Position numbers and translations under genes: made by a program
The notes under the pieces: model-generated
Databases searched by the model: none
The model's input: only the letters and a program-made list of their open reading frames with translations
What the model was told of the DNA's origin: nothing
Part shown: one piece after another, positions 1 through 64,000 of the stretch
Numbering within the stretch: position 1 is the first letter of the stretch
How the letters are laid out: the number at the start of each line of letters is the position of its first letter
Assembly: GCA_963696335.1 (NCBI GenBank)
Contig: CAVOJS010000005.1
Coordinates: 39,910 to 103,909, forward strand
Source: Terriglobia bacterium
Lineage (GTDB): Bacteria; Acidobacteriota; Terriglobia; Bryobacterales; Bryobacteraceae
Reading direction: 5' to 3'
Length of the DNA stretch: 64,000 nt

Positions 1-2524
1 CGCCTGCGTACAAGCAGGATTCTTCGCGACCGCCGCTGCCGTCAGGCCGTACTGGCCAGCCGAGCAGTTTCCCGGAATGTAGACGCCGGGATTGAGTTCG
101 ACGGCCTCCCAAACGTGGAGGATATGGTTGCCGACGTAGGTCGCGCTCAGAAACCAACTCGGGGTGATCTGCCGCTGCACGCCCAGGTTCCAGGATTGCT
201 CGACGTGCGTGGCAAAGTCAGAAGGAATGGGAAGAAATCCCGGAGGACAGGTGCTGGTCAGGCAGGGCGCCGTGGCGGTGGTGGGCCAAACGGGATTCTT
301 CGGGTTGAAATTGTAGGGGAAGGGATCTCCCTGCGGGAAAGGATTCGAGAGACTGTAGATAGACGTGGGCGTCGTGATGGTGGTCAGGCGGAACGGCAGC
401 GACGATGACGTATTGAGGTTTATGTCCTGGGCGATGAAATCGTGAGCAATGCCGCCGCTCAGGCGGATCGCCGTCTTGCCGTCGCCGAATGGATCCCAGG
501 CGAGGCCGATACGCGGATCGAAGTGTCCGTACTGGCTATTGACGCCCGACTTGCCGGGAAAGCCGGGATCTCCCGGGAACGTGAATCCGGCGAGGCGCGC
601 CGGAGACGACTTTGCTGGTTGTTCCCGCGTAGAAATTGCTCAGACTGAAGTTATAAACATCACCCTGCTGGAAAGCCATCCCGAGGAAAGGATCCCAATT
701 GAGGCCGTAGTTCAACGTCAGCTTCGGAGTAAGTTTCCAAGTGTCCTGAGCGTAGAGACCCACGAAGTTCTGGGCTAGATTCAGGGGATTGGGATTCGCC
801 TGGCGGTCCTGAGAGACGATGCCCAGCATAAAGTCCGCCAAGCCCAATCCGGTTGTGTTGCCGATCGTATAGGAGCCTCCGGACCACGCCTGCGCCACCG
901 ACCATTCAATGGAGCGCGTAATAAATCCGCCGAAAGCGAACTGGTGCGACCCTTTCACCCAGCGGAAGTCGTCGTTGAAGCCAAAGGCTGTCGTATAGGC
1001 AAACGAATTTTCGGAGAAGTTTCCGCTTCCCAATGAGAACGCGCCGCTCACAGGAATCGTAAGGTAGTTTGGCTGATAGGTATAGGCGTTGATTCCGACG
1101 TTTTCCGGGCCGAACATCTGGGCGCCCGGGATAATCGCCGAGATGCGGTTGAGATACAGCCGGGCCGAATTCACTTTAGTCGAGCTGACGAGATACGTGT
1201 CGCCGAGGGTGAAGCCCTGAAACTGATCGTTGGCGCCGACGCCGCCCGCGGTCAGCACGTCCGACGGGGCGAGCGAATAGGGCACTGCGATGATCTGCTT
1301 CTCCAGCATGTACCGGCCAAACAGGCTCTGCTTGTCGCTCAACTGATAGTCGACGCGAGAATCGACTTCGTGATCGTCTTCGCTAAGCGGTTGCGTGTAC
1401 GTGAACCCTCCGCACCCGTTGGGGTTTGTGGGCTGGGGAAGACGAGCCGCGATTTTAACCGCGGCCGGATCGAACAGCGACGGATCAATCGTGTTGCCCG
1501 AGAAGGGCGCGGGCAAATTGATTTGGCGGCCGTTGTTGCAGGCGGGCGAGGTGATGGTCGTAAAATTACCGGCCAGCATAGCCGCCGTCGGCACGAAGGT
1601 GGGAGCCTGAACGGGGTTCTGCCGCACAAAAGTGCCCTGATAGCCGAGGAAGAAAAAGAGTTTGTCCTTCTTAATCGGACCGCCGAAGGTGCCGCCGAAC
1701 TGGTTGCGTTTCAGCCCATCCTGCGTTTTGGCAAAGAAGTCGCGGGCGTTCACGTCGGAATTGCGCAGAAACTCGAAAATGTCGCCGTGAAAGCTGTTTG
1801 TGCCGGACTTCATCACGGCGCTGACGGTGGCCCCGGCTCGCCCCTGGTTCGATGCGTCCTGCGTGCTTGTGGCGACCTTAAATTCCTGCATGGAGTCCGG
1901 CATGGGCAGCGGCATGCTGGTGCCGTCGAAAAAGTTGTCGTGATTCGCGCCGTCCAGAATATACTGGACGCCATTCGTGTCGCCCCCAGCGACAGAGATG
2001 GTATAGCCGGTTCTCATTCCGAAACTGGGAGACGATCCGGTGACAACCGCCGCGCCTCCGAGCGCAATCAGATCCTCGGGGCGGCGTCCATTGAGGGGAA
2101 GATCAAGAACGCGCTGATTCTCAATCACCGAACCGACGCCGACGCTACTGGTTTCAACCTGAGAGGCGTTTGCCTCTACTTCTACCCGTTCGGTAACCGC
2201 GCCTACTCTCATGGCGATGGGAATGGCGGGATCGCTGCCGACCTGGAGCACGATTCCCATTTGGACCACGCTCGAAAAGCCGTCTTTGTTGACTTCGATC
2301 GAGTACGCCCCAAGCGGCAGGTTCGTAATCACGTAACTGCCGTCGGCTTCGCTGGTGACCGTTCGCGAGATGCCGGTCTCGGTTTGCGTCGCCTTCACCA
2401 TGGCTCCGGGCAAAGCCGCGCCGCTCATATCCTGGATTACACCGTGAACTTGCGCTGTCGCCTGCCCCCACACCGCGACCGCGCCAAAAAAGGCTAAAAC
2501 ACAAACACTCAGGAAGTTTCTCAT
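1..2524 (-). pseudogene. TonB-dependent-receptor-like outer-membrane protein with N-terminal carboxypeptidase-regulatory-like domain. It has an apparent 1-nt frameshift near 589-595, and its 3' end runs off the window start.
   Basis: ORF 536..2578 aligns with the intact paralog 8873..12364 up to ...AGTTSKVVSGAP. The homologous sequence (GFTFPGDPGFPGKSGVNSQYGHFDPRIGLAWDPFGDG) then continues in a different minus frame. I checked triplet by triplet that this frame is stop-free from about 590 down to base 1. The likely start is ATG 2524 (MRNFLSVCVLAFFGAVAVWGQATAQ signal), not 2578. Confidence 0.8.
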
Positions 2525-2932
2525 CGCGTCCCCTGTTTTCCCGGTATTCACACCGGATTGGGCACGGTACGCAAGCACTCGATCGCTGAAGCGACGCTCG
2601 CCAGCTAAATGCGCTTTAAATTACCCCTGGTGAGTTGGAAGGTCCCTGAAGCTGCCTTCCCACAAGCCGCGCCGGCCACTACACATCGTGCGCCCGAATC
2701 CGACCCGGAAAGGAGTATACGGGAAATATCCAGGAACTTGGCATACGGATTGTAAATGTTTGTTAAGAGGCGTAACGGAGCGAAGGAACTGCTTCCGCCT
2801 TTTTCGTTCCTCCACAATGGCCGGCCGCGGTCTCCTTAGACTCCGAGCATAAGCTCGCGGGGCCGCCGCTCGTCGGGGTCGTTACCCTTCTGAAGGTTGG
2901 GACGTGATAAGGTAATCGGGGTGGTAGCGAAG

Positions 2933-3715
2933 ATGAGCGGCAAGGGCAAGAACCGGGGGATAGTTGAAGCACCGTTGCGGTTGAGAGGAGATACGCCGCT
3001 CCACCGCGCCCCTGAGACGCCTCCCGTGGGGCCGAGAACAATTCTATTGGTGGACGACGATCTCGGGTTGTGCTCGTTGATCGTGGAGTTTCTAAATCCG
3101 TGCGGCTTTAAGACGGACACGGTGCATGACGGGAGCGCCGCGATCGCGCGAGCGATGACCAAGAATTATGATCTGATCCTGCTCGACGTAATGCTGCCCC
3201 TCCAAGATGGATTCGAGGTCTTGCGTCAAATCCGGAAACAGAGCGGCGTACCGATTATTATGCTCACGGCCCGATCCGAACAAGAGGATCGTGTAACGGG
3301 ACTTAATTTAGGCGCGGACGACTATTTGGGAAAACCCTTCGGTCCTCAGGAATTAGTTGCCCGAATTCGAGCGGTCCTGCGGCGCACCGATCCCGCCCCC
3401 TCCGATTCCGGCTGTATTCGCGTTCGAGATATTTCCCTGAACGCGCACGCCCGAGCCGTTTCCAAGGGTGGGCGGGAGATCGAACTCACATCCTATGAGT
3501 TCGATATCCTGGCGATCCTGATGCGTTCGGCGGGACGCGTGGTATCCCGGGACGAAATTGCAGCGGTGCTGTATAAACGGGACAGCACGCCGTTCGAGCG
3601 CGCGATCGACGTGCATGTGTGTCATTTGCGAAGGAAAATCGAGATCGATGGCCGAACGTGGATCCGGACCGTGCGAGGCAGCGGGTACGTCTTCGCGGTG
3701 CTTGAAGATGAGTAG
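2933..3715 (+). CDS. OmpR/PhoB-family response regulator (receiver domain plus winged-helix DNA-binding domain)
   Basis: Receiver motifs are ILLVDDD and DLILLDVMLP. The GADDYLGKPF motif is present. The C-terminal winged helix reads LTSYEFDILAILM...IRTVRGSGYVF. The start is uncertain: TTG 2897 or ATG 2933. Confidence 0.9.
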   Translation: MSGKGKNRGIVEAPLRLRGDTPLHRAPETPPVGPRTILLVDDDLGLCSLIVEFLNPCGFKTDTVHDGSAAIARAMTKNYDLILLDVMLPLQDGFEVLRQIRKQSGVPIIMLTARSEQEDRVTGLNLGADDYLGKPFGPQELVARIRAVLRRTDPAPSDSGCIRVRDISLNAHARAVSKGGREIELTSYEFDILAILMRSAGRVVSRDEIAAVLYKRDSTPFERAIDVHVCHLRRKIEIDGRTWIRTVRGSGYVFAVLEDE

Positions 3716-3735
3716 CCGCGCCCGAAGGTGAATCG

Positions 3736-5046
3736 ATGAGATCGGTCTATACGAAAACGCTCTTTTCTTCGCTCGCCGTCCTCGCCGTCTCCTTCTTCCT
3801 GTTCATCATCATGGTCCGGAGCAACGCCTACAAAGCGTTCGTCTCAGGCGGGGCTTTCGGAGGTCTCATCAATGAACAAATCGAAGAAGCGGAACGCAGG
3901 TTCATCCAGGGAGGCCCTGGCGGTGTCGCGGAGTATCTGAATTACCTCGCTCGCCAATATCCGGGCACGAAGAGGGATTTTCTGGATTCCGCGGGGCGGG
4001 ATTTGTTGAGCGGCGCCAGCCGGACCGATGATCTCGCCAAATGTGATTCGCTGCTGACTCGATTCGATCCCTTCGCCCCGGTTTTTGTGCGCAAGAATTC
4101 GGAGGATGGGCGATTCATCCTCTTGTTTCAACCATCGCCCGGATTAATGCTCAGAAACCTCGGTTATTATTACCTCCTGCTGCTGGTCGCGGTTGTGGTG
4201 CTGTGCCTGAGCGTTCGTCATCAATTCGCGCTCCCGCTCAACCATCTCACGGCCATCGTGCGGCGTTTCGGAGGCGGAGATCTCAAAGCGAGAATTCATT
4301 CCCGCCGCCGCGATGAACTGGGGGAACTGGGAAACGCGTTCGATGAGATGGCAAATCGGATCGCGACCCTGGTTACAGCGGAACGCCGCTTGCTCCAGGA
4401 CATTTCGCACGAGCTTCGCTCTCCCATCGCGCGCTTGAATTTCGCGGTGGAATTGGCCCGCACTTCCCCCCACCGGGACGCGGCGTTTGCGCGGGTCGAT
4501 AAGGAAATAGCCCGGCTCGCGGAACTGATCGAAACGTTAATCCAGGTCACGCGCGCGGAAGGAGATTCGTCGGCGCGAAACCTTTTGCCGTTATCCGTGA
4601 ACGAGCTCCTGAAGGAAGTGGTTGACGATTGCGAGATCGAGGCCATTCCCCGCGGCTGCCGCATTCGCCTCAGCGCGTCGCGGGAGCTGACCCTGCATGC
4701 GGACCGGGAACTATTGCGGCGCGCACTGGACAATGTGATGAGAAACGCGATTTTTCACACGCCGGAGCGCAGCGAGATTGTCGTCGAACTCAAGGACTCT
4801 CTCGGAGGAGCCCTGATTTCGGTTCGCGATCAAGGCGCAGGAGTTCCGGAAGAGCACCTGGCGGCCATTTTCAGGCCATTTTATCGCGTGGACGATTCAA
4901 GGACGCAAAAAACCGGGGGCGTGGGACTTGGACTCGCCATTGCCGAGCGCGCCGTGCTCGTTCATCACGGCAATATTTGGGCGGAAAATAGCGCTCCCGG
5001 CTTAACGGTCTGCATCGAACTCCCCTTACGTGATGTTCGCGCGTAA
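3736..5046 (+). CDS. Sensor histidine kinase (two TM segments, HAMP, HisKA, HATPase_c), CpxA-like architecture
   Basis: The H-box is ISHELRSPIARL, the N-box is MRNAIFHTP, and the G-boxes are DQGAGVPEE and GGVGLGLAI. The gene starts 20 nt after the regulator stop. Confidence 0.9.
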   Translation: MRSVYTKTLFSSLAVLAVSFFLFIIMVRSNAYKAFVSGGAFGGLINEQIEEAERRFIQGGPGGVAEYLNYLARQYPGTKRDFLDSAGRDLLSGASRTDDLAKCDSLLTRFDPFAPVFVRKNSEDGRFILLFQPSPGLMLRNLGYYYLLLLVAVVVLCLSVRHQFALPLNHLTAIVRRFGGGDLKARIHSRRRDELGELGNAFDEMANRIATLVTAERRLLQDISHELRSPIARLNFAVELARTSPHRDAAFARVDKEIARLAELIETLIQVTRAEGDSSARNLLPLSVNELLKEVVDDCEIEAIPRGCRIRLSASRELTLHADRELLRRALDNVMRNAIFHTPERSEIVVELKDSLGGALISVRDQGAGVPEEHLAAIFRPFYRVDDSRTQKTGGVGLGLAIAERAVLVHHGNIWAENSAPGLTVCIELPLRDVRA

Positions 5047-5345
5047 GCTGCAGCTGCGAGGCCGCGGTGAGCGATTTCGCCACGGGTAGCCAGCCGCTGG
5101 AGAAGGGTCCAAGCATTCACAAATCTCCAGGCGTTTGCTTTTAACAAATATTTACAGTATTGACGTTGACTGAGATCCCGTGCGGGAGGAGCATAGACGA
5201 GATACGCTTCAGGCGGCTTTTGAGGGCCAGGATTGTCTTCAGGCTCCGGTCACTTGCAGGTAGTTTGTGGAGATCATCGTTTCGGGCTTTTGAGCCAGCG
5301 GTCTCCGATTCAAAGAGTTGGAATGTTTCGTCTCAAGGAGACCAA

Positions 5346-6104
5346 ATGAACCCGCGGTACCTGATTCTCGCGTCTTTTTTCGCAATCTCCCTCTCCGCCC
5401 AAAACGCCCCCAATCCGGGACGAGGCGCCAACCAGACGGCGAAGACGATGGCGCCCGCGGATTTCACGGGATACTGGGCGGCGGTGGTCGTGGAGGACTG
5501 GCGGTATCGTATGCTGCCGGCTACCAAACTCGAGGCAAAGCCGACGCTGGGCCAGAGAATCGATGTTCCCATGACTCCCGAGGCGCGTCAAATCGCGCTG
5601 AATTGGGATCCGGCGAAGGATGAGGCAGCGGGAGCCGCCTGCAAAGCATACGGCGCGGCCAACATTATGCGCATTCCGGAGCGTATTCACATCACCTGGC
5701 AGGACGACAACATTCTGAAGCTTGAAACCGATGCCGGCCAGCAAACCAGACTGTTCGGGTTCCGCGGGGCGCAAGGCGAGAGCGGCTCGTGGCAAGGGAT
5801 GTCCGAAGCGTCCTGGGAGACAACCCCGGGCGGGAGAGGCGGCCCGATCGCGACGGGTTCGCTGAGGATCTTTACCGACAGGTTGAAGCCGGGCTATCTG
5901 ATGAAGAATGGAATTCCGTACAGCGCGAAAGCAACGGTCACGGAATACTTTGATCGAGTGGACGAGAAGGATGCTTCTTATCTGGTGGTCACCACAACCG
6001 TGGACGATCCTACATATCTGACTCAGCCCTATCTCACATCGGTGCATTTCAAGCGGCAGGCCGACAATTCCGGCTGGAGTCCGACGCCGTGTTCCGCCCG
6101 CTAA
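5346..6104 (+). CDS. Secreted protein of the SGxW family, subtype A (uncharacterised)
   Basis: ATG 5346 is preceded by AAGGAG. The signal peptide is MNPRYLILASFFAISLSAQ. The motif DFTGYW is present, with a Cys pair (AACKAYG ... TPCSA). It is about 50% identical to 17273..18079. Confidence 0.75.
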   Translation: MNPRYLILASFFAISLSAQNAPNPGRGANQTAKTMAPADFTGYWAAVVVEDWRYRMLPATKLEAKPTLGQRIDVPMTPEARQIALNWDPAKDEAAGAACKAYGAANIMRIPERIHITWQDDNILKLETDAGQQTRLFGFRGAQGESGSWQGMSEASWETTPGGRGGPIATGSLRIFTDRLKPGYLMKNGIPYSAKATVTEYFDRVDEKDASYLVVTTTVDDPTYLTQPYLTSVHFKRQADNSGWSPTPCSAR

Positions 6105-6127
6105 ATTGTTTTCTGGAGCCAAAAAAA

Positions 6128-7975
6128 ATGAAGTCTCATGTACTTGCGTTTGCGCTTTGGGTGCTGCCCGCAGGCCTGGCCTGCGCGCAAGGAGGCTTCG
6201 GACCTCAACCAGGTGGCTCCGGGATCGATATCTCCGGCACATGGCATTACGGAGGGCACCAGGACGCGGCGTATGGCACCGCGGCGGGGGCTCTGGTCGA
6301 TTACGGCGGTTTCCCGTTGAACGAGGCAGGACGGTTGTACGCGTTGTCATGGGCATCTTCGCGCATGACCGTGCGGCAGCAGCAATGCGCCGGTTACGGA
6401 ATTCCTTACGCGTACTTCTCTCCGGGGAATTACCGTTATTGGGAAGAGCGAGATCCCTATACGCAGCAGTTGATCGCGATCCATATGTGGTTCCAGACAT
6501 CCGAGACTCGCCGGACGATCTGGATGGATGGGCGTCCGCATCCGCCCGCGTATGCGGCGCACACGTTCCCCGGCTTTTCGACCGGTGAGTGGAAAGGGAA
6601 CGTGCTCACGATCACAACCACGCATCTAAAGCGCGCGTGGCTTCGCGGGAACGGCACACCGTCGAGCGACGAGGCGACGGTGATCGAGCGCCTGATCCGG
6701 CACGGAGATCGCCTCACGGTTTTCACGACCACAACCGATCCCGTTTTCCTCGACGAGCCTTACACCAAAACGATGATCAATCTCCGGAATATCAAGGACC
6801 CGGACGCGTGGTTGTATGCCTGCGAAGACGCGCAGGAAATTTTGAGCCGGCCGGAGGATCAGATCCCGCACTATCTTTTCGGCAAGAATCCGTTCCTTCG
6901 GGATTTCGCGGATAAGAACAAGATCCCGCTCATTGCGACGCTGGGCGGTCCTGCGACGATCCATCCCGAGTTCCAGGTCAAGCTGAAGAGCGCAACCGAC
7001 GCGGATGCGATGGCGGAAGTTGTTCCGCATGGTCCTCAACAGAGCAGCAAGGCGGTAAACCCGGACCCGAACGATGGAGAGATCCACGTTCTGCCGGTGC
7101 AAGGCAGCGTGTACATGCTGGTGGGCGACGGAGGCAATATAGCCGTCCAGGTTGGCGATCAGGGCGCGTTGCTGGTGGACGCCGGAGCGGGCAGAATTTC
7201 AGATAAAGTGGTTGCCGCGATCAGACAGATCAGTAAGAATCCGATTCAATTTATTATCAACACCAGCTTTCACGCGGATCACACCGGCGGCAACGCGAAA
7301 GTTGCGGCGGCGGGCGTGGATCCCAGCATCCTCAATTCGTTCTTCGTCGGACAGGCTCCCACCGGAGCAACCGGTTTCTTTACCGATCCGGCGCATCACG
7401 CCACGCTGATCGGCCAGAACAATATCCTGGTTCGCATGGAAGAAGCGAAAATGCCGGGCGAATCGATTCCGCCCGACACGTATCTCGACAAGCGCCGGCG
7501 AAAGTATCACAACGGCGAGCTCGTGGAGATGTTCTACATGCCCAATGCCAGCACCGACGGCGACAGCATCGTGCATTTCCGTAAGTCCGATGTGATCGCA
7601 ACGGGCGACATCTTCGACACAACCCGCTATCCGTTCATCGACGTTGCGAACGGCGGTACGATCGCCGGCGAAATCGCGGCGCTCAACAATATCCTCGAGA
7701 AAACCGGATACGAGCATGACGAAGACGGCGGCACCATGATTATCCCCGGCCGCGGACGTTTGTCGGATGAATACGATCTTTCGGAATATCGGGACATGGT
7801 CACGATCATTCGTGACCGCGTAAAGGCGGCCGCCGATTCGGGGGCGACCCTGGAACAGGTCAAAGCCTCAAGATTGACCGCCGACTACGACACGCGCTAC
7901 GGCGCGACATCCGGACCCTGGACCACCGATATGTTCGTCGAGGCGATCTTCAAAACGCTGAAACAGCCACGATAA
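6128..7975 (+). CDS. Fusion protein: N-terminal SGxW-family subtype B domain plus C-terminal metallo-beta-lactamase-fold domain
   Basis: The signal peptide is MKSHVLAFALWVLPAGLACAQ. The N-terminal domain carries DISGTW, WMDGRPHPP and GFSTGEWKGNVLTITTTHL and is homologous to 18090..19046. The C-terminal part (from about 7080) is homologous to 16248..17276 and has SFHADH in place of HxHxDH. Confidence 0.85.
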   Translation: MKSHVLAFALWVLPAGLACAQGGFGPQPGGSGIDISGTWHYGGHQDAAYGTAAGALVDYGGFPLNEAGRLYALSWASSRMTVRQQQCAGYGIPYAYFSPGNYRYWEERDPYTQQLIAIHMWFQTSETRRTIWMDGRPHPPAYAAHTFPGFSTGEWKGNVLTITTTHLKRAWLRGNGTPSSDEATVIERLIRHGDRLTVFTTTTDPVFLDEPYTKTMINLRNIKDPDAWLYACEDAQEILSRPEDQIPHYLFGKNPFLRDFADKNKIPLIATLGGPATIHPEFQVKLKSATDADAMAEVVPHGPQQSSKAVNPDPNDGEIHVLPVQGSVYMLVGDGGNIAVQVGDQGALLVDAGAGRISDKVVAAIRQISKNPIQFIINTSFHADHTGGNAKVAAAGVDPSILNSFFVGQAPTGATGFFTDPAHHATLIGQNNILVRMEEAKMPGESIPPDTYLDKRRRKYHNGELVEMFYMPNASTDGDSIVHFRKSDVIATGDIFDTTRYPFIDVANGGTIAGEIAALNNILEKTGYEHDEDGGTMIIPGRGRLSDEYDLSEYRDMVTIIRDRVKAAADSGATLEQVKASRLTADYDTRYGATSGPWTTDMFVEAIFKTLKQPR

Positions 7976-8798
7976 TCGATCGACCTCAGCCGATTGATGG
8001 AACATTCCGTTGGAAAGGCGTGGCAACACATCAAATCCCACGATCAAGTCTGGTGCGCCACGGGTGACGACATGGCAGGACGCGGAATCACTGCAACCGG
8101 GTTGTTAAGTTCATCGCAAGGAGCCCGCCTGCGGGTACGGCAACGGAGAACCAATCCAATACCATAACCGGGCGTGACGCCCCGCCGCGTCGAGGTATTT
8201 CGCGGGGTCCGGCGATGTAAGGATGTGGGCGAAACGCACGATTTTTCCACTCTGTGCGCCCTCCTCGTACAAAAAATCGAATGGATCTTTGATCATCTGG
8301 CCGAAGTACTCCGGGTCACGCTGTGCCACTGGAGACCGGAATTGTCGAACTGGTGGCTGTGAAGAACGCGAATAAAATTTGGTCACTTTTGAGTGGCATT
8401 GGTTGGTCGTCCATCATCCAGTTTTGGCCGTCAGGTCAGGTGTGTGCATGGCGTTGCCGCCCCCTGCTCCGACCCGCCCCTTGATCTGCTTGCCCGATGG
8501 TCCAAAAGGTGCGATGAGGCCGATTGAGCTCGCGGGGGAGAAATCGTGGGCACAGTGGCGGCGCACGTACTCATGCGTGTCGAGACTTCCGCAGGATCCG
8601 TTCCGGACTTCTCGGCATCCGGTGTGGGATTGAAAGCGAGCGGCACGCAATGAGTGCGTGCGCCACAACCAGGTCATAGGAAAAGAGTAGAGGAGTCCGA
8701 CAAATCGGCATGAATTGGCGGCCTCGCCATACAGATTTGTATCCGCGCCAGCGGCAGATGATGGGCGCGTCCCGACGCGTCAGATATTCAGGACGTGT

Positions 8799-8835
8799 AA
8801 AAAAGAAAATGGCGGAGGCCTGATTCGCCTCCGCC
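8799..8835 (-). terminator. Rho-independent terminator downstream of the receptor gene 8873..12364
   Basis: The stem is GGCGGAGGC (8811-8819) paired with GCCTCCGCC (8827-8835), with a 7-nt loop. On the minus strand it is followed by ATTTTCTTTTTT (8799-8810). It lies 37 nt after the stop codon. Confidence 0.75.
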
Positions 8836-8872
8836 ACTCAATGTGACTCGATCGATGCAGCCCGCCTGATTC

Positions 8873-11800
8873 TTAGAACACGTATTTCAGCGCGAACTGC
8901 ATGACACGGGCAGGAGCGTTCGTGGAACTGCCGCCGAGTCCCCCGGGATTGGTGACGCCAATCGGCGGTGCCGCGTCGGTTGTGATCGCGCCGAACGTGC
9001 TGGACGCGCCCGTCGTCAGGTTCGGATTGCCCGGATGCAGGCTATTGGTGACGTTGAAGCTTTCGATGCGCAGGTCGACATGCGTCCCTTCGGTGATGCG
9101 GAAGGCGCGCGAAAGCGCCACATCCCATTGCCAGAATCCCGGCCCGAGGATGTTGTAAGCGCCCATGTTGCCGAACGTCCCAAGCGCCGGATTCGAAAAA
9201 GCCGCCGTGTTCAGCCACGCGAGGCTGAAGGCCCCCGCGGAGGCCGGACCTGCCGCGCCTTGATTCGGCGCATACACACTCGGCAAGACCTGATTCACGC
9301 GCTGTGAACCCGGAGGATTGCCGCCGGAGCCCGTGTTTGGATCGGGATCCACGCCGCTGACCGCGGTCAGATATTGACCCGACCGAGCCTGGAGCGTGGA
9401 AGCGAACGTCCAGCCCGAAGCGACAGTGCGCATCGCCCGGCTGGAATATTTCGGCGTCTGGTAGACGAAGGTGATGTTGGCCACCTGACGGCGATCCTGC
9501 ACGCAGTTGCCGACGTCCAAATTACGATCGTTGGAGCCCGGAAGGTTCGCTCCGAAACCCGAGTGAACGTAGCTTTGGCCGTCGTTGAGAACGGTCAGCG
9601 TGGAAGCCAATCCGATGCAATGCGACCAGGTGTAGTTGCCGTTCACGCTCAACCCGTCGCGGAGGCGATAGCCTGCCGTGAGGAGCAAGCCGTTGTAGCC
9701 CTGCGTGCCGCCATCGTCGTAGGAGGTCAGGTAGCCGAGCGGCGGCGTATTCGGGCTGGCCAGATTCAGCACGCGGCGAGCGGTGATGTTCGCGGTGGTC
9801 GCCTGGGTGCAAGCGCCCGGCGCGGTCAATCCATACTGCCCGGCCGCGCACTGCCCAGGGATGTATTCCGCCGGATTGAGTTCCACCGCATTCCACACGT
9901 GGGTGATGTGGTTGCCCATGTAGGTGGCCGCGACGAACAGGCTGCTGGTGAGCTGCCGTTGGATGCCCGCGTTCCAGGAATATTCCTGATGGGTGTGCAT
10001 GTTGTTTGGAATCGGCAGAAAACCAGGTGCGCAAGCGCCCGACAAACAGGGGATCTGCGACACGCTCGGCCACACCGGATTCTTCGGATTGTAGCTGTAG
10101 GGGAATGGATCACCGCTCCCGTACGGATTCGAGAGGCTGCCCGGAACGCTCGGGAACGCGAACGAAGTGAGACGGAAGGGGAGCGACGAAGAGGTATTTA
10201 GATTGAGATCCTGTTCGATGAAGTCGTGCGCAATCCCGCCGCCGAGGCGGAGGGCGGTCTTGCCGTCGCCGAACGGATCGTAAGCGATGCCGACGCGCGG
10301 ATCGAAGTGGTCGTATTGCGCGTTGATTCCGGATTTGCCGGGGAATCCGGCATCGCCGGGGAAGGTGAATCCCGGCGGAGCGCCGGCGACTGCTTTGCTC
10401 GTGACGCCCGCATAGTAATTCGACAGGCTGAAGTTATACAGATCGCCCTGCTGGAACCTCATGCCGAGAAACGGATCCCAGTTTACGCCGTAGTTCAGCG
10501 TCAGTCGTTGGGTGACTTTCCACGTGTCTTGGGCGTAGAGGCCCACGAAATTCTGGGCCAGATTCAGCGGGTTCGGATTGGCCTGGCGCAACTGGGACAC
10601 GACGCCGAGCATGAAGTCGCCCAGCCCCAATCCCGAATAGGAGTTGCCGACCGTATAGACTCCGCCCGAGAAGGCGTTCGCCACCGACCATTCGATGGAC
10701 CGATCAATGAAACCGCCGACCGCGATTTGGTGCGCCCCCTTCACGAAACGGAAGTCTTCGTTGAGGCCGAAAGCCGTGGTGTAGGCGAACGAATTCTGGC
10801 TGGGCCAGCCGCTGCCGAGGGAGAAGGCTCCATTGACGGGGATGGTCAGGTAGTTCGGCTGATAGGTGTACGCGTTGATGCCGACATTCGCATACGTGCT
10901 TGCGCCGGCTGCTTGCCCGAACATGTTCGGACCCGGCAAAATCGCCGAAATCCGGTTCATGAACAGACGGAGCGAGTTGACTTGCGTTCCGCTGAGCAGG
11001 TACGTGTCGCCGATGGTGAATCCATCGAATTGATCATTGGCTCCCACGCCGCCCGCGGCTAGAAGGTTCGGGCCGGTGCCGCCACCGAGGAGGGGAACGT
11101 CCTGGGCCAGGCCCAGCGGGACCTGAATGAGCTGTTTGACCAGCATGTTGCGGACGAACAAGCTCTGCTTATCGCTGATCTGATAATCGCCGCGAATGTC
11201 GCCTTCGTGATCGTTTTCGCTCAACGGCACGGCGTATTGCGTCGTGCCGCACGGATTCGTCGTCAACGGCAGGAGCTTCGCGATCTTCACCGCGGCAGGA
11301 TCAAACGAGGTCGGGTTGATCATGTTCGTGGCATAGCCATTGGTTCCGAACGGAGCTTTCAGCGTCTTTTGGGTTCCTTGGCATGCGGGCGAAGCAAACG
11401 CCGTGAAATCGCCCGCGAGCATGGCCGCGGTCGGTACAAACGTTGTGTTCGCGAGCGGCGTCTGGCGCACGAAGGTCCCCTGGTAGCCGGCGAAGAAGAA
11501 CAGCTTGTCCTTCTTGATCGGTCCGCCGACGGTGCCGCCGAACTGGTTGCGCTTCAGGCCATCCGGGCCCTTCGCGAAAAAGTCACGCCCGTTGGCGTCG
11601 CTATTGCGAAGGAATTCGAAAACGTCGCCATGGAAGTTGTTGGTGCCGGATTTCATCACGGCATTGACGGACGCGCCCGCGCGGCCCACGACTCCAGCCT
11701 CCTGCGTGCTGGTGGAGATCTTGAACTCCTGCAGAGCATCCGGGAACGGCAGGATCATGCTGGTGCCGTCGAAATAGTTGTCGTGATTGGCGCCGTCCAG

Positions 11801-12364
11801 ATAGTACTGCACGCCGTCTTGCATGCCTCCAGCCACCGAAATCTTGTAGCCGGTTCGCATCCCATAGCTGGGATTGAGGCCCGATATTACCGCGGCGCCA
11901 CTCAGCGGAACCAGGTCGGCCGGCTGGCGCCCATTGAGGGGAAGATCCAGCACGCGCTGGTTCTCGACCACCGAGCCGACGCCCACACTGCTGGTTTCCA
12001 CCTGTGTGGCATTGGCCTCGACGCTCACGCGCTCGGACACCGCGCCCACCTTCATCGCGATGGGAACCGCCGGGTCGCTGCCGACTTGCAGCACGATGCC
12101 GGTCTGCACGGTCGTGGCGAATCCTTCTTTGTTCACCTCGAGCTGATAAGGTCCCAGCGGAAGATTGGCGAGAACGTACTCGCCGTTTGCTTCGCTGTTC
12201 ACCGTGCGGGAAATGCCCGTCTCGGTTTGCGTGGCTTTCACCATTGCACCGGCGATCGCCGCGCCCGATGAATCCTGGACCACACCGTGAATCTGCGCGG
12301 TCGCCTGCCCCCACGCGGCTGCCGCCGCGAGTACCGACAGGAATACAATCTTGATCATCCTCAC
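8873..12364 (-). CDS. TonB-dependent-receptor-like outer-membrane protein with carboxypeptidase-regulatory-like N-terminal domain (1163 aa)
   Basis: The signal peptide ends in WGQATAQ. It carries the plug-like motif RVLDLPLNGRQ and the C-terminal sequence FALKYVF (terminal Phe). It is a close paralog of 1..2524. GTG 12364 sits 5 nt after GGAGG. Confidence 0.9.
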   Translation of the reverse strand: MRMIKIVFLSVLAAAAAWGQATAQIHGVVQDSSGAAIAGAMVKATQTETGISRTVNSEANGEYVLANLPLGPYQLEVNKEGFATTVQTGIVLQVGSDPAVPIAMKVGAVSERVSVEANATQVETSSVGVGSVVENQRVLDLPLNGRQPADLVPLSGAAVISGLNPSYGMRTGYKISVAGGMQDGVQYYLDGANHDNYFDGTSMILPFPDALQEFKISTSTQEAGVVGRAGASVNAVMKSGTNNFHGDVFEFLRNSDANGRDFFAKGPDGLKRNQFGGTVGGPIKKDKLFFFAGYQGTFVRQTPLANTTFVPTAAMLAGDFTAFASPACQGTQKTLKAPFGTNGYATNMINPTSFDPAAVKIAKLLPLTTNPCGTTQYAVPLSENDHEGDIRGDYQISDKQSLFVRNMLVKQLIQVPLGLAQDVPLLGGGTGPNLLAAGGVGANDQFDGFTIGDTYLLSGTQVNSLRLFMNRISAILPGPNMFGQAAGASTYANVGINAYTYQPNYLTIPVNGAFSLGSGWPSQNSFAYTTAFGLNEDFRFVKGAHQIAVGGFIDRSIEWSVANAFSGGVYTVGNSYSGLGLGDFMLGVVSQLRQANPNPLNLAQNFVGLYAQDTWKVTQRLTLNYGVNWDPFLGMRFQQGDLYNFSLSNYYAGVTSKAVAGAPPGFTFPGDAGFPGKSGINAQYDHFDPRVGIAYDPFGDGKTALRLGGGIAHDFIEQDLNLNTSSSLPFRLTSFAFPSVPGSLSNPYGSGDPFPYSYNPKNPVWPSVSQIPCLSGACAPGFLPIPNNMHTHQEYSWNAGIQRQLTSSLFVAATYMGNHITHVWNAVELNPAEYIPGQCAAGQYGLTAPGACTQATTANITARRVLNLASPNTPPLGYLTSYDDGGTQGYNGLLLTAGYRLRDGLSVNGNYTWSHCIGLASTLTVLNDGQSYVHSGFGANLPGSNDRNLDVGNCVQDRRQVANITFVYQTPKYSSRAMRTVASGWTFASTLQARSGQYLTAVSGVDPDPNTGSGGNPPGSQRVNQVLPSVYAPNQGAAGPASAGAFSLAWLNTAAFSNPALGTFGNMGAYNILGPGFWQWDVALSRAFRITEGTHVDLRIESFNVTNSLHPGNPNLTTGASSTFGAITTDAAPPIGVTNPGGLGGSSTNAPARVMQFALKYVF

Positions 12365-12565
12365 CTAAACCTCCCCCATATGCCGCGCAGGTTTATTTTT
12401 GCCCGCGAAGCCCCCGCTCCCAGATTGTGCTGGTCGCAGCGGCGAGTATTTCACAATGGCGATTCGGTGTCAAGCGTCACCTCCACAAAACAAAAATCCG
12501 GATGACCAAGGCAGAAGCCCGGGCCATCCGGAAGAACGAACGATGGAACGTTGGTAATCACCGCG

Positions 12566-12598
12566 GCGCGGCACAGTCCGAAATTCGATGTGCCGCGC
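12566..12598 (-). other. GC-rich stem-loop just downstream of the receptor gene 12610..15864
   Basis: GCGCGGCACA (12566-12575) pairs with TGTGCCGCGC (12589-12598), with a 13-nt loop. There is no U-tract, so terminator function is uncertain. Confidence 0.4.
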
Positions 12599-12609
12599 GC
12601 GTTGAAAGT

Positions 12610-15600
12610 TTAGAACGTCAGTTTCAGCGCCAATTGGATCTGGCGCGGATTGCCGACGTCGTACAGGATTTTCCCGGCGTTGGGATTACGCACCGGGTTC
12701 CCACCCACGATGGTCGTGTAGAGGTTCGCCGTGCTATTCGCCGCGATGGGAAGTCCCCAGTTTGTGTGATTGAACAGATTGAAGAATTCCGCGCGGAATT
12801 GCAGATTCATACCTTCGCGGATTTTGGTGTCCTTGATGACCGCCATATCGGTGTCGTTAAATCCGGGACCGCGCAAGTTATCGCGGCCGGAATTGCCGAA
12901 TGTTCCGAGGGGCGCGTAAGCGAATGCAAGCGGATTGACGTAAACGCCCCCGGCATTGCCGGTGACGGGGTTGCCCGTGCCGATAAAGTTCGGCCGCGGA
13001 TTGTCGACGCCGGTTCCGAAGCCGAGGGTGTCGACACCCTCAAACATGGTAAAGGGCAAGCCAGTTGTGGAAGATACGATGCCGCTGATCTGCCAGCCGG
13101 AGACCACGCGATTCTTGGTAAAGGGTAGCGTGTACAGACCGTTCACGCGCAAGGATTGCGTGATGTCGTAGTTGCAAGGGCCCTGATCGTAGCTCTGATT
13201 GTAAGGGTTGCCCCACGCCGCGTTCACGTTGTTGTTGAAGCTGCCGATGGCCGATCCGTCATCCGTGCATTTTCCCCAGGTGTAGGAAACCTGAGCCTGC
13301 ACGTTGCGGGTCAGACGCCGATTGACGGCAACCTGCAGCGAGTTGTAACGCGAGTTGGTGGTGGGAATGAAATCCGGGAACGAACCCAGAGCGGGATTGA
13401 CTCTTCCGAATGTGGCGACCGCCGTTCCGGCCGCATTGAACCCGCCATTGCCGTTCGCGGTGTTGACGGTGGTACCCGTCGGTCCGATCACCAGCGGATT
13501 CTGTTCCACCTGCGTCAGTTCGTGAACTCCACGGGAGCCCACATATCCCACCGTGAGAATGGTTCCCTGCATCAGCTCGCGCTGAATGCTCAGGTTGTAT
13601 TGGATCACGTAGGGCGTGGTCTGGTTGTTGTAGTCAAAGCCGGGGCTGGAGGTCACCAGCGGATTCCCGCCCACAGGGATGGTCGGGAAGGCCGGTGCGA
13701 CGCTGCCCGGAACCGAGAGACCGGCCTGGAACGTGGTCCACGGCGGCTGATCCCAGTACGCGGGAATGTACATGGCGGGCAGAATCAGATCGTGGTAGAT
13801 GCCGATGCCGCCACGGATGGACGTCTTGTGATCCTTAAAGGGATCGAACGCGAAGCCGGCGCGCGGATCGAAGTTTTTGTACGTCGGATTCTTCACGAAG
13901 ACGTTCGGGACGTTGGTGAAGTTGGTCGCAGTCGCGAAATTCGTGATGGCGAACAGATCGTTGTGCTGATCGACCGGATTGGAAATGAACTCCCAGCGCA
14001 CGCCGAAGTTTACGGTGAGCTTCGAAGAGACTTTCCAGTCGTCCTGAAAGTACGGCGTGAACTCGATATCGCGCAGATCGCGATTGGCGTACGCCGGTCC
14101 CGCGCCCGGATCGTTGGAGGGGATCGTCAGAGGCGTCCACGACAGAACCGTGGGAGTTCCCGTCAGGAAGCCGCTGAGACCCGCAAAGGCCCAAGTGGAA
14201 CCCTGGCGGAACGGCATGTAGGTATTGCTCTGCAGGCGCGAAACGGATGCGCCCAGGCGAATGGTCTGCGCGCCCTTGGTCCAAGTGATGTCGTCGCCTT
14301 CCGTGAAGCGGTTCTGGGTTTCATTGAAGGGGAGCTGCGTCGCGCCGCCGAGGCCGGCTAGCTGTCCGCCGAAAGTCACCTGACCGTCCTGACGCCCGGC
14401 GCCCGGAAAGAAGTTTTGCAGAGCGGGAACGGAGTTCGTGGTGGACGCATTCGTCGCGGTGCGCGTAAAGTGCAGACGCGCCACGTTGACCAGAGTCGGA
14501 TTTACAATGCGGCGCCATTCCGCCGTCGTGAACTGATACAGCGACGCATCGCCTTCGGGCCACAACGGGATGCCGCCACCCGCGCCCGCGAAACCACCAC
14601 CGCCGAACGGATCGGTGAAGGTCACGGCGTCGGTGACCGAGCGGAAGAAGATGGAGTCTTTTTCGGAGATGTTGTAGTCCACGCGGCCGAGGCCGTAGTG
14701 CTCGCTTGCAACCTGATTGGCGGTCTGTGTCGAGATGGTGCCCACGCCGTTATCGGGCGCCGGAAACAGCTTCAACACGTTGATAATCGCCGTCTGTTCG
14801 GCAAGCGGTAAACTCGCCGCCGGAGTGCAGGCTCCGCCGGTGAAGGCGTTGGCCGCGGTGCAATTGGGGACCGCGACCGATTTCACCACGCCCTGGGTGC
14901 GGGCGATCGCCTCGAAGTTACCGAAAAAGAAAATTTTGTCCTTCTTGATCGGTCCGCCCAGGCTCGCGCCATACTGATTCTGGCGTAGCGCGGGCTTCAC
15001 AGGATCAGCGACGTGCTTGGACAGCGTATCGTAAGCGTCCATCGCGTCGTTGCGGAAAAATTCGTAAAGGGATCCGTGATATTCGTTGGTGCCGGATTTG
15101 CTGACCGAGTTAATCACGCTTCCGTTGCCGCCGAACTGCGCGCCGTAAAGGTTGGTGAGCGTCTGGAACTCGCCGATGGCCTCCACACCGAGCGACGAAC
15201 CCGTCACCGATCCCATCCCTTTATTCCAGAAGTTCTGCAGGCTTTCATCGTCGAGCAGGAGCGCCTGTCCCTGGGGACGCGATCCCGCAATCGAATATTC
15301 CGGGGCTCTGCCCTGGAACCCGGACGAGCTGAACGTGCTGACCTGATTGACGCCCGGAGCAAGCAAAATCAACTGCTCAAAGTTGCGTCCGTTGAGCGGC
15401 AGTTCCTTCATCTGGCGCTGATCGGTCAGAGTGGCTACCGCTGAAGACGTGGTTTCCACCTGCGAGACTTGTCCTTCGACGGTCACCGTCTGCGTCTGCT
15501 GCCCCACTGGCATGGAGAAGTCGACATTGACTTCCGCTCCGACGTTCAGCGCGACGCCGCTGTGAGCCACGGTGGAAAAACCCGCCTTGCTCGCAGTCAC

Positions 15601-15864
15601 GTCGTAGCTGCCCACTTGCAGATCGGGAACGCGAAAGCGCCCCCCGGCATCGGTGTTTACCGTTCGGGTCGCGCCCGTGCCCGTGTTTTTCAATAAGATG
15701 CTTGCGTCCGGCACCGCGGCGCCCGACATGTCGGTCACGGTTCCTAGAACGGTCGCGGTTGCATTTTGTGCGTAAAGATGGTTCGATCCGGCCACTGCAA
15801 AAATCATCAGTGCGGAAATAATCCAGGCGGTTGCCGGGATGAGTGATTTTAAACTACGTTGCAA
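12610..15864 (-). CDS. TonB-dependent-receptor-like outer-membrane protein with carboxypeptidase-regulatory-like N-terminal domain (1084 aa)
   Basis: The mature N-terminus after the signal peptide reads QNATATVLGTVTD. It carries the motif LPLNGRNFEQL and the C-terminal sequence LALKLTF. The TTG start at 15864 sits 5 nt after GGAGG. Confidence 0.9.
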   Translation of the reverse strand: MQRSLKSLIPATAWIISALMIFAVAGSNHLYAQNATATVLGTVTDMSGAAVPDASILLKNTGTGATRTVNTDAGGRFRVPDLQVGSYDVTASKAGFSTVAHSGVALNVGAEVNVDFSMPVGQQTQTVTVEGQVSQVETTSSAVATLTDQRQMKELPLNGRNFEQLILLAPGVNQVSTFSSSGFQGRAPEYSIAGSRPQGQALLLDDESLQNFWNKGMGSVTGSSLGVEAIGEFQTLTNLYGAQFGGNGSVINSVSKSGTNEYHGSLYEFFRNDAMDAYDTLSKHVADPVKPALRQNQYGASLGGPIKKDKIFFFGNFEAIARTQGVVKSVAVPNCTAANAFTGGACTPAASLPLAEQTAIINVLKLFPAPDNGVGTISTQTANQVASEHYGLGRVDYNISEKDSIFFRSVTDAVTFTDPFGGGGFAGAGGGIPLWPEGDASLYQFTTAEWRRIVNPTLVNVARLHFTRTATNASTTNSVPALQNFFPGAGRQDGQVTFGGQLAGLGGATQLPFNETQNRFTEGDDITWTKGAQTIRLGASVSRLQSNTYMPFRQGSTWAFAGLSGFLTGTPTVLSWTPLTIPSNDPGAGPAYANRDLRDIEFTPYFQDDWKVSSKLTVNFGVRWEFISNPVDQHNDLFAITNFATATNFTNVPNVFVKNPTYKNFDPRAGFAFDPFKDHKTSIRGGIGIYHDLILPAMYIPAYWDQPPWTTFQAGLSVPGSVAPAFPTIPVGGNPLVTSSPGFDYNNQTTPYVIQYNLSIQRELMQGTILTVGYVGSRGVHELTQVEQNPLVIGPTGTTVNTANGNGGFNAAGTAVATFGRVNPALGSFPDFIPTTNSRYNSLQVAVNRRLTRNVQAQVSYTWGKCTDDGSAIGSFNNNVNAAWGNPYNQSYDQGPCNYDITQSLRVNGLYTLPFTKNRVVSGWQISGIVSSTTGLPFTMFEGVDTLGFGTGVDNPRPNFIGTGNPVTGNAGGVYVNPLAFAYAPLGTFGNSGRDNLRGPGFNDTDMAVIKDTKIREGMNLQFRAEFFNLFNHTNWGLPIAANSTANLYTTIVGGNPVRNPNAGKILYDVGNPRQIQLALKLTF

Positions 15865-16247
15865 TCTAACCTCCTCATAATAAACGTCTTAAGAAAGCAC
15901 AGCTCGTACCGATAAAAGTCCCCTAGCTACTCCGTACGGAGGAAAGAAGACGCTAAGTCTTCTGGTACACCGAGGAAATTCTCACGATGAACTGCACTGC
16001 CCCTTACTGCATCACGCGACCGCTCGCCGGCCCCTAAGTTCGGCGAAAGTACGCGTTAGTCCGAGTCTCACACATCGCGCCGGAGAGTGTCAATTCCGTG
16101 ACAAGACGCGCCGCGGCTCTAGCCTGATGCCCACGGGCTTACATTGTCTTAACAATTCTCGGCGTGATTCGCATGATTTCTTTACGTGCGATAGGTATTC
16201 TGAGAGCATGCGCATTGGGGTCTCTTCAGGCCCCTTAGCGCGATTGA

Positions 16248-17276
16248 ATGAGACAGGGAGCGAATGAACCCGTGAGCCGAATTGTCGGGGGCGTGAAGAT
16301 CCGCCATTGGATCGCCGGGATGGCGCTGGCTGTTGCTGTGGTGGTCCCTCTCGGCTTGGCGCAAAGCACCGGCGGTCCGGCTCTGGACGTTCTTCAGATC
16401 CGCTCGAACTTCTATATGATCGCGGGGGCGGGCGCCAATATCGGAGTGCAAATCGGTTCGGACGGGGTGGTCCTCGTGGACGCGGGCAGTGCGGGACAAG
16501 AAGACAGGGTTGTCGCGGCCGTCCGCAAGCTGACCGACCAGCCGATCCGATACATCATCAATACCGATGCCGATCCCGACCACGTGGGCGGCAATGCCAG
16601 GGTGGCCAAGGCCGGGAAAACTTTTTTTGACATCGGGGGCCCTCGCGCGGATCTGGCGAAAGCCATGACCAATGGCGGGGCGGCCGCAATCCTGGCGTCC
16701 GACGAGGTACTGCGCCGGATGAGCGCGACGGTCGGCAAGTCGTCCGCATATCCTTCCGAGGGATGGCCGACGGAGGCCTTTTTCACGGAGCGCAAGACAA
16801 TTTATCTGAATCACGAAGGCATCGAGGTGCTTCGTCAGCCCGCCGCTCATTCCGACAGCGATAGTTTCGTCCTGTTCCGGGGATCGGACGTGGTGATGGC
16901 GGGCGAGGTCCTCGACACCACCCGGTTTCCAGTAATCGACACCGCGCACGGAGGCACAATTCAGGGGGAGATCGACGCGTTGAATCGTCTCATGCAACTG
17001 GCGATCCCATCGACGCCACTCGTGAATCAGGAGGGTGGGACCTACGTCGTTTCCGGTCACGGACGGGTTTGCGATCAAGCCGATGTCCTGGACTATCGCG
17101 ATATGGTCGTCATCGTCCGCGATGTCGTTCAGGACCTGATCAAGAAGGGCATGACGCTCGAGCAAATCAAAGCAGCTGCTCCGGCCAAGCCCTACGAGCC
17201 GGAATACGGAACGGCGCCGGGCGCCACGAATGCTTTTGTGGAAGCGATTTATAAGGGCCTGACGGCAGGGAAATGA
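16248..17276 (+). CDS. Secreted metallo-beta-lactamase-fold protein with a degenerate metal-binding motif
   Basis: It is homologous to the C-terminal half of 6128..7975 (YMIAGAGANIGVQIGSDGVVLVDAG...IRYIINT). DADPDH (16566-16583) replaces HxHxDH. The start may instead be GTG 16293 or ATG 16320 (signal peptide ...MALAVAVVVPLGLAQ). The stop overlaps the next start as ATGA. Confidence 0.85.
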   Translation: MRQGANEPVSRIVGGVKIRHWIAGMALAVAVVVPLGLAQSTGGPALDVLQIRSNFYMIAGAGANIGVQIGSDGVVLVDAGSAGQEDRVVAAVRKLTDQPIRYIINTDADPDHVGGNARVAKAGKTFFDIGGPRADLAKAMTNGGAAAILASDEVLRRMSATVGKSSAYPSEGWPTEAFFTERKTIYLNHEGIEVLRQPAAHSDSDSFVLFRGSDVVMAGEVLDTTRFPVIDTAHGGTIQGEIDALNRLMQLAIPSTPLVNQEGGTYVVSGHGRVCDQADVLDYRDMVVIVRDVVQDLIKKGMTLEQIKAAAPAKPYEPEYGTAPGATNAFVEAIYKGLTAGK

Positions 17277-18079
17277 ACAAGCGCACCGGGTCGCGAAAGG
17301 CGAGGACCAGATTGACCGATTCCATTCCAAACAGGCCCCTTGGTTCGCGGAAGAGGTGGGTTTTTCTTGTGGCCGCGATCGCCGGATCCTTGGGGATGCA
17401 GGCTCCGGCCTTCGCTCAAGACGGCACGCGTACACCTGCGGCTCCGAAGGCCGGGACACCCGTAGATCTCACGGGCTACTGGGTCTCGGTGGTGACCACT
17501 TTGGACTGGCGCTTGCGAATGGTCCCGCCGGCGAAGGGTGATTATTTTGCGATCCGCATGACGCCGGCGGCCATGAAGTTGGCCGACGCATGGGATCCGG
17601 CGAAAGATGAAGCCGCGGGCGAGCAATGCAAGTCCTACGGGGCAGCCGCCATCATGCGGATACCAGGACGTCTGCACATCACAAAGCCGGATGCCAATAG
17701 CTTGCGAATGGACCTGGACGCGGGCGTCCAAACGAGAGTCTTCCATTTCGGCGCCTCTAAAGCCCCGGCGGGCGAACCTACCTGGCAGGGAGATTCTGTT
17801 GCCGAATGGGATTCGTCAGGCACGGGCGGACTGAAGGTCACGACCAGGAATATGCGTCCGGGATACCTGCGAAAGAATGGCATCCCTTATAGCGGAAATG
17901 CGGTTTTGACGGAGTATTACGACGTCGTCCGGGAACGCTCTGGAGATCAATGGCTGATCCTCACCAGCGTGGTCGACGATCCAGTGTTTCTCCCGCAGCC
18001 TTACACAACCAGCGTCCAATTTAGAAAACAATCCGATGCCTCGGGATGGGATCCCACGCCTTGCTCGGCGAGATGGTAG
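17273..18079 (+). CDS. Secreted protein of the SGxW family, subtype A (uncharacterised)
   Basis: The motif DLTGYW is present, with a Cys pair (EQCKSYG ... TPCSA). It is a paralog of 5346..6104. It has a 4-nt ATGA overlap with the upstream MBL-fold gene. Confidence 0.8.
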   Translation: MNKRTGSRKARTRLTDSIPNRPLGSRKRWVFLVAAIAGSLGMQAPAFAQDGTRTPAAPKAGTPVDLTGYWVSVVTTLDWRLRMVPPAKGDYFAIRMTPAAMKLADAWDPAKDEAAGEQCKSYGAAAIMRIPGRLHITKPDANSLRMDLDAGVQTRVFHFGASKAPAGEPTWQGDSVAEWDSSGTGGLKVTTRNMRPGYLRKNGIPYSGNAVLTEYYDVVRERSGDQWLILTSVVDDPVFLPQPYTTSVQFRKQSDASGWDPTPCSARW

Positions 18080-18089
18080 GTTATTCACG

Positions 18090-19046
18090 ATGATCACTCA
18101 GATCAACAGGCGCATGAAGCTCCGGCTGCCTTGGCTGCTGCTGGCGATGAGCGTTCCGGGTTTCGCGGAAGTCGATTTGTCGGGCTCCTGGGCCAGCCTG
18201 AGCGCGGACGACACGCTGCTTCTCGCCGACTACACGGGCATTCCCTATAACGAAGCGGGCCGCGCGAAGGGCCTTAGCTATTCTCAGTCGCAGCTATCCG
18301 AACCCGAGCGGGTGTGCCTTTTCTACACCCAGACGCAAATCTTCGGAGGACCTTTTGGATTGAGGATCTCGAAGGAAACAAACGCCGCTGGGAAGATCAT
18401 TGCCTGGAAGCTCGCGGGGTGGGAAGATCGTGCGCCGATGACGATTTGGGTGGATGGACGTCCGCAGCCTTCCAAGTATGCGCCCCATGATCGGAGCGGT
18501 TACACCACGGGCACATGGGAAGGCGATGTGCTTGTCAGCTATACGACGCATATGAAGTCGGGATATATTCGCCGCAATGGCTCGCCCCATAGCGACCAGG
18601 CAACGCTTACCATTCGCTTCCTGCGACACGCCGATCTTTTAACGCTGTCGGCCGCGCTGGAAGATCCAATCTATCTCTCGGAGCCGCTTCATTGGACTCG
18701 AACCTTTCGGCAGAGCAGGACCGCTGTGGAGCAATTGGATAGTCCTTGCGTGCAAGGGGACGAAGGGGTGCCAGAGGGGGTTGTTCCGCACTACCTGCCC
18801 GGCCAGAATCCGTTCGCCGACGATATGAACAAGGACTACCACATACCGCTCATCGCTTCCCAGGGTGGCGCCGAAACGATGTATCCGGAATTCCGCAAAA
18901 AAATGAAAGATACCTTCGTGCCCGTCGAGAAATGCACGCGCAATTGCACCGCCCGCGGACCCGGCGGACCTCCGCCAGGTGATGGACCGCCCGGCGATCC
19001 GGGTCGCGGCGGTCCCGGTCGCGGCCCTGCTGGTCCACGCAACTAG
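18090..19046 (+). CDS. Secreted protein of the SGxW family, subtype B, with a Pro/Gly-rich C-terminal tail
   Basis: ATG 18090 gives MITQINRRMKLRLPWLLLAMSVPGFAEV. Motifs are DLSGSW, WVDGRPQPS and GYTTGTWEGDVLVSYTTHM. The sequence HYLPGQNPF...IPLIASQGG matches the N-terminal domain of 6128..7975. The tail is GPGGPPPGDGPPGDPGRGGPGRGPAGPRN. Confidence 0.8.
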   Translation: MITQINRRMKLRLPWLLLAMSVPGFAEVDLSGSWASLSADDTLLLADYTGIPYNEAGRAKGLSYSQSQLSEPERVCLFYTQTQIFGGPFGLRISKETNAAGKIIAWKLAGWEDRAPMTIWVDGRPQPSKYAPHDRSGYTTGTWEGDVLVSYTTHMKSGYIRRNGSPHSDQATLTIRFLRHADLLTLSAALEDPIYLSEPLHWTRTFRQSRTAVEQLDSPCVQGDEGVPEGVVPHYLPGQNPFADDMNKDYHIPLIASQGGAETMYPEFRKKMKDTFVPVEKCTRNCTARGPGGPPPGDGPPGDPGRGGPGRGPAGPRN

Positions 19047-19251
19047 ACGCGGCCGTTGCGAAGCATGTTGCTTGGCTTGGTCGTTCCCCTCGCAAACACT
19101 TTCGGTGGAGACATCACTTCACGAAGAGCTACGGAACGGCTGGTTTCAACGCGATCCACTGCCATGGCCGTCATACGCGCGCGGCAGCGCCTTACCGTAG
19201 TTGCGATCCCACACATGCGCGGGCCGCGCCGGACATGTTACGCGGTCTTCT

Positions 19252-22200
19252 TTAGAATCCGATCCTGATTCCGAGCTGGATTTGCCGCGAAGTCCCGATA
19301 ATGCTGGTGACCCTCCCGACGTTCGGATTGAGCGTCCCGTTGGGACCCGCACCGTTGAGAAATACGTTCTGGTTCGGCTGCGCCCAATTCGGATGATTGG
19401 TCAGGTTGAAGATTTCCGCGCGGAATTGCACGTTGAACACTTCCGAGATCTTCCGGATCGGCGTGTTCTTTAAGAACGCCATATCGAGATTGGAAAATCC
19501 CGGGCCACTCAGGGTGCTGCGGCCCAAGTCACCCAGCGTTCCTACCGGCTGCAGAGAGAACGCGGCTGGATTGAAATACTCGGTCGGACCGCCAAGAATC
19601 GGATCGGGGCTCGCACCGGGGACCAGGTTGGGCCGGGCGTCCGCTCCGCCCCCGAGACCAGAGCGGTCGAAACCGGTAAACACCGTGACCGGAGCTCCGG
19701 TTGTACGCGTATAAAGCCCGGTGAGTCTCCAACCTCCCAGCAACACGCCGCGGCCAGGGATCTCATAAATGGTGCTGATCCGCGCCGCCTGCGTGCGGTC
19801 GAAGCTGGAGCGTCCGTAGTCGATCGCAGCGTTATAGGGGTTCGACGGATAGTTCGGCGCGTTCGGACCCGCTTCGGCGCCTTGCCCGGCCGAACCGTCG
19901 TCCATGGATTTGGAGTAAGTGTAGGATACCTGTGTCTGCCAGCGTTGGGCGAAACGCCGGTTCAGGCTGGCAATGAGCCCGTTGTAGTTCGAGTTGCCAA
20001 CCGTATCTCGCATCACGAAGCCGGCGAAGTTCGTATTGAGCCGCACGTTCGGCGTCGTGGTCCCGTTCGGTCCCGCAGTCCCCCACACCCCGTTAATCAA
20101 CTGCGGCGTGTTGTAGTCGCGCGGGAGCAGAAGATGTTCGCCGCGCGAGCCCGTGTAGCCGACCGTCAAGATCATGCCTTTGGTGAGATCGCGCTGGATA
20201 TTCAGGTTGTATTGCATGTTCAGGGGCGTGCTCGCGGATTCCGAGTAAATGCCGATACCGGTCCCCGGCAGCGGCGCCGCGGGACCGGTGCCCGCAAAGG
20301 GATTCGGGAAGCTCGGATTGTTTGCGGTGCCGCTGACGAAGGGGGGCGATCCCCAAATCGCCTGGATGACGTCCTTGGTCTGCAGCAACTGATAGAAGAT
20401 CCCGAATCCGCCGCGAATGGAGGTTTTGTGATCGCCAAAAACGTCGTACGCGAAACCGGCCCGCGGGGCGAAGTTCCGGTTCGTAATGTTGTTCGCGTAT
20501 AGGTTCGGCGTGCTCACATAGCCGGTGCCGGAGACAGCACCATTCACGACCTGAACGTTGTGCAGAAGATTATTCACTTCGCTCGGGTCCGACCCCCACT
20601 CATAGCGCAGGCCGAGATTGAAGGTAAGACGCCGGTTGAACTTCCATTCGTCCTGAACGTAAGGAGCGAAGAACCACGTGCGCAAACCGCGCGTCAGATT
20701 CGTGTAGCCGGGCAGCGGTATCGTAACCAGGTTGGGCGCAGCGGTCAGGAAACCAACCAGATTCGGAAATGTGTAGGTGCCTCCCAGAGCGCCTAAACCG
20801 GTTTCGTTGTCATCGACACGCTCTAAAGACACGCCAGCCCGAATGCTGTGCGCACCGTGCGTCCAAATAATGTCGTCGCCTTCCACATAATGAGTCGGGA
20901 TGAGATAGTTCGGAGCCAGCCCCATGGGTCCCCCGAGCCCAAGGCTGGGTCCTCCGGTTAACGAAACGTGACCGTTGGGCTGTCCAGCGGCGAAATCCAG
21001 GATCGGGACTTGGGGTGAATCCTGCGTTTGTATCTCGGTCGGCCGCGTGAAGCTGACGTGGGCCAGGTTCACCAAAGTGGGAGAAACAATGTGCCGCTCT
21101 TCGATCGTCGCAAAGTTGTTATTGGTCTTATCCAACTCTACGAAGGGCGCCAAGGGCTGGGGGGACCGGTAACTCGCCAAGTCCAGAACGTAGCGGGCGA
21201 AGATATTGTCCTTGTCCGAAAGATTGTAGTCGGCGCGAGCCAGAAGGTAATCTTCGTGCGTAACGTTGGTAATGACCTCCGTGAGGTTGCCGGACCCGGT
21301 CGGGGAAGCCGGCACGCTCGGGAACAACGCCAGGATAGGCGCGATCGAGGGGGCCACGCCCACGAACGCCAGATTCGTGGCGCTGTTACACGTGGCTGCG
21401 TACGCTGCTCCAGCAACGTTGCACGGCAAGTAGCCCTGGTGCGCGTTTACGTCGGGCGTGCCGGTTACCACCGTGGAGGTGCCCTGGGCGGCTCGCACAC
21501 CTTCATAATTCACGAAGAAAAATGCTTTGTCCTTTTTGATCGGGCCGCCGATGCTCCCTCCATATTGATTGCGGCGGAACGCCGGGACATCCGCGACTGA
21601 ATTCCCGGGCAGCACGACCGAATCGAACGGGCTGCGGGAGTCCATGGCGCTGTTCCGCAGGAATTCGTACACCGATCCGTGGAAACTGTTCGTGCCGGAT
21701 TTGCTGGATGCATTTACCACCCCGCCATTCCCGCCGAACTGAGCCGTGTACGTATTGGTGAGCGTTTGGAATTCCGCAATCGCTTCCAGGCCGAGCGACG
21801 ATCCCGCCGCGCCGGATCCTGTGGCGTGGCCCCAGAAGCCCATGAAGTTCGTGTCGTCGATCAGGATCTGCTGCCCAAGCGGGCGGGAACCAGCGATCGA
21901 GTAGTTGTCGCTCTTACCGTAAAATGGGCCTCCCGTATTCGGGATCGTAATGACGCCGGGCGCGAGCGCCATCAGCGATTCGAAATTGCGTCCATTCAGC
22001 GGGAGATCTTCCATCTGCGTGCGCTCCACCAGCGTACCGACGGCAGCCGTCGTCGTATCGACCTGGGATACCTGCGCATCCACTGTGACCGTCTGCTGGG
22101 ATTGCCCGACGGGCAGCGCGATGTCGATGACTGCTTCCGCCCCGACCGTGAGCGTGATGCCCTTGCGCACGACTGTCTGAAAGCCGGTTTCCGCAGCCTC

Positions 22201-22419
22201 CACTTCGTATTCGCCGATCAGCAGTTCGCCGACTCGATAGCGCCCCTGACCGTCGGAGGTCGCGGATCGGACAGTGCCCGTCCCCAGGTCCCTGACATTG
22301 ACCCGTGCTCCCGCGACCGCTGCTCCGGAGGAGTCCGTGAGCGTCCCCGAAATGGTTGCCGTGGTGGTTTGGGCGGGCGAAAGGATCGCTCCCAGGAATA
22401 GGATCAAGACGGCACGCAT
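19252..22419 (-). CDS. TonB-dependent-receptor-like outer-membrane protein with carboxypeptidase-regulatory-like N-terminal domain
   Basis: The likely start is ATG 22419 (MRAVLILFLGAILSPAQ). It carries the motif LPLNGRNFESL and the C-terminal sequence LGIRIGF. It is a paralog of 12610..15864. Confidence 0.9.
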   Translation of the reverse strand: MRAVLILFLGAILSPAQTTTATISGTLTDSSGAAVAGARVNVRDLGTGTVRSATSDGQGRYRVGELLIGEYEVEAAETGFQTVVRKGITLTVGAEAVIDIALPVGQSQQTVTVDAQVSQVDTTTAAVGTLVERTQMEDLPLNGRNFESLMALAPGVITIPNTGGPFYGKSDNYSIAGSRPLGQQILIDDTNFMGFWGHATGSGAAGSSLGLEAIAEFQTLTNTYTAQFGGNGGVVNASSKSGTNSFHGSVYEFLRNSAMDSRSPFDSVVLPGNSVADVPAFRRNQYGGSIGGPIKKDKAFFFVNYEGVRAAQGTSTVVTGTPDVNAHQGYLPCNVAGAAYAATCNSATNLAFVGVAPSIAPILALFPSVPASPTGSGNLTEVITNVTHEDYLLARADYNLSDKDNIFARYVLDLASYRSPQPLAPFVELDKTNNNFATIEERHIVSPTLVNLAHVSFTRPTEIQTQDSPQVPILDFAAGQPNGHVSLTGGPSLGLGGPMGLAPNYLIPTHYVEGDDIIWTHGAHSIRAGVSLERVDDNETGLGALGGTYTFPNLVGFLTAAPNLVTIPLPGYTNLTRGLRTWFFAPYVQDEWKFNRRLTFNLGLRYEWGSDPSEVNNLLHNVQVVNGAVSGTGYVSTPNLYANNITNRNFAPRAGFAYDVFGDHKTSIRGGFGIFYQLLQTKDVIQAIWGSPPFVSGTANNPSFPNPFAGTGPAAPLPGTGIGIYSESASTPLNMQYNLNIQRDLTKGMILTVGYTGSRGEHLLLPRDYNTPQLINGVWGTAGPNGTTTPNVRLNTNFAGFVMRDTVGNSNYNGLIASLNRRFAQRWQTQVSYTYSKSMDDGSAGQGAEAGPNAPNYPSNPYNAAIDYGRSSFDRTQAARISTIYEIPGRGVLLGGWRLTGLYTRTTGAPVTVFTGFDRSGLGGGADARPNLVPGASPDPILGGPTEYFNPAAFSLQPVGTLGDLGRSTLSGPGFSNLDMAFLKNTPIRKISEVFNVQFRAEIFNLTNHPNWAQPNQNVFLNGAGPNGTLNPNVGRVTSIIGTSRQIQLGIRIGF

Positions 22420-22682
22420 GAACCCGGCGCGCGGCAGGATCATCTGGCAACAGGAACGGTTCCCGGGGGAACGCGTGCCCTTAAGCTCCGACATGGATGT
22501 CCTCCTATAGTCGATGGAGCATAACATGCGTCGTGTAAAGATACTGTGCGAGGAAGACAGTAAATTGTTAAGGACGTGTAAAACGCGGCCTGACGAGTGC
22601 GGGATGCATGGCTTGTATCCTCGGCGACCCGAATCCGCATGGTTCCGGATTCACAGCGTCTTCTTGCGGATAATAATGGATC

Positions 22683-23330
22683 ATGGCGCCCAGATGTTCC
22701 GTATCGCTGGCGATCGTGCTGGGCCTGTTTTGCGGCAGCACGGCACTCTGGGCTCAGTCGGACCGTCTCCGGGACCTGGGAATCGGAAAACTTCTCGTCG
22801 CCCGGCGGGACGCGCGAGATCCTGTCTTCGCGGAAACTGTGATCCTGCTGGTCCACTACGATCATTCGGGCACCGTCGGTCTCGCAATCAATCGGCGTAC
22901 GAATGTGCCCATTTCCCGCGCGCTGCGGGAATTTGCGGGGGCAAAAGAACGCTCTGATCCCGTTTTTATGGGAGGTCCCGTGGAGCTCCAGAGCGTGCTG
23001 GCGTTGCTGAAAGCGAATGCGATGCCGGAAGGCGCAACGCACGTCGCCGGCAAAGTCTATCTGGTATCGACGAAGCCGCTGCTCCAAAAAGCGCTGGGAT
23101 CGCGCTCCGAATCCGCGGAGCTTCGCGTTTATCTGGGATATTGTGGATGGGGGCCCGGCCAATTAGAAAGTGAAACTGCGCACGGTTTCTGGCACATCCT
23201 CCCCGCGGAAGCGGATCTGGTCTTCGATCCTAAACCGGAAACTTTATGGTCACGATTGATGGAGCGCGTGGAACAGCACGTCGCGCGAGAGGCTTTCCCT
23301 TCCCCGACCTTCGCGCGATGGTCTCATTGA
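22683..23330 (+). CDS. YqgE/AlgH-family (DUF179-like) protein with a predicted signal peptide
   Basis: Family-like sequences are GKLLVARRDARDPVFAETVILLVHYDHSGTVGLAINR, MGGPVE and YLGYCGWGPGQLESE. The N-terminus MAPRCSVSLAIVLGLFCGSTALWAQ looks like a Sec signal. Confidence 0.75.
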   Translation: MAPRCSVSLAIVLGLFCGSTALWAQSDRLRDLGIGKLLVARRDARDPVFAETVILLVHYDHSGTVGLAINRRTNVPISRALREFAGAKERSDPVFMGGPVELQSVLALLKANAMPEGATHVAGKVYLVSTKPLLQKALGSRSESAELRVYLGYCGWGPGQLESETAHGFWHILPAEADLVFDPKPETLWSRLMERVEQHVAREAFPSPTFARWSH

Positions 23331-23360
23331 GTTCTGACTTCGTCCTTTTCATAGATCCGC

Positions 23361-24392
23361 ATGCGCATCAAACGCCCGCGTGATAAGTTAGCAGCCATGA
23401 CCAAGGCATCGCGGGTGAGAGCGTCGCAACGGAAGCGCACGGATTTTTCCACAGGCGTTTCGTGGATTCGTCGCGATAGGGCGCCGGTCCTCGCCTCTCT
23501 GCTCGGGCTTTGCGTCCTCCTCTCAGCCGGCACTCTGTCGGCCCAGCCGGCGCCCAGGCATCTCAATCCCGTCATCGAAAAACTTGCCGCGGGCAAGCCG
23601 TTCTTCGGCGTGCAGAGCGGCGATCTGTCTCTGGAAAACGCTCGCGCCCTGGCGCGCGCCGACATCGATTATGTGTATTTGGAGATGGAGCACGGGCCCA
23701 TGGATTTCGAGGGGCTGCATCGCTTTACGGTCGGCATGATCGACAAAGCCGCCATCCTCAAGAAGGGCAATGCCCAGCCGAACGTCGCGGTGTTCGCGCG
23801 CTTCGCGCCCTACGGACGAGAGAACGCGCAATGGTTCGTGAAACAAGCGCTGGACATCGGCCTGATGGGAGTGATCTTCAACGGAATCGACAATCGCGAA
23901 CAGGCGTTGCTCGCGGTGCGCAACATGCGCTACCCGCAAAGAAAGACTTCAAAGTATCCCGAGCCGCCGGGACTGCGCGGCTATGCTCCCGGTACAGCGC
24001 TGTGGTGGTGGGGCATTCCCGAAGCGGAATATGAGCGGAGAGCGGACGTTTGGCCGCTGAATCCCGACGGCGATCTTCTCGCCATCATGATGATCGAGAC
24101 CGCCGACGGACTTCGCAACGCCGACGCCATCGCGTCCGTACCCGGAGTCGGGGCCATCTTCGTAGGAGTGGGGAACGACCTTTCTCAGTATCTGGGTGTT
24201 GAACACAACTCGCCGGAGTTGGAGCAGGGTCTCCAGACCATCCTGAAAGCATGCCTGGCGCACAATGTGCCATGCGGGATCACGGCGCTGAATGCAACCG
24301 ACATCGCCAGGAGGCTTGCGGAAGGCTGGAAGATGATTCGTTCTACCGAAGCGGCTCTCCTGCAGTGGCGCACGAATACCGCGGGGCGATAG
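23361..24392 (+). CDS. HpcH/HpaI-family aldolase-like protein with an N-terminal export signal
   Basis: Family-like sequences are DIDYVYLEMEHGPMDFEGL and IMMIETADGLRNADAIASVPGVGAIFVGVGNDLSQ. The N-terminus WIRRDRAPVLASLLGLCVLLSAGTLSAQ looks like an export signal. ATG 23397 is an alternative start. Confidence 0.75.
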   Translation: MRIKRPRDKLAAMTKASRVRASQRKRTDFSTGVSWIRRDRAPVLASLLGLCVLLSAGTLSAQPAPRHLNPVIEKLAAGKPFFGVQSGDLSLENARALARADIDYVYLEMEHGPMDFEGLHRFTVGMIDKAAILKKGNAQPNVAVFARFAPYGRENAQWFVKQALDIGLMGVIFNGIDNREQALLAVRNMRYPQRKTSKYPEPPGLRGYAPGTALWWWGIPEAEYERRADVWPLNPDGDLLAIMMIETADGLRNADAIASVPGVGAIFVGVGNDLSQYLGVEHNSPELEQGLQTILKACLAHNVPCGITALNATDIARRLAEGWKMIRSTEAALLQWRTNTAGR

Positions 24393-24450
24393 CCAAAGGA
24401 CCGATGTCTGCCCCGCGCGGCACATAACACGCCGCAACGCGAGCGTACGA

Positions 24451-25164
24451 CTATTGATTCGACGGGCGTCCGCCGGCTTCAAATTTCTCGAAGCCGAGCG
24501 TATCAATACAATACATTTCCGCGATGTCCCACTTGGGCTGCAACTTCATGTTGAAGGAAACGGTAAACGGCGCTGTGTAAGCCTTCGGATCCTCGAGGGT
24601 TACTTCGATCGCGAGGTTATCGGCCGCGCTCCGCTTAAGCTTCTCGATGACATGCAGTTGATCGCTGTGAGCGCGCCCCAGGCGGTCGATCCAGGTCTGG
24701 TCGTTGAACCCGACGGTATCGACCACCAGCGTGTCACCCTCCCAGTGGCCGATGGAATGGCCCAGCCAGGTGGGCTCGGCGTCTTCCGGGTGCTTACGGC
24801 CGTCCGTGAAGACGTGGCGAACCGTGTGGTCGTATTCGTACATCAGAACAACCTGTCCCGGAATCTGAACGATCTGCAGGGGGAAGGGATGAAAATAGAT
24901 GCGCGGCACGCCGGGAGGAAGACACTTATAGACCGGATCGTTGGTTTGCGTGAGCAAGACACTCTTAGGCCCGAACGAAGGTTTCGCGGCGTCAAGCTTC
25001 GCCTTGGCCCAAGGCGTCATCAACGGATCGCCCTTCTCGTAAATCTGGGCGGAAAGTCCTCGCGCCGACCATACGCCCGTGATATCGGGGCCCTTGTCTT
25101 GCGCCCACCCACTCCACGAAAGCACAACCATCCCGACGACCGCCAACCACGCAGAACTTCGCAT
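24451..25164 (-). CDS. Secreted protein of the SGxW family, unpaired divergent member
   Basis: ATG 25164 is preceded by GAGGAGAGG. The signal peptide is MRSSAWLAVVGMVVLSWSGWAQ. Motifs are DITGVW, FTDGRKHPED and GHSIGHWEGDTLVVDTVGFND, with a Cys pair (YKCLPPG ... MYCID). Confidence 0.8.
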   Translation of the reverse strand: MRSSAWLAVVGMVVLSWSGWAQDKGPDITGVWSARGLSAQIYEKGDPLMTPWAKAKLDAAKPSFGPKSVLLTQTNDPVYKCLPPGVPRIYFHPFPLQIVQIPGQVVLMYEYDHTVRHVFTDGRKHPEDAEPTWLGHSIGHWEGDTLVVDTVGFNDQTWIDRLGRAHSDQLHVIEKLKRSAADNLAIEVTLEDPKAYTAPFTVSFNMKLQPKWDIAEMYCIDTLGFEKFEAGGRPSNQ

Positions 25165-25321
25165 CTGAACCTCTCCTCGCATTAGAGCCAACACGCCACA
25201 GCGCCATGGGGACGAGCGGGTGGCTGAGCCCAGAACCAATTTTCGCACTTCCGGTAACGTGCAGTGCAGAGCGAACGACGAAAGCCCCGCGAAGCCGTGC
25301 AATGACCGCGTTGACGCAAGG

Positions 25322-25972
25322 CTACTTCAGGCGGCTCTTGATTTTGTTCAATCCGGCAATTGCGCAGACTTCATCCTGATTCCCGCCCGCTGCGCCGCTC
25401 GCACCGATGGCGCCAATCAACTCGGTTCCAACCATGATCGGCACCGCTCCCTCCATGACAAACATGTTGGGAGTCACCCGCGCCAGGAGCGCCGGATCCT
25501 TGGGCACGACCTCGCTCGCTTGGGAACTCGGCATCTTGAACGCCAAGGCAACCAACGCTTTCCTCACCCCGACGTAAACGTGTCCGCCGTCCGAACCATC
25601 CGATTCCACCATGGCGCGCGGCTGCCCCGACGTGTCTATCACGCTCGCGCCAACATAAAAACCTCCCGCCTCGCAGGCCTCGACAGCCGCACGCGCGGCC
25701 TCGATCGCCAGCGACATTTCAGGACCTCTTGTGTTGACCGGCCCTCTGCGCTGCGCCGGGCCTTTCTTGTTATTCGCGCCCGGCGGCCTCTGCGGCTGTG
25801 ATACGAACTTCCCGCTCTCGTCCAACATTCCGAAGGGCGGCAGAGTATCACCTGGCAAGCTCGCAGGAGAAGCGGGTTTATCAGGCGGACGGCCTCCCGG
25901 TCCCTGGGCAAATGTCATGGCGCAGATGACGCCGAACAAACAACCCGCACCAATTGCAATTCGTTTCCTCAT
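25322..25972 (-). CDS. GlcG/HbpS-like (DUF336) protein, secreted, with a Pro-rich linker
   Basis: The signal peptide is MRKRIAIGAGCLFGVICAMTFAQ. The C-terminal domain carries GGFYVGASVIDTSG and IGAIGASGAAGGNQDEVCA. It has an ATGA overlap with the upstream gene. Confidence 0.8.
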   Translation of the reverse strand: MRKRIAIGAGCLFGVICAMTFAQGPGGRPPDKPASPASLPGDTLPPFGMLDESGKFVSQPQRPPGANNKKGPAQRRGPVNTRGPEMSLAIEAARAAVEACEAGGFYVGASVIDTSGQPRAMVESDGSDGGHVYVGVRKALVALAFKMPSSQASEVVPKDPALLARVTPNMFVMEGAVPIMVGTELIGAIGASGAAGGNQDEVCAIAGLNKIKSRLK

Positions 25973-26712
25973 CGGCTTATGCTCCTCAGCTCCTCCGCTT
26001 GTTTAGGGTATTCCAGCTTCGTATAAAAGTCACCTCGTCCCTGAGGCGTGAGATCCAGGATATGCCAAATTGGACACATTAGATCGATGCCGCGCTCCTT
26101 GATTTCCGGAGACATCCATGGGTGCGCCGTGTAGAAATGCTGAACTGTGCCCTCGCTATCCCGCGTGAAGACTGAAATCGTGGAATCCTGCCGGCCCTCC
26201 CGGTCTTCGCTTCCGAGATCGTATTTGAATCTGCTATCTCCCGCACTTAATAGACGCAACCGATTCCAGCCACGGCCGCGAGCGTGTGCGCGCAAGGCCG
26301 CCGGATCGGCTGCGGCGACGACCGCAAAGTCGACTTTCTGGGCAATGTGATGAGCGACTCCGTTGATGCCGTCGATCCAGGCGGTGCACATCGGACATGG
26401 CTTCGTCTGGCGTTTGCCATACATCAGGTGGTAAATCACCAGCGGCCTATCGGGCGCGGAGAACAGTTCGCTCAGCCGGACGGTTCGCGTGGGCGCATCG
26501 CCCGAATCCAGATCGGCAGGATCTTCAATGAACTCGTAGTCCTCAAAGGCCGCAGTGGGCGAAAGGTGGCGACGCAGCTCGGCTACACGCTCCCGCTGAC
26601 GCATCAATTCTATTTCGGCCAGGCGAAGCTCTTCGCGTCTGCTCAGATACTCGGCCGATTCGTGGGTCAGGTTGGTGTGGCGGAATGTGCCGTCGATCGT
26701 TTCGCGCACCAT
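25969..26712 (-). CDS. DUF899-like thioredoxin-fold protein
   Basis: It carries YLSRREELRLAEIELMRQRERVAELRR and the motif KPCPMCTAWIDG. AAGGAGGA lies upstream of ATG 26712. Confidence 0.75.
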   Translation of the reverse strand: MVRETIDGTFRHTNLTHESAEYLSRREELRLAEIELMRQRERVAELRRHLSPTAAFEDYEFIEDPADLDSGDAPTRTVRLSELFSAPDRPLVIYHLMYGKRQTKPCPMCTAWIDGINGVAHHIAQKVDFAVVAAADPAALRAHARGRGWNRLRLLSAGDSRFKYDLGSEDREGRQDSTISVFTRDSEGTVQHFYTAHPWMSPEIKERGIDLMCPIWHILDLTPQGRGDFYTKLEYPKQAEELRSISR

Positions 26713-26839
26713 GAAGGTTCTTCCTCCTTAACTATTTTCACTCGTAACGGGCGCCCCGCCAGGCTTCTAGGCGACGCGAACGATTAGACGGCGGTGAACT
26801 TGTATCGCGAATCGATCGCGATTACGCTCGATCCCATAA

Positions 26840-27544
26840 TTATTGGAGCGTAGCCAGATAGGCGGCGACGTTCGAAGCTTCCTCGGGCGAATAATTCTCC
26901 AGGAGCGTCCGATGCCGGATCCGTGCGGCGTCTCCCTTCTGTTCGTGTAAGCGCTCGAGGCTCCATGACGGGAGCTCGTCCATAAAACGGGGCCGGAGGA
27001 ACGCGGCTTTGAGCGCCGTACCGGAATATTTCCTGCCAACACCGGCCAAATCCCCCGAAACCGAATGACAGGCCGCGCACTTTTCCTGGAAGTACCGGCT
27101 GCCCGCAGCCGCGTTGCCGGGGGCGTTCGCTTCGATAAGCTCCTTGAAACGGCCCTGTGCGCGGGCGTAGTGGATCCAGCGCGCGATTGCATTCAACTGC
27201 TCATCGGTCAAATCGGAAAACTGCGGCATCGGCGAGAGCTTGGCCGTTTGCGGAATTCCTGCCCGTAGCAAGGCCACGATCTGCTTGCCGTCCGTATCGC
27301 GTCCTACGAACTTCGAATGCAACAGGTCGGTCGCTTCCCCACGCGACTCGAGATTCAACCCGTGACAATACGCGCAGCCAAACACCACGTAAGTTTCCTT
27401 GGCGTGCTGCATCACGGGGTCGGGCAAAGGTTGGCCGATGAAATCGAAGTCGTACGATTCCTTTGGAACCGATTGCGCGCACAGAGCAGCGGACGCCACG
27501 ACAAGCGCGAGCGCGTACACAAAAGGTTGATATCGATCGCTCAT
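26840..27544 (-). CDS. Dihaem c-type cytochrome, secreted
   Basis: It has two CxxCH motifs (CAYCHG and CAACHS) and the signal peptide MSDRYQPFVYALALVVASAALCAQ. Confidence 0.85.
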   Translation of the reverse strand: MSDRYQPFVYALALVVASAALCAQSVPKESYDFDFIGQPLPDPVMQHAKETYVVFGCAYCHGLNLESRGEATDLLHSKFVGRDTDGKQIVALLRAGIPQTAKLSPMPQFSDLTDEQLNAIARWIHYARAQGRFKELIEANAPGNAAAGSRYFQEKCAACHSVSGDLAGVGRKYSGTALKAAFLRPRFMDELPSWSLERLHEQKGDAARIRHRTLLENYSPEEASNVAAYLATLQ

Positions 27545-27562
27545 AACGAAACTCTTTCAGTG

Positions 27563-28486
27563 TTAGGCCACGGCCCGCTTGCAATAGTCGAACATCAGCT
27601 GCACCTCTTCCACTTCCTTGCGCAAGGTTCCGTGTTCAAACTCGAGCAGTGCGACGATCGGCCACCGATTATCCCGAATCAGGCGCAAGACTTCGATGAT
27701 AGGCGCGTCTCCTTCACCAAACGGGGTGCTGCGGCCGTTGTTGCGACGGCGGTCGCCGACGTGCACCGCGACCACACGCTCGTGGTGGCGCTCCAGAAAT
27801 CCTACACAGTCGCCGTTGCCGGCGACAAAGTGACGCATATCCAGGGTCGCCTTAAAGTCCGGGAACAGAGCGAAGCCTTTTTCGAAGCTGGCCTCATTGC
27901 TCAGCGCATCGGGATCGGAAAGGTTATCGTGATTGTGCAGTCCCATGAAGATCCCATGCTTCTCCACAAAAGGCGCCAGCCGCGCGGACATCGCGAGGCC
28001 TTGCGAACCCGTTACCCCTCTCGCGCCGAGCGCCTTGGCCGCTTCAAACGTCGCATCGATTTCGGCGTCCGAATACGATTCGTTGATGCCTACCCAATAG
28101 CCGAAAATGGTGACGCCTTGATCAGCGAAGTCCTTGCGGATGTTTTCGTAGTAGGACCGAGGAGCCCGTAATCGCCATTCCCTGAGTTGCTCGCGCGCTG
28201 CCTCCTCGTCGACGCCCGGCCTATTGAAACGCGGCTCGCACCAGACGCCATGGAGCTCCACGACGCCCATGCCGTTCTGGACCAGGCGCCGCAGAAGTTC
28301 GGGCCGGTTTTGCGGGGTCATCGCCAGATCGTGATAGCAAAAGGGCTGCAGGCCAAACTGCACGCCATGAATAAAAGACCGGTTGGGCGCGCTCCCGGAT
28401 TGTGCACTCGCGCTTCCGGAAAGACACGTCAACGCTGACAACCTGCCAAGCGTCGATTTTCCGAAATCACGTCTCGTGAACTTCAT
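27563..28486 (-). CDS. Tat-signal xylose-isomerase-like TIM-barrel protein (sugar phosphate isomerase/epimerase superfamily)
   Basis: The Tat motif is MKFTRRDFGK. The conserved C-terminal block is VHVGDRRRNNGRSTPFGEGDAPIIEVLRLIRDNRWPIVALLEFEH. It is a paralog of 30295, 38233, 44870 and 52552. Confidence 0.9.
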   Translation of the reverse strand: MKFTRRDFGKSTLGRLSALTCLSGSASAQSGSAPNRSFIHGVQFGLQPFCYHDLAMTPQNRPELLRRLVQNGMGVVELHGVWCEPRFNRPGVDEEAAREQLREWRLRAPRSYYENIRKDFADQGVTIFGYWVGINESYSDAEIDATFEAAKALGARGVTGSQGLAMSARLAPFVEKHGIFMGLHNHDNLSDPDALSNEASFEKGFALFPDFKATLDMRHFVAGNGDCVGFLERHHERVVAVHVGDRRRNNGRSTPFGEGDAPIIEVLRLIRDNRWPIVALLEFEHGTLRKEVEEVQLMFDYCKRAVA

Positions 28487-28529
28487 CGCTCCTCCGTCGT
28501 AAAAACGTCGCGCTCTCCGATCAACGGCG

Positions 28530-29318
28530 TTAGCGATACGCTGGCGGCCCCTGGGGAAGGTCGATCAGGAAACGCGCACGCGCTCCATCGGCCGGATCGC
28601 ACAGCCATTCCCGCACCGTCGTTGACGCGGGCAGTTTTTCGTACAGAAATGCATATGTGTGCGGTTTGACGAACACCTTGCTGTCGATCCACGTGAACGT
28701 CACGTGCAGTTTGCGGCCTTCTACCGCCAGCGTGTACTGTTCGATCAGGTGGGAGTTCTCGCTCCGGAATCCGCCGCCCGGGATCGCGTTCATTCCCGCA
28801 TCGTTGAATCCGATCGTATCGACCGTGAGCGTGCCCCCATTCCAACTCCCGATTGAGTTGCCGAGCGTGGTCGGATCGAACGTGTCCAATGAAGGATGCG
28901 TCCGGCCGTCCGTGTAGATGTGACGGACCGGGGAATTCGACTGAGAGGTGATCGCGACTTCGTTCTTGCCCTGGCGGATATCGATCGGCGACCCATCGTC
29001 CATCATGAACGGCACGCCCACATGATTGCACCACCGGATCACGTGGAACTCTTTGGCCTTTTGCACCGCCGGGTCGGCGGCAGCCGCAGCCGCGGTGAGC
29101 GATGCCTTCGGAACGTTTCGGCTGTAATAGCGCAGTTCCCAGAAACCCGAAATATCGGACGCGAGATTCGACTGCGCCCGCGCGTTGGGAGCAAGCCCAA
29201 CCCCCGCAAGGAAGGCCGTAAGGAAGACGACGGGCATTCTTCCGCGTAACCCTGCCCCTGAATTATGGTGTCGCCGGAAAGTCATATGCAAGCCTGGTCG
29301 ATTCGCGTCTGAACTCAT
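28530..29318 (-). CDS. Secreted protein of the SGxW family, subtype C1
   Basis: Motifs are DISGFWEL, YTDGRTHPS, GNSIGSWNGGTLTVDTIGFND and IPGGGFR, with a Cys pair (RWCNHVG ... WLCDP). ATG 29318 overlaps the upstream stop as ATGA. Internal Met starts at 29285 and 29237 are also possible. Confidence 0.8.
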   Translation of the reverse strand: MSSDANRPGLHMTFRRHHNSGAGLRGRMPVVFLTAFLAGVGLAPNARAQSNLASDISGFWELRYYSRNVPKASLTAAAAAADPAVQKAKEFHVIRWCNHVGVPFMMDDGSPIDIRQGKNEVAITSQSNSPVRHIYTDGRTHPSLDTFDPTTLGNSIGSWNGGTLTVDTIGFNDAGMNAIPGGGFRSENSHLIEQYTLAVEGRKLHVTFTWIDSKVFVKPHTYAFLYEKLPASTTVREWLCDPADGARARFLIDLPQGPPAYR

Positions 29319-30091
29319 TGTTGGGGCGGCGCGGGCGATTGTTGACCCACGTTCGCCGGACGATTATTTTGCTCATACACGCTGGTCGCGCCAATCACCG
29401 GTATGCCCTGGACCGATTGGTACTCCTTGGGGTCGCCCGAATCGCACGGGTCCTCGAACGCGTACACATCCTTCGGCATCTTGTAATAGTTCAACTGATA
29501 CGCGTGAGGCTTGGCGTAGATGGTCGGATCGGCCCACAGGAAATCGACCGTCATGTGCCCGCCGTCGCCCACCCGGTAGCGTTCGATGAGATGGGTTTGG
29601 GGCCCACGGCGTCCGCCGCCGGGCACGCCCGCGAAGCCCAGGAAACCCACGGTGTCGATGACCAGCGTGTCGCCTTCCCAATGCCCGGTCGAGTGCCCGT
29701 TGGAAGTGAGCTCAACATCGGCCGGATGCCCGCGACCGTCCATATACACATGACGCGAACCGCCCTCGCGCTCGGAGACGATCAGTAGTTCGTCGTCTCT
29801 TTGCACGAAGTCGAACGGTGGCGAGGACGTCATAAAGAAAGGGAATGCCAGGACGCGGCACGCGGTTCCATCTACGGGATCCTTCGCTCCGTAAGCAGGG
29901 TGTTCGCCCCGAGGGCGTTGCATGGGCGCAAGCCCCGGAACCAGCTGCGCACGGTCTACCTTACCGAACACGTCGATGAACGCCCCTGAGCCGCTGGTGA
30001 ACTTGGGCTCCCAGAATCCCGAGAAATCGGGATGAGCCGTCTGCGCCAGGGCTACTCCCGCGAGCGGAACCATCAACGCAAGGAGCCGCAT
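29315..30091 (-). CDS. Secreted protein of the SGxW family, subtype C2
   Basis: The likely start is ATG 30091 (MRLLALMVPLAGVALAQ). Motifs are DFSGFWEP, YMDGRGHPAD and GHSTGHWEGDTLVIDTVGF, with a Cys pair (TACRVL ... DPCDSGD). The 382-aa ORF extension to 30463 is rejected. Confidence 0.8.
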   Translation of the reverse strand: MRLLALMVPLAGVALAQTAHPDFSGFWEPKFTSGSGAFIDVFGKVDRAQLVPGLAPMQRPRGEHPAYGAKDPVDGTACRVLAFPFFMTSSPPFDFVQRDDELLIVSEREGGSRHVYMDGRGHPADVELTSNGHSTGHWEGDTLVIDTVGFLGFAGVPGGGRRGPQTHLIERYRVGDGGHMTVDFLWADPTIYAKPHAYQLNYYKMPKDVYAFEDPCDSGDPKEYQSVQGIPVIGATSVYEQNNRPANVGQQSPAPPQQ

Positions 30092-30294
30092 TGGTGTCGA
30101 AGCCGGTCGCCTCGCAGGAGGGTTCGCTGCGTGACAGCTTCGCCCGGCCGGTTTCGGAGCCGAAAGAATCGGAATGAGCGCCCTGCCCGCCCCGAGCCAC
30201 GTTCTTATGCACGATTTCGATAGCCACATGCGACGCTGCAATCCCACGATAGCGATTCGATTGTCGACCATATGTTTCGGCCCCCGGTTCCGCG

Positions 30295-31248
30295 CTACGC
30301 CTCCAGACATTTCCTCGCGTAGCTCAGACAGTTGGAGATTTCCGTTACCGAGTTCGACCCGGGCGGAATGGGATACTCCAACTCGATATTCGCCGGGAAC
30401 GTGTACCTTTCTTTTTTCAGCATGAGGAGCACTTCCTTGATCGGAGTATCTCCCTGACCCCACGGCATGTTCGGACCGTTATTCCGCTTGCGGTCTTTGA
30501 GGTGCAGATTGGTAATCCGGGCATGGTTCTTCTGGATGAACGCGACCGCATCAAGATTCGCCGCCGTCATATGCCCGATGTCTAGATTGGCGCCGATGTA
30601 TTTATTCAGTGACAGGATCGTCTCAAAAGATTGCAGCGATGCGAACTCGTTCGGGTCGTCCACCGCCGCATGATTGTGGCCGCCCCACACGATCTTGTAT
30701 TTCTCTGCGACCGGAGCCACGCGCCGCGCGACCGCCACCTTGCTGGTCGACGAAATCGCATGAACCTGGAGCGCCCGCGCCATGCGAAAGGCATGCTCGA
30801 TTTCCTCGTCTTCAATATCGGCCGCCATGTTGTAGCACAGGATGTCGATGCGAACGCCCGCGGCCTCGAAGGTCTTACGGACTTTTTCGAAGGTCGCTGG
30901 AGTGGTGGTTCTGCGCCATTCTTGGCGCCGCCGCCGGCCTTCTTCAATCGCTGCTTGTTGCTCCGGCGTCAACTTCACGCCGGGTCCGAAATTGGGGATT
31001 ACGGGCGCGCCCGCCGCAAGCTCGCCATCGTTCGACATCAGTTCCACCGAATTCAGACCGATTTTGACCAGGTCCGGGAGGATATCGTCCGGCTTCTTGA
31101 CGTCCGTCTTAAAACTATAGGTAATGGTGCCTATCTGTACGCCGTCGAACTTGGAATTAGGCGCGGCCATCGCCCGCACCGGGATGAACGCGCCGGCCTG
31201 CAGAGCAGCGGCCGCGAGCTTCCCGAAGTCCCTTCGAGTTGAATTCAT
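30295..31248 (-). CDS. Tat-signal xylose-isomerase-like TIM-barrel protein
   Basis: The Tat motif is MNSTRRDFGK. The conserved block is LHLKDRKRNNGPNMPWGQGDTPIKEVLLMLKKERYTFPANIELEY. Confidence 0.9.
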   Translation of the reverse strand: MNSTRRDFGKLAAAALQAGAFIPVRAMAAPNSKFDGVQIGTITYSFKTDVKKPDDILPDLVKIGLNSVELMSNDGELAAGAPVIPNFGPGVKLTPEQQAAIEEGRRRRQEWRRTTTPATFEKVRKTFEAAGVRIDILCYNMAADIEDEEIEHAFRMARALQVHAISSTSKVAVARRVAPVAEKYKIVWGGHNHAAVDDPNEFASLQSFETILSLNKYIGANLDIGHMTAANLDAVAFIQKNHARITNLHLKDRKRNNGPNMPWGQGDTPIKEVLLMLKKERYTFPANIELEYPIPPGSNSVTEISNCLSYARKCLEA

Positions 31249-31260
31249 GAAGTCTCTCCT

Positions 31261-32406
31261 TTAACTGACGGTTACCCATCCCTGCCGCTCGAAGCTCGAA
31301 AATTCGGCCTCGAGTATGGTCAACTGCCGCAAGCCGTCCGCGAATTGCGGATAATCCGGCGCCAGGGCCGGGTTCTCTATACTGCGATAGAAGCGGCGGA
31401 ACACCTGCTTGAACGTGTCGTCGTAGCCTTCGCTGTGTCCCCCGGGAAGCTCCGCATACGCGCGCGCCTCGGGATCGAGCAGCGACGGATCTTTCAGCAG
31501 AATTTGATTGGGCGCGCCGCGATGGCCAATCCACAGTTCGTCCTGCCTCTCGCCGTCCCACGCAAGGCCCGCTTTGGTCCCGAAGATTTCCAGGCGGAAG
31601 CTGTTCTTGCGGCCGGCGCTCACCTGGCTCGCGGTGAAGCATCCGCGCGCCCGTTTGCCCAGATGGAACATCACCGCCGCGTAATCTTCCGTATCGATCG
31701 CGACGTCCTCGTAATCCTCGGGCTCGAGCGCAGCGCCCGAAAACGTGTCGACCGCCCGCTTCGGACGCTTGCGGGATTTGTGGAATGTTTCAATGTCCGC
31801 GCACACCGAACGAATGCGCTGCCCGGTTATATGTTCGATCGTGTCGCACCAATGCGAGCCGATATCCGCCAGACAACGCGACCGGCCTCCTTCGGCCGAA
31901 ACCAGACGCCAGTTCCAGTCCGTTTCGTACAAGAGCCAATCCTGCGAATACGTCCCTTGCACGATCAGGACTTCTCCCAGTTCTCCGGATTGGCAGATAC
32001 GCCGCGCCTGCTGAACCATGGGATAGGATCGCAGATTGTGGAAGGTGCAGTTTCGCAGCCCGGTCTTATTCGCAAGCTCGACCAGCTGGCGAGCTTCGTT
32101 TACGGACGTTGCGAGCGGTTTCTCGCACAACACATGCTTGCCCGCTTCGAGCGCCGCCTTCGCGATGGGAAAGTGGAGCGCGTTCGGGGTACACACATGG
32201 ACGGCGTCGACTTCTGGATCCCGCAGCAAATCCTCGTAATTTGCGCTGAACCGGTCCACGCATAGTTCCGCTGCGAGCTTCGCGCCGTCATCCGCCGGCC
32301 CCACGCCGATTGCATACACTTCCACGTTGCCCAGTCTGCGGATGGCTTCGACGTGAATGCGCCCCACGAACCCGGTTCCGAACACAACCGTCTTCAGCTT
32401 CTTCAT
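31261..32406 (-). CDS. Gfo/Idh/MocA-family NAD(P)-dependent oxidoreductase (cytoplasmic)
   Basis: The N-terminal Rossmann motif is VVFGTGFVGRIHVEAI and the EKP motif is VLCEKPLA. There is no signal peptide. Confidence 0.9.
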   Translation of the reverse strand: MKKLKTVVFGTGFVGRIHVEAIRRLGNVEVYAIGVGPADDGAKLAAELCVDRFSANYEDLLRDPEVDAVHVCTPNALHFPIAKAALEAGKHVLCEKPLATSVNEARQLVELANKTGLRNCTFHNLRSYPMVQQARRICQSGELGEVLIVQGTYSQDWLLYETDWNWRLVSAEGGRSRCLADIGSHWCDTIEHITGQRIRSVCADIETFHKSRKRPKRAVDTFSGAALEPEDYEDVAIDTEDYAAVMFHLGKRARGCFTASQVSAGRKNSFRLEIFGTKAGLAWDGERQDELWIGHRGAPNQILLKDPSLLDPEARAYAELPGGHSEGYDDTFKQVFRRFYRSIENPALAPDYPQFADGLRQLTILEAEFSSFERQGWVTVS

Positions 32407-32410
32407 GCCG

Positions 32411-33370
32411 TTACGCCCACCACGCCGCGCCGGCCTTTTCCCGGATGATCAATTCGTTGAGGAACGCGGCCGCCTTCGTCAGTCCTTCCTCCGCAGACAT
32501 CAGGCTGTCTTCATGTTCGATCGAGAGCGCATGGTCGTACCCGTACACGCGCAGCGTGGAGACAAACTCCTTCCACCAGGCCGCATCGTGTCCGTAGCCG
32601 CATGTGCGGAAAATCCAGGACCGGTTGCGCTCATCCGTGTAATGCTTGGTATCCAGCACGCCGGCGCGCGGTAGATTGGCCGCGTACATCTGCGTATCCT
32701 TCGCGTGCACGTGAAAAATCGCGTCGCCCAGCACGCGAATCGCCGCGATCGGATCGATCCCTTGCCAGAACAGGTGACTCGGATCGTAGTTGCAGCCGAT
32801 CGAGGGACCGGAAACGTCCCGCAACCGAAGCATCGTCTCGGGACTATAGACGACGAACCCGGGATGCATTTCGATTGCGACCTTCACGCCGTGATCCGCC
32901 GCAAATTTCGCGCGCTCCTTCCAGAAGGGTACAACCGCCTCCTCCCACTGCCACTTCAGCACGTCCAGGTACTCGGGAGGCCAGGGGCAAGTGACCCAGT
33001 TCGGAAACTTCGCCCCGGGAGAATCTCCGGGACAGCCGCTGAAATCAACCACCACCGGCACTCCGAGCTTTTCGGCGAGCAAGATGGTCTTCCGGCTGAC
33101 TTCGGCATCGCGTGCGGCGCGCTCGCGATCGGGATGCAAGGGATTTCCGTGCGAACTCAGTGCGCTGATCGAGAACCCATGGTCGTCGAGTTTCTTCTTA
33201 AAATCGGCGAGCTGCGGCGGACTCTCGAGCATGGAAAGCTTGCAATGAGAATCTCCGGGATAGCTCCCTGTTCCCAACTCCACCGTCCGGATATTCAGCT
33301 TCGCAAGCTTTTGCAGCACCTCTTCCAGCCTGAGGCTGGAAAGCAGAGGAGTAAAAACACCAACGTTCAC
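32411..33370 (-). CDS. Xylose-isomerase-like TIM-barrel protein without a signal peptide (cytoplasmic sugar phosphate isomerase/epimerase family)
   Basis: Family-like sequences are VAIEMHPGFVVYSP, NYDPSHLFWQGIDP, HVHAKD and SIEHED. GTG 33370 lies 26 nt after the upstream stop. The ORF extension to 33457 would overlap the upstream gene. Confidence 0.85.
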   Translation of the reverse strand: MNVGVFTPLLSSLRLEEVLQKLAKLNIRTVELGTGSYPGDSHCKLSMLESPPQLADFKKKLDDHGFSISALSSHGNPLHPDRERAARDAEVSRKTILLAEKLGVPVVVDFSGCPGDSPGAKFPNWVTCPWPPEYLDVLKWQWEEAVVPFWKERAKFAADHGVKVAIEMHPGFVVYSPETMLRLRDVSGPSIGCNYDPSHLFWQGIDPIAAIRVLGDAIFHVHAKDTQMYAANLPRAGVLDTKHYTDERNRSWIFRTCGYGHDAAWWKEFVSTLRVYGYDHALSIEHEDSLMSAEEGLTKAAAFLNELIIREKAGAAWWA

Positions 33371-33396
33371 GCTTTTCGCTCCTGTATCCCGAGGGC

Positions 33397-34101
33397 TTAA
33401 TTGCCCTCGATCGCCCCCACGAGGAATTTCGTTCTGTCCTGATCGCCCGCGTCGCACGGCAGCACGCGAGGCTCTTCAATCCGTGCAATCCGGTAGTAGC
33501 GGAATTCGTACGAGTGCGGCTTTCGATACACCCTGGAATCCTCCCAGGTGAACGTCGCGGAAAGACGCGCGCCGTCACCCAATAGGCGATACCGTTCGAC
33601 CAGGCGTGAATTCGAGGTGCGCGTGCCGCCGCCCGGGATTCTGGTAGCGCCGCGGTCGTTGAACCCCACCGTGTCGACGACGAACGTATCTGCCTCCCAA
33701 TGGCCGATCGAATGGCCGTTGGTCGTGGGATCCAGATCATCCTTGTCGGGGTGCTTGCGCCCATCGGTGAAAATGTAGCGCGCCGAGGAAGGCGCTTTTG
33801 AGACCATGGCCGTCACCGTCGGGCTTTGCCGGATGTCGAGCGGCGAGCGGTCGCCCAGAATATAGGGAACGCCGAGCGGAATGCAATACCGGATCGACTC
33901 CACGTCGTGTTTCCTTTGCGCCAGCTCTGCCGCCATATCCCCCGGCCTGAGCAAAGCGGCGGCCGGAACGCTCATGCTATCGAAACGCAGTTCCCAATAA
34001 CCCGTAATGTCCGGATGCGATGCGGTCTGGCCGATGGCGATCGGCACGAGACCGGCCATGGGCAAGAGGAGCAGCGTCCAGACCGGTGTCGTCGCCTTCA
34101 C
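33397..34101 (-). CDS. Secreted protein of the SGxW family, subtype C1
   Basis: Motifs are DITGYWEL, FTDGRKHPDK, GHSIGHWEADTFVVDTVGFND and IPGGGTR, with a Cys pair (RYCIPLG ... LPCDAGD). The GTG start overlaps the upstream stop as GTGA. Confidence 0.8.
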   Translation of the reverse strand: MKATTPVWTLLLLPMAGLVPIAIGQTASHPDITGYWELRFDSMSVPAAALLRPGDMAAELAQRKHDVESIRYCIPLGVPYILGDRSPLDIRQSPTVTAMVSKAPSSARYIFTDGRKHPDKDDLDPTTNGHSIGHWEADTFVVDTVGFNDRGATRIPGGGTRTSNSRLVERYRLLGDGARLSATFTWEDSRVYRKPHSYEFRYYRIARIEEPRVLPCDAGDQDRTKFLVGAIEGN

Positions 34102-34859
34102 TTCTGCTCCGGCGTTGAGACCGATCCCAACTGGCGTTGCGAGTATCCGGCATCGCGAGGATCGTCATTATTCTCAAACGGCGTCCCTTCCGCGACCCTC
34201 TTAAATTTGTACGTGAACGTATGTGGCTTCAAAAAAACCGTATCGTCCTCGTAGCGGAACGTGATCGTCATTACGTCGTGGCTGACCAACTGAAACTGCT
34301 CGGTGAGACGCGTCGTATCTTTGGCCCGTCCTCCGCCTGGCGTAGGCATCACGGGATGCCGGCTGTCGCACACGCGTGCCGGAAACGCGACGGTCTCCAC
34401 CACCAGCGCGCTGCCTTCCCAGTGCCCGATCGAATGCCCGAATCCGCTCGGCCGGTATCCGGGCGCCTTGGTCTCGGAATGATCGCGTCCATCCGTGTAA
34501 ATGAACCGCGCGCGATTGGACTCCGCTCCGAGGAGAATCTCATCGTTGGTCTGCACGATGTTCAGCGCGGGTGAAGATGCCATCATCAACGGCAGGTTTC
34601 CGACCGGGCAAGCCGCCGTCCGCCGCGCGACGTTCACGACGTTCCCCGCGTTGGCCGAGTCCTGCAGCTTCTTATTGTCCTCGATAATTTCCGGCCGCAA
34701 CTGCGGCGCTGGAACATTCGCGAACCATTCCTCGAAGCTGCCCGACCCGGGATCCTGCACCAGCCACATTCCGGATAAATCGGCACGAGCCGCGTTTTGC
34801 GCGAGTCCGCAAGCCGCGGATAGCAGCACGACCGCCGCGATGGATGGAAATGGTTTCAT
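34098..34859 (-). CDS. Secreted protein of the SGxW family, subtype C2
   Basis: The signal peptide is MKPFPSIAAVVLLSAACGLAQ. Motifs are DLSGMW, YTDGRDHSE and GHSIGHWEGSALVVETVAF. It is the only family member that lacks the C-terminal Cys. Confidence 0.8.
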   Translation of the reverse strand: MKPFPSIAAVVLLSAACGLAQNAARADLSGMWLVQDPGSGSFEEWFANVPAPQLRPEIIEDNKKLQDSANAGNVVNVARRTAACPVGNLPLMMASSPALNIVQTNDEILLGAESNRARFIYTDGRDHSETKAPGYRPSGFGHSIGHWEGSALVVETVAFPARVCDSRHPVMPTPGGGRAKDTTRLTEQFQLVSHDVMTITFRYEDDTVFLKPHTFTYKFKRVAEGTPFENNDDPRDAGYSQRQLGSVSTPEQK

Positions 34860-34868
34860 AAACTCGTC

Positions 34869-36587
34869 TCAATTTAGGACAAACGAATAAATGGTATCGC
34901 CCGCGGCAACCAGCAGATACTGATGGCCGTCGAGCAGATACGTCTCCGGTGCGTTGGTGACCTGATTCGTGAGATAGGCGTGCCACAGGATCTTGCCGTC
35001 CGCTGCGTCGTAGCCGATGATGTTCCCGGATACGTCCCCCGCGAACAGCAGCCCGCCCGCCGTCGTCAACATACCGGAACCCAGCGCGCCGCCGAGCGCG
35101 GGATAAACGTGCTTCCAGACCGTCTTGCCGGTCCGGTAGTCGATCGCCGAAATATAGCTGCGCATGGTGCCCAAGGCGACTTCTTCTTTGCCGCCGAGCC
35201 CCATCGCGCCGCGCGGATCGAGCTCCGTCTGATAGTACATGGCATAGCTGTCCTGCGTCGGCACATACATCAGGCCGGTCGCGGGATTGAACGCCGGTGG
35301 CGGCCAGTTTGTGGCGCCCTGGTTCGCCGAAGAGACCAATGCCCCGGCGGGATCGAAGTCCTTCGCCGGATCGCGAACCGGCTGGCCCTTCGCGTTGAGC
35401 CCCTTCGCCCAGTTCACCGCCTCTCCGAATTTACTGGTCACCAGATGCTCGCCGGTCAAGCGATCGAGCGTAAAGAAGTAGCCGTTGCGGCTCGCCTGCA
35501 AAACCATCTTTCGCATGCGCCCGTTGAATTCCGCATCGATCAGCACCGGGGTTTGCGCCGAATCCCAGTCGTGCGTGTCGTGCGGCGACGTTTGGTAATA
35601 CCACGCCAGCTTGCCCGTCTCCACGTTCACTGCGACCACGGAGCACGTATACAAATTGTCTCCCTCTCCGCGCGTCCCCGTTGTATATGCGGGAGACGGG
35701 TTGCCCGTGCCGAAGAAATACAAATGTGTCTCGGGATCGTACGATCCTGGCACCCACGCGTTGCCCCCTCCATGTTTCGCGGCATCCAGGTTGGCCCACG
35801 TTTCAAGGCCCGGATCTCCCTTCTTCATCGGAACTGTGTAGAACTTCCATTGCAGCGCGCCCGTTTCCGGATCGAGCGATTGAATGAAACCGGGTTCGTC
35901 CAGGTCGTTGCCCGTGCCCACCAGGATGTGATTGCCGATCACAATCGGCGCGGTGGTGGAAAAATACTGCAGATCGAAATCCGCGATTTCTTTGTGCCAC
36001 AGCTCCTTGCCGGTCCTGGCGTCCAGGCACACCAGATAATCGTCGGGCGTTTCCATGTACAGCAGGTTGTGCCACATCCCGATTCCGCGATTGCCGATAT
36101 GCGTTCCCCCGCGTGTCTTCCACACGTAATGCCACAACTCATGTCCGTCGCGCGCGTCGAGTGCCCACGCATTGTCCGGCGTTGCCACGTAGAGGATTCC
36201 GTTTACTTCAAGGATGGATCCCTTCACGCTCGCGAGGGCCGTCGCTTCCATGTTGCCGATGCCGCCCGTGATCAGCACCGTTCCCGGGCGCTTCATTTGC
36301 GTACCGGCGATCAGCCGCGCAGACCACGCCAAACTCAGGTTCTTCACGGTTGTCTTGTCAACTTGCTTGAGCGCGCTGAACCGTTCGCCCGAATAGTCGC
36401 CGCCATAAGTCGGCCAATCGTCGGCCGTGCCGAGCGGCTTCAAAATCACTGTGGGATCGAGCCCTTGCGCCAAGAGGGCGGAGGGCGCGGGAAACAGCAG
36501 CCCGAGCGAAACAATCGGGCTCAGAGGAAGCAGTCCCAGAGGAATCAGGAAACGACAGGCGCGCAATATCATGCAAAATGATTTCAT
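34869..36587 (-). CDS. PQQ-dependent dehydrogenase, methanol/ethanol (quinoprotein alcohol dehydrogenase) family, periplasmic
   Basis: Family-like sequences are DDWPTYGGDYSGERFSALKQV...NLSLAW, GGNAWVPGSYDPETHLYFFGTGNPSP and GDNLYTCSVVAVNVETGKLAWYYQTSPHDTHDWD. ATG 36587 overlaps the upstream cytochrome stop as ATGA. The extension to 36974 is rejected. Confidence 0.9.
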   Translation of the reverse strand: MKSFCMILRACRFLIPLGLLPLSPIVSLGLLFPAPSALLAQGLDPTVILKPLGTADDWPTYGGDYSGERFSALKQVDKTTVKNLSLAWSARLIAGTQMKRPGTVLITGGIGNMEATALASVKGSILEVNGILYVATPDNAWALDARDGHELWHYVWKTRGGTHIGNRGIGMWHNLLYMETPDDYLVCLDARTGKELWHKEIADFDLQYFSTTAPIVIGNHILVGTGNDLDEPGFIQSLDPETGALQWKFYTVPMKKGDPGLETWANLDAAKHGGGNAWVPGSYDPETHLYFFGTGNPSPAYTTGTRGEGDNLYTCSVVAVNVETGKLAWYYQTSPHDTHDWDSAQTPVLIDAEFNGRMRKMVLQASRNGYFFTLDRLTGEHLVTSKFGEAVNWAKGLNAKGQPVRDPAKDFDPAGALVSSANQGATNWPPPAFNPATGLMYVPTQDSYAMYYQTELDPRGAMGLGGKEEVALGTMRSYISAIDYRTGKTVWKHVYPALGGALGSGMLTTAGGLLFAGDVSGNIIGYDAADGKILWHAYLTNQVTNAPETYLLDGHQYLLVAAGDTIYSFVLN

Positions 36588-37480
36588 TTGAGTGTCGCCA
36601 GGTAAGCGGTCAGGTTGTGGATATCGTTGTCGGTGTAAACCGGCAGCAGCTCTTTGTGCGGCTTCATGGGATCGTGCAGCTCGATTTTCGGAAGTTCTCC
36701 CTCGCGCCGGAAGCTGCGCGCCGAGCCGTCGGTCAGTGTCATGGTCACGATGAAATCGTCGATGCGCCCTAGCCGGCCTTCCACCTGTTCTCCGTTTGGA
36801 AGCGTCACGGTGACGGTGACGGGCGGTACGTGCGTCGGGCTGTCGGGAGGCGGATTGAAGCCTCGAAATCCATACACCGCCGGCATTAGCCACGTTTGCT
36901 GCAACGTGCGAGGATCGGAAATCCTCGAAGCGATGCCCTTCAAATCGCCGGTTGCCGAGTGGCACCCCGCGCACTTCTGTTCGAAGTATTGCCGGCCGGC
37001 GTTGGCATCGCCCACAAGTAGCGTCTTCGGGCGCATCCGTCCGGGATCGCGGCTCGAAACACGGAAATCATGGATGTATGCCGATAGATCGCTGATGAAC
37101 GCCGAAAGATCGGCGGCTTGCGCATCGGAGAAGTTGAATTTCAGAACGCCCTCGCGCGTCGCGACATGCCCGTTCTCCCCGGCATTCGTGAGGAAGGTGC
37201 GCAGTTGCTCACCGTCCTTGTCCTTCAGCAGGATCTCGGAGCGCAGCAAATTCGGTGCGCCATTGTCTCCGCCGCGTGCGTCCTCTCCGTGGCAATACGC
37301 GCAATTCGTCTGAAACGCTTTTTTCCCTCTGTCGAGCGTCGCCGCATCCGCCTTGGGCCGCGTCGGGAAACTCGCCATGAACGGCGCTTCTTGCGCCGCC
37401 AGTGGACCGAGCGCCGTTGCGGCCGCCATCGCCAACGCGGCAAGCCGAGGCGCTACCTTCAGGCTCATGTGCTTCGTCAT
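36584..37480 (-). CDS. Dihaem c-type cytochrome with an extra C-terminal domain, secreted
   Basis: The CxxCH motifs are CAYCHG and CAGCHS. The signal peptide is MTKHMSLKVAPRLAALAMAAATALGPLAAQ. Confidence 0.85.
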   Translation of the reverse strand: MTKHMSLKVAPRLAALAMAAATALGPLAAQEAPFMASFPTRPKADAATLDRGKKAFQTNCAYCHGEDARGGDNGAPNLLRSEILLKDKDGEQLRTFLTNAGENGHVATREGVLKFNFSDAQAADLSAFISDLSAYIHDFRVSSRDPGRMRPKTLLVGDANAGRQYFEQKCAGCHSATGDLKGIASRISDPRTLQQTWLMPAVYGFRGFNPPPDSPTHVPPVTVTVTLPNGEQVEGRLGRIDDFIVTMTLTDGSARSFRREGELPKIELHDPMKPHKELLPVYTDNDIHNLTAYLATLK

Positions 37481-37529
37481 CCTCTCACCTCATGCGAACG
37501 CTGTTTCGTTGCGTTCGAAGATCGCACCC

Positions 37530-38231
37530 TCAATGTCTGGTGTTCCCTGTCCCCAGGGTTTGCAGATACGCCATCAGATTCGCCACATCGGCATCACCAT
37601 AGCGCTCCAGTAATTTTAAATGCGCCGCGAGCCCCGCATCCGCATTCTCCAGCACCGCGCCGTCCGGACCCGGCCGGAGGAATCGCTTGCGTAGCGACGC
37701 TTCATCATACTTCCTCACGGCCGCCGCCAGATCGGCGCCGGCGTGGCACTTGCCGCATCCGCCCGCCCCGCGGAAATAGGTCTCGCCCGCCTGCGCGTCG
37801 CCCAACGCACGCTCCGATGCTGCGGAAAGCTCGCGGTAGCGTCCCTGCTCGCGCAAATAGTGAATGTACGCCGCGAGATCGGAAATCTGTTGCGGGGTAT
37901 AGTCCGGATACTGTGGCATGGCGGTCTGTAGATTCGGCAATCCCGCGCGCACGATCCCCCCGATCAGATTTCCTCCCTCATCCCGCCCGACCAGGGGAAG
38001 ATGCAGCAGGTCCGCCGCGCCCATCGCGGCGCCCGTCAGATCGATTCCGTGGCAAAAATGGCAGGAACTGATCACGTACACCGTCCGGCCCCGCTCCAAT
38101 TGCGCGGTCGGCGCCGGGTACCCGCCCGCGTCGCGTTTACCCTCGGGAGCCTGCGCCCAACCCACGCCGAGCGGCACGAGCCACGCGAGGAGGATCAAAC
38201 GCGCGAGGTCAATCACAATCGTTCGGCGCAT
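37530..38231 (-). CDS. Dihaem c-type cytochrome, secreted
   Basis: The CxxCH motifs are CHFCHG and CGKCHA. The gene starts 1 nt after the upstream TIM-barrel stop. Confidence 0.85.
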   Translation of the reverse strand: MRRTIVIDLARLILLAWLVPLGVGWAQAPEGKRDAGGYPAPTAQLERGRTVYVISSCHFCHGIDLTGAAMGAADLLHLPLVGRDEGGNLIGGIVRAGLPNLQTAMPQYPDYTPQQISDLAAYIHYLREQGRYRELSAASERALGDAQAGETYFRGAGGCGKCHAGADLAAAVRKYDEASLRKRFLRPGPDGAVLENADAGLAAHLKLLERYGDADVANLMAYLQTLGTGNTRH

Positions 38232-38232
38232 A

Positions 38233-39201
38233 TCAGGCCAGCGCTTCCCTGCAATAATCCATGCAGCGTTTCACTTCTTCGGTCGAGGAACGGAAGGATC
38301 CGTACTCGTACTCGATGTAGCAGCGGATCGGATAGCGCTTGTCGCGAATCAGCCTCAGGATCTCTCGAATCGGCGTGTCGCCCTGCCCGAAAGGCATGTT
38401 GCGCCCGTTGTTTCGCTTTCGATCCCGCACGTGGATATTCACGATCCGCGCGTGATGCTTTTCAAGAAACGCGAGCGGATCGTTGTTCCCCGCGACGAAG
38501 TGCCCGGTATCGAGCGTCACTTTGAAATATTCCGACATCGCAAGCGCCGTTTCAAAGCTTGCGGGCGTCGCGAACTGATCCGGATCGGCCAGATTATTGT
38601 GATTGTGCATCGCCACATACATTTTGTGACGCTCGACGAACGGCACCAGGCGCTTTGCTTCGCTCAGCACTGTCGACGAACTGAATCCTGCAACGCCCAG
38701 AGCCTTGGCCGCTTCGAAGGTCCGGTCGCGTTCTTCATCGGTGAACGTCTCGTTGAAGTTCACGTTGTACAGATACATACGCAGCCCGGCGTCGTCGAAT
38801 TGCTTGCGCACCGTGCGGTAATAATCCATCGGAATCGAAAGCCGCCACCGGCGCGCCTCCTCGCGCATTTTTGCATAACCCGCCGCGCGCCGCGTGGCCA
38901 CCCACCAGCCCGTCGCGTAGCTGCCCATCGGCTCCACGTGCCCGGACATGATCTCGCACTCGGCGATCCCGGCCTGCTTCATGTCCTCGATCAGCGTCGG
39001 GATCAAGCTTCGATCGCCCGCCGGCGGCAGATCGTGAAAGCTGAACGTTTCGACGCCAAACGTGACGCCGGAAATGATTGTGGGTTGAAACGCCGCGGCC
39101 GCCCCCGCCCTCTCCGGGGAGGATATCAAGCCGGCCGCCGCGGGGAGTCCCGCCAGGGCCAGCTTGCCGATCTGTCTTCGCGTATACATTCGCGATTTCA
39201 C
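38233..39201 (-). CDS. Tat-signal xylose-isomerase-like TIM-barrel protein
   Basis: The Tat motif is YTRRQIGK. The conserved block is IHVRDRKRNNGRNMPFGQGDTPIREILRLIRDKRYPIRCYIEYEY. The start is GTG 39201 or ATG 39189. Confidence 0.9.
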   Translation of the reverse strand: MKSRMYTRRQIGKLALAGLPAAAGLISSPERAGAAAAFQPTIISGVTFGVETFSFHDLPPAGDRSLIPTLIEDMKQAGIAECEIMSGHVEPMGSYATGWWVATRRAAGYAKMREEARRWRLSIPMDYYRTVRKQFDDAGLRMYLYNVNFNETFTDEERDRTFEAAKALGVAGFSSSTVLSEAKRLVPFVERHKMYVAMHNHNNLADPDQFATPASFETALAMSEYFKVTLDTGHFVAGNNDPLAFLEKHHARIVNIHVRDRKRNNGRNMPFGQGDTPIREILRLIRDKRYPIRCYIEYEYGSFRSSTEEVKRCMDYCREALA

Positions 39202-39208
39202 AGTCTCC

Positions 39209-40240
39209 TTAGGCGCAGCGCAGCGCCAGGCCGTTACGCTCGGCGAAGCTCAGCGCTTCCACCGCGGCCCCGCGCGCCCCGGCCGTATCCCCGTTCGGCA
39301 TGATATAGATCGGAATGTCGGTCTGCTCTTCCCGCTGAATCGGCATCCCCGCTCGAATCTCATCCACGAACCAGCGCTGAAACTCGCGCGTTGTCTCGAG
39401 CGCCCCTCCGCCCACGATCAGGGCGTCGGGATCGAAGGTGTTGATCATCTCGTCGAAAAATAATCCCAGCGCATGCGCCTGCACGCGGAAGATGGCACGG
39501 CACATCGCGTCGCCGCTTTCCGCCAGCCCTCGCACCAGCCGCGCCGCGTACGCTCGATCGTCGATATTGTGCAGATCGTGGCCCGGATATTTCGATAGAA
39601 AATGCGGGAGCAGCGACTTGTGGATCGCCGTCAGCGAGCACAGCGATTCCAGGTCGCCTCTGCGCCAGCAGTTACACTGCAATTCCAATCCCTCGACGTC
39701 CGCAATCGAACGCGTCGGAATTAATACGTGCCCCAGTTCCCCGCCGAATCCGCGCCGCCCCTTGACCACGTTCCCGTCGATAATGATGCCGCCGCCGAGG
39801 CCAGTCCCGATCACGGTGGTGATCGAAGTCGCGGGCTTCTTCGTTCCGAAAATCGAATAATGACCCCACAGGGCCGCCGCGTTTCCGTCGTTCAGATACG
39901 TCACCGGCTTCGCGAGCCGCTCCGCCAGCCGTCCTCGAATGTCGAATCCAATCCAGCGCGGATGTCCGAAGTTGGTCGAACCGCGCGCGCTCAATACACC
40001 ATCGGCGCTGGCCGGACCGGGCGTATCCAGGCCAACCACGGCGATCTCCTCCATCTGCACGCCGGCGCGCCCCGCGGCCATCTGGAGCCCGGCGGCGATC
40101 TGCTCGAGACAAATCTCCGGTCCTTCCGTCGACCGCGATGGGTACTCGCACAATCCCTCGATCAGGAATTTTTCCTGACCGTCAACCAGGGTATAGTTCA
40201 CGGCCGTTCCACCGAGATCTACACCAGCAACAATTGCCAT
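39209..40240 (-). CDS. ROK-family sugar kinase
   Basis: Family-like sequences are AGVDLGGTAVNY, YLNDGNAAALWG, GTGLGGGIIIDG and GGELGH. A Cys-rich segment reads LQCNCWRRGDLESLCS. Confidence 0.85.
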   Translation of the reverse strand: MAIVAGVDLGGTAVNYTLVDGQEKFLIEGLCEYPSRSTEGPEICLEQIAAGLQMAAGRAGVQMEEIAVVGLDTPGPASADGVLSARGSTNFGHPRWIGFDIRGRLAERLAKPVTYLNDGNAAALWGHYSIFGTKKPATSITTVIGTGLGGGIIIDGNVVKGRRGFGGELGHVLIPTRSIADVEGLELQCNCWRRGDLESLCSLTAIHKSLLPHFLSKYPGHDLHNIDDRAYAARLVRGLAESGDAMCRAIFRVQAHALGLFFDEMINTFDPDALIVGGGALETTREFQRWFVDEIRAGMPIQREEQTDIPIYIMPNGDTAGARGAAVEALSFAERNGLALRCA

Positions 40241-40411
40241 ACTCTTCCTTTGCGCGCTTACCGCGTACAGGGCGGCCGCCAGAATCTCCGTTCAGTAATA
40301 CGTCGATGTCTCAATTCCCGTACCGCCGTGGAAATTTCCGACGACCCGCCCGTTCCAGCCGCGAACGATTTTTCCGGCCATATCGGTCACCGTCCTCTTT
40401 CCCGCCTGGAA

Positions 40412-40891
40412 TCATCCCAGAAATGCAATGGCGCGTCCGGCCCAGCCCACGCCGAACCACAGAAACAGCGAAATCAGCGGCAGGACCACCAGCCGCCTGC
40501 TTGCATGCGCGGCCGCCTCGGCTCTCACCACCCGCCGATACACCGTGTACTGAAAAAGTATCGCGACCAGGAGAACGATCATCTTAACGTTAAATGATGT
40601 GTTGGCCGCATAGCGCGCGGGATCCGGCAAAAAGACAAAAAAGCCCGAAACGGCCGCCAGAATGAGCCCCGCCGTTCCCCAACTCCAGACCTGCTTCGCG
40701 AGCACCTCCAGCTTGATCTCCTGAAGACCGATCCCGAGCAGGCGGAAATTCAGAATCACCATCGAACCGAGCAGAAGCGTAATGCCGAATAAGTGAAACG
40801 CCTGGATCACGGGAATCGCCAGATGCGAATTACGCAGAATATCGATCGTCGGGGAGCTGTACGACATCTGCCAGAGGCGTTGAAGTCTCAT
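40412..40891 (-). CDS. Integral membrane protein (4 predicted TM helices), paralog of 40904..41389
   Basis: IPVIQAFHLFGITLLLGSMVILNFRLLG aligns with FPVVEGSHILALSLSVGLILMLDLRLLG in the neighbouring gene. Hydrophobic segments run throughout the protein. Confidence 0.7.
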   Translation of the reverse strand: MRLQRLWQMSYSSPTIDILRNSHLAIPVIQAFHLFGITLLLGSMVILNFRLLGIGLQEIKLEVLAKQVWSWGTAGLILAAVSGFFVFLPDPARYAANTSFNVKMIVLLVAILFQYTVYRRVVRAEAAAHASRRLVVLPLISLFLWFGVGWAGRAIAFLG

Positions 40892-40903
40892 CGCATTTCC
40901 CCG

Positions 40904-41389
40904 TTACAGTTCATACGCGGTGAGCCGTCCGCACAGGATCACGGCCATCCACAGCACCAGCGACGTCGCCGCCACCACCTTCACTCCCGCCGGAACCGAC
41001 GGCGCCGCATCCCACTCCGCCATGTGCGGATAATATTTGTATTGATAAAAAGCCGCGTTCAATCCCAAAAGGGCCAGCGTTAAAATCTTCACCCGAAAAT
41101 AATTATTGGTGTAAACCGACTCGGCTTGCGCAAAAAACAACAGCAGTCCGCTTCCGAACACCACGGCGAAGCCGGGCAGCGCCCACGGCATCACCTGCAG
41201 CATGATGCGCGAAATCGGCTCGCTCCGGAATGCCAGGCCCAACAGCCGGAGGTCCAGCATCAGAATGAGGCCAACCGATAGCGACAAAGCCAGAATGTGG
41301 CTTCCTTCGACAACCGGAAAAATGAAATCGGCCTGGCGAAACCACGTCGCCCACGCCGTGTTTTGAATCCAGTGAAAGAGTGCGAGCAT
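40904..41389 (-). CDS. Integral membrane protein, paralog of 40412..40891
   Basis: The likely start is ATG 41389 (MLALFHWIQNTAW...). The ORF could extend to 41467. Confidence 0.65.
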   Translation of the reverse strand: MLALFHWIQNTAWATWFRQADFIFPVVEGSHILALSLSVGLILMLDLRLLGLAFRSEPISRIMLQVMPWALPGFAVVFGSGLLLFFAQAESVYTNNYFRVKILTLALLGLNAAFYQYKYYPHMAEWDAAPSVPAGVKVVAATSLVLWMAVILCGRLTAYEL

Positions 41390-41530
41390 CCGCTTGTTTC
41401 CCGCGAACCTGGCGTCCCGCGAAATACCGTCCGGATGCGCGCCGCAAAATCCATCTCTTGCACGCAACGAACCCAGCCGGGTCCATGGATCGAGGACCCT
41501 CGCCCGGGCTGGACGATTTCGCGCGACCGG

Positions 41531-41938
41531 CTACTCGCCGCCTTCTCCCTTCGGACGGGCGATGTCGTGATACAGACGCTTGCCGTCCGGCAGGATCGCA
41601 TAAAAGAGGGAGGCGCCCTTGGTGACCCCGTCTTTCATCGGATGGGCCACCAGCTTGACATGATCGCCGGCCTTGAATGTCGCGCGTGTCCAGCCTTGGC
41701 GGCCCATGATATTCGTCGCTCCGCCTTCGATGTCCCAGGTGCCTACTGTCGAAGGATCGGCCGCGCCCGGATCCACCTTCACGATGATGTGCGTGTGGGG
41801 ATTCTCCCAGCGGTACTCGATGACCGTGCCTTCATAGGTGGTGTCCCTCGTCAGATCGAACATCGCGAAGGAATGGTGGGCGAGAACGGGAATCGCGCCC
41901 GTAAGCAGGCCGGCCATAACAATCCATTTTGCCTTCAT
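41531..41938 (-). CDS. Small secreted protein, DUF6152-like (family assignment from memory)
   Basis: The signal peptide ends in ...PVLAHHSFAMFD. It carries WENPHTHIIV and a beta-rich remainder. Confidence 0.65.
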   Translation of the reverse strand: MKAKWIVMAGLLTGAIPVLAHHSFAMFDLTRDTTYEGTVIEYRWENPHTHIIVKVDPGAADPSTVGTWDIEGGATNIMGRQGWTRATFKAGDHVKLVAHPMKDGVTKGASLFYAILPDGKRLYHDIARPKGEGGE

Positions 41939-41979
41939 AAATCGAAACTCCTTTTACCGTCACAGCTCCACAATCGAAC

Positions 41980-42708
41980 TTAGTTTTTAGGCGCGCCTCC
42001 TGGCGCTCCCAGCAAATAATTCGCCCGCGATTCGTCGCTGGCGTTGCAATCGTATTCCCGCAGCTCCGTGCCCCGCGGGGCGCGATAGTAGCGAAACTCG
42101 TAGGTATGGGGGCGCTGAAATACCTTGGCGTCTTCCCATGTGAAAACCACCGATAGGCGCTTGCCTTGATCGAGCAGCTGGAACCGCTCCACCAGATGGG
42201 AATCCGCCGTGCGGCGTCCACCGCCGGGAATCCGCGTGATGCCTTCATCGGAAAAACCGATCGTGTCGACCACCAGCGTTTCGCCGTCCCAATGCCCGAT
42301 GGAATTACCGCCGGATACCGGATCGAACGTTTCCGCGCTCACGTGCCCCCGCCCGTCCATGTAAATATGGCGCGAAGGATTGCGCAGACCGGTCACGATC
42401 AGCATTTCCTTTCCGTTGGTGTCCTGCACGATATCGAGCGGCGAAGCGTTCATCACATACGGAACACCGAAAAAATGACACCACCGGACCGCATTCCGGT
42501 CATGCTGAAACTGGACGTGTGGATCTTCCGCGGCCATCGCCGGCGTCAGCGCGGCCGGCGGCACGTTCGCACTATCCACCCGGAGCTCCCAATAGCCCGA
42601 AAGATCGGGCCTGCTCGTCTGCGCATATCCCGCGCTCGCCGTTCCCACAAGCATCACCGCGGCCAGCATTGTCCCGTCGAGTCTCGCGCGGCGCTTCCCC
42701 GGCGTCAT
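41980..42708 (-). CDS. Secreted protein of the SGxW family, subtype C1
   Basis: Motifs are DLSGYWEL, YMDGRGH, GNSIGHWDGETLVVDTIGFSD and IPGGGRR, with a Cys pair (RWCHFFG ... YDCNASD). It has an ATGA overlap with the upstream gene. Confidence 0.8.
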   Translation of the reverse strand: MTPGKRRARLDGTMLAAVMLVGTASAGYAQTSRPDLSGYWELRVDSANVPPAALTPAMAAEDPHVQFQHDRNAVRWCHFFGVPYVMNASPLDIVQDTNGKEMLIVTGLRNPSRHIYMDGRGHVSAETFDPVSGGNSIGHWDGETLVVDTIGFSDEGITRIPGGGRRTADSHLVERFQLLDQGKRLSVVFTWEDAKVFQRPHTYEFRYYRAPRGTELREYDCNASDESRANYLLGAPGGAPKN

Positions 42709-43478
42709 CGTTGCACCGGCTGGACGACCGAGCCGCCTTGGGCTTCATCGTCGGCATGGCAGTATTCTTCAAATGCGTAGGTCCCTGGCGCGGACCGATG
42801 ATAGGTCATCTCGTAGGTGTGGGGCTTGAGGTAAATCGCCGGATCGTCCCAAGTGGATGTTACCGAGAGCACGTTTCCTCCCTCGATCAGCCTGAAGCGC
42901 TCGACCAGGTGCGTTCCGGGGCCCACGCGTCCTCCCCCCGGAGTCGCTCCTCCGCCTGTAAACCCGATCGTGTCAACCACCAGCGTGTCGCCTTCCCAAT
43001 GGCCGATCGCGTGGCCGTTCACCGATCTCAGCAAATGTTCGGCGTCCGGATGCGGTCTGCCGTCAAGATAGATGTGCCGCGCGAAGGTGTGCACCTCAGG
43101 CGCCTGGACGATCTCGTCTTTGGACTGGGCGATGTCCCACGCCGCCGAATGCTGCATGAAGAACGGATACGAATTCGTCAGACACCACTTCGATCCGAAC
43201 GAAACCACGTCACCGCGCGCCTGGGCGGCCGCCTGCCGTTTGGCTTCTTCGATATATTCCGGCTTGATCGAGGCGCGTGGAATCCGCTCCAGCGTCCCGC
43301 CGAAGCTCCCCCCGCCGAACTCGTCTTTGCGTTCCCAGAATCCCGACAAATCCGGCGCCGTCCCGGTTTGCGCCATCGCATGAGCGGCGCCGAGCGCCAT
43401 CCCGCCCGCGAGCATAGCCGCCAGGATCGCCCGGCGGCGCGCACTATTATCGTTCCTGTTCACAACTGCTCTCCCCAC
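42705..43478 (-). CDS. Secreted protein of the SGxW family, subtype C2
   Basis: Motifs are DLSGFWER, YLDGRPHPDA and GHAIGHWEGDTLVVDTIGF, with a Cys pair (KWCLTNS ... EYCHADD). The N-terminus SARRRAILAAMLAGGMALGAAHAMAQ may be a Tat-type signal. The GTG start lies 2 nt after the upstream stop. Confidence 0.8.
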   Translation of the reverse strand: MGRAVVNRNDNSARRRAILAAMLAGGMALGAAHAMAQTGTAPDLSGFWERKDEFGGGSFGGTLERIPRASIKPEYIEEAKRQAAAQARGDVVSFGSKWCLTNSYPFFMQHSAAWDIAQSKDEIVQAPEVHTFARHIYLDGRPHPDAEHLLRSVNGHAIGHWEGDTLVVDTIGFTGGGATPGGGRVGPGTHLVERFRLIEGGNVLSVTSTWDDPAIYLKPHTYEMTYHRSAPGTYAFEEYCHADDEAQGGSVVQPVQR

Positions 43479-43480
43479 CT

Positions 43481-44755
43481 CTAGCGCGCCAGCCCGATAC
43501 TTTTGGCCCAGTAATTCGCGTTGCCGATGTAGCCTAGATCCGGCAAGTACGAAAGGATCGTCCGGCGCATCTTCAGCATGCTGATCTCCCCGGCTTCCTG
43601 AAAAATCACCTTGCCCTCAGGTGAGAACACCATCGTAAACGGCACGCCCGAATCCCAGCTCTTATCGAACGCCTCCTGCAGCGCATACACATCATCGGTC
43701 GCGAATTGATAATTCCGCACCGCCGAATGATGCTGATTGAGAAACTTCTGCACGGCCGCCTTGGCCTCCGGAGGATCAGTTGAAACCGTTACCACTTCGA
43801 ACTCACGGCTCCGATACCACAGATGGGTCTTCAGAATATCGTCGAATTCCTCGACGCAAGGACCGCACCAGGTGGCCCAGAAGTTGATCATGAGGTACTT
43901 CTTGTCCGGGTTGGAGCGGAGCTTCTTCAATCCGGCCGCGTCGATCGCTTCGAGCCTCACCGGCTGGGCCATCCATTCCTTCATCTCGTCTTCGCGGCGG
44001 CCCGTCTGCTGCTTCCACTTGATGCTGCAGCCGAACACCGGGCGTTCCGGAAATTCCACGGGTTTGCCCGCGATCAGTTGATCGATGGCGTTGCGCGCGT
44101 CGGTAATCTTCACGCGATCCTCGCGCATCGCATCGTCGATCCGGCCTTCGTAGCGCAGCTTGCGGTCTTTGTCGAAAACGAAGATGTGCGGCGTATTCTT
44201 CGGCCCATAAAGATGCGCGATGTTCTGCGTATCGCCGTCGTAAAGATAGGGGAAGTTGAACTGCTTGAACTTCGCGTGCACCTTCATGCTTTCGAGCGAA
44301 TCATCCACATCGGCGAAGTTCAGCTCGTGCGGCGCGAGCGCAGCCACCGCGTTGGGCTGGATCGCGAGAAACTGCACGCCCTTGGCCTTGTAGTCCGTCA
44401 CCATCTTCTCAATCCGGCCCTCGTACAATTGCGATGCCGGGCAATGATTGCAAATGAACAGAACCGCGAGCACCGGACTCGTTTTCCAATCCGCGAGCGT
44501 ATGCGTTTTGCCGTCGATGCCCGGAAGTTTGAAATCGGGCGCCTGCGCGCCGATTTTCAACGTCGGATTCAGGCGGAAGCCTTCCTCCATGTCGAGCTGA
44601 TGCTGCGACTTCACACCGCCCTTGGCGACCGCCCCCGCGCCATCCTGCGAGAATGCTACCGTCGCGCTGATCGTGCACGCGAGCGCTCCGGCGAGCACAA
44701 TTCCCACGCGCGGCGCCGCCCGTTTTGCCGCATCGCGTTGTATCGAATGTGCCAT
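43481..44755 (-). CDS. Secreted protein with two thioredoxin-fold (TlpA/redoxin-like) domains
   Basis: Domain 1 has LFICNHCPAS (CxxC) and domain 2 has FWATWCGPCVEEF (WCGPC). The signal peptide is ...VGIVLAGALACTISATVAFSQ. Confidence 0.85.
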   Translation of the reverse strand: MAHSIQRDAAKRAAPRVGIVLAGALACTISATVAFSQDGAGAVAKGGVKSQHQLDMEEGFRLNPTLKIGAQAPDFKLPGIDGKTHTLADWKTSPVLAVLFICNHCPASQLYEGRIEKMVTDYKAKGVQFLAIQPNAVAALAPHELNFADVDDSLESMKVHAKFKQFNFPYLYDGDTQNIAHLYGPKNTPHIFVFDKDRKLRYEGRIDDAMREDRVKITDARNAIDQLIAGKPVEFPERPVFGCSIKWKQQTGRREDEMKEWMAQPVRLEAIDAAGLKKLRSNPDKKYLMINFWATWCGPCVEEFDDILKTHLWYRSREFEVVTVSTDPPEAKAAVQKFLNQHHSAVRNYQFATDDVYALQEAFDKSWDSGVPFTMVFSPEGKVIFQEAGEISMLKMRRTILSYLPDLGYIGNANYWAKSIGLAR

Positions 44756-44869
44756 GGTCCAATTTCCTCCCGAACCATTGGGCAGCCCGAAGGCCGCCTC
44801 TTGTTACGGTAACTCCGCGATCCCCCGTTCGTACCCGGCGAGGAATCCGATCTCCTGCAGACGCTCGAC

Positions 44870-45904
44870 TTAGGCCAACGCCCGCCGGCAGAACTGCACA
44901 GCCTTACTCACCTCGCCCACCGGATCGAGCGTTCCGGCATGCTCATACTCGATGAACGCCGGAATCGGATATTTTTCCTTCTTCAGCAACTGCAGGACTT
45001 CCCGGATCGGCGTGTCTCCTTCGCCCCAGGGAACACTGGCGCCATCCTCTTCGGTCTTCGACTGATTCCTCTTCCGATCCTTCAAATGCAAATTCGAGAT
45101 GCGCTCGTGAAAGGATTTGATGAACTCGACCGGGTTCTCGCCGGTCGCCGCATAGTGCCCAATGTCCAGATTCGCGCCCACCCATCGGGAGAGCGCGAAG
45201 GCCTTCTCGAACGTGGCGCGCGTCGAGAAATGCTCGGGATCCCACGTCGCGCTGTGCCCGTGCGGAGCGATCATCATCCGGTTTTTCTCCGCGAACGGCA
45301 CCAGCCGCTTCAGCATCGTCATCGTGGTCGAAACGTTCACGGACTTGCATCCGAGCGCGGTGGCGAATTGAAAGGTGCGATCGATCTCCCGGTCGGACCA
45401 CTCGGGACCGGCCATCGGATTGTAAGCGTAGACCCTGATTCCCGCCGCGTCGAATCTTTTGCGGATAGCCGTGAAGGCATCGAGCGAAACGGTCTCGCGC
45501 CAGTGTTTTTCGGCCGCGCGGGCCGTTTCCAGGGCCTTCCCATCCAGCCGCTTGAATTCCCACGCCCAGGGATTGCGGGCGCTGCCGCCCTTCGCCGCCG
45601 AGCAACCCAGGAACGGTTGCGGGCAATCCGCCGGCGCGGGCACTTTCCCCGTCATCGTTCCCGGCTCGATCTGCGGCGCGAAGAGTTCGCACTCGTCCAG
45701 GCCGCAAGCCTGCATCTTCTGGATGATCTGGCTGGTATGATCCTGCCCGTCATTCAGAATGTCGTGAAAGCTGTACGTTTGAACGCCGAGTTGCACGCCG
45801 GCGACGGTGGAGTTCGCGCTCGCTCCCGCCGCATGCAGCCTCCACGCGGAGAGCGGAAAGCTCGCGGCGGCAACCGTGGCGAACTTTCTTCTCGTAAGGA
45901 TCAC
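44870..45904 (-). CDS. Tat-signal xylose-isomerase-like TIM-barrel protein
   Basis: The Tat motif is ILTRRKFAT. The conserved block is LHLKDRKRNQSKTEEDGASVPWGEGDTPIREVLQLLKKEKYPIPAFIEYEH. The start is GTG 45904. Confidence 0.9.
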   Translation of the reverse strand: MILTRRKFATVAAASFPLSAWRLHAAGASANSTVAGVQLGVQTYSFHDILNDGQDHTSQIIQKMQACGLDECELFAPQIEPGTMTGKVPAPADCPQPFLGCSAAKGGSARNPWAWEFKRLDGKALETARAAEKHWRETVSLDAFTAIRKRFDAAGIRVYAYNPMAGPEWSDREIDRTFQFATALGCKSVNVSTTMTMLKRLVPFAEKNRMMIAPHGHSATWDPEHFSTRATFEKAFALSRWVGANLDIGHYAATGENPVEFIKSFHERISNLHLKDRKRNQSKTEEDGASVPWGEGDTPIREVLQLLKKEKYPIPAFIEYEHAGTLDPVGEVSKAVQFCRRALA

Positions 45905-46032
45905 GGCCGCCCCCGCTGGTTCCGCGAACCGGCCGGGTCCGGGCGGGAGGTGACAGGAAGCTCCGCGAATCGATCTGGCGTTTCCGATTTCATCGTCTTC
46001 CTGCCTCCCCGTCGTGTCCAGTCGCTGCGGCC

Positions 46033-49000
46033 TTAGAACAACAACTTCAGCGCGAACTGGATGTCGCGCGGCGTATAGAACGCGTTCATCGTCGTGATTT
46101 TGCCGAAGTTGCCGGCATTGGTCGGCACACCCGCGCTGGTGAAACCGCTGATCGTCGTGCCCGGCATCCCGAACGACGGCGTGTTGGCCACGTTGAAGCC
46201 TTCGGCGCGGAACTGCAGCGTCCAGCCTTCTCTCACGCGGAAATCCTTAAAGACCGATAAGTCGATCCGCATATTGTGCGGCATGGTGAAGTCGTTGTGA
46301 CCTTCGTTACCCGCCGTGCCGAACGGCTGTTTGGCGAACTGCGTGATGTCAAACCACTCGTTGATACTTTGCGAATAGCCCTGTCCGGCGACGACGTTCG
46401 GGCGATCCGAGGTCACGCCGAAGGAGTTCTGCTGAGCGCTCCCGTCGAGCACGGTGAACGGCTGCCCCGTTCCGAACGAGTAAATCCCGTTGAGCTGCCA
46501 GCCCTTGCCGAGCACTCCCGCCGCGCCTTTCCAGGTCTTACCGAAGGGCAATTCGTAATTGCTGGCGAGCGTATAGCGGAACTTTGCCATGTAATCGCTT
46601 GGACCGTAGTCGCGCGCCAGATTATTCCACACCTGGCCACAGCCGGTGCAGGCGCCGCCTGTGCTGCCCACGTCGGAAAGATCGCTGGCCCACGTGAAGC
46701 TGGAGTCGACGGTCAACCCCTTCGAGAGACGGCGGCGGAAGATCACTTGCATTGCCGTGTAATTGGCAACACCATTCGTCTCCAAAAGCTGGATGGTGCC
46801 GACCAGCGGCAGCGTGCTGGCAAAGGGCAGACACGGGCTGCCGAAGCCCACGGTTGTCGTGACACCGCAGCCGCCGGGACCGAGCGGAGGAAGATTCGTC
46901 GCGATGTTCGGAATCACGCGGCCCAGGTTGCGCACGGGTTCGGCCACGAATCCCACGCTCAAAACGTTGCCCCAGAATTCCTTCTCCAGGGTGAGGTTGG
47001 TCATGTAAACGGTGGTGTTGTGGTACGGGATCTGGGTCCCGGAACCCACCGAAAAACCGCTCGGCGTGTAGCCCGGCGAACCCGTGGACGCTCCGCAAGC
47101 CGCTACCAGGCAGATCGAGTTTGCGACCACCGCGGGCGTAGCCTGGCTGACCGTCTGACTCGGCGTGGCGGTCTGATTGATCGTGTAATTGGACACCAGC
47201 GGCGCGTTCTTCAAGTTGGCCGGCGAAGCCACGTTATTCGGCCAATAGGACATGCCGAATCCCCCCCGGAGCACCAGGCCGTGCCCCAGCGTCGCGGCGA
47301 AGCCCAGGCGCGGCTGCACGTCGCCCCACTGCGTCCCGATATTGACCGAATCGCTGACACCCGCCGCTCCCGCAACCTGAAGCATGCCCGCGGCGAGAAT
47401 GGCCGGGTTGGTGGGATCGAAGTTGGAGAGCGCGTCATGCTTCGCGGTGATGGGCGTGTAGATGTCCCAGCGTAAACCGGCGTTGACGGTCAGCCAGCGC
47501 GTGGCGCGCCAGTTGTCCTGGATGTAATCGCCGATTTCCCAATCCCGGTATTGCGGCGCCGCGAGCGACATGTTGCGCACGGAACTCGCGTAATACCCCG
47601 TCAAGAGAGAAGCCAGCGAGTTGCCGCCGCTGCCCGAGGAGGAACCAGTCGTGCTGGTCTGGGCGGAATTGATATTGAACTCCTGCTTGAACAGAATCTG
47701 GTACGTGCTCCAATCGCGCCGCAGCAGGCTCGCGCCGAATTTGATCGTATGCGCGCCTTTCGTCCAGGTGAGCGATCCGCCGTATTGGTAGTTGGTATCC
47801 CAATACGCCGTGGGCAGCGCGAAACCATCCCCCAGGTCGGCGTAGCCGCCGTTCTGGAAATTGAGGAGCGCCAGGCCGCCGGTGGCCGGGATGCTAGGAG
47901 TATTGACGTTGGCCGGTCCGCCGAATGCCGTATTCCCGTTCACGCCCTGATTGGCGCTTGAGGAGATGGTCACGTAGCGGGCGAGCTGCGCGTTGAGCTG
48001 CAGCACCATGGTCGGCGAGAAAATGTGGACGTCACTGAAGGACAACGCCTGCTGCCGCTGGTATGCCGACCCCGGGAAGGCGTTGGTGTTCAGCGAACTG
48101 GGCTGCGGAATGGTCACGCCGGCGACCGTAGCCGTGGGGAGATAACCCGGCGAGAAGGTATCCGTGTTGTTGACCGAATAACGCGCGAAGAAGTTGTCTG
48201 TATCGGAGAAGTGCTGGTCGATGCGGGCGTCGCCAATGTGCGCGTATTGCGTCTGGTTCGGGCTCGAGACAAACAAGCACGTCGGCGAGCCGCAATTCAG
48301 CGTCGGGTACAGGGCCGCGTAGTTGGCGGCCACGGAATTGATGCTCGACAGGGGAATGACGTTGTTGGCGTACTGCACATGGCTGACGGGGTCGTAGATC
48401 GGCGCGCTTTGGTCGGAGAAATTCCCAAGCTGCTGCACGCCGTTGCACGCGATGCGGCCGAGTTCGCATGCCGAGGGAATCGTCGCCTGGAAGGTATTGC
48501 CCTGGATCTTACGGAAGCCTTCGTAGTCGGCGAAGAAGAAAGTCTTGTCCTTCTTAATGGCGCCGCCGACGGAGCCGCCGAACTGATTCTGGCGATACTC
48601 GGGCCGCACACCGGCGAGCGGATTGCCGGCTTGCGGGACGTTGAAGAAGTTCTTCGCGTCGGTCGCGTCGTTGCGAAGAAACTCGAAAAGCGAGCCATGG
48701 AGATTGTTCGTACCGGACTTGGTGATTACGTTGATCACCGCGCCGCCCGCGCGGCCTTCCTCGGCCGGATACATGTTCGTGTCGACCTTTACTTCTTGTT
48801 GCCCGTCGATCGAGGGCTTCACGATGATCGTCGCGATCGCGCGCTCGTTGTTATCCATGCCGTCGAGCAGGAAGTTGTTTGCCGAATCGTTCTGGCCGTT
48901 GGCCGAGACCGCCGAGCTCTGGCGGCGATCGTCGGGACGCGTGCCGCTGCCTAGCGAGCTCTGCACGGATTCCGTCGCGCCCGGAGCGAGTTGCACCAGG

Positions 49001-49476
49001 CGGATAAAGTTTCGCCCGTTCACCGGCAGGTCCTGCACGGCCTGGCTGGTGACCAGCCCGCCGACCGTGGAGCTATCGGTTTGCAGAGCTACGGTCTGCT
49101 CGGCTACTTCGACCGTTTGCGTTAGTTCGCCGACTTGCAACTGCGCGTCCACGCGGTTGCGGTCGCCGGTTGCGAGCGTCACCTGCTCCTGCTTATAAGC
49201 CTTGAACCCCTGGGCCTCCACGGTGACGGTGTAGGTGCCCACGGGCAAAAGCGCGAACGAGTACTCGCCCGCCGAAGTCGTCTGCTGAGTACGCGTGAGG
49301 TTGGTGCCCAAATTCTTCGCGGTGACCTTAGCGTTGGCGACTACCGCTCCGGAATTATCGGTGATCGTACCGACGATGTCGGCCGTGCCTTGAGCGAAGA
49401 GCGCCGCGCCGCCCGCGGCCATGCACCAAGCCAGAATAAGACTCCTTAACAATGACCGCTTCATGGACCCCTTCAT
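46033..49476 (-). CDS. TonB-dependent-receptor-like outer-membrane protein with carboxypeptidase-regulatory-like N-terminal domain
   Basis: The likely start is ATG 49476 (MKGSMKRSLLRSLILAWCMAAGGAALFAQ). It carries the motif LPVNGRNFIRL and the C-terminal sequence FALKLLF. Confidence 0.9.
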   Translation of the reverse strand: MKGSMKRSLLRSLILAWCMAAGGAALFAQGTADIVGTITDNSGAVVANAKVTAKNLGTNLTRTQQTTSAGEYSFALLPVGTYTVTVEAQGFKAYKQEQVTLATGDRNRVDAQLQVGELTQTVEVAEQTVALQTDSSTVGGLVTSQAVQDLPVNGRNFIRLVQLAPGATESVQSSLGSGTRPDDRRQSSAVSANGQNDSANNFLLDGMDNNERAIATIIVKPSIDGQQEVKVDTNMYPAEEGRAGGAVINVITKSGTNNLHGSLFEFLRNDATDAKNFFNVPQAGNPLAGVRPEYRQNQFGGSVGGAIKKDKTFFFADYEGFRKIQGNTFQATIPSACELGRIACNGVQQLGNFSDQSAPIYDPVSHVQYANNVIPLSSINSVAANYAALYPTLNCGSPTCLFVSSPNQTQYAHIGDARIDQHFSDTDNFFARYSVNNTDTFSPGYLPTATVAGVTIPQPSSLNTNAFPGSAYQRQQALSFSDVHIFSPTMVLQLNAQLARYVTISSSANQGVNGNTAFGGPANVNTPSIPATGGLALLNFQNGGYADLGDGFALPTAYWDTNYQYGGSLTWTKGAHTIKFGASLLRRDWSTYQILFKQEFNINSAQTSTTGSSSGSGGNSLASLLTGYYASSVRNMSLAAPQYRDWEIGDYIQDNWRATRWLTVNAGLRWDIYTPITAKHDALSNFDPTNPAILAAGMLQVAGAAGVSDSVNIGTQWGDVQPRLGFAATLGHGLVLRGGFGMSYWPNNVASPANLKNAPLVSNYTINQTATPSQTVSQATPAVVANSICLVAACGASTGSPGYTPSGFSVGSGTQIPYHNTTVYMTNLTLEKEFWGNVLSVGFVAEPVRNLGRVIPNIATNLPPLGPGGCGVTTTVGFGSPCLPFASTLPLVGTIQLLETNGVANYTAMQVIFRRRLSKGLTVDSSFTWASDLSDVGSTGGACTGCGQVWNNLARDYGPSDYMAKFRYTLASNYELPFGKTWKGAAGVLGKGWQLNGIYSFGTGQPFTVLDGSAQQNSFGVTSDRPNVVAGQGYSQSINEWFDITQFAKQPFGTAGNEGHNDFTMPHNMRIDLSVFKDFRVREGWTLQFRAEGFNVANTPSFGMPGTTISGFTSAGVPTNAGNFGKITTMNAFYTPRDIQFALKLLF

Positions 49477-49759
49477 GTGTATTGCCCCCAATCGGTTTAC
49501 GAACAGTGATTCGACACGGCATCCCGGACATGGGCTGCTGCGTGGTAGCACCATGACTTTGTTCCGCGGGAGGCCGGACGGCGCTCCCAAAAACGCGACT
49601 TCCCAAAGCTATACCCGTTTGGCGGGTTTACAAGCTCGGAACGGTTTCATTACAGAGAACGAAGGGGATCTTTCCTGTTTTGATGAAGTTGGCCACTCTC
49701 GCGCGGACGTATCACCGCGTAATAATACGGTTATCTGAAGATTCCTTGGAACGAACTGT

Positions 49760-50806
49760 CTACCAGAAACGGGTGGCCAGCACGTGCGGAGGACCCGCGA
49801 CGCGGCCGACGACGCTCGCTGAGATCAAAATTTCCATGTTCTTGTGATCCCAGCCCGGCGGAGCTGCGGCGGCGAAATCCGTCATGCACTTCTCGCAGGT
49901 TAGAAAGTCGCCGGCGGCCTCGGTGCCGAACATTGCGAGCCCGGCCGCGGTCACCACGATTTTTCCCGTGGACGGGTCCACCAGGCGCGACACAATCGCG
50001 TAGTCCAGCTTGACATCCGCGTAGGGTGCGCTCATCACGTGCATCCACCGGCGATGACCCGGATCCTGCGTATCCTCAATCCAGCTCTGGTGCGAATCCT
50101 GGTTGTGATCGAACCGGAAGCGCAGTTGCCGCGTAAGCTGGAGCACCCAGGAATTGTTGAATGCCCCGATCAGCACGGCCGACCCGTCGCGGAGATCCTC
50201 CACTTGCGCCATGGGCTGAAGCCGCAGCCGATAGGACTGATGACGACCCGTCATCAGCGCAACCAGGCGGGCCATTGCCGTTGCATCCTCGAAGGCAACC
50301 TGCTCCGATTGATGAAGATCCGAGAGCGTGTTCACCGGCGCGACGGGGACGTCCTGACCGATATAGATGGTGACTGTCCCGCCGGAGCCGATGACCGGCG
50401 CCCAAAACCGATCGAGCGCGCTCGACGGCGCCCACCATCGCCCCACCAGAAATGTGACCACGACGAGCGCCGCGATCCCCCCGGCGATTGCATACGGATT
50501 GCGCCGCGTCACCGGCTTCGCCGCGGCCGGCTCGGGCAGAGGACTCACCACCGCGGGTTGAGCCGGCATCCGGAACTCCGGCATGTATGTGCCGGGAGGG
50601 AAATCGATCCGGATCTCGGCCTCGTGGCCGGGCTCGTGGTAATACTGCGCGATGCGCTTGCGAATCTCGACCGCTGTCGTGCGAACCACCGGATCAAGAT
50701 TGGTGTCGTAGTCGGGCTCGCGTCCGAAAACCTCGATGCCGAGCGTGCGTTCCTTCAACGGCTCGGTATGACCTTTCAGCGCGCGTTCCACCACAAAGCC
50801 CAACAA
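49760..50806 (-). CDS. Single-pass membrane protein with an N-terminal cytoplasmic helical module and a periplasmic C-terminal domain. The start codon is unresolved.
   Basis: It carries LGFVVERALKGHTEPLKERTLGIEVFGREPDYD...VRTTAVEIRKRIAQYY, then the TM segment AIAGGIAALVVVTFLVG. Homologous-looking coding sequence continues in frame upstream to 50974 without an ATG, GTG or TTG codon. Confidence 0.7.
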   Translation of the reverse strand: MLGFVVERALKGHTEPLKERTLGIEVFGREPDYDTNLDPVVRTTAVEIRKRIAQYYHEPGHEAEIRIDFPPGTYMPEFRMPAQPAVVSPLPEPAAAKPVTRRNPYAIAGGIAALVVVTFLVGRWWAPSSALDRFWAPVIGSGGTVTIYIGQDVPVAPVNTLSDLHQSEQVAFEDATAMARLVALMTGRHQSYRLRLQPMAQVEDLRDGSAVLIGAFNNSWVLQLTRQLRFRFDHNQDSHQSWIEDTQDPGHRRWMHVMSAPYADVKLDYAIVSRLVDPSTGKIVVTAAGLAMFGTEAAGDFLTCEKCMTDFAAAAPPGWDHKNMEILISASVVGRVAGPPHVLATRFW

Positions 50807-51007
50807 CGTCGGATAGCGTTTGCTGTTCTTAAACAGCGGACTCGTTAGGATGCGGTCCAGTTGCTCTCGGATGGCGCTGCGTTCGGCGTCTGTTTCGGGA
50901 ACCCAAGCATGAGAGCTATGAGACGGTTTCTCGAGCGGCGGAACCTGCGTACAACACCCCCGCCGGGGATTATATCACTCTGGCCGGAACTGCATCGTTC
51001 AGAAAGA

Positions 51008-52429
51008 TCAGGAAATTTTGGTGGCTTTATAGCCGCCTTTGGATCGGTCATAGAACCAGATCCCGGCAAAGACGAACAGCAGTACGGCGGGCACAGCCGC
51101 CACATCGCGGAACGACGTCTGCGCGGCAATTCCCAGAACACGATCCAGCTCGGGGCCGGGCTCGAGAGCTTTAAATGCGGCATCGCCGCCCGCTGCCTGA
51201 ACTTTCGTGGTGTCGTAGATGCTGCCCATGATCGGAAGAACAAACTGGATGGAGAGAGTTCCGGCCGTACCCATGAGCCCCATCAACAAAGCGCCGCCGC
51301 GCGGAAATCGCTCGGACGCAGCCGCGAGCATGGTCGGCCACATGTAACAGCATCCGGTGCCCCAGATCGTCGCCGCGACCAGAGCCGTCACGGGAGAATT
51401 GGCAACGCTCAACGCGTACAATCCGATCCCCGCGCCCAGGCACGAAAACCATAAAACCCCGACCGGAGACAGCTTGTGGACCAACGGCCCCGCAAAATGC
51501 CGCATCAAAAACATCAGGCCGCTCACGTAAACCAGCAGCAGGATGCCCGGCATGTGAACCGTCCGGCTCAACGCGAAATCCACCCACTGTCCCGGCGCCA
51601 GTTCCGATGCCGCGGTCAGGAACATGCAGGCGAACAGCACGAAGAAGAGCGGATTGAGCAGCTCCTTAAACATGTCCTTCGCCGAGATACCGGCCGCAAC
51701 GCGTTCCGTCGGCGGAAACTTCAGTCCCGCGCAGAGCACCAGCAGCATGACCGCGGGAACCATCACCACGGCCAGCTTCCACTGCCAGCCGATATCGACC
51801 TTCGACATCCCCACGCCGAGCAATCCCCCGATGACCAGCCCTCCCGGCCACCACGCATGGACTGCGTTCAATTTGCTGGTCTTATCGTCCGGATAGAGCG
51901 AGGCGATCATGGGATTCGTAACCGTTTCCACCAGTCCCCAGCCGATTCCCGTCACCAGGGCGCCGATCCATAACACGTCGTAGATCCCCGCGCCCGACGC
52001 GAGCGACCCGGCGAAGATCATGATCAATGCGCCGATCGAAAATAATACCCCCGAGAGCGGCAGCAGCAAACCCATCCCGATGTAGTCGAGCAGAGGACTC
52101 CCGATCGCGATCGTGACCGCATATCCGAGGAACGGCAGCCCGAGAATCGCGCCGATCATCTCGGCGGATTTGGCCTTGTCGATTGGATCTAAGAAGATGC
52201 GCTGCAGATCCGTCGCGGTGTTGGCGCGAAGCGAGGCAGCGATACCCGACATGGCCAGCGCGAGACTCCCCGCCGCGAACAAACGCGCCTTATGATAGAC
52301 AACCGCGCTCCCGGAGGGCGACGACTTTGTCGTTGATGGCGTTGCCGGTGATGGGGGCGTCGTGGATGAAGCGCTCATTTGAACCTCGGCGAGCGGTTTC
52401 CCCATCGGAGCGGAAACCTGCTCATGCAT
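51008..52429 (-). CDS. MFS transporter (sugar-type suspected)
   Basis: About 12 hydrophobic segments are visible. There is a Ser/Thr/Pro-rich N-terminus. Alternative Met starts are at 52405 and 52378. Confidence 0.8.
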   Translation of the reverse strand: MHEQVSAPMGKPLAEVQMSASSTTPPSPATPSTTKSSPSGSAVVYHKARLFAAGSLALAMSGIAASLRANTATDLQRIFLDPIDKAKSAEMIGAILGLPFLGYAVTIAIGSPLLDYIGMGLLLPLSGVLFSIGALIMIFAGSLASGAGIYDVLWIGALVTGIGWGLVETVTNPMIASLYPDDKTSKLNAVHAWWPGGLVIGGLLGVGMSKVDIGWQWKLAVVMVPAVMLLVLCAGLKFPPTERVAAGISAKDMFKELLNPLFFVLFACMFLTAASELAPGQWVDFALSRTVHMPGILLLVYVSGLMFLMRHFAGPLVHKLSPVGVLWFSCLGAGIGLYALSVANSPVTALVAATIWGTGCCYMWPTMLAAASERFPRGGALLMGLMGTAGTLSIQFVLPIMGSIYDTTKVQAAGGDAAFKALEPGPELDRVLGIAAQTSFRDVAAVPAVLLFVFAGIWFYDRSKGGYKATKIS

Positions 52430-52551
52430 ACTACCTTAATCGCGCGTCCAACAACACGTTTGGCACGTAGCGCAGAACCTTGTTACGCCCCGCTACGGTC
52501 GGATAAGTCCTTCTGCGGTAGAGGTTTCCTGGCTGGCTTCGAGCGATTATG

Positions 52552-53490
52552 CTACGACTCGAGAATATTCTTCAAATACTCGAGTTGGCCCTTCGTCTCA
52601 TCCGCTGGCTTGCCGGGTCCACGGAATTCGCGCTCGATGATCCCGTAGATCGGCCACTTATTGTCGCGAATCATCGTGAGGCATTCGCGGATCGGCGTGT
52701 CGCCGGTGCCGAGAGCGACGTTCGGTCCGTTATCGCGCTTCCGATCCTTTATATGGATATGCGTGATCCGGTCGTGGTGTTTGCGAAGGAAATCGGCGGC
52801 ATCGTTGTTGCCCGCGGTAAAGTGGCCAATGTCCAGATTAATCGCGAAGAGCTTGGACATGGCCAGCAGTTTTTCGAGGCTGGCGACGCTCGCCACTTCG
52901 TTCGGATCATTCACCATGGCGTGCGGATGCCACGCGGGCCGGATCTTGTATTTTTCGGCAAATGGAATGAGCCGCGGCGCGACGTCCACGCGGCTTTGAT
53001 TGGTGCAGAAGAAGCCGACCTTCAGAGCCTGCATCTGCTTGAACACCGCGTCGATCTCCTCGTCCGTGAAATCCAGGTCGAAGGTCATGACGTAGGAGAT
53101 CAGACTGATCCCGGCAGCGTCGAATTTTTTGCGGATGGTACGGAAAGTGTCGATCGGCGTCTTCAAGCGCCATTCGCGCACCGCCGCTCGGGATTTCTCG
53201 TATTCGGGCGTCATCGGCGAGGGAGGATGGCCGAAGCCCACCGCGCCCACCAGACGCGGCTCCAGCAGGTTCACCAGCTCGACGTTGGCCGCGCCGATAT
53301 ACGTGCACTCCTCGATGATCGTATCGATCGGGTCCTTGCCTTCGGGCAGCGGGTTGAGTGACCCGGTGATCAGGCCGAGCTTAACGCCGCGAACCGTGGA
53401 GTCGAGCTTCGCGCTCCAGGCCCTCGGTGCGGCGGCCGCGAGCGCGGCGGCCGAGAAGATCCGCTTTCCAAATTCACGTCGTGATTGCAT
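52552..53490 (-). CDS. Tat-signal xylose-isomerase-like TIM-barrel protein
   Basis: The Tat motif is MQSRREFGK. The conserved block is IHIKDRKRDNGPNVALGTGDTPIRECLTMIRDNKWPIYGIIEREF. Confidence 0.9.
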   Translation of the reverse strand: MQSRREFGKRIFSAAALAAAAPRAWSAKLDSTVRGVKLGLITGSLNPLPEGKDPIDTIIEECTYIGAANVELVNLLEPRLVGAVGFGHPPSPMTPEYEKSRAAVREWRLKTPIDTFRTIRKKFDAAGISLISYVMTFDLDFTDEEIDAVFKQMQALKVGFFCTNQSRVDVAPRLIPFAEKYKIRPAWHPHAMVNDPNEVASVASLEKLLAMSKLFAINLDIGHFTAGNNDAADFLRKHHDRITHIHIKDRKRDNGPNVALGTGDTPIRECLTMIRDNKWPIYGIIEREFRGPGKPADETKGQLEYLKNILES

Positions 53491-53522
53491 GGTGTTCTCT
53501 CTTTCTCAATTCCGTTCAAAAA

Positions 53523-54266
53523 CTATCTGGCCGTGGCGGCCGGCGATCCGGTCAAAAAAGCGGTGCGGTCATCGTCGAACGGGTCGCAGGCAATCGGCTG
53601 GCGAGCTTCATAATCCCGGGCCGCTCTCTGGTATCGATACTCGTAGGTTTGTGGAACACGGAATACCTTGGGATCGGTCCAGGTGGAGACGATCGACAGC
53701 ATGCTGCCGTTCTTCAAGAGCTTGAACCGTTCGACCAGATGGGCGTCGGCACTGCGGAAGCCTCCGCCCGGAATCGCCGTCATGCCGTGTTCCGGCTCGA
53801 AGCCCACCGTATCGACCACCAAAGTGTCGCCCTCCCAATTCCCGATCGAATCCCCGTTCGTGGACGGATCGAAAATGTCCTTGGAGATGTGCTGCGGGCG
53901 ATCGAGATAAATGTGCCTCGGTACCGTCACCACCGATTCGGCCGCGACAACGACTTCATGCTTGCCCTGGCGGATATCCAACGGCCGGGAAACGCCCATA
54001 AGGAACGGCAAACCGAGAATGTTGCACCAGCGGATGGCCTTCCGGTCCTTCTGCTGCTGGGCGTCCAGATCGGATTTTGTTACGCTGTCGGCTAGCTGTG
54101 CGGGCGGAACGTGTCTGCCGTCGAAGGATAACTCCCAGAATCCGGAAACATCGTGCGGATCGAAGCCCGCGGCGCGCGGCGGCCCGCCAGTTTGTGCGGA
54201 TGCCGTGAACGAAAGCACCAGGAGGGGGGTCGCGATAGCCCAAAAACCACGGGAATTGGGATGCAT
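53523..54266 (-). CDS. Secreted protein of the SGxW family, subtype C1
   Basis: Motifs are DVSGFWEL, GDSIGNWEGDTLVVDTVGF and IPGGGFR, with a Cys pair (RWCNILG ... IACDPFDD). YLDRPQH replaces DGRxHP. The gene starts 9 nt after the upstream stop. Confidence 0.8.
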   Translation of the reverse strand: MHPNSRGFWAIATPLLVLSFTASAQTGGPPRAAGFDPHDVSGFWELSFDGRHVPPAQLADSVTKSDLDAQQQKDRKAIRWCNILGLPFLMGVSRPLDIRQGKHEVVVAAESVVTVPRHIYLDRPQHISKDIFDPSTNGDSIGNWEGDTLVVDTVGFEPEHGMTAIPGGGFRSADAHLVERFKLLKNGSMLSIVSTWTDPKVFRVPQTYEYRYQRAARDYEARQPIACDPFDDDRTAFLTGSPAATAR

Positions 54267-54275
54267 ATATTATGT

Positions 54276-55022
54276 TCAGGGGAGCTGCTTGGGAGGCACG
54301 ATCGATTGGCGTTGCAGAGCGTCTCCCGAATCGCACCAATCTTCGAAGGCATAGCTTCCGGGCGGCTGCCGGTCAAAAGAAATCTGATACTCGTGCGGCT
54401 TTTGGTAGATCTTGGGATCGATCCACGTATACGTAACCGTCAGGCGCTTCGCCTCCTGCGTAAGATGGAAACGCTCGTGAAGGTGCGTTTCAGCTGTCCG
54501 CCAGCCCTGGCCGAACGCGACGCGTCCGGTGGTGAAACCGGTTGTATCCACAACCAGATCTCCGCCTTCGTAGTGCCCGACGGAGTGCCCGCCGGGGGTC
54601 GGATTCCAGCGCGATGGGTCGGGATGGGCGCGGCCGTCGATGTAAATATGCCGCCCGGAAGGATTCTCACGGGTCACCAAGACTTCGTCCTTGCCTTGGA
54701 CAATAAAAAAGGCGGCCGAATTTACGTCCACGCCTCCGAAACCACCGCCGCCGCAGCGTCCTTCGGTGACGATGTAGGCCTCACCGACTTCGTGGGGGCG
54801 ATTGTTTTCGGCAAAAGCAAAGCGCGGAGGAGCGGGCGGAGGCATCTGCGCCAGCGCCTGGGGCGTGAGAACGGCCCGAGGGAACAGATCGTCGATGCCG
54901 CCGTAGCTGCCGCCACCGGCCAGATCGAGACGGGTCCACCCGCCTTCAAGGTCCGGCACCTGGGCAAAAACACAACCGGCGGCGAGGACTACAAGAACAC
55001 TAAGCGTGACGGGTGCCTTCAT
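54276..55022 (-). CDS. Secreted protein of the SGxW family, subtype C2
   Basis: The likely start is ATG 55022 (MKAPVTLSVLVVLAAGCVFAQ). Motifs are DLEGGW, YIDGRAHPDP and GHSVGHYEGGDLVVDTTGF, with a Cys pair (GRCGGGG ... DWCDSGD). Confidence 0.8.
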   Translation of the reverse strand: MKAPVTLSVLVVLAAGCVFAQVPDLEGGWTRLDLAGGGSYGGIDDLFPRAVLTPQALAQMPPPAPPRFAFAENNRPHEVGEAYIVTEGRCGGGGFGGVDVNSAAFFIVQGKDEVLVTRENPSGRHIYIDGRAHPDPSRWNPTPGGHSVGHYEGGDLVVDTTGFTTGRVAFGQGWRTAETHLHERFHLTQEAKRLTVTYTWIDPKIYQKPHEYQISFDRQPPGSYAFEDWCDSGDALQRQSIVPPKQLP

Positions 55023-55345
55023 GCATTCCAACTCGGGCAGCTTCGTACCCCGATCTCGCGATTTTAAGGAGCGGCGCGCGGTTGGTTCAAGGTGGCTACC
55101 GTTCCAATACGCTCGACGAGCGAAGCTCACGTTCCTTTTCAATGAGATCACGCCTCTGATGGAGGCACGTAGAGAACGTAGCGCGGGCTTCTATGAAGAC
55201 GATTTCAGGAGCCTTTTTGCGGGCCGACGAGGACGGCGTTGGCACATTGGTGAAAAAGTCCCGACAGCCGTTCCGGTTTTCTGCTCAAATAACGCATGAA
55301 GGAATTCGAAACAGGGAGGTATTCAAGCATGGGGGCCTGTAAACA

Positions 55346-55852
55346 ATGTTGAACTCTCGAAGCGCTGTTCTCGGGCGTCTCGCATTTGTCGCGATGGCTG
55401 CGGCCTGCTCCGTCACTTTACTCGCGCAGGCGACTCCCGGAGTTGTGACCGTCTTCGATCACGAAAAACTGGACGCGTCTTTTTCGCAAGCGCTCGCCAA
55501 TGGGGGCGGCAACGCCCTCTGGAGCCACATCTCCGGACAAAAGACCTACACCGTGCAGACGCACAGCCGCGACTCGGTGAAGGCTGCCTGCAAACCCGAA
55601 GGATGCAGCCATACCGGCTACGTCGCGGTGGTGTACGTGGTGAGCGGCGCCGCGACGCTGCTCGTCGGCGGCACGGTGAAAGCGCCAGCCGCTGACAAAG
55701 CCGGGGGCAAATCCATGCAAGGACAATCGATTCAGGGCGGCGCGTCGCGCCGGATCCGGGCAGGCGATGTATTTATCATGCCCCCCGACACAGTCCATTG
55801 GTACAAAGACGTGGACGCGCCGTTCCGCTACATAGAAGTGCCGGTCCCATGA
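55346..55852 (+). CDS. Small secreted protein, cupin-like (tentative)
   Basis: The signal peptide is ...FVAMAAACSVTLLAQ. The sequence HTGYVAVVYVVSGAATLLVGG...IRAGDVFIMPPDTVHWY resembles a cupin barrel. Confidence 0.6.
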   Translation: MLNSRSAVLGRLAFVAMAAACSVTLLAQATPGVVTVFDHEKLDASFSQALANGGGNALWSHISGQKTYTVQTHSRDSVKAACKPEGCSHTGYVAVVYVVSGAATLLVGGTVKAPAADKAGGKSMQGQSIQGGASRRIRAGDVFIMPPDTVHWYKDVDAPFRYIEVPVP

Positions 55853-55893
55853 CCGGCCGGCTAGATAGAGATGCCGGTCCCGTGACGGGCCGG
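55832..55893. repeat. Imperfect 29-nt direct repeat (33-nt period, 25/29 identical) spanning the stop codon of 55346..55852
   Basis: Unit 1 is ATAGAAGTGCCGGTCCCATGACCGGCCGG (55832-55860). Unit 2 is ATAGAGATGCCGGTCCCGTGACGGGCCGG (55865-55893). Confidence 0.7.
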
Positions 55894-55894
55894 C
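55873..55894. terminator. GC-rich hairpin between two convergent genes (possible bidirectional terminator)
   Basis: GCCGGTCC pairs with GGGCCGGC (8 bp including one G-U pair), with a 6-nt loop. It sits between the stops at 55852 (+) and 55905 (-). There is no U-tract. Confidence 0.4.
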
Positions 55895-55904
55895 GCGCGA
55901 AACC

Positions 55905-57128
55905 TTAGAGCCGCGTCGTTGCGACCGAGGAGCGTGTAATCTGCGCGATGGTCGTGGTTCCGCATTGGCGCATGGTGCGCTGCAGTTCGGCGCGCAGAAT
56001 ATCGATGACACGCTCGACGCCATCCTGCCCGAATGCTGTCAGGCCCCACACGTACGGGCGGCCGATCCCGACCGCGCGCGCGCCCATCGCGAGCGCCTTG
56101 AAAGCATCGCTTCCCCGGCGCACACCGCCATCCACCAGCACCGGGATTTGATTGCCCACGGCTTCGATCACTTCCGGAAGAGTCTCAATCGTGGGACGCA
56201 AATCTTCGGTGGCGCGGCCGCCGTGATTGGAAACGATGATGCCGTCCACACCGCGCTCGCGTGCCATCTTCGCATCCTCGCCCGTTTCGACGCCCTTCAG
56301 CAGCAGCTTCACCGTGGTGGCTTTGCGCAGCTTGTCGAAAAGATCCCAGGTGGCCGTAAGAGGATTGATGCCGGGACCGCTCAGGCCCGTGAACATCGGC
56401 GAATTGCGGCGCCCTCCATTCTCGTTCGCATGGCACGTCGTGCACTGGCGCGTGTCCGTACGTCGAAAACGTTCCGCGGTTTCCAGATTCCGGCCGGCCA
56501 GGTTATCGATGGTCCAGGCAATGGCCGGGCAACCGGCGTCTTCCGCGCGCTTCACCAGTTTCTCGCCGTCCTCCCACTTGGTGGGCATATACAGCTGGTA
56601 CCACAGCCCGCTTCCGCGAGCCTTGGCCACGTCTTCCACGGCGATCGAGGTCTGGGTCGACAAAATCTGCAAACTGTTTTTTGCTTTTGCCGCTCGGCCC
56701 GATGCGACTTCGCCGTCGCCGTGGAACATGCGCTGGCCGCCCACCGGGCACAGGAAAATCGGACTGTCGTATTTCGCCCCGAACAGCTCAATGCCGGTAT
56801 CCACCTTGGCAACGTCCACCAACCGGCGCGGCCGCAGCTCGATGTGATGATATGCATTGATATTGGCGTTGTACGTTCCGTTGTCGTCCACGCCGGAAGC
56901 CATATAGCCCCAATGGGCGGGAGGCAGGGCCTGCCGCGCAAGCGGCTCAAAATCCATAATTTCGAGAGCGTCCTTGGCCGTCAGAATGGGAAACTTCGGA
57001 TCGCCGGGCGGCGTGCCCTGTTGGGGCTCGGCGAACCCTCGTTCCACGAACGCCTGCGCGAGAAGCGGGCTCCCGGCGAGGAAACGCAGAAAATCACGGC
57101 GATGACGGCGGAGCAGATCGGTATCCAT
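55905..57128 (-). CDS. FMN-dependent alpha-hydroxy-acid oxidase/dehydrogenase family protein with a Tat signal
   Basis: The Tat-like N-terminus is MDTDLLRRHRRDFLRFLAGSPLLAQA. Family-like sequences are IIVSNHGGR, VLVDGGVRRGSD and GIGRPYVWGL. Confidence 0.85.
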   Translation of the reverse strand: MDTDLLRRHRRDFLRFLAGSPLLAQAFVERGFAEPQQGTPPGDPKFPILTAKDALEIMDFEPLARQALPPAHWGYMASGVDDNGTYNANINAYHHIELRPRRLVDVAKVDTGIELFGAKYDSPIFLCPVGGQRMFHGDGEVASGRAAKAKNSLQILSTQTSIAVEDVAKARGSGLWYQLYMPTKWEDGEKLVKRAEDAGCPAIAWTIDNLAGRNLETAERFRRTDTRQCTTCHANENGGRRNSPMFTGLSGPGINPLTATWDLFDKLRKATTVKLLLKGVETGEDAKMARERGVDGIIVSNHGGRATEDLRPTIETLPEVIEAVGNQIPVLVDGGVRRGSDAFKALAMGARAVGIGRPYVWGLTAFGQDGVERVIDILRAELQRTMRQCGTTTIAQITRSSVATTRL

Positions 57129-57289
57129 GGCAACCTCGGTTCGCTGAACATTATACACACTGCATTACACGCGGCGTGCGAGCCTCGCCTCGAACCGAGA
57201 TTAATCTTATCCGAAAAAGACAAAGCCCGGCAGAGCAAAACGCTCCGCCGGGCCGGGAGGAATTCTGAACGGGAGAAATTCTGAAAATG

Positions 57290-58627
57290 CTAGGGACGGG
57301 CCGGTTTCAAATCGACCACGGCCATGGTCGGTCCGGGAGGGCCGACGGGCAGAAGACTTGGACCCGATCGTTTGGCGATCTTCTTCGGATCGATTTTGTT
57401 ATCGAAGACGAGTCCGATAAAGCAGTTGCTCATCTCCTCCCAATTCTGCAAGCCCCACACCACTTCCTTTTTAGGATCGGGGTTCCACGGATTGTTCGGA
57501 GAGTTATCAAAGTGCGAGATGCCGATCAGACGCGTGCCTTTCGGCAGGAGCACGGGTTCGGCGAAATCGAAGCCTAGCTGCCAGTTGAAATCCCACTTGG
57601 CCTTCAATAAGGTCTGCATTTCGCCGGTCGGATAAATAGCGCGGAGCTCGTAATCTTTGCCGCGAACATGCATGTGCGGCTGCGCGTAGACCAGCTTCAT
57701 GTCGGCCTGGGTGGTAAATTCACCGACCACTTCCGCGTTGCCGTCACCGGCGGGAATCTTCAAGTTGGAAGCAGTGGGCCCGTAGGAGGTGAAATAGCGC
57801 GTCGTATGCTCACCGGTGGCGTACGTGATGCCGACCTTGGTCCGGTCGGTCGTGGGCTTGCCCATGGTGGTGTAATGAATTTCAAAAATCAAATCCGATC
57901 CCTTGGGAATGAACTTCGCGGAATCTCCAAGGACGAAATTCTGCGCGCCGACGCCGGGGTTGAACTTCCCGATGATGTCGGTATTGTCCGAATTCTGCTT
58001 GGGCATTTCCGTCATAGGGAAGGCGACGCCATAGGGCGCATTGGCCATCCACTTGGAGCCTGGCGGAACGGCCCAGACCTCGCCGTGATGCACCACCTGG
58101 CGATTTCCTGGACGCATTTCCGCGGCGGCGACCCACACGTCCGTGGGAAAGTTGCCCTTCACCTTCATATATTGATATTCGACCGCGCCGGTCGCCGGAA
58201 TCTGGACGTCGTTGGGCATCTCCACGATCATGTCGGGTTTGATGTTCCATCCGTCGACGAATTCGCGCGGGGCGGGCTTATCCTTGGCGTCTCCCTCGAC
58301 CGCACCGCTGTCGGCCCAGGCGACAATCGCCTGCACTTCCGCCTCGGAAAGGGTGCGATCGTGAGCGAGCGGAAGCGATCCCTCTTCGGCGAACCAAGGT
58401 GGCATTTTCTTGGTGAGCACGGCCGCCTTCATGGCCTTGGCCCACGGCCGCGCGGCCTCGTAGCTCATAAAAGACATGGGCGCTATTTCGCCGGGACGGT
58501 GGCACTCCTGACAACGCTTCTGAAGAACGGGCAGGACGTCCTTATTAAAGGTCGCGGGCGCGCTCGCCGCAGAGCATGCGCCTGCCGCAGCGCCGGCGAT
58601 TATCGCAATCCATTGGGCGGTTTTCAT
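57290..58627 (-). CDS. Secreted protein with an N-terminal CxxCH haem-c-type motif. The C-terminal His-rich beta domain may be copper monooxygenase (PHM/DBH)-like (tentative).
   Basis: The signal peptide is MKTAQWIAIIAGAAAGACSA. It carries FNKDVLPVLQKRCQECHRPGEIAPMSF...MPPW, then later VVHHGEVW and AQPHMHVRGKDY. The likely start is ATG 58627. Confidence 0.7.
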   Translation of the reverse strand: MKTAQWIAIIAGAAAGACSAASAPATFNKDVLPVLQKRCQECHRPGEIAPMSFMSYEAARPWAKAMKAAVLTKKMPPWFAEEGSLPLAHDRTLSEAEVQAIVAWADSGAVEGDAKDKPAPREFVDGWNIKPDMIVEMPNDVQIPATGAVEYQYMKVKGNFPTDVWVAAAEMRPGNRQVVHHGEVWAVPPGSKWMANAPYGVAFPMTEMPKQNSDNTDIIGKFNPGVGAQNFVLGDSAKFIPKGSDLIFEIHYTTMGKPTTDRTKVGITYATGEHTTRYFTSYGPTASNLKIPAGDGNAEVVGEFTTQADMKLVYAQPHMHVRGKDYELRAIYPTGEMQTLLKAKWDFNWQLGFDFAEPVLLPKGTRLIGISHFDNSPNNPWNPDPKKEVVWGLQNWEEMSNCFIGLVFDNKIDPKKIAKRSGPSLLPVGPPGPTMAVVDLKPARP

Positions 58628-58966
58628 AATCAATCACTCCGAGGGCTGATTTTATGCAAATCACCCATTCTACATCTGGCTAATTTTTTAACAAGTTAGG
58701 ACGTGAGTGTCAAGGGTCCGCCCGTGCAAGGACCTGCGCGAAAAGCGAGACAAGTCTGCGCCTTCCCGCCCCTCGCGACGCATGCGCGGGTGCGGTTCTG
58801 TTTATCCTGTCCAAAAGACTTTTCGATGGGTTTTCTGACGCAAGAATACGCGCAGCGTCGTACACTACAAGAATCGGTTGCAAGCAGCAGGTTTTCAACG
58901 AGCGGGCTTGTTTGTTGCCGGTTCGTCCGCCTACGCCCCGTCCGCGCGTATAACAACTCATCCCCT

Positions 58967-61900
58967 ATGCAAAAAGTACTTGCCTTGAATCGCAGTGAAA
59001 TCGCCATCCGCATCATGCGTGCGGCTACGGAACTCGGCCTGCGAACGGTCGCGATTTATTCGAAGGAAGACCGGCTGACGCTGCACCGTTTCAAGGCCGA
59101 TGAGGCGTATGAGATCGGCGCGAACAAGGGGCCGGTGGAAGCCTATCTGGATGTCGCCGGGATCGTCGCGCTCGCCAAGGAAAAAGGCGTCGACGCCATT
59201 CATCCCGGCTACGGATTTCTGTCCGAGAATCCCGCCCTGCCGCGTGCCTGCGAAGAGGCCGGGATCACCTTCGTCGGCCCGAGCGCGGAATTGCTGGAGC
59301 TTTTGGGCGATAAGACCGCGGCCCGGAAGCTGGCGGAAGCGGCGGGTGTGCCGATCATTCCCGGAACCGAGACTCATGTCGAAGGCCGCGAGGAAGTGGA
59401 GAAGGCCGCGAAAAAAATCGGCTATCCGCTGATCCTCAAGGCCGCTTTTGGAGGCGGCGGGCGCGGCATGCGCGTAGTGGAAAATCCCGCGGACCTGATT
59501 CCCAAATACGATGAGGCGAGCCGCGAGGCGGCCGCGGCGTTCGGCAACGGGGCGATGTTCCTCGAACGATTCATCCGCAAGCCGCGCCACATAGAAGTCC
59601 AGATCCTGGGCGACCGGCACGGCAACATCGTGCATCTTTATGAGCGCGATTGTTCCGTGCAAAGGCGGCATCAGAAAGCGGTCGAGGTGGCGCCGGCCGT
59701 GGGGCTCGATCCCAAAATTCGCGCGGAGATTTGCAACGCGGCCGTGCGGCTGGCGAAGAAGGCCGGTTATTACAACGCGGGAACGGTCGAGTTCCTGGTG
59801 GATACCGAAACCAACGAGTGGTTTTTTATCGAAGTGAATCCACGGATCCAGGTGGAGCACACGGTGACGGAGGTGGTGACGGGGATCGATCTGGTGCGCG
59901 CGCAGCTGCTCGTGGCCCAGGGGAAATCGCTGCACGGGCCGGAAATCAACCTGCCCGATCAGGAGCACGTTCCGCTTCAGGGCTACGCGCTGCAATGCCG
60001 CGTGACCACCGAGGATCCGGCGAACAACTTCGCGCCGGACTACGGAAAGATTCATACCTACCGTTCTCCGGGCGGATTTGGCGTGCGGCTCGACGCGGGG
60101 TCGGCCTACGGCGGCGCGGTGATCAGTCCGTTCTATGATTCGCTGCTCGTCAAGATCACCGCCTCCGGCCGCGATTTTCCGCAAGCGTGCAAACGCATGG
60201 ATCGCGCGCTGCGGGAATTCCGCGTGCGCGGGGTGAAGACCAATATTCCGTTTCTCGAAAACGTGGTGAATCATCCCACGTTCCAGAGCGGCAAAGTAAC
60301 AACGCGTTTTCTCGACGAAACCCCCGCGCTGTTCCGCTTCACGCAAAGGCGCGATCGCGCGACCAAACTCTTGCATTATTTCGCGGAAGTGATCGTCAAC
60401 GGAAACGCGGAAGTAAAGGGCAAGACGATTCCGGAGAAGCTCAGGCGCGTGCCGGTGCCCGTCATCGCCGCAACTCCTCCGCCTTCCGGAACACGCCAGA
60501 TGTTACTGAAACTGGGCGCCGAGAAATTCGCCGAGTGGACAGCATCCCAGAAGCGGCTTCTGATCACCGACACAACCTTTCGCGACGCCCATCAATCTTT
60601 GATGGCGACGCGCATGCGTACGTATGACATGGCGGCGATCGCGGGCTACGTCGCGCGGCGTTTGCCGAATCTTTACAGTCTCGAAGCGTGGGGCGGCGCG
60701 ACCTTCGACGTCTCCATGCGATTCCTGCTGGAAGATCCGTGGCATCGTCTGCGCCGTCTCCGGGAACTGGTTCCGAATATCTGCCTGCAGATGCTCTTGC
60801 GCGGCGCGAACGCCGTCGGGTACACGGCTTATCCCGACAACGTGGTGCGTGAGTTCATCAAGGAGTCGGCGGCGCAAGGCATCGATATTTTCCGCATCTT
60901 CGATTCGTTGAACATTGCCTCCAACATGAAGATCGCGATGGAGGCCACCCGCAAGATCGACAACGTCATCTGCGAGGCGGCGATCTGCTACACCGGCGAT
61001 ATTCTGGATCCCCAACGCGATAAATACTCGCTCGCGTACTACGTCGCGATGGCCCAGCAGTTGAAGAAGCAGGGTGCGCACATTCTGTGCATCAAGGATA
61101 TGGCCGGGCTGCTGAAGCCCTACGCGGCGGAGAAGCTGGTGAAGGCGCTGAAGGAAGAAGTCGGGCTGCCGATCCACTTGCACACGCACGATACCAGTGG
61201 CATGAACGCCGCGACGATTCTCAAGGCGAGCGACGCGGGCGTGCACGCTGCCGACGCCGCCGTCGCGTCCATGAGCGGGACCACGAGCCAGCCGAACATG
61301 AACTCCATCGCCGCGGCGCTTGCGAATACCCGGCGCGACACGGAGCTTGATGCCGGCGCTCTGAATGAATATTCCGAGTACTGGGAAGTGGTGCGTTCCT
61401 ATTACGCGCCGTTCGATAACGCGCCCAAATCCGGTTTGGCCGATGTGTATCTCCATGAGATGCCCGGCGGCCAGTACACCAACTTGAAAGAACAGGCGGA
61501 GGCGATGGGCCTGGGAGAGCGATGGCCTGACATTGCGCGCACCTACGCGGATGTGAATCGGGCCTTCGGCGATATCGTGAAAGTGACGCCTTCGAGCAAG
61601 GTCGTGGGCGATATGGCGATCTTCCTTGTGACCCACGGCATGACCGTTTCCGAGTTTGAGCGTTTAGATGAAAATCACACGCTGACGCTGCCGAACTCCG
61701 TGGTCGAGATGTTCGAGGGAGCGCTCGGCATTCCCGCCGGCGGCTGGCCGAAGAAGATTCAAAAGATCATCCTGAAGGGCGCGAAGCCGGGCCATGGGCG
61801 TCCCGGGGCGCACCTCGAACCCGCGGACCTCACCGCGACCGGCGATTTGATCGAGAAAAAGATCGGACGGCGTCCGTCCTCCGACGAGATTCTCAGTTAC

Positions 61901-62407
61901 CTGATGTACCCGGAAGTGTTTTTGAAATTCGCGCGAGCCTCCCAGACCTACGGCGATGTCGACGTGATTCCCACCGCGCAGTTTTTTTATGGGATGAAGA
62001 CGGGAGAAGAAATTTCGGTTGAGATTGAAGCCGGGAAAACGCTGGTGGTGAAATACCTGACGACCAGCGAGCCTCGCCCCGACGGACATCGCACGGTGTT
62101 TTTCGAGTTGAACGGCCAGCCGCGCGAAGTCGCCGTGCGGGATAGTTCGATTCGCGCGACCGCGTCGGAGAAGCAATTGGCCGATCCGAATCAGGCGGGA
62201 CAGGTGGGCGCGCCGACACCCGGAATGGTCGCGGCCGTCGCGGTGGAGCTGAATCAGCCGGTGCAGAAGGGCGATCGCCTCCTGGTGCTGGAAGCCATGA
62301 AGATGCAGACCACGATTTACGCGCCGATGAGCGGAAAAATCACGCAGAAACTGGCGCAGCCGGGGCAGACGGTGGACGCGAAGGAACTGCTATTCGTGAT
62401 TAGCTAG
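58967..62407 (+). CDS. pyc: Pyruvate carboxylase, single-chain (biotin carboxylase + carboxyltransferase + biotinyl domain)
   Basis: ATG 58967 gives MQKVLALNRSEIAIRIMRAA. Motifs are GGGGRGMR, ITDTTFRDAHQSL and the biotin attachment site LEAMKMQ. The 88-codon upstream ORF extension is rejected. Confidence 0.95.
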   Translation: MQKVLALNRSEIAIRIMRAATELGLRTVAIYSKEDRLTLHRFKADEAYEIGANKGPVEAYLDVAGIVALAKEKGVDAIHPGYGFLSENPALPRACEEAGITFVGPSAELLELLGDKTAARKLAEAAGVPIIPGTETHVEGREEVEKAAKKIGYPLILKAAFGGGGRGMRVVENPADLIPKYDEASREAAAAFGNGAMFLERFIRKPRHIEVQILGDRHGNIVHLYERDCSVQRRHQKAVEVAPAVGLDPKIRAEICNAAVRLAKKAGYYNAGTVEFLVDTETNEWFFIEVNPRIQVEHTVTEVVTGIDLVRAQLLVAQGKSLHGPEINLPDQEHVPLQGYALQCRVTTEDPANNFAPDYGKIHTYRSPGGFGVRLDAGSAYGGAVISPFYDSLLVKITASGRDFPQACKRMDRALREFRVRGVKTNIPFLENVVNHPTFQSGKVTTRFLDETPALFRFTQRRDRATKLLHYFAEVIVNGNAEVKGKTIPEKLRRVPVPVIAATPPPSGTRQMLLKLGAEKFAEWTASQKRLLITDTTFRDAHQSLMATRMRTYDMAAIAGYVARRLPNLYSLEAWGGATFDVSMRFLLEDPWHRLRRLRELVPNICLQMLLRGANAVGYTAYPDNVVREFIKESAAQGIDIFRIFDSLNIASNMKIAMEATRKIDNVICEAAICYTGDILDPQRDKYSLAYYVAMAQQLKKQGAHILCIKDMAGLLKPYAAEKLVKALKEEVGLPIHLHTHDTSGMNAATILKASDAGVHAADAAVASMSGTTSQPNMNSIAAALANTRRDTELDAGALNEYSEYWEVVRSYYAPFDNAPKSGLADVYLHEMPGGQYTNLKEQAEAMGLGERWPDIARTYADVNRAFGDIVKVTPSSKVVGDMAIFLVTHGMTVSEFERLDENHTLTLPNSVVEMFEGALGIPAGGWPKKIQKIILKGAKPGHGRPGAHLEPADLTATGDLIEKKIGRRPSSDEILSYLMYPEVFLKFARASQTYGDVDVIPTAQFFYGMKTGEEISVEIEAGKTLVVKYLTTSEPRPDGHRTVFFELNGQPREVAVRDSSIRATASEKQLADPNQAGQVGAPTPGMVAAVAVELNQPVQKGDRLLVLEAMKMQTTIYAPMSGKITQKLAQPGQTVDAKELLFVIS

Positions 62408-62461
62408 CGCGGTTTCTATTGGGCGCGCTCGTCGGTTTGAAACTGTTACGATAAACCGCCA

Positions 62462-62857
62462 ATGGACGGGCGCTTTGTTCCTCTCATCCTACCGATCGCA
62501 GGGGCGGCGTATCTGGGGATCCACTTCCTTCGGGAGCGGCGAAAGCACGAACGTTCGTTGTCCTGGCCGATGGTATCCGCGAATGTCGAAGAGTCAATCA
62601 TCACTAAGCATCGAAAACGTGGCCGTGGCCGTCACCGATTCATTTACAGTTTGGAAGTACGGTTTGTCTATGTGGCCTCAGCGGAAGTGCATCGCGGCAC
62701 CTACTTTAAGTCTTTCGTCGCTGAAAACGAAGCACTACACCTGCAGCGAAGCATTGAGCAGGGACCGTTCTACATTCGTTATAACCCGAATTCACCAATT
62801 GAGTACGTTGTTGACCCGTTTCGCGACGTCTGGCCGGGGAATAGTAAGCAGATTTAG
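62462..62857 (+). CDS. Small membrane-anchored protein, DUF3592-like (tentative)
   Basis: The N-terminal TM segment is FVPLILPIAGAAYLGIHFL, followed by SWPMVSANVEES...YSLEVRFVYVASAEVHRGTY. The region has lower GC. A competing ORF lies in another frame at 62475..62870. Confidence 0.5.
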   Translation: MDGRFVPLILPIAGAAYLGIHFLRERRKHERSLSWPMVSANVEESIITKHRKRGRGRHRFIYSLEVRFVYVASAEVHRGTYFKSFVAENEALHLQRSIEQGPFYIRYNPNSPIEYVVDPFRDVWPGNSKQI

Positions 62858-63921
62858 GCCTTCAGCCTAGGGAACAATTGCTCCGCGTTGCCGCGATTGA
62901 TCGCTTCCCACTCCTTCGGCGAAAAGCCGGGATAGAGGTCGAGCCCTTCATCCGTGAGCTCGTAATTTCGCAAGGGAACGTCCGATCCGTACAGGATCTG
63001 CGATACAGGCGCTATATCCTTCAGGGCGTCGAGCGCGGGGACTTTGCTCGCGTGCGCAGTATCGTAATAAAACCTGCGGAATTCGTATTCGACGCCGTGC
63101 GGAAGGCGATTGAGCAGCGCCTTCGGATAATCGTCGACCATGCGCGCGGCGAGCGTAGGGATCGCTCCGCCGGAGTGCGAAAAAATGAAGCGGACATCCG
63201 GAAACTTTCCGGGAGTCCCGCCGATCAACAGACTTTCGGCGCAGCGGGCCGTATCGAGATCGTATTCGATCATGCCGGAAATCGAGAGTTCCGGAATCAG
63301 ATTGCGGCAGCACGAAGCGGCGGCCGGATGATAAAACACTACGGCTTTCCGGCGATTTAATTCCTCAAAGACCGGGGCAAACGCGGGATCGCCTGGCCAT
63401 TTATCCAGATAGCTGGTCCACAATCCGATGCCATCGGCCTTCAACGTGTCGTAAACATACGCGATTTCCTTCAGGCTGCCTTCGACGTCGGGCAAGGGCA
63501 GCGCCGCGAACATTCCAAAGCGCCCCGGATAATCGCGTACGACCTGCGCGTTGTAATCGTTATTGATTCTTACGAGCTTGCGGGCGCGCTCGCTTTTGTC
63601 GCTCATCGAATCGAGCACCAGGCGCTGCACGGGCGAGAGCATCGACGTCGCGACGCCGTGCTTGTCCATCATTTCGAGGGAGGTCTGCGGGGTCCATGCG
63701 CGCGGTGCGAAGCCCGTCTTCTTCATTTCGTCCTGCATCGCTGCCATGTAGCCTGGCGGATACAAGTGATGGTGAACGTCGATGCGCCCGCGTGGTGCGC
63801 GATTTTGCCCGATCATTCGCGGGACCAAGGCCGCTGCGCCTGCGCCGGCCGCAATCTTCAACCAGTCGCGGCGCGAGGGAACCAGACGATCATTTGGACG
63901 ATCCAGGGCACGTTGATCCAT
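62854..63921 (-). CDS. Amidohydrolase-2 (ACMSD-like metal-dependent hydrolase/decarboxylase) family protein with a Tat signal
   Basis: The Tat motif is PSRRDWLKIAAGAGAAALVP. It carries the metal motif IDVHHHLYPPGY, and also FSHSGGAIP and YGSDVP. Confidence 0.85.
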   Translation of the reverse strand: MDQRALDRPNDRLVPSRRDWLKIAAGAGAAALVPRMIGQNRAPRGRIDVHHHLYPPGYMAAMQDEMKKTGFAPRAWTPQTSLEMMDKHGVATSMLSPVQRLVLDSMSDKSERARKLVRINNDYNAQVVRDYPGRFGMFAALPLPDVEGSLKEIAYVYDTLKADGIGLWTSYLDKWPGDPAFAPVFEELNRRKAVVFYHPAAASCCRNLIPELSISGMIEYDLDTARCAESLLIGGTPGKFPDVRFIFSHSGGAIPTLAARMVDDYPKALLNRLPHGVEYEFRRFYYDTAHASKVPALDALKDIAPVSQILYGSDVPLRNYELTDEGLDLYPGFSPKEWEAINRGNAEQLFPRLKA

Positions 63922-64000
63922 AGTTTTTCCCTCCGGCGCTCGGCGTCTGTCCTTCTTTCTTACAGCTACGAGCTTTTACAACTACGAGGCTACTTTGAAG

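Follow-up and report, generated by a model that had tools for sequence, protein, structure and literature searches.

The window, a stretch of 64,000 nucleotides from a Terriglobia bacterium, carries thirteen related genes, and each of the coordinate pairs given in the original prediction translated into the protein described. On the plus strand, A1 (5346..6104) has two cysteines, and 24 bp beyond it comes B1 (6128..7975), in which the family domain (about 6128-6990) precedes a C-terminal metallo-beta-lactamase-fold (MBL) domain (Pfam PF00753, residues 334-506, E 5e-11). This fusion is widespread, with 2945 homologues mostly of about 620 aa. Upstream of A1 lies a generic, CpxRA-like two-component system. 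The second pair of this type is also on the plus strand. A2 (17273..18079) is 48% identical to A1, and B2 (18090..19046), which is 37% identical to B1, lacks the MBL domain and has a Pro/Gly-rich tail. Directly upstream of A2-B2 is a stand-alone exported MBL-fold hydrolase (16248..17276, plus strand; PF00753, E 1e-10), whose stop overlaps the A2 start by 4 bp; it has a signal-like N-terminus, and SoxH-related models matched it below their cut-offs. All other members are on the minus strand. U (24451..25164) is unpaired, while the remaining eight form four pairs in which C1 lies downstream of C2: C2a (29315..30091) and C1a (28530..29318), which begins with a 4-bp overlap of the C2a stop, C2b (34098..34859) and C1b (33397..34101), C2c (42705..43478) and C1c (41980..42708), and C2d (54276..55022) and C1d (53523..54266).

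The C pairs are accompanied by genes on the same strand. C1c is directly upstream of the only DUF6152 gene in the window (PF19649; 41531..41938, minus strand; Pfam E 8e-27), which encodes an exported protein, and two small polytopic membrane proteins of DUF6644 (PF20349 by Pfam; 40904-41467 and 40412-40891, minus strand) are encoded there too. Directly upstream of C2c is an exported double thioredoxin-fold protein with CNHC and CGPC motifs (43481..44755, minus strand), which is ResA/TlpA-like and matched AhpC-TSA, Redoxin, and Thioredoxin_8. Upstream of this module lies an outer-membrane barrel with CarboxypepD_reg and OMP_b-brl_4 domains (46033..49590, minus strand; Pfam E 4e-194) that resembles TonB-dependent receptors. 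A cytochrome c gene (36584-37480) and a PQQ-dependent dehydrogenase gene (34869-36581), both identified by Pfam on the minus strand, precede C2b-C1b, the latter directly; the best PDB match of the dehydrogenase was type II quinohemoprotein alcohol dehydrogenase (E 4.5e-78). Directly downstream of C1d is a xylose-isomerase-like TIM barrel with a TAT signal (52552..53490, minus strand; PF01261, twin-arginine N-terminus), and paralogues with PF01261 and twin-arginine N-termini occur at 27563-28486 (after C1a), 30295-31248, 38233-39201, and 44870-45904. The statement that the family always lies next to exported enzymes or receptors is thus broadly true; U adjoins an HbpS-like gene.

Homology among the thirteen was assessed by all-vs-all BLASTP with E-values scaled to a database of 1e9 residues. 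The C1, C2, and U proteins matched one another with E-values of 1e-10 to 1e-71, B matched U (E 4e-7), and A matched B (E 7e-5). No direct match between A and C was found in this comparison, and the subtypes are therefore joined transitively through the B-U and A-B matches. An HMM built from the alignment of all thirteen was searched against six-frame stop-to-stop segments of the window (E <= 0.01). It recovered exactly those thirteen (E 1e-62 to 8e-92) and no fourteenth member, so the predicted thirteen-member paralog family is real and significant. The motifs were also as described: D-[ILVF]-[STE]-G-x-W is present in all thirteen, and a DGRx[HQ]-type central motif in ten, being absent from A1 and A2 and degenerate in C1d (LDRPQH).

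The claim that no family name could be assigned held up as well. Neither Pfam nor NCBIfam gave a match, even at E <= 10 for 36 relatives, and a profile search of PDB sequences with the family gave none. All 120 homologues listed were unnamed or "hypothetical" and without a Pfam domain, the Sphingomonadales relatives are "hypothetical protein" in RefSeq, and our literature search found no paper on the family. It is nevertheless large, with 16,735 clusters at 50% identity and at least 7925 homologues of U. Its members come mainly from Acidobacteriota and also from Sphingomonadales and Gammaproteobacteria, and the family is widespread in soil bacteria.

By a heuristic rather than by SignalP, each of the thirteen N-termini combines a basic n-region and AxA-like sites with a hydrophobic stretch (Kyte-Doolittle mean of at least 2.0 over 10 residues), all ahead of D-x-[STE]-G-x-W. 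This agrees with the predicted export, and we conclude that the members reach the periplasm by Sec export and are about 210 residues long when mature. The first cysteine is present in all thirteen and the C-terminal cysteine in twelve. The exception is C2b, in which, as in all its orthologues, the second cysteine sits in a loop instead. Since 266 of 279 relatives have exactly two cysteines in the mature domain, and the partner cysteine of the C2b clade is relocated rather than lost, the proposed structural disulfide is well supported; this single bond should anchor the invariant cysteine at the junction of lid and barrel.

For residue numbering and structure modeling we used U as the reference. 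Its AF2 model (pLDDT 83.4, pTM 0.79) shows nine main strands, with helical segments separating strands 1 and 2 and one more helix at the C-terminus. The top 50 Foldseek matches in the PDB all had the intracellular lipid-binding-protein fold (CRBP, CRABP, SAHS), although these were weak matches (best E 8e-4, target-normalised TM 0.55-0.66, query-normalised about 0.4). The model thus supports well a predicted calycin-type beta-barrel, nearest to the "beta-clam" of fatty-acid- and retinoid-binding proteins. The layout consists of a conserved first strand (D-x-S-G-x-W), a hypervariable helical lid, and a rigid barrel. The lid segment W32..C81 varies from 14 to 80 residues with 0.96 bit per column, and the segment C81..G135 has 49-62 residues. 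The most conserved element is the beta5-beta6 hairpin (GHSIGHWEGDTLVVDT; 3.31 bit per column). Among 279 diverse members, the polar residues E174 (99%), D192 (99%), and R116 (94%) are near-universal; H125 and H171 reach only about 80%, and subtypes A and B have lost both. The thirteen genes therefore represent a real, exported, disulfide-stapled beta-barrel family without a database name. We regard it as a new family with a fold that is, by the model, a known one, and its function as a proposal.

Three features went beyond the original prediction: the obligate pairing of the subtypes, the calycin/FABP-like fold, and the DUF6152 and DUF6644 partners. The members act as pairs, C2 with C1 and A with B, and the two genes of a pair abut or overlap. 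Three of the four C2/C1 pairs have a 4-bp start/stop overlap by their coordinates, and C1 is directly downstream of C2 in 29 of 43 metagenome loci. Natural fusions occur elsewhere as B-A (P0371), C1-C1 (P0370), and U-U (P0377), and two family domains were found in about 20 of the best 150 representatives. DUF6152 is a family-wide partner, and the members act with this exported protein, which has a predicted OB-fold (AF2 model pLDDT 88; fold by Foldseek). It is the same-strand neighbour of a family member in 59 of 82 genome loci, and in L059 and L070 it is joined with family domains in a single protein. Its mature protein starts with His-His and contains an NPH motif, each 99% conserved, and the His-His stays N-terminal in the natural fusions. 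Often the members are accompanied as well by a TonB-type outer-membrane barrel and by two inner-membrane proteins of DUF6644. The DUF6644 pair, which has one invariant His per subunit, is found again behind C1c-DUF6152 both in metagenome loci and on plasmids of Sphingomonadales; on these plasmids the same module is found with two DUF6644 genes or a TonB-dependent receptor.

The enzyme linkage is specific to each orthologous subtype and is conserved at 45-70% identity. The order cytochrome c, PQQ-dependent dehydrogenase, C2b, C1b is kept in six other loci, and metagenome loci keep the order dehydrogenase, C2b, C1b, TIM barrel. The gene found most often downstream of C1 encodes a TIM barrel (16 of 43 loci). 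Seven loci keep the order receptor, C2c, C1c; in one of them (L087) the thioredoxin-fold protein is in the same position as at C2c, and in Sphingobium a peroxiredoxin precedes the family gene. A receptor was found within 10 kb in only about 20 of 82 U-type loci, and linkage to import is therefore not obligatory.

A "dedicated but undescribed periplasmic function" remains an apt description, and the candidate roles first suggested are still live hypotheses. Our best guess, a tentative one, is that the members might be periplasmic modules for small-molecule capture and hand-off. Small molecules that enter the periplasm, probably organic substrates or products of amphipathic or aromatic character, would be captured by the barrels and passed to the enzyme encoded next door (the TAT-exported TIM barrel, the MBL hydrolase that is fused in B1, or the PQQ dehydrogenase) or alternatively to membrane proteins. 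Specificity would be set by the variable lid, the conserved hairpin and the DGRxHP loop might form a shared docking or dimer surface, and paralogue number would track substrate diversity, as in other receptor-linked binding proteins. The model of U has a like order of elements to the iLBPs, its best structural matches (first strand, helical lid, remaining antiparallel strands). However, iLBPs are cytosolic, monomeric, and eukaryotic and share no detectable sequence similarity with the window proteins. The latter are exported, have a stapling disulfide and a long hypervariable lid, exceed iLBPs by about 70 residues, and work as hetero-pairs. Lipocalins, including bacterial Blc, share the N-terminal G-x-W on the first strand, the C-terminal helix, the barrel fold, and export to the cell envelope. 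Unlike Blc, the window proteins have signal peptides that are not lipoprotein-type. The family did not match Pfam Lipocalin or Lipocalin_2 even at E <= 10, no lipocalin was among the top 50 fold matches, and DGRxHP and the hairpin motif are the family's own and are not known from lipocalins.

Several observations fit capture and hand-off poorly. Besides the receptor linkage that is not obligatory and the weakness of the Foldseek matches, a simple shuttle for organic ligands does not explain the His-His N-terminus of DUF6152. In addition, families of pure binders whose ligands are diverse usually keep few conserved positions apart from structural motifs, so that the near-universal E174, D192, and R116 are at least as easily reconciled with an enzyme or with a common site for a cofactor or metal. 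One alternative, which we consider unlikely, is a metal or metallo-cofactor relay that supplies or buffers metal for periplasmic metalloenzymes. The His-His and NPH histidines of DUF6152 would bind Cu, Zn, or Ni in a histidine-brace-like site, the barrels would receive or present the metal through DGRxH, H171, and E174, and the DUF6644 pair would transport it across the inner membrane or anchor the system there. The conservation of these histidines, the invariant His of DUF6644, the adjoining TlpA/ResA-like protein, the nearby TonB-type receptors, and the label "YcnI" given to two DUF6152 proteins by JGI all point this way, and every neighbouring enzyme comes from a superfamily that depends on metal (MBL, xylose-isomerase-like TIM barrel, Amidohydro_2, PQQ dehydrogenase). 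Like CopC and YcnI, DUF6152 is small and exported with an invariant His as its first mature residue, and, as with CopC and CopD, genes for small polytopic membrane proteins accompany its own. However, it has a predicted OB-fold rather than their beta-sandwich and no sequence match to CopC or YcnI, no PDB sequence match linked it to CusF, CopC, or YcnI, and DUF6644 had no CopD match at E <= 10. Moreover, the window has thirteen barrel genes for one DUF6152 while a genome normally encodes few metallochaperones, enzymes that use the TAT route are as a rule loaded before they are exported, H125 and H171 are missing from A and B, and the regulators upstream of A1 are not clearly of the heavy-metal type.

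The barrel might itself be an enzyme, such as an isomerase, a cyclase, a lyase, or a lactone-handling protein, with E174, D192, R116, and the DGRxH loop as its active site and subtype A as a degenerate, non-catalytic partner of B. We find this no likelier than a metal relay. Calycin-fold enzymes do exist (allene oxide cyclase, lipocalin-type synthases), and the near-universal polar residues would suit a catalyst. Where one partner of a pair has lost the motif (A but not B, C1d but not C2d), the arrangement recalls enzyme/pseudo-enzyme heterodimers, and the genes are placed in their operons as one would expect of a pathway step, with a dehydrogenase on one side and a TIM-barrel enzyme on the other. 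However, GxW, R116, E174, and D192-P are also compatible with a purely structural role, and Pfam, NCBIfam, PDB profile, and Foldseek searches revealed no similar enzyme. Since the same conserved core adjoins four unrelated enzyme superfamilies, an accessory role is the easier explanation.

Least probable is that the members, without any small-molecule ligand, are stabilising subunits, chaperones, or inhibitors of the neighbouring exported enzymes, comparable to calycin-fold periplasmic protease and lysozyme inhibitors: the tight, subtype-specific linkage, the MBL fusion in B1, and the very conserved hairpin, perhaps a surface for contact between proteins, would suit such partners, but most U-type loci carry DUF6152 yet no conserved enzyme neighbour, the tandem arrays of up to six copies in L019 and L023 have no matching enzymes, and proteins that bind ligands are the more typical bearers of a hypervariable lid above a barrel.

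For the capture and hand-off modules that we favor, SusD with SusC offers a functional analogy only. The folds are unrelated, SusD is a surface lipoprotein while the window proteins are periplasmic, and, unlike in SusC/SusD, only about one U-type locus in four has an adjacent receptor. What the two systems share is a large number of paralogues in each genome, every one of them linked to a TonB-type receptor and to enzymes for particular substrates.

The thirteen ORFs or domains that the original prediction had assigned to one secreted paralog family gave proteins of 234-318 residues on translation, except for B1, in which the family part occupies the first ~290 of 615 residues. In an all-versus-all BLASTP of the members, with E-values scaled to a 1e9-residue database, the C1, C2, and U proteins matched one another at E 1e-10 to 1e-71, B matched U at E 4e-7, and A matched B at E 7e-5; A is related to C solely via B and U. 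An HMM built from alignment A2, which contains the 13 members, recovered exactly those 13 segments (E 1e-62 to 8e-92), in agreement with a single thirteen-member family, and a six-frame scan of the window with this HMM found no further members at E <= 0.01. The D-[ILVF]-[STE]-G-x-W motif was present in all 13 members and DGRx[HQ] in 10 of them, being absent from A1 and A2 and degenerate in C1d, as predicted. Export was also borne out by a heuristic check of n-, h-, and c-regions, since every member has a basic n-region, a hydrophobic stretch, and AxA-like sites before the motif. In C2c, a run of three arginines (RRR) might instead mark a TAT signal. The predicted pair of conserved cysteines needed a small amendment: the first was found in all 13 members and the C-terminal one in 12, the latter as predicted. 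On sequence grounds, a real, exported, and probably disulfide-stapled family is well supported. A surface-lipoprotein (SusD-like) reading was rejected because the canonical lipobox is missing from all members.

The statement that no family name can be assigned also held, as searches of Pfam-A, NCBIfam, and PDB sequences were all without a relevant match. Ten window members had no relevant match at E <= 1 in Pfam-A 2025 or NCBIfam 20.0, and their sole match other than to the metallo-beta-lactamase (MBL) fold, that of A1 to Hfq_1 (E 0.22), is at chance level. Thirty-six relatives gave at most scattered chance matches to these libraries (E <= 10), and a profile of the 36 sequences matched 0 chains at E <= 10 among all PDB sequences, lipocalins and fatty-acid-binding proteins (FABPs) included. 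A search with U gave at least 7925 homologues; none of the 120 listed had a Pfam domain, and all were unnamed or "hypothetical". The Sphingomonadales relatives in RefSeq are likewise annotated as "hypothetical protein". Full-text literature searches found no paper on this family or on the two domains of unknown function discussed below, DUF6152 and DUF6644.

The A2 profile had 16,735 matches at E <= 1e-3 among 1.84 billion 50%-identity representatives, 9,761 of them at E <= 1e-10. With ~17,000 clusters at the 50% identity level, the family still has no name, structure, or paper. When one genome was scanned for each species, at least 593 loci were confirmed, from 598 pattern matches listed. The best 80 of these loci were nearly all from Acidobacteriota (Bryobacterales, Terriglobia, Acidiferrales), with a few from Gammaproteobacteria and one from Verrucomicrobiia, and the relatives with names are Bryobacteraceae and Bryobacterales. 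The family was also found on eight Sphingomonadales plasmids.

We modeled U (24451-25164, minus strand) by AlphaFold2 from alignment A1 (pLDDT 83.4, pTM 0.79). The model runs from a signal helix through strand 1 (30-38), a helical insertion (39-95), and eight more main strands to a C-terminal helix. When it was searched against the PDB by Foldseek, the top 50 hits were all CRBP, CRABP, or SAHS proteins, which are of the fatty-acid-binding-protein type in the calycin superfamily (best E 8e-4; TM-score 0.55-0.66 when normalized to the target and ~0.4 when normalized to the longer query). As in calycins, the predicted structure is an up-and-down beta-barrel of antiparallel strands, the first of which carries G-x-W, and as in intracellular lipid-binding proteins, strands A and B are separated by a helical lid. 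However, no lipocalin or FABP sequence profile (PF00061, PF08212, and related models) matched. Since every test of sequence membership failed, we did not place the proteins in the FABP/lipocalin family; a calycin-like barrel is well supported by the model as an assignment at the fold level only. Metal-binding calycins and other solved bacterial barrels (ZinT/YodA, nitrobindin-like proteins, MliC/PliC, and protease inhibitors) gave 0 profile matches among PDB sequences and were absent from the top 50 Foldseek hits. We rate these barrels as a new family, in what the model predicts to be a known fold class, with a new set of partners.

Conservation was counted over 279 non-identical members from the fetched loci, in U numbering. 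C81 and G135 are present in 100% of them, E174 and D192 in 99% each, G30, W32, and G163 in 96% each, R116 in 94%, C219 in 91%, W141 in 90%, D121 in 86%, H125 in 81%, and H171 in 78%. The lid between W32 and C81 ranges from 14 to 80 residues with 0.96 bit per column, the C81 to G135 spacing is steady at 49-62 residues, and the beta5-beta6 hairpin has 3.31 bit per column; a variable lid upon a conserved scaffold is therefore well supported. Exactly two cysteines occur in the mature domain of 266 of the 279 members. C81 is kept in all 25 members without a Cys at column 219, and in most of these a second Cys is found at another position, as in the C2b orthologues, all of which carry it in a loop near position 154. 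Single-Cys members are few and some are ORFs cut by contig ends. Because the partner Cys moves in compensation rather than vanishing, there is good indirect evidence from the alignment for a structural disulfide anchored at C81.

The pairing of family members is well supported. Of the four C2-C1 gene pairs, three share a 4-bp overlap and the fourth has a 9-bp spacer, and the A-B gap is 10-23 bp. A C1 profile gave 80 soil-metagenome loci, of which 43 had flanks long enough to be judged; the gene directly upstream of C1 is a C2 in 29 of these, and in 4 more C2 is downstream. Moreover, natural fusions join a B-type domain to an A-type domain (P0371), two C1-like domains (P0370), or two U-like domains (P0377), a further tandem fusion occurs in L030, and about 20 of the top 150 representatives have 450-530 residues with two matched stretches. 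Among representatives of unusual length, the only fusion partners were MBL domains and, in one case, an outer-membrane barrel that seems to be joined by a gene-call merger. The A and B genes accompany an MBL-fold hydrolase, which is fused in B1 and encoded by a separate upstream gene for A2-B2. The B1-type barrel-MBL fusion has 2945 homologues, and the MBL domains have only remote, uninformative matches to solved structures. C-terminal to the barrel, B1 (6990-7150) and B2 (18800-19046), on the plus strand, have in common a stretch of ~50 residues, HYLxGxNPF...IPLIA..GG...PEF; after it, the MBL domain follows only in B1, and the B2 C-terminus is a low-complexity tail, rich in Pro and Gly, that contains a CTRNC motif.

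The linkage of the barrels to DUF6152, DUF6644, receptors, and periplasmic enzymes is well supported. In 59 of 82 loci (80 from the genome scan and two U-homologue contigs, L004 and L005), a DUF6152 (PF19649) gene lay at most 300 bp from a family member and shared its strand, mostly immediately upstream. In L059 (two genes) and L070, DUF6152 forms the N-terminal part and the barrel the C-terminal part of a single polypeptide. The window has one copy, at 41531-41938 (minus strand), directly after C1c. As this is a separate neighboring gene and none of the 13 members matched the PF19649 profile, DUF6152 is a partner and not a member. Its signal peptide ends ...A|HH, and both His residues and a downstream NPH are 99% conserved in 95 sequences; HH is also at the mature N-terminus of the DUF6152-barrel fusions. 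These residues suggest a putative metal site using the free N-terminus. The AlphaFold2 model of DUF6152 (pLDDT 87.9) is an OB-fold, and Foldseek gave generic OB-folds only, the best being lysyl-tRNA synthetase OB domains (E 2e-3). Sequence searches found no solved relative of DUF6152, and no resemblance to CusF, CopC, or YcnI.

Two adjacent DUF6644 (PF20349) membrane proteins are encoded at 40412-40891 and 40904-41467 (minus strand). A single His, in the first helix, is invariant in DUF6644; R50, K103, W145, and a GR are conserved too. In both Acidobacteriota and Sphingomonadales, the pair recurs next to genes for the barrel and DUF6152. A CopD-like assignment of DUF6644 was rejected as there was no match; the partner genes recall a logic similar to that of CopC/CopD or YcnI, but no similarity supports membership. 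A new Pfam family is justified for the barrels, to which two existing DUFs can now be linked.

The gene order of the window matches two recurrent metagenome operons. One is (regulator-like 49760-50806 homologue)-TonB-type barrel-(thioredoxin-fold protein)-C2c-C1c-DUF6152-DUF6644-DUF6644 and the other is DUF6152-cytochrome c-PQQ dehydrogenase-C2b-C1b-TAT TIM barrel. In the latter region, the ORF list fuses the PQQ dehydrogenase with an out-of-frame upstream stretch (34869-36974); the actual order on the minus strand is cytochrome c (36584-37480) and then the dehydrogenase from ~36581, with which related loci agree. The commonest gene downstream of C1 encodes a TAT-signal xylose-isomerase-like TIM barrel (16/43 loci), and DUF6152 takes this place in 7/43. 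The window has five such paralogues with twin-arginine signal peptides (27563-28486, 30295-31248, 38233-39201, 44870-45904, and 52552-53490, all minus strand). They were rejected as a general partner, being specific to C-type pairs and missing from U-type loci. PF01261 covers only their C-terminal half. A relative encoded at 32411-33457 is cytoplasmic and has a PDB match (E 7e-9) to 8RO4, a 2-hydroxy-3-keto-glucal hydratase. Five large outer-membrane barrels with CarboxypepD_reg and OMP_b-brl_4 domains are encoded on the minus strand (536-2578, 8873-12364, 12610-15864, 19252-22527, and 46033-49590); the one examined against NCBIfam, 46033-49590, matched no model. An obligatory TonB-type receptor was rejected, as one was found in about 20 of the 82 loci. 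U-type loci have a TAT NHL-like propeller (17 loci), LuxR-type regulators (13 loci), and Amidohydro_2 (7 by cluster analysis, 10 by direct search) as neighbors. The two-component system upstream of A1, tested for the heavy-metal type, had CpxRA/PhoB-like proteins as best matches, all below the cut-off.

We tentatively favor a periplasmic module for small-molecule capture and hand-off, in which the barrels would capture small molecules in the periplasm and then hand them on. Calycin-type folds bind small amphipathic ligands, and this reading is preferred because of that property, because the lid varies on a constant scaffold, because the paralogues are many and each orthologous subtype retains its own enzyme neighbors, and because of the hydrolase fusion in one subtype. 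Against capture and hand-off, the near-universal E174, D192, and R116 would suit an enzyme or cofactor site, and the His-His partner DUF6152 is not accounted for. A broader proposal, possible though doubtful, is a three-part envelope system of barrel pairs, an OB-fold DUF6152 whose free N-terminal His-His would be histidine-brace-like, and a DUF6644 heterodimer as a four-helix membrane anchor, each subunit having one invariant His. This system would perform metal-dependent or redox chemistry on compounds entering the periplasm, or transport them, and numerous different catabolic operons in soil Acidobacteriota and Sphingomonadales would make use of it; if true, such a system would be undescribed. 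A metal relay would fit DUF6152 and the metal-dependent neighbors, but it is unlikely, and it is weakened by the 13:1 ratio of barrel to DUF6152 genes and by the fact that subtypes A and B have lost the His residues. A catalytic barrel seems improbable as well, and a non-catalytic subunit, chaperone, or inhibitor is the least probable reading.

Acidobacteriota are abundant in soil, and 13 copies of the family lie within 50 kb here. The operons around these genes serve outer-membrane import and periplasmic oxidation or hydrolysis, and thus the family probably bears on the uptake and processing of organic matter by these bacteria. The barrel pair with DUF6152 and DUF6644 is a concrete unit for testing, and Novosphingobium humi (KACC 19094), Sphingobium sp. 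TomTYG65, and Croceibacterium atlanticum (26DY36) are culturable carriers suited to knock-out.

Two other genes of the window, both on the minus strand, deserve mention. The 348-residue protein of 49760-50806 has no Pfam family and is conserved upstream of receptor-C2c-C1c in many metagenome loci; its gene position suggests a regulator. The 447-residue exported protein of 57290-58633 has an N-terminal CxxCH haem motif followed by HH and HxH motifs, with a weak cytochrome c match in Pfam and none in NCBIfam, and may be an oxidoreductase of the haem-copper type. On the Sphingomonadales plasmids, a barrel gene is accompanied by DUF6152 and two DUF6644 genes, with or without a TonB-dependent receptor, and Croceibacterium has two DUF6152 genes, a barrel, and a receptor. 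The block on the plasmid of Sphingobium sp. TomTYG65 (L167, 8147-14818) encodes, in this order, a peroxiredoxin, barrel, DUF6152, barrel, DUF6152, two DUF6644, and a TonB-dependent receptor. Since it adjoins tauD and the ssu sulfonate-utilization genes, a link to sulfur scavenging is possible in this strain.

Follow-up and report, generated by a model that had tools for sequence, protein, structure and literature searches.

A conserved acidobacterial gene cluster that may split the oxidative catabolism of a sugar-like substrate between periplasm and cytoplasm

We see an even chance that ten minus-strand genes of a soil Terriglobia bacterium, running from 40240 to 30295 of the 64,000-nt stretch of DNA analysed here (the window), are the core of a conserved Acidobacteriota cluster for the oxidative catabolism of a sugar-like substrate, with the work split between periplasm and cytoplasm. 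The best reading would be a variant, driven by a quinoprotein, of the periplasmic pathway for keto-sugars (3-keto-glycoside-like), and a glycoside, an oligosaccharide or an anhydro- or keto-sugar are the candidate substrate classes. The initial annotation had proposed a two-compartment pathway; what stands of it is a conserved unit spanning both compartments, whereas the sugar substrate and the keto-sugar product stay conjectural.

The genes follow one another in the order ROK, Tat-exported TIM barrel, cytA, cytB, quinoprotein, C2, C1, cTIM, Gfo and a second Tat-exported TIM barrel (Table 1). No gap between them exceeds 49 nt, and they are presumably co-transcribed. The cytB stop overlaps the quinoprotein start as ATGA (36584-36587), C2 overlaps C1 as GTGA (34098-34101), and a 1-nt spacer separates the stop of tTIM_c from the start of cytA. 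Order, family assignments and junctions were all as first annotated when we checked them against ORF translations and Pfam, including Gfo and tTIM_b beyond cTIM on the same strand. tTIM_b starts 12 nt after Gfo and closes the tight run, with a gap of about 203 nt beyond it. GC content stays even throughout the window (0.58-0.62), and a scan for promoters and terminators returned nothing above chance.

The start of cTIM had to be revised: the 348-aa ORF beginning at 33457 overlaps C1 by 61 nt, and a GTG at 33370, 26 nt past the C1 stop, is the gene call on L001, a locus with a C1 gene that encodes exactly the protein of the window. The start is probably 33370 and the protein would therefore be about 319 aa long and lack a signal peptide. 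The NCBI copy of tTIM_c begins four codons later than the ORF, making 39189 its likely start. The quinoprotein possibly starts within the ATGA overlap; a second ATG lies five codons into its ORF, and its NCBI relatives are 557 aa long.

Table 1. Features of the cluster and its flanks, in the order of the minus strand.
Feature	Position	Strand	Description
Head of gene run	43481..49590	-	Periplasmic double thioredoxin-fold redoxin, Tat TIM barrel, TonB-dependent receptor (Pfam)
TonB-dependent receptor (TBDR)	46033-49590	-	In head of run; Pfam
Tat TIM barrel	44870-45904	-	In head of run; Pfam
C2c-C1c pair	41980..43478	-	4-nt overlap; upstream of DUF6152
DUF6152	41531..41938	-	Small secreted protein; Pfam E 8.2e-27
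DUF6644 pair	40412..41467	-	Two adjacent four-TM membrane proteins, upstream of ROK; Pfam DUF6644
ROK	39209..40240	-	ROK-family sugar kinase; Pfam ROK E 4.9e-36
tTIM_c	38233..39201	-	Tat-exported xylose-isomerase-like TIM barrel; Pfam PF01261
cytA	37530..38231	-	Dihaem c-type cytochrome, secreted; Pfam Cytochrom_C + CBB3
cytB	36584..37480	-	Dihaem c-type cytochrome, extra C-terminal domain; Pfam
Quinoprotein	34869..36587	-	Eight-bladed, secreted; "acido-empty-quinoprotein group A"
C2	34098..34859	-	Secreted paralog of C1; unannotated calycin-like family
C1	33397..34101	-	Secreted calycin (FABP-like) beta-barrel
cTIM	32411..33370	-	Cytoplasmic xylose-isomerase-like TIM barrel; PF01261 E 2.3e-33
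Gfo	31261..32406	-	Cytoplasmic Gfo/Idh/MocA NAD(P) oxidoreductase; Pfam
tTIM_b	30295..31248	-	Second Tat-exported TIM barrel; Pfam PF01261
Downstream unit	26840..30091	-	C2a-C1a, Tat TIM barrel (27563-28486), dihaem cytochrome c (26840-27544)

Is the cluster conserved elsewhere? We anchored 80 metagenome loci on the quinoprotein, 60 of which could be evaluated upstream and 57 downstream. A cytochrome lay directly upstream in 58 of the 60, and wherever an upstream cytochrome was seen (74/74 loci) it was of the cytB type, about 50% identical over the full length; the quinoprotein has cytB as its dedicated partner. The gene directly downstream was a Tat TIM barrel at 23 of the 57 loci and the start of a C2-C1-TIM run at 6, and at 24 it belonged to no recognised cluster family. 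Within 10 kb of the quinoprotein, Tat TIM barrels occurred in 40, Gfo in 19 and cTIM in 14 of the 80 loci, and further along Gfo is often found, as are a cytoplasmic TIM barrel, an MFS transporter and a LacI regulator. One locus (L109) holds a minimal operon: a divergent LacI gene, then cytochrome c, quinoprotein, Tat TIM barrel, Gfo, TIM barrel and an NHS/LacY-like MFS transporter; four others (L156-L159) also contain a TBDR, an MFS transporter, DUF6152 and the DUF6644 pair. The full order was found in other Acidobacteriota MAGs (L002, L003 and L014), whose C1 proteins are 62-68% identical to ours, and the core was found again in dozens of metagenome contigs. This comparative genomics supports a cluster acting as a functional unit. 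Alternatively, the quinoprotein and cytB could be a general alcohol-oxidising respiratory module that sits among sugar genes in a paralog-rich TBDR island: the nearest relatives with a solved structure are alcohol dehydrogenases, the window is dense in TBDRs and repeated modules, and the 24 loci above lack a recognised cluster gene directly downstream of the quinoprotein. We regard this as very unlikely, given that the order cytochrome-quinoprotein-Tat TIM-Gfo-TIM-MFS recurs together with a LacI regulator and that this arrangement persists across Acidobacteriota orders at 50-65% identity.

What does the quinoprotein oxidise with? It had been annotated as a PQQ dehydrogenase, of which the quinoprotein family holds: it scores 754.7 bits against TIGR04528, the NCBIfam family "acido-empty-quinoprotein group A" (cut-off 650), but only 382.7 against the methanol/ethanol family TIGR03075, under the cut-off of 480. 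Its closest characterised relative, which is not close, is the quinohaemoprotein alcohol dehydrogenase 1kv9. When aligned to 1kv9 and 6zcw, the protein lacks the vicinal Cys-Cys, and its metal-binding Glu is exchanged for Asp; it keeps the Asn, the catalytic Asp and the Trp, shows an HDWD motif and carries the lanthanide-type Asp-x-Asp. The extra Asp is diagnostic of lanthanide enzymes (PMC10875860), and these active-site motifs are conserved among 21-23 relatives. As judged from sequence, PQQ use is uncertain, and the curated family name, "acido-empty-quinoprotein", casts doubt on it. This name, the missing Cys-Cys, the Glu-to-Asp change and the loss of one Trp near the PQQ site would suit a group-A protein without PQQ, a non-catalytic propeller or one with another cofactor, the redox step being done elsewhere. 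Such a protein is highly improbable: the group-A family shows no variation at the catalytic Asp, the Asn, the Arg, NW or the stacking Trp, PQQ scavenging is documented, by inference, for PqqU-encoding Acidobacteria without PQQ biosynthesis genes (PMC12124388), and having an obligate dihaem cytochrome as partner speaks for a redox function. Both cytochromes were correctly annotated as dihaem, the translations of cytA and cytB each containing two CxxCH motifs. The lanthanide-dependent PQQ alcohol dehydrogenases XoxF-XoxG and PedH resemble this system in the eight-bladed propeller, the adjacent dedicated c-type cytochrome, the catalytic Asp with an extra Asp two residues on, and the conserved Asn, Arg and Trp. 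In contrast to them, our quinoprotein falls below the TIGR03075 cut-off and differs at Cys-Cys and the Glu ligand, its cytochrome is dihaem with an extra domain, and its neighbours are of the sugar type rather than XoxJ or C1-metabolism genes.

The TIM barrels and Gfo suggest keto-sugar chemistry. The exported TIM barrels carry the motif T-R-R-x-F/I-G-K, with RR nearly invariant in 35 homologs (TRRDFGK in tTIM_b). The AF2 model of tTIM_c (pLDDT 91) matched 3lmz, Art22, UlaE, ketose 3-epimerases, DgpBC, AtHYD and the lyases BT1 and AL1 in Foldseek, BT1 ranking 23rd; the TIM-barrel likeness is at superfamily level only. BT1 and AL1 are 3-keto-beta-glucopyranoside-1,2-lyases. PDB matches of cTIM are 2zds and 8ro4 (AtHYD, 2-hydroxy-3-keto-glucal hydratase; E 5.6e-9). 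Gfo is related to 6a3f, 5ya8 and DgpA, its nearest PDB relatives including scyllo-inositol/L-glucose dehydrogenase, and aligns full length to its nearest NCBIfam family, levoglucosan dehydrogenase (171.6 bits, cut-off 650). The kinship of the TIM barrels and Gfo to keto-sugar enzymes (BT1/AL1, AtHYD, UlaE, DgpBC, levoglucosan dehydrogenase) is borne out at family and fold level. ROK, which is cytoplasmic, lacks an HTH domain and is found in synteny with the cluster at 11 genome loci, falls under every NCBIfam equivalog cut-off (best match, glucokinase subfamily, 101 bits against 260), and no cluster enzyme reached the NCBIfam equivalog cut-off of a characterised sugar enzyme.

Could the substrate be a cyclitol or polyol, oxidised by the quinoprotein to an inosose-like ketone that the TIM barrels then dehydrate or isomerise in the manner of IolE/IolI? 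The likeness of Gfo to the scyllo-inositol dehydrogenase 5ya8 and weak NCBIfam matches (TIM barrels to IolE, Gfo to IolG) are compatible with this, but we find it quite unlikely. The matches are far under the cut-offs (37-40 bits against 290 for IolE, 102.6 against 355 for IolG), the window showed no further iol genes, and a sugar is better suited to the ROK kinase and to the neighbourhood of six Steroidobacteraceae loci (L027, L033, L034, L037, L038 and L040), where a C gene and a TIM barrel gene, overlapping by 4 nt in L033, follow a GH3 glycosidase; a TBDR was detected upstream in 5 of the 6.

The preferred keto-sugar reading has its closest parallel in the 3-keto-glycoside (non-Koshland) pathway of Bacteroides/Alistipes (BT1-4/AL1-4) and Agrobacterium (G3DH/AtHYD), where a sugar hydroxyl is oxidised in the periplasm, as proposed here. 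Both have a secreted TIM barrel of the "sugar phosphate isomerase" type, which eliminates or hydrates there and is predicted to do so here, a cytosolic Gfo/Idh/MocA enzyme and a possible cytochrome link; our TIM barrels are similar in fold and sequence to BT1, AL1 and AtHYD. Here, however, the oxidant would be a cytochrome-c-linked quinoprotein and not a Tat-exported Gfo or FAD G3DH, Pfam detected no DUF1080 hydratase/lyase in the cluster, there are extra components (a calycin-like pair, DUF6152 and DUF6644), and equivalog scores are not reached. The levoglucosan system LgdA/LgdB/LgdC shares the cytoplasmic Gfo and TIM pair; the low Gfo score and the periplasmic branch set our cluster apart from it. 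In the mechanism that we propose, the substrate would enter via a TBDR and the quinoprotein, with scavenged PQQ and a lanthanide or calcium ion as predicted cofactors, would turn a secondary alcohol group of its sugar into a ketone by oxidation in the periplasm, electrons passing through cytB and cytA to the respiratory chain. A metal-dependent exported TIM barrel may then perform enolisation chemistry on the activated keto-sugar, either beta-elimination of the aglycone or hydration/epimerisation, with BT1/AL1 and AtHYD as models. The product would be imported by an MFS transporter and turned into a sugar phosphate by cTIM, the Gfo/Idh/MocA reductase and ROK. A logic of oxidation, elimination, hydration and reduction has a precedent (10.1101/2024.03.25.586180).

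C2 and C1 belong to a very large and completely unannotated family, for which we obtained figures of at least 6,192 and of 12,358 clusters. C2 had no match in Pfam or NCBIfam, and C1 had no sequence match in Pfam, NCBIfam or the PDB; C2 is 27-28% identical to C1b, with invariant residues in common. The AF2 model of C1 (pLDDT 86.9) is an antiparallel barrel in which a helical insert follows strand 1; G-x-W stands near its N-terminus, and its Foldseek matches are CRABP, FABP, avidin and lipocalin (probability 1.0). C1 shares these traits with calycins but lacks sequence-level kinship to them, has about 200 residues and many invariant polar ones (R108, D113, R115, E169 and D188), and comes from genes that form overlapping pairs or natural tandem fusions. 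The pair, first noted for its SGxW motif, is present with its 4-nt overlap and is an optional insert. It may be a two-barrel module that binds substrate, aglycone or intermediate and passes it to partner enzymes or to DUF6152/DUF6644 membrane components. DgpBC/CarBC, with DgpB-C among the fold matches, likewise join a TIM barrel acting on a keto-sugar to a separately encoded accessory subunit; sequence kinship of C1/C2 to that small beta-rich subunit was not found, and a complex here is putative.

C genes have their most constant neighbour in DUF6152, and DUF6644 adjoins them in 32 genome loci as a constant neighbour of C pairs. These closest partners of the SGxW pair lie just upstream of ROK, and the original border of the module is artificial. 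DUF6152 has a predicted mature N-terminus HHSF, conserved along with NPH and TW.E motifs, and DUF6644 a conserved His in TM1. Together with the TBDR, the redoxin and C2-C1 they form a TBDR-redoxin-C2-C1-DUF6152-DUF6644x2 cassette that resembles an uptake locus, and might serve cofactor or metal acquisition and insertion rather than carbon handling. The "empty" quinoprotein and other periplasmic metalloenzymes would then receive PQQ, a lanthanide or a different metal from it. C genes do adjoin metalloenzymes (TIM barrels or MBL-fold proteins), one C protein is fused to an MBL domain, and calycin-fold metal binders such as ZinT/YodA are known. We nevertheless consider this role unlikely. C paralogs number at least nine in the window, more than a chaperone would call for; about half of the C loci, and all those from Steroidobacteraceae, have no quinoprotein within 10 kb; Tat-exported proteins such as the TIM barrels would as a rule be folded and loaded with metal before they are exported; and the His residues of the GHSIGHW motif vary. 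The TBDR-redoxin-C2-C1 order also occurs in L016, L030, L054 and L078. DUF6152 and the DUF6644 pair had been absent from the gene list of the initial annotation.

The minus-strand gene order proposed in the initial annotation, from a ROK kinase to a twin-arginine-exported (Tat) TIM barrel, and the families assigned to its genes were upheld by an ORF listing and Pfam scans. The junctions described there, an ATGA overlap of the cytochrome stop with the quinoprotein start at 36584-36587, a GTGA overlap of C2 with C1 at 34098-34101 and a single nucleotide separating the TIM barrel stop from the cytochrome start, were likewise found in the sequence. From the ROK gene through the final Tat TIM barrel gene every intergenic gap is at most 49 nt, and the run is bordered by a 171-nt gap before ROK and by about 203 nt before the next C2 gene. 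Each cytochrome translation carries a signal peptide and two CxxCH motifs, and the twin-arginine motif of the exported TIM barrels is nearly invariant among 35 homologs. The cytoplasmic TIM barrel (cTIM) most likely starts at GTG 33370 rather than at 33457, because the gene is called from this codon on a contig that encodes exactly the C1 protein of the window; for the quinoprotein and the Tat TIM barrel, the choice of start codon is slightly ambiguous. A promoter and terminator scan gave counts at or below shuffle expectation and is thus uninformative on operon structure. Recent horizontal transfer was set aside because GC content is uniform over the whole window, which comes from a bacterium of the Bryobacteraceae (Acidobacteriota).

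Genes of the minus-strand run, with window coordinates and basis of assignment
Feature	Position	Strand	Basis
ROK kinase	39209-40240	-	ORF listing, Pfam
Tat TIM barrel	38233-39201	-	ORF listing, Pfam
Cytochrome c (cytA)	37530-38231	-	ORF listing, Pfam
Cytochrome c (cytB)	36584-37480	-	ORF listing, Pfam
Quinoprotein	34869-36587	-	ORF listing, Pfam
C2	34098-34859	-	ORF listing
C1	33397-34101	-	ORF listing
TIM barrel (cTIM)	32411-33457 (as ORF)	-	ORF listing, Pfam
Gfo/Idh/MocA	31261-32406	-	ORF listing, Pfam
Tat TIM barrel, last of run	30295-31248	-	ORF listing, Pfam

Do these genes form a unit? We used two independent neighbourhood tests, on 74 genome loci around C1 as anchor and on 80 metagenome loci with the quinoprotein as anchor. 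Among the C1-anchored loci, the complete window order was found again in three (L002, L003 and L014), and rearranged versions occurred in Bryobacterales, Vicinamibacterales and other Acidobacteriota. Among the quinoprotein-anchored loci, a dihaem cytochrome lies immediately upstream of the quinoprotein in 58 of the 60 that could be evaluated; an upstream cytochrome was seen in 74/80 and was of the cytB type in all 74, with full-length matches at about 50% identity. Immediately downstream, 23/57 loci have a Tat TIM barrel gene and 6/57 have C2 (followed by C1 and a Tat TIM barrel). These 23+6 of 57 are a lower bound because, among the mostly spurious ORFs 3' of the quinoprotein at the remaining loci, two resemble another Tat TIM subtype and one DUF6152. 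Within 10 kb of the quinoprotein, Tat TIM barrels were found in 40, Gfo proteins in 19 and cytoplasmic TIM barrels in 14 of the 80 loci. A minimal form (L109) consists of a divergent LacI-family regulator followed by cytochrome, quinoprotein, Tat TIM barrel, Gfo, TIM barrel and an NHS/LacY-like MFS transporter, and four loci (L156-L159) additionally carry a TonB-dependent receptor (TBDR), an MFS transporter, DUF6152 and a DUF6644 pair. Together, the two tests define a core of cytB, quinoprotein, Tat TIM barrel, Gfo and TIM barrel, with transporter and regulator, to which ROK and C2-C1 are frequent additions. The interpretation in the initial annotation is thus partly supported: the conserved core and its neighbourhoods strongly support a single pathway across two compartments and give good support to its sugar type, whereas the cofactor, the position and substrate of oxidation and the role of C2-C1 are parts that we infer.

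What kind of enzyme is the quinoprotein? Pfam recognises in it an eight-bladed PQQ-type propeller, but it falls below the cut-off of the methanol/ethanol dehydrogenase family (TIGR03075; 382.7 bits against 480.05) and belongs instead to NCBIfam TIGR04528, "acido-empty-quinoprotein group A" (754.7 bits against a curated cut-off of 650), a name also borne in NCBI by members of its 90%-identity cluster. When aligned to solved enzymes, the quinoprotein retains the catalytic Asp and the Asn that binds the metal, along with the stacking Trp, the RNG arginine and the NW motif. The vicinal Cys-Cys over PQQ is missing, the CC of 1kv9 and 6zcw standing opposite G-T or a gap, and it is absent from 21/23 cluster-linked relatives; an Asp in a GND(L)D motif (GNDLD) stands in for the metal-binding Glu, where the solved enzymes have GGE. 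An extra Asp, invariant among relatives, lies two residues past the catalytic Asp (HDWD opposite the WDFD of 6zcw), where the calcium-type structures 1kv9, 1kb0 and 1yiq have Thr. Such an extra Asp is an accepted marker of lanthanide dependence (PMC10875860). These active-site features are conserved in 21-23 C-adjacent relatives and in a 16-sequence alignment, and PQQ and a metal ion are the predicted cofactors. Pfam scans of the window proteins detected no pqq genes in the 64 kb. In Acidobacteria that encode PqqU, PQQ biosynthesis genes are missing and scavenging is the inferred source of PQQ (PMC12124388), so that the "empty" designation is no contradiction.

The TIM barrels and the Gfo protein suggest keto-sugar chemistry. 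In a fold search with the predicted model of the Tat TIM barrel (pLDDT 91), the nearest solved folds were uncharacterised Parabacteroides "sugar isomerases", the isomerase Art22, UlaE, ketose 3-epimerases, DgpB-C, two 3-keto-beta-glucopyranoside-1,2-lyases (BT1, AL1) and the hydratase AtHYD; the lyase matches, 8tct and 8tcr, ranked 23 and 47 (E 1e-9 to 1.5e-8, 14-15% identity). The families of these enzymes have in common the abstraction of a proton beside the sugar carbonyl. At the sequence level, residues 128-311 of cTIM matched AtHYD, a 2-hydroxy-3-keto-glucal hydratase (8ro4, E 5.6e-9). The Gfo protein, which has no signal peptide, is nearest to levoglucosan dehydrogenase and scyllo-inositol/L-glucose dehydrogenase. 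Neither the TIM barrels nor Gfo attain an NCBIfam equivalog cut-off: Gfo scored 171.6 bits against 650 for the levoglucosan dehydrogenase LgdA (NF052479) and 102.6 against 355 for IolG, IolE scores were 27-40 against 290, and no counterpart of a glycoside 3-dehydrogenase (Tat Gfo or FAD G3DH) was found, the BT_2158/2159 families scoring 43-48 bits against 650-750. In the known route, a glycoside is oxidised at C3, the aglycone is eliminated by a secreted TIM barrel, and the product is hydrated and reduced (10.1101/2024.03.25.586180). The cluster fits the oxidise-eliminate-hydrate-reduce logic of this 3-keto-glycoside pathway of BT/AL and Agrobacterium, but the position of the oxidant is taken by a cytochrome-linked quinoprotein and there is no DUF1080 protein, as no PF06439 lyase/hydratase match was found among the scanned window proteins. 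A parallel cytoplasmic Lgd-like branch could also be run by the cluster. Attached to this enzyme set is an uncharacterised protein family.

That family comprises the secreted paralogs C1 and C2, which are 27-28% identical, have their invariant residues in common and are encoded by genes overlapping by 4 nt, as are C2a-C1a and C2c-C1c, the two other window pairs whose junctions were checked. As single sequences, C1 and C2 had no match in Pfam or NCBIfam; nor did 65 family members in Pfam at E up to 5, and neither phmmer nor a profile found a sequence relative in the PDB. In an AF2 model of C1 (pLDDT 86.9), strand 1 of an antiparallel barrel is followed by a helical insert, and a helix lies at the C-terminus. 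Foldseek matched this model to CRABP, FABP, avidins and lipocalins with probability 1.0, the target-normalised TM-score being 0.53-0.60 for CRABP/FABP. The model thereby places C1 in the calycin superfamily, at fold level only, and the previously noted SGxW motif, part of a nearly invariant D-[IL]-[ST]-G-x-W, would correspond to the calycin G-x-W strand. A Cys pair is also nearly invariant, compatible with a putative periplasmic disulfide. The family is very large, counting 6,192 clusters at E 1e-10 and 12,358 at the looser 1e-3, and includes natural tandem fusions of two C domains, which support the pair acting as one two-barrel unit. Because the minimal operon (L109) lacks it, the pair is accessory. 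With low confidence, we favour a ligand-binding or hand-over module; the main rival is that it traffics a metal or cofactor. A dedicated PQQ chaperone was rejected, since the paralogs are too many and about half of the C loci have no quinoprotein within 10 kb. Lipoproteins and haem proteins were rejected too, the translations having no conserved lipobox and no CxxCH motif.

No genes accompany C genes more constantly than those for DUF6152 and for two paired four-TM DUF6644 proteins, which in the window lie just upstream of ROK (41531-41938 and 40412-41467, both minus strand). The predicted mature N-terminus of DUF6152 is His-His (HHSFAMFD), and its HHSF, NPH and TW.E motifs, conserved in 58 homologs, could form a metal site. 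Each of the two DUF6644 proteins has a conserved TM1 His and a C-terminal GR motif, and their genes stand in adjacent pairs at many fetched loci, resembling a heterodimeric small membrane protein. Six Steroidobacteraceae loci have the order GH3, C, TIM, DUF6152 and DUF6644 pair; in five of them a TBDR was detected before GH3, and the same five have a cytochrome c'-like gene after DUF6152.

A more far-reaching joint reading, which as a whole we consider unlikely, is as follows. Group-A "empty" quinoproteins would be lanthanide- and PQQ-dependent glycoside (secondary-alcohol) dehydrogenases that start a periplasmic, non-hydrolytic glycoside cleavage and pass electrons to the respiratory chain. 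C2-C1, DUF6152 and the DUF6644 pair would be an undescribed paired-calycin-barrel module reaching from periplasm to inner membrane, which would transport the substrate or intermediate, or pass it on to the small heterodimeric membrane component. In the papers searched, we found no description of this gene module and nothing relevant on DUF6644, on TIGR04528 or empty quinoproteins, or on Tat TIM barrels with cytochromes in Acidobacteria. If the proposed two-compartment pathway is correct, the newly discovered oxidise-eliminate-hydrate-reduce glycan route extends to a form that is respiratory, driven by a quinoprotein and possibly dependent on lanthanides, and rare-earth biology would be tied to soil carbohydrate turnover. 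TIGR04528, a curated family that is common in the Acidobacteria of soil, a phylum among the most abundant there and among the least understood, gains a concrete testable role. An unannotated secreted paired-barrel family of at least 6,192 clusters at E 1e-10 is also brought to light, with DUF6152 and DUF6644 as conserved partners, and a simple version exists in cultured Steroidobacter species, open to genetic study.

Further C genes occur in the window. After a fourth C2-C1 pair (54276-55151 and 53523-54266, minus strand) come a Tat TIM barrel (52552-53490) and an MFS transporter (51008-52429, minus strand); the stretch 51008-55151 holds a further copy of the C2-C1-TIM unit. Distant members of the superfamily, with D[LF][ST]GxW and DGRPxP...GxWxG motifs, adjoin metallo-beta-lactamase (MBL)-fold proteins at 5160-7975 and 16248-19046 (plus strand), where in ORF 6089-7975 (plus strand) an MBL domain is fused with a C-like domain (BLASTP E 1e-12 against the C protein Cx). 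At 24451-26712 (minus strand), an HbpS-like (haem-degrading/GlcG-like) protein and a DUF899 thioredoxin-like protein precede a single Cx-type protein; it has no DUF6152 downstream, unlike most Cx singletons of other genomes (L055-L075), which do have one there.

Near the related clusters lie a GMC oxidoreductase (L109, 5936-7666, minus strand), MBL/glyoxalase-domain proteins (L156-L158; 3172-6145 in L156) and dienelactone-hydrolase and MBL proteins (L160), all of which may belong to this catabolic network as well. The window itself resembles a utilisation-locus island: it holds five TBDRs (536-22527 and 46033-49590) of the acidobacterial CarboxypepD_reg + OMP_b-brl_4 type, one of them shorter and matching the first half of the barrel model only, and a two-component system at 2897-5046. 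A secreted 447-aa protein without a Pfam match (57290-58633, minus strand) has an N-terminal CxxCH (CQECH) and is adjoined by an FMN-dependent dehydrogenase (55905-57158).

Follow-up and report, generated by a model that had tools for sequence, protein, structure and literature searches.

A conserved C2-C1-DUF6152-DUF6644-DUF6644 gene core, possibly a metal relay, within a composite envelope gene cluster of a Terriglobia bacterium

The locus analyzed here is compared with the systems of the CopC/YcnI and CopD proteins. Approximately 35% of CopD sequences are four-helix forms, some CopD proteins are fused to Sco/thioredoxin-like domains, and mutation of His154 of YebZ, which is positioned on the periplasmic side, abolishes copper uptake (PMC11923076). 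Cu(II) is bound by YcnI via an N-terminal histidine, a glutamate, and a capping tryptophan (PMC8424229). An N-terminal histidine on a secreted protein is an established metal chelator (PMC12537917). The C, DUF6152, and DUF6644 families are unmentioned in the literature, in which the five-gene set presented below is also undescribed.

The cluster was located in a 64,000-nucleotide stretch of DNA from a Terriglobia bacterium, the whole of which is referred to as the window. The genes are listed below in the order of transcription.

49760..50806, minus strand: upstream conserved gene; cytoplasmic N-terminal domain, one transmembrane helix, periplasmic domain of ~210 aa
46033..49476, minus strand: TonB-dependent-receptor-like outer-membrane protein of the acidobacterial type, 1147 aa
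44870..45904, minus strand: Tat-exported xylose-isomerase-like TIM barrel, 344 aa
43481..44755, minus strand: two-domain thiol:disulfide oxidoreductase (thioredoxin fold), secreted or membrane-anchored, 424 aa
42705..43478, minus strand: C2, Sec-exported, 257 aa; start given by the gene caller, 43463
41980..42708, minus strand: C1, paralogue of C2, 242 aa
41531..41938, minus strand: DUF6152, Sec-exported, 135 aa; PF19649, E 8e-27
40904..41389, minus strand: DUF6644 number 1, 161 aa from the ATG at 41389 (open reading frame to 41467); PF20349, E 3.9e-9
40412..40891, minus strand: DUF6644 number 2, 159 aa; PF20349, E 1.1e-13
40240->39209, minus strand: ROK-family sugar kinase (Pfam match)
39201->38233, minus strand: second Tat TIM barrel (Pfam match)
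38231->37530, minus strand: c-type cytochrome (Pfam match)

The eight genes from the receptor to DUF6644 number 2 constitute a co-directional run (49476->40412) with the order and positions of the original prediction and with spacers of 128, 114, 2, -4, 41, 63, and 12 nt. The predicted junctions were also found: C2 starts 2 nt past the thioredoxin stop codon (TAG-AG-GTG), and C2 and C1 overlap by ATGA. The start of DUF6644 number 1 is probably the ATG at 41389 and not 41467, which gives 161 aa, in line with its relatives of 161-163 aa; the spacer upstream of this gene would then be ~141 nt. The small secreted protein noted for its HHSF motif is DUF6152 (...VLAHHSF), and the two membrane proteins are indeed paralogous (27% identity, E 1e-16), of which the second shows four hydrophobic segments and carries positive charges in the loops that follow helices 1 and 3. 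The run extends past 40412 through the ROK kinase (after 171 nt), the second TIM barrel (7 nt), and the cytochrome c (1 nt), and this continuation (37530..40240, minus strand) is syntenic after the core in the nearest relative, L001. The upstream gene is without a Pfam match and possibly encodes a membrane-bound sensor or regulator; in L001 a 397-aa homologue occupies the same place, flanked by an MFS transporter and the receptor. This module had been described as the only one to join a receptor, a C2-C1 pair, and inner-membrane proteins. The description stands for DUF6152 and DUF6644, which have a single occurrence in the window, but downstream of another C2-C1 pair (55151->53523) lie a TIM barrel and the gene of an MFS transporter.

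The conserved unit inside the module is C2-C1-DUF6152-DUF6644-DUF6644, and the receptor and enzyme genes are local additions. The five core genes are found in identical order in L001/L006, L003, L004, and L005, and the core recurs in three lineages of soil bacteria (Acidobacteriota, Steroidobacteraceae, and Alphaproteobacteria). The arrangement is more than chance, since the order recurs in independent genomes. The comparison covered 80 loci with DUF6152 in Acidobacteriota, Steroidobacteraceae, Sphingomonadaceae, and Caulobacteraceae. A C gene lies within 5 kb of DUF6152 in 64 of the 80 loci and within 1.5 kb in 60. DUF6644 is present in 30 of the 80, with two or more copies in 27 of these 30. 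For the closest 23 loci the corresponding values are 19 for C and 17 for DUF6644. The truly conserved unit is C(-C)-DUF6152, which in some loci is joined by two DUF6644 genes, and the core is the ancient part of the composite module. Two or three DUF6152 genes are carried by 19 of the 80 loci, and both DUF6152 and C are multicopy genes, within loci as well as within genomes.

The receptor contains an N-terminal CarboxypepD_reg domain (E 1e-20) and an OMP_b-brl_4 barrel (E 4e-194) by comparison with Pfam. Orthologues with 63-70% identity are positioned directly 5' of C2-C1-DUF6152 and the two DUF6644 genes in L001/L006, L005, L007, L008, and L012; the other receptors of the window are 26-30% identical to it. 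The receptor is a lineage-specific partner, with a dedicated orthologue only in the Bryobacterales/Solibacteraceae group (five distinct genomes) and none in L003, L004, L010, L011, or L013. The TIM barrel (AP_endonuc_2, E 5.6e-18) begins with MILTRRKF, which includes the twin-arginine motif TRRKF, and gives weak, subthreshold NCBIfam matches to IolE and L-ribulose-5-P 3-epimerase. Its orthologue (71%) is found only in L001/L006 and is absent from L005, L007, L008, and L012; four paralogues are located elsewhere in the window, and the gene is accessory. The thioredoxin-fold protein combines an AhpC-TSA/Redoxin domain with CNHC and a TlpA/ResA-like Thioredoxin_8 domain with WCGPC (domains from Pfam and NCBIfam, motifs from the translation). 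Its orthologues are found directly 5' of C2 in three lineages: L001/L006 (83%), L012 (63%), and L014 (54%). Of the 80 loci, 8 have the acidobacterial receptor within 5 kb, 11 a TIM barrel, and 4 the thioredoxin. The combination of receptor, TIM barrel, and C2-C1, whose conservation was the test put forward with the original prediction, is retained only in L001/L006.

The DUF6644 proteins are CopD-like four-helix inner-membrane proteins with an invariant histidine at the periplasmic face, and numbers 1 and 2 are presumed to be heterodimer partners. Across 49-55 DUF6644 sequences, three residues do not vary: H33, K103, and W145, numbered as in the second copy. These residues are predicted to be near the periplasmic face, from the topology and from the periplasmic C-terminus of a cytochrome fusion. 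Weak matches of DUF6644 members were obtained to DUF2214 (17/49), CopD (9/49, best E 1.2e-5), and UPF0093 (2/49), and a precomputed CopD co-hit is present in 9 of 120 DUF6644 homologues; the two DUF6644 proteins of the window gave no CopD match. In a statistically weak profile comparison (E 0.11), H33 aligns with His154 of E. coli YebZ.

DUF6152 is predicted to be an OB-fold. Its structure model has a pLDDT of 85.5 and was matched by Foldseek to the OB-folds of the LysRS N-domain and SSB/RPA with E values of 2e-3 to 3e-2. Cleavage between VLA and HH would leave His-His as the mature N-terminus, a candidate metal site. Residues A20, H21, H22, W44, N46, P47, H48, and E71 are kept in at least 91% of 104 DUF6152 sequences from the three lineages. 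No homology to CopC was recovered when DUF6152 was aligned with YobA using hhalign.

The C2 and C1 proteins are 38% identical (E 8e-49) and belong to a large family absent from Pfam, for which a lipocalin/FABP-like barrel is predicted. No match to C2 was found in Pfam, NCBIfam, or the PDB sequences. The family comprises 4764 homologues, every given name of which is "hypothetical", and 12,802 representative clusters. The C2 model (pLDDT 78) was matched by Foldseek to CRABP/FABP with an E of 4.5e-4 and a target-normalized TM of 0.5-0.58. The conserved residues of C2 are W48, C99, R134, E193, R194, D212, and C240; two cysteines are almost invariant among the C proteins. The window contains four C2-C1 pairs, whose C1-type and C2-type members fall into distinct groups of orthologues. 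Natural tandem C-C fusions of 450-530 aa account for 18 of the best 150 family representatives. C1 is translationally coupled to C2 by the ATGA overlap and is presumed to be its heterodimer partner. An esterase and a metallo-beta-lactamase-fold protein also carry fused C-like domains.

Of the readings considered, the likeliest is that the core forms a metal-binding relay linking periplasm and inner membrane. The preferred reading, to which a probability of roughly 0.35 is assigned, is a hand-off of the CopC/YcnI-CopD type, probably of copper, coupled to a ligand-binding C heterodimer. DUF6152 would be exported by Sec and cut after Ala20 to expose His-His, which together with Trp44, His48, and Glu71 on the OB-fold would bind a transition-metal ion. 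By analogy this ion would most likely be Cu(II), with Ni or Zn also possible. The two DUF6644 four-helix halves would pair to form an eight-helix CopD-like inner-membrane unit, each half placing its invariant histidine (with Lys and Trp) at the periplasmic leaflet, and this unit would swap metal, and possibly electrons, with DUF6152. C2 and C1 would form a secreted heterodimer of lipocalin/FABP-like barrels, with a conserved Arg/Glu/Arg/Asp pocket and one Cys pair each, binding a small organic ligand that the metal protein either acts upon or uses in its action. In this Bryobacterales lineage, the dedicated receptor would bring this ligand across the outer membrane, the periplasmic double thioredoxin would control the Cys pairs of the C proteins, and the Tat-exported TIM-barrel enzyme would be a further addition. 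Together they place the core in an island of genes for the periplasmic oxidation of sugars or organic compounds. The gene order, conservation, fold predictions, conserved residues, and CopD-like relation come directly from the analysis. Metal binding, the choice of metal, every contact between proteins, the nature of the ligand, and the way in which transfer runs are inferred.

Several observations count against the metal hand-off. The most faithful partner of DUF6152 is C (80% of loci) and not DUF6644 (38%), and the multicopy pattern of DUF6152 and C resembles that of catabolic families more than that of metal-homeostasis systems. The C proteins have no broadly conserved histidine that would define their role in a metal relay. 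Among 217 neighboring ORFs, no gene for copper, nickel, or zinc homeostasis (CopA, multicopper oxidase, Sco, PCuAC, CusF, metal regulators) is recurrent.

A serious rival, and a somewhat less probable one, is a periplasmic redox role. The DUF6644 heterodimer would bind haem b between its two invariant histidines, in the manner of SdhC/SdhD or HemJ, and link the quinone pool to periplasmic c-type cytochromes. DUF6152 would be a metal redox or oxidase center, C would hold an organic substrate or lipophilic cofactor, and the system, acting beside the island's PQQ dehydrogenases and TIM-barrel enzymes, would oxidize or reduce compounds imported by the receptor. A fusion of DUF6644 to cytochrome c' with a CESCH haem motif is present in L059, with an 87% relative in L087. 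In L088 (61%) this cytochrome is not fused but has its own lipoprotein gene, which immediately follows the second DUF6644. The link was, however, seen in a single lineage. A PQQ dehydrogenase is within 5 kb of 11 of the 80 DUF6152 loci and a cytochrome c of 10, with direct adjacency to DUF6152 in L026 and L035, and the window, L001, and L009 share the order cytochrome c-PQQ-C2-C1-TIM. The cytochrome c' link and the enrichment of PQQ dehydrogenases and cytochromes c are at least as strong a pointer to electron transfer as to metal transport. The multiple paralogues per genome and the fusions of C-like domains are also consistent with a redox role, and the invariant His, Lys, and Trp may resemble a haem pocket with propionate contacts. 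The UPF0093/HemJ matches are very weak (E about 0.009), whereas those to CopD are stronger. One haem on a single face is not by itself enough to carry electrons across the membrane, and a haem and a quinone site are beyond the reach of sequence alone.

Less probable still is the envelope-spanning unit of the original prediction, likened to a polysaccharide utilization locus (PUL), in which the receptor would import a carbohydrate or glycoside, the TIM barrel and C2-C1 would process or bind it in the periplasm, the DUF6644 pair would carry the product inward, and the ROK kinase would phosphorylate it. The original prediction is partly supported: the genes do form a conserved co-directional cluster whose parts belong to the outer membrane, the periplasm, and the inner membrane, but the likeness to a PUL is weak. 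The receptor adjoins the core in five genomes, and ROK orthologues (70-82%) are found 3' of DUF6644 in L001/L006, L010, L011, and L013. Both the window and L001 have an MFS sugar transporter and a sensor-like gene upstream, TIM barrels are repeatedly found near DUF6152 in Acidobacteriota and in Steroidobacter, and the island also contains Gfo/Idh/MocA, PQQ, and FMN dehydrogenases. The ROK kinase, the TIM barrels, the PQQ dehydrogenases, and the C-esterase and C-metallo-beta-lactamase-fold fusions keep a link to the processing of carbohydrate or organic substrates plausible. Among the eight genes, however, no SusD-like protein, glycoside hydrolase, lyase, or esterase was found with Pfam, and the membrane proteins resemble CopD/DUF2214 and no sugar transporter family. 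Most core-bearing loci are without the receptor, TIM barrel, and thioredoxin, and the invariant His-His of DUF6152 is given no role. In Proteobacteria, TonB-dependent receptors are 7 of 121 neighboring ORFs, which by a rough estimate is about chance for receptor-rich genomes.

Dedicated metal import is improbable. In this reading, the receptor would take up a metal chelate and C2-C1 would bind its chelator, in the way that siderocalin-type lipocalins capture siderophores; DUF6152 would remove the metal, which the CopD-like pair would then pass to the cytoplasm for metalloenzymes. In its favor are the CopD-like and N-terminal-His evidence, in common with the hand-off, a urease operon (ureF, ureD, ureA, ureB, ureC, ureG; a nickel enzyme, without ureE) 19 bp beyond the L004 core on the same strand, and neighboring Meth_synt_2 genes (cobalamin-independent methionine-synthase-like, zinc) in L004 and two proteobacterial loci, but urease adjoins the core in one case only, the surroundings contain neither a metal regulator nor a riboswitch nor any gene known for metal homeostasis, paralogous copies are many, and most DUF6152-C loci are without DUF6644.

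For the preferred metal hand-off, the comparison returns to the copper systems. The predicted fold of DUF6152 differs from those of YcnI and CopC, but the same residue classes as in YcnI (N-terminal His, Glu, and Trp) are present, and several DUF6152 members carry the JGI label "YcnI". The exchange proposed between DUF6644 and DUF6152 would be like that of CopD with CopC and of YcnJ with YcnI.

Module I consists of a conserved core, C2-C1-DUF6152-DUF6644-DUF6644, and lineage-specific additions. The eight genes were located on the minus strand by ORF listing and Pfam/NCBIfam scans, and the gene list of the original prediction was borne out. The genes are given below from the receptor to the last DUF6644 protein.

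49476->46033, minus strand: TonB-dependent-receptor-like protein of the acidobacterial type (CarboxypepD_reg and OMP_b-brl_4, E 4e-194)
45904->44870, minus strand: Tat-signal xylose-isomerase-like TIM barrel (TRRKF motif)
44755->43481, minus strand: two-domain thioredoxin-fold protein (AhpC/TSA-Redoxin domain with CNHC; ResA/TlpA-like domain with WCGPC)
43478->42705, minus strand: C2, without a Pfam match
42708->41980, minus strand: C1, paralogue of C2, without a Pfam match
41938->41531, minus strand: DUF6152 protein (PF19649, 93.6 bits against a gathering cut-off of 27)
41467/41389->40904, minus strand: first DUF6644 protein (PF20349, 37.3 bits against a gathering cut-off of 27)
40891->40412, minus strand: second DUF6644 protein (PF20349, 52 bits against the same cut-off)

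The CarboxypepD_reg and OMP_b-brl_4 domains of the receptor were assigned with Pfam to residues 34-114 and 251-1140, respectively. The receptor gives no match to Plug (PF07715), and residues 115-250 presumably form the plug. The TIM barrel, with the N-terminus MILTRRKFATVAA, carries a twin-arginine signal and scores 66 bits against PF01261, above the Pfam cut-off of 31.1. Its NCBIfam matches all fall far below their cut-offs and give no substrate. C2 and C1 are 38% identical (E 8e-49), and the two DUF6644 paralogues are 27% identical.

The spacers from the receptor to the last DUF6644 gene are 128, 114, 2, -4 (ATGA), 41, 63, and 12 nt. Beyond module I, genes for a ROK kinase, a second Tat TIM barrel, and a cytochrome c follow on the same strand with gaps of 171, 7, and 1 nt, respectively. 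A scan of positions 37000-51500 returned 4 promoters against 3.8 in shuffled sequence and 19 terminators against 13.2. These counts are close to the shuffled expectation, and operon boundaries were therefore not drawn from the scan. The GC content is 0.59-0.62 across module I and matches the remainder of the window; recent transfer is thus not indicated. The gene upstream of the receptor (49760-50940, minus strand) has the look of a single-pass membrane sensor/regulator and no Pfam match. Its conservation with L001, a contig of the nearest relative (a Bryobacteraceae MAG), runs ~45 residues past the first ATG/GTG/TTG of the ORF ('HAWVPETDAERSAIREQL...'), and hence either the true start is non-canonical or there is a sequence error at this position.

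Contigs that encode C2 homologues were chosen for the comparison of synteny. The entire module I is present in L001, with MFS and sensor-like genes upstream and ROK, TIM, cytochrome c, PQQ dehydrogenase, C2, C1, and TIM genes downstream, as in the window. A beta-propeller gene (YNCE-like, with lactonase-type matches) lies between the second DUF6644 gene and ROK in L001 (12997-14022) and is not present in the window. In contig L005, the receptor gene immediately precedes C2, and there is no TIM or thioredoxin gene. Contig L003 has just C2-C1-DUF6152-DUF6644-DUF6644, and L004 has three C genes, a DUF6152 gene, and two DUF6644 genes, with a urease operon 19 bp further on. Core and urease genes together span 4653-12850 of L004; the urease genes are ordered ureF-ureD-ureA-ureB-ureC-ureG on the same strand after the core and lack ureE, a single case that hints at nickel. 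The window and four related loci were scanned with Rfam, and no riboswitch was detected; the only matches were a tRNA and, in L004, the 5' ureB sRNA, which lies antisense within ureB. A variant arrangement, DUF6644-DUF6644-C-C-DUF6152-DUF6644-DUF6644, in which two pairs flank the periplasmic genes, was observed in Acidobacteriota and Vicinamibacterales MAGs (L019-L022).

A census based on a DUF6152 profile scan, with one genome per species, identified at least 582 DUF6152 loci in species-representative genomes. The hosts are Acidobacteriota (Bryobacterales and Vicinamibacterales), Steroidobacteraceae, Sphingomonadaceae, Caulobacteraceae, and other Alphaproteobacteria. The neighbors within 5 kb were labeled using phmmer on the ORFs of the best 80 of these loci. 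A C gene was found at 64 of the 80 loci (at 60 within 1.5 kb), DUF6644 at 30 (27 with two or more copies), and both at 21. At the 23 closest loci, C is present in 19 and DUF6644 in 17. The frequencies for the other module I families are 11/80 for TIM barrels, 8/80 for the acidobacterial-type receptor, and 4/80 for the thioredoxin gene; PQQ dehydrogenase and cytochrome c genes appear at 11/80 and 10/80 loci, respectively. True orthologues of the receptor (63-70% identity) adjoin the core in L001/L006 and in contigs L005, L007, L008, and L012. The TIM orthologue was found in L001/L006 only, the thioredoxin orthologue immediately before C2 in three lineages, and the ROK orthologue after DUF6644 in four further genomes.

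In a Pfam census that covered 217 other neighbor ORFs, TonB-dependent receptors and further TIM barrels were the only recurrent families. The receptor was considered as a member of a universal core and dropped; TonB-dependent receptors account for 7 of the 121 scanned proteobacterial neighbor ORFs, a frequency not above a rough chance estimate. C, DUF6152, and DUF6644 are one conserved genetic unit over three lineages. The TIM barrel, thioredoxin, and receptor of the envelope-spanning unit put forward in the original prediction are absent from most loci.

The window is an acidobacterial island of Bryobacteraceae-like type. The island encodes five to six receptors of the acidobacterial TonB-dependent type and seven xylose-isomerase-like TIM barrels, five of which are paralogues of the one in module I. 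Also present are one PQQ dehydrogenase, three cytochrome c genes, one Gfo/Idh/MocA oxidoreductase, an FMN dehydrogenase, and an MFS sugar transporter. The C genes and C-like domains of the window are as follows.

43478-41980, minus strand: C2-C1 pair of module I
30463-28530, minus strand: C2-C1 pair adjoining a Tat TIM barrel
34859-33397, minus strand: C2-C1 pair adjoining a Tat TIM barrel
55151-53523, minus strand: C2-C1 pair adjoining a Tat TIM barrel
25302-24451: single divergent C gene
6089-7975, plus strand: 628-aa protein, divergent C-like domain N-terminal to a metallo-beta-lactamase-fold domain
18036-19046, plus strand: larger protein with a divergent C-like domain

DUF6152 and DUF6644 occur in the window in module I only and are absent from the three further pairs and from the single C gene. 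The C1-type copies are 45-48% identical among themselves and 33-36% identical to the C2-type copies, and the C2/C1 pair is therefore an old duplication. The motifs 'IDISGTW', 'RTIWMDGRPHP', and 'GxWxGNxL' were identified in the divergent C-like domains. The order cytochrome c-PQQ dehydrogenase-C2-C1 (-TIM barrel) recurs in three genomes (window 32411-38231, minus strand; L001 16157-20720; contig L009 474-4767), which raises the possibility that some C pairs serve quinoprotein dehydrogenases as accessory proteins. An HbpS-like (GlcG-type) gene overlaps a DUF899 (thioredoxin-like) gene by 4 nt at 25322-26712 (minus strand), between a cytochrome c gene and the single C gene.

The C family comprises 4764 close homologues, for which every name given is 'hypothetical', and 12,802 representative clusters at E<=1e-3. 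A Pfam search of 96 diverse members at E<=10 yielded no recurrent family and no lipocalin/FABP model. PDB searches with the C, DUF6152, and DUF6644 families, both by single sequence and by profile, gave no meaningful match. The AlphaFold model of C2 is a beta-barrel (pLDDT 78) with loops of low confidence. The best PDB matches in Foldseek are CRABP/FABP calycins (E 4.5e-4), with TM scores of 0.5-0.58 when normalized to the target but only 0.31-0.34 when normalized to the query. The residues retained across lineages are W48 of the SGxW strand, C99, C240, R134, E193-R194, and D212 (C2 numbering); the SGFW motif is conserved, with W48 in 89%, and no His is broadly conserved. The signal peptide of the family is of the Sec type. 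Tat export of C2 was considered from the SARRRAIL of the window copy and rejected, as an RR motif is found in just 5 of 110 homologues.

Tandem C-C proteins of 450-530 aa account for 18 of the 150 best C representatives and, together with the ATGA coupling of the two genes, argue for a C2-C1 heterodimer. In contig L088 (842-3373), an 843-aa protein encoded immediately upstream of DUF6152 combines a BD-FAE/carboxylesterase-like (feruloyl/acetyl-esterase-like) hydrolase with a C-like domain (hhalign E 3e-5). The fusions of C-like domains to a metallo-beta-lactamase fold and to an esterase-like hydrolase suggest a ligand-binding role with an organic substrate.

The DUF6152 family contains 1333 homologues of 113-185 aa and no fusions. 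In 104 sequences from three lineages the A20/H21-H22-S-F pattern is 91-98% conserved, as are W44, N46, P47, H48, and E71 (precursor numbering). The mature protein therefore probably starts with His-His, with the cleavage deduced from the A-x-A-type pattern. The structural model is an OB-fold (pLDDT 85.5, Foldseek). The mature His with H48/E71 and W44 corresponds to the N-terminal-His arrangement of the CopC/YcnI type. N-terminal-His secreted proteins are established metal chelators (PMC12537917), and in YcnI the binding of Cu(II) involves the N-terminal His together with one Glu and one Trp (PMC8424229). The Pfam scan of the DUF6152 protein matched DUF6152 alone, with no match to CopC (PF04234) or YcnI (DUF1775). 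Homology to CopC/YcnI was ruled out by the OB-fold model and by an hhalign comparison with YobA, in which one column aligned.

The DUF6644 proteins have four hydrophobic segments, with positive loops following helices 1 and 3. H33 (helix 1), K103, and W145 are invariant (numbered by the second copy). A single protein in contig L059 (6396-7574) joins DUF6644 to a cytochrome c'-like domain that carries a CESCH heme motif, and an 87% relative in L087 has the same fusion. In L088 (4457-5631), this cytochrome has a gene of its own immediately downstream of DUF6644 and is a lipoprotein (lipobox LTAC). The fusion to a periplasmic cytochrome c' places the C-terminus of DUF6644 in the periplasm and thus the H33/K103/W145 triad near the periplasmic face.

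When 49 DUF6644 members were scanned singly, weak matches were obtained to DUF2214 (17), CopD (9, best E 1.2e-5), and UPF0093/HemJ (2, E ~0.009). A precomputed co-match to CopD (PF05425) is present in 9 of 120 homologues, and the two DUF6644 proteins of the window show no CopD match even at E<=10. In a weak profile comparison with E. coli YebZ (hhalign E 0.11), H33 aligns with YebZ His154, and YebZ His135 has no counterpart inside one DUF6644 subunit. We infer that an eight-helix CopD-like unit arises only by pairing of two DUF6644 paralogues. YebZ His154 is on the periplasmic side, and its replacement abolishes copper uptake; four-helix CopD forms and CopD-Sco/thioredoxin-like fusions are known (PMC11923076). 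The CopD His is likewise needed in YcnJ (PMC13344008).

The best-supported reading, to which we assign a probability of about 0.35, is that the module I core is a periplasm-facing metal relay. The N-terminal His site of DUF6152 would bind a transition metal, by analogy most likely copper, or else nickel or zinc. The two DUF6644 proteins would form a CopD-like heterodimer with which DUF6152 exchanges the metal, and the putative C2-C1 calycin heterodimer would bind an organic ligand, as a target or as a partner of the system. Where found, the thioredoxin protein may control the Cys pairs of the C proteins, and the receptor may supply the ligand. However, no metal-homeostasis genes are recurrent among the 217 neighbor ORFs of the Pfam census, several paralogous copies are present per locus, the most constant partner of DUF6152 is C and not DUF6644, and the CopD statistics are weak.

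The main rival is a redox role for the core, which we consider somewhat doubtful. A cytochrome c' is fused to or adjoins DUF6644 in three contigs, PQQ dehydrogenase and cytochrome c genes are enriched and sometimes lie immediately next to DUF6152 (contigs L026 and L035), and the His/Lys/Trp triad could form a heme pocket. The original prediction had loosely likened module I to a polysaccharide utilization locus (PUL), and this is unlikely. The analogy captures the envelope-spanning layout and the sugar-related neighbors: as in PUL/TonB-receptor carbohydrate loci, a receptor with a carboxypeptidase-regulatory-like N-terminal domain heads a co-directional cluster with periplasmic enzymes, and a sensor-like gene, a sugar kinase, and an MFS transporter are at hand. 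It breaks down at the parts that define a PUL and at the kind of membrane protein encoded, which resembles CopD; among the genes of 37530-52429 there is no match to the SusD family or to GH, PL, or CE families, just xylose-isomerase-like TIM barrels, and the conserved core is independent of a receptor in most genomes. A pure metal-import system, suggested by the single urease-linked locus in L004, is very improbable.

The metal-relay, redox, PUL-like, and import readings are not fully exclusive, and a metal center serviced by a CopD-like unit could be catalytic. A bolder, quite improbable proposal is that DUF6152 would be a new histidine-brace-type class of copper protein on an OB-fold. Together with the calycin-like C proteins and a CopD/HemJ-like heterodimer, and fed by cytochrome c, it would constitute an unrecognized periplasmic oxidative enzyme system that is widespread in soil Acidobacteriota and Proteobacteria, in effect an 'auxiliary activity' on organics imported via TonB-dependent receptors.

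No mention of DUF6152 or DUF6644 was found in the literature searched, and Pfam has no entry for the C family. There appears to be no earlier description of the three-family unit, of the OB-fold protein and its N-terminal His site, or of the split CopD-like pair. All three families are abundant in soil bacteria and are without an assigned function or literature; the roles proposed here are those of an OB-fold N-terminal-His metal protein, a split four-plus-four-helix CopD, and a heterodimeric calycin. A metal hand-off, if true, would extend the CopC/CopD paradigm to a new fold. It would also connect copper, or a different metal, with the islands for periplasmic carbon oxidation in Acidobacteriota, a phylum that dominates in soil and is poorly understood. 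A redox role, if true, would define a new extracytoplasmic electron-transfer or oxidase system, and a catalytic copper center in DUF6152 would make this a new kind of enzyme system.

The CopC-CopD copper import pairs (YobA-YebZ-YebY of E. coli; YcnJ with YcnI of B. subtilis) likewise have a gene for a small N-terminal-His secreted protein adjoining one for a CopD-type membrane protein, and two four-helix DUF6644 subunits would sum to the eight helices of CopD. In contrast, DUF6152 is predicted to be an OB-fold, where CopC and YcnI are Ig/cupredoxin-like; the membrane part of the core is encoded by two separate paralogous genes; C is an obligatory additional partner; and the core has several copies per genome and no copper-homeostasis neighbors. 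CusF, the periplasmic OB-fold Cu(I)/Ag(I) metallochaperone, is also small and secreted, with His residues near the mature N-terminus and a Trp beside the ligand residues in the first hairpin. A profile alignment of DUF6152 to CusF from E. coli keeps register across the signal peptide and strands 1-2 but falls short of significance (E 0.066). Unlike CusF, DUF6152 lacks a CusCBA efflux partner and has His/Glu in place of the Met-X-Met ligands, which suggests Cu(II), Ni, or Zn and not Cu(I).

ScoI and CoxB are copper proteins whose Cys pairs are reduced by TlpA prior to metallation. The C-terminal domain of the module I thioredoxin protein has the WCGPC motif of TlpA/ResA reductases, with ResA/TlpA model matches below the cut-offs, and the place of the gene, immediately before C2 in three lineages, would be consistent with a comparable relation to a client. 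The module I protein differs from TlpA/ResA in its two-domain form, with the additional AhpC/TSA-like CNHC domain, and in its low frequency among the census loci. The C proteins resemble the lipocalin/FABP calycins in the predicted barrel of C2, which matches CRABP/FABP structures, and in the N-terminal 'SGxW' strand, which is akin to the G-x-W motif of lipocalins. They differ in a mature length of ~215 aa with an extra helical/loop region, in a conserved Cys pair and a charged pocket, and in their occurrence as heterodimer-type pairs or tandem fusions.
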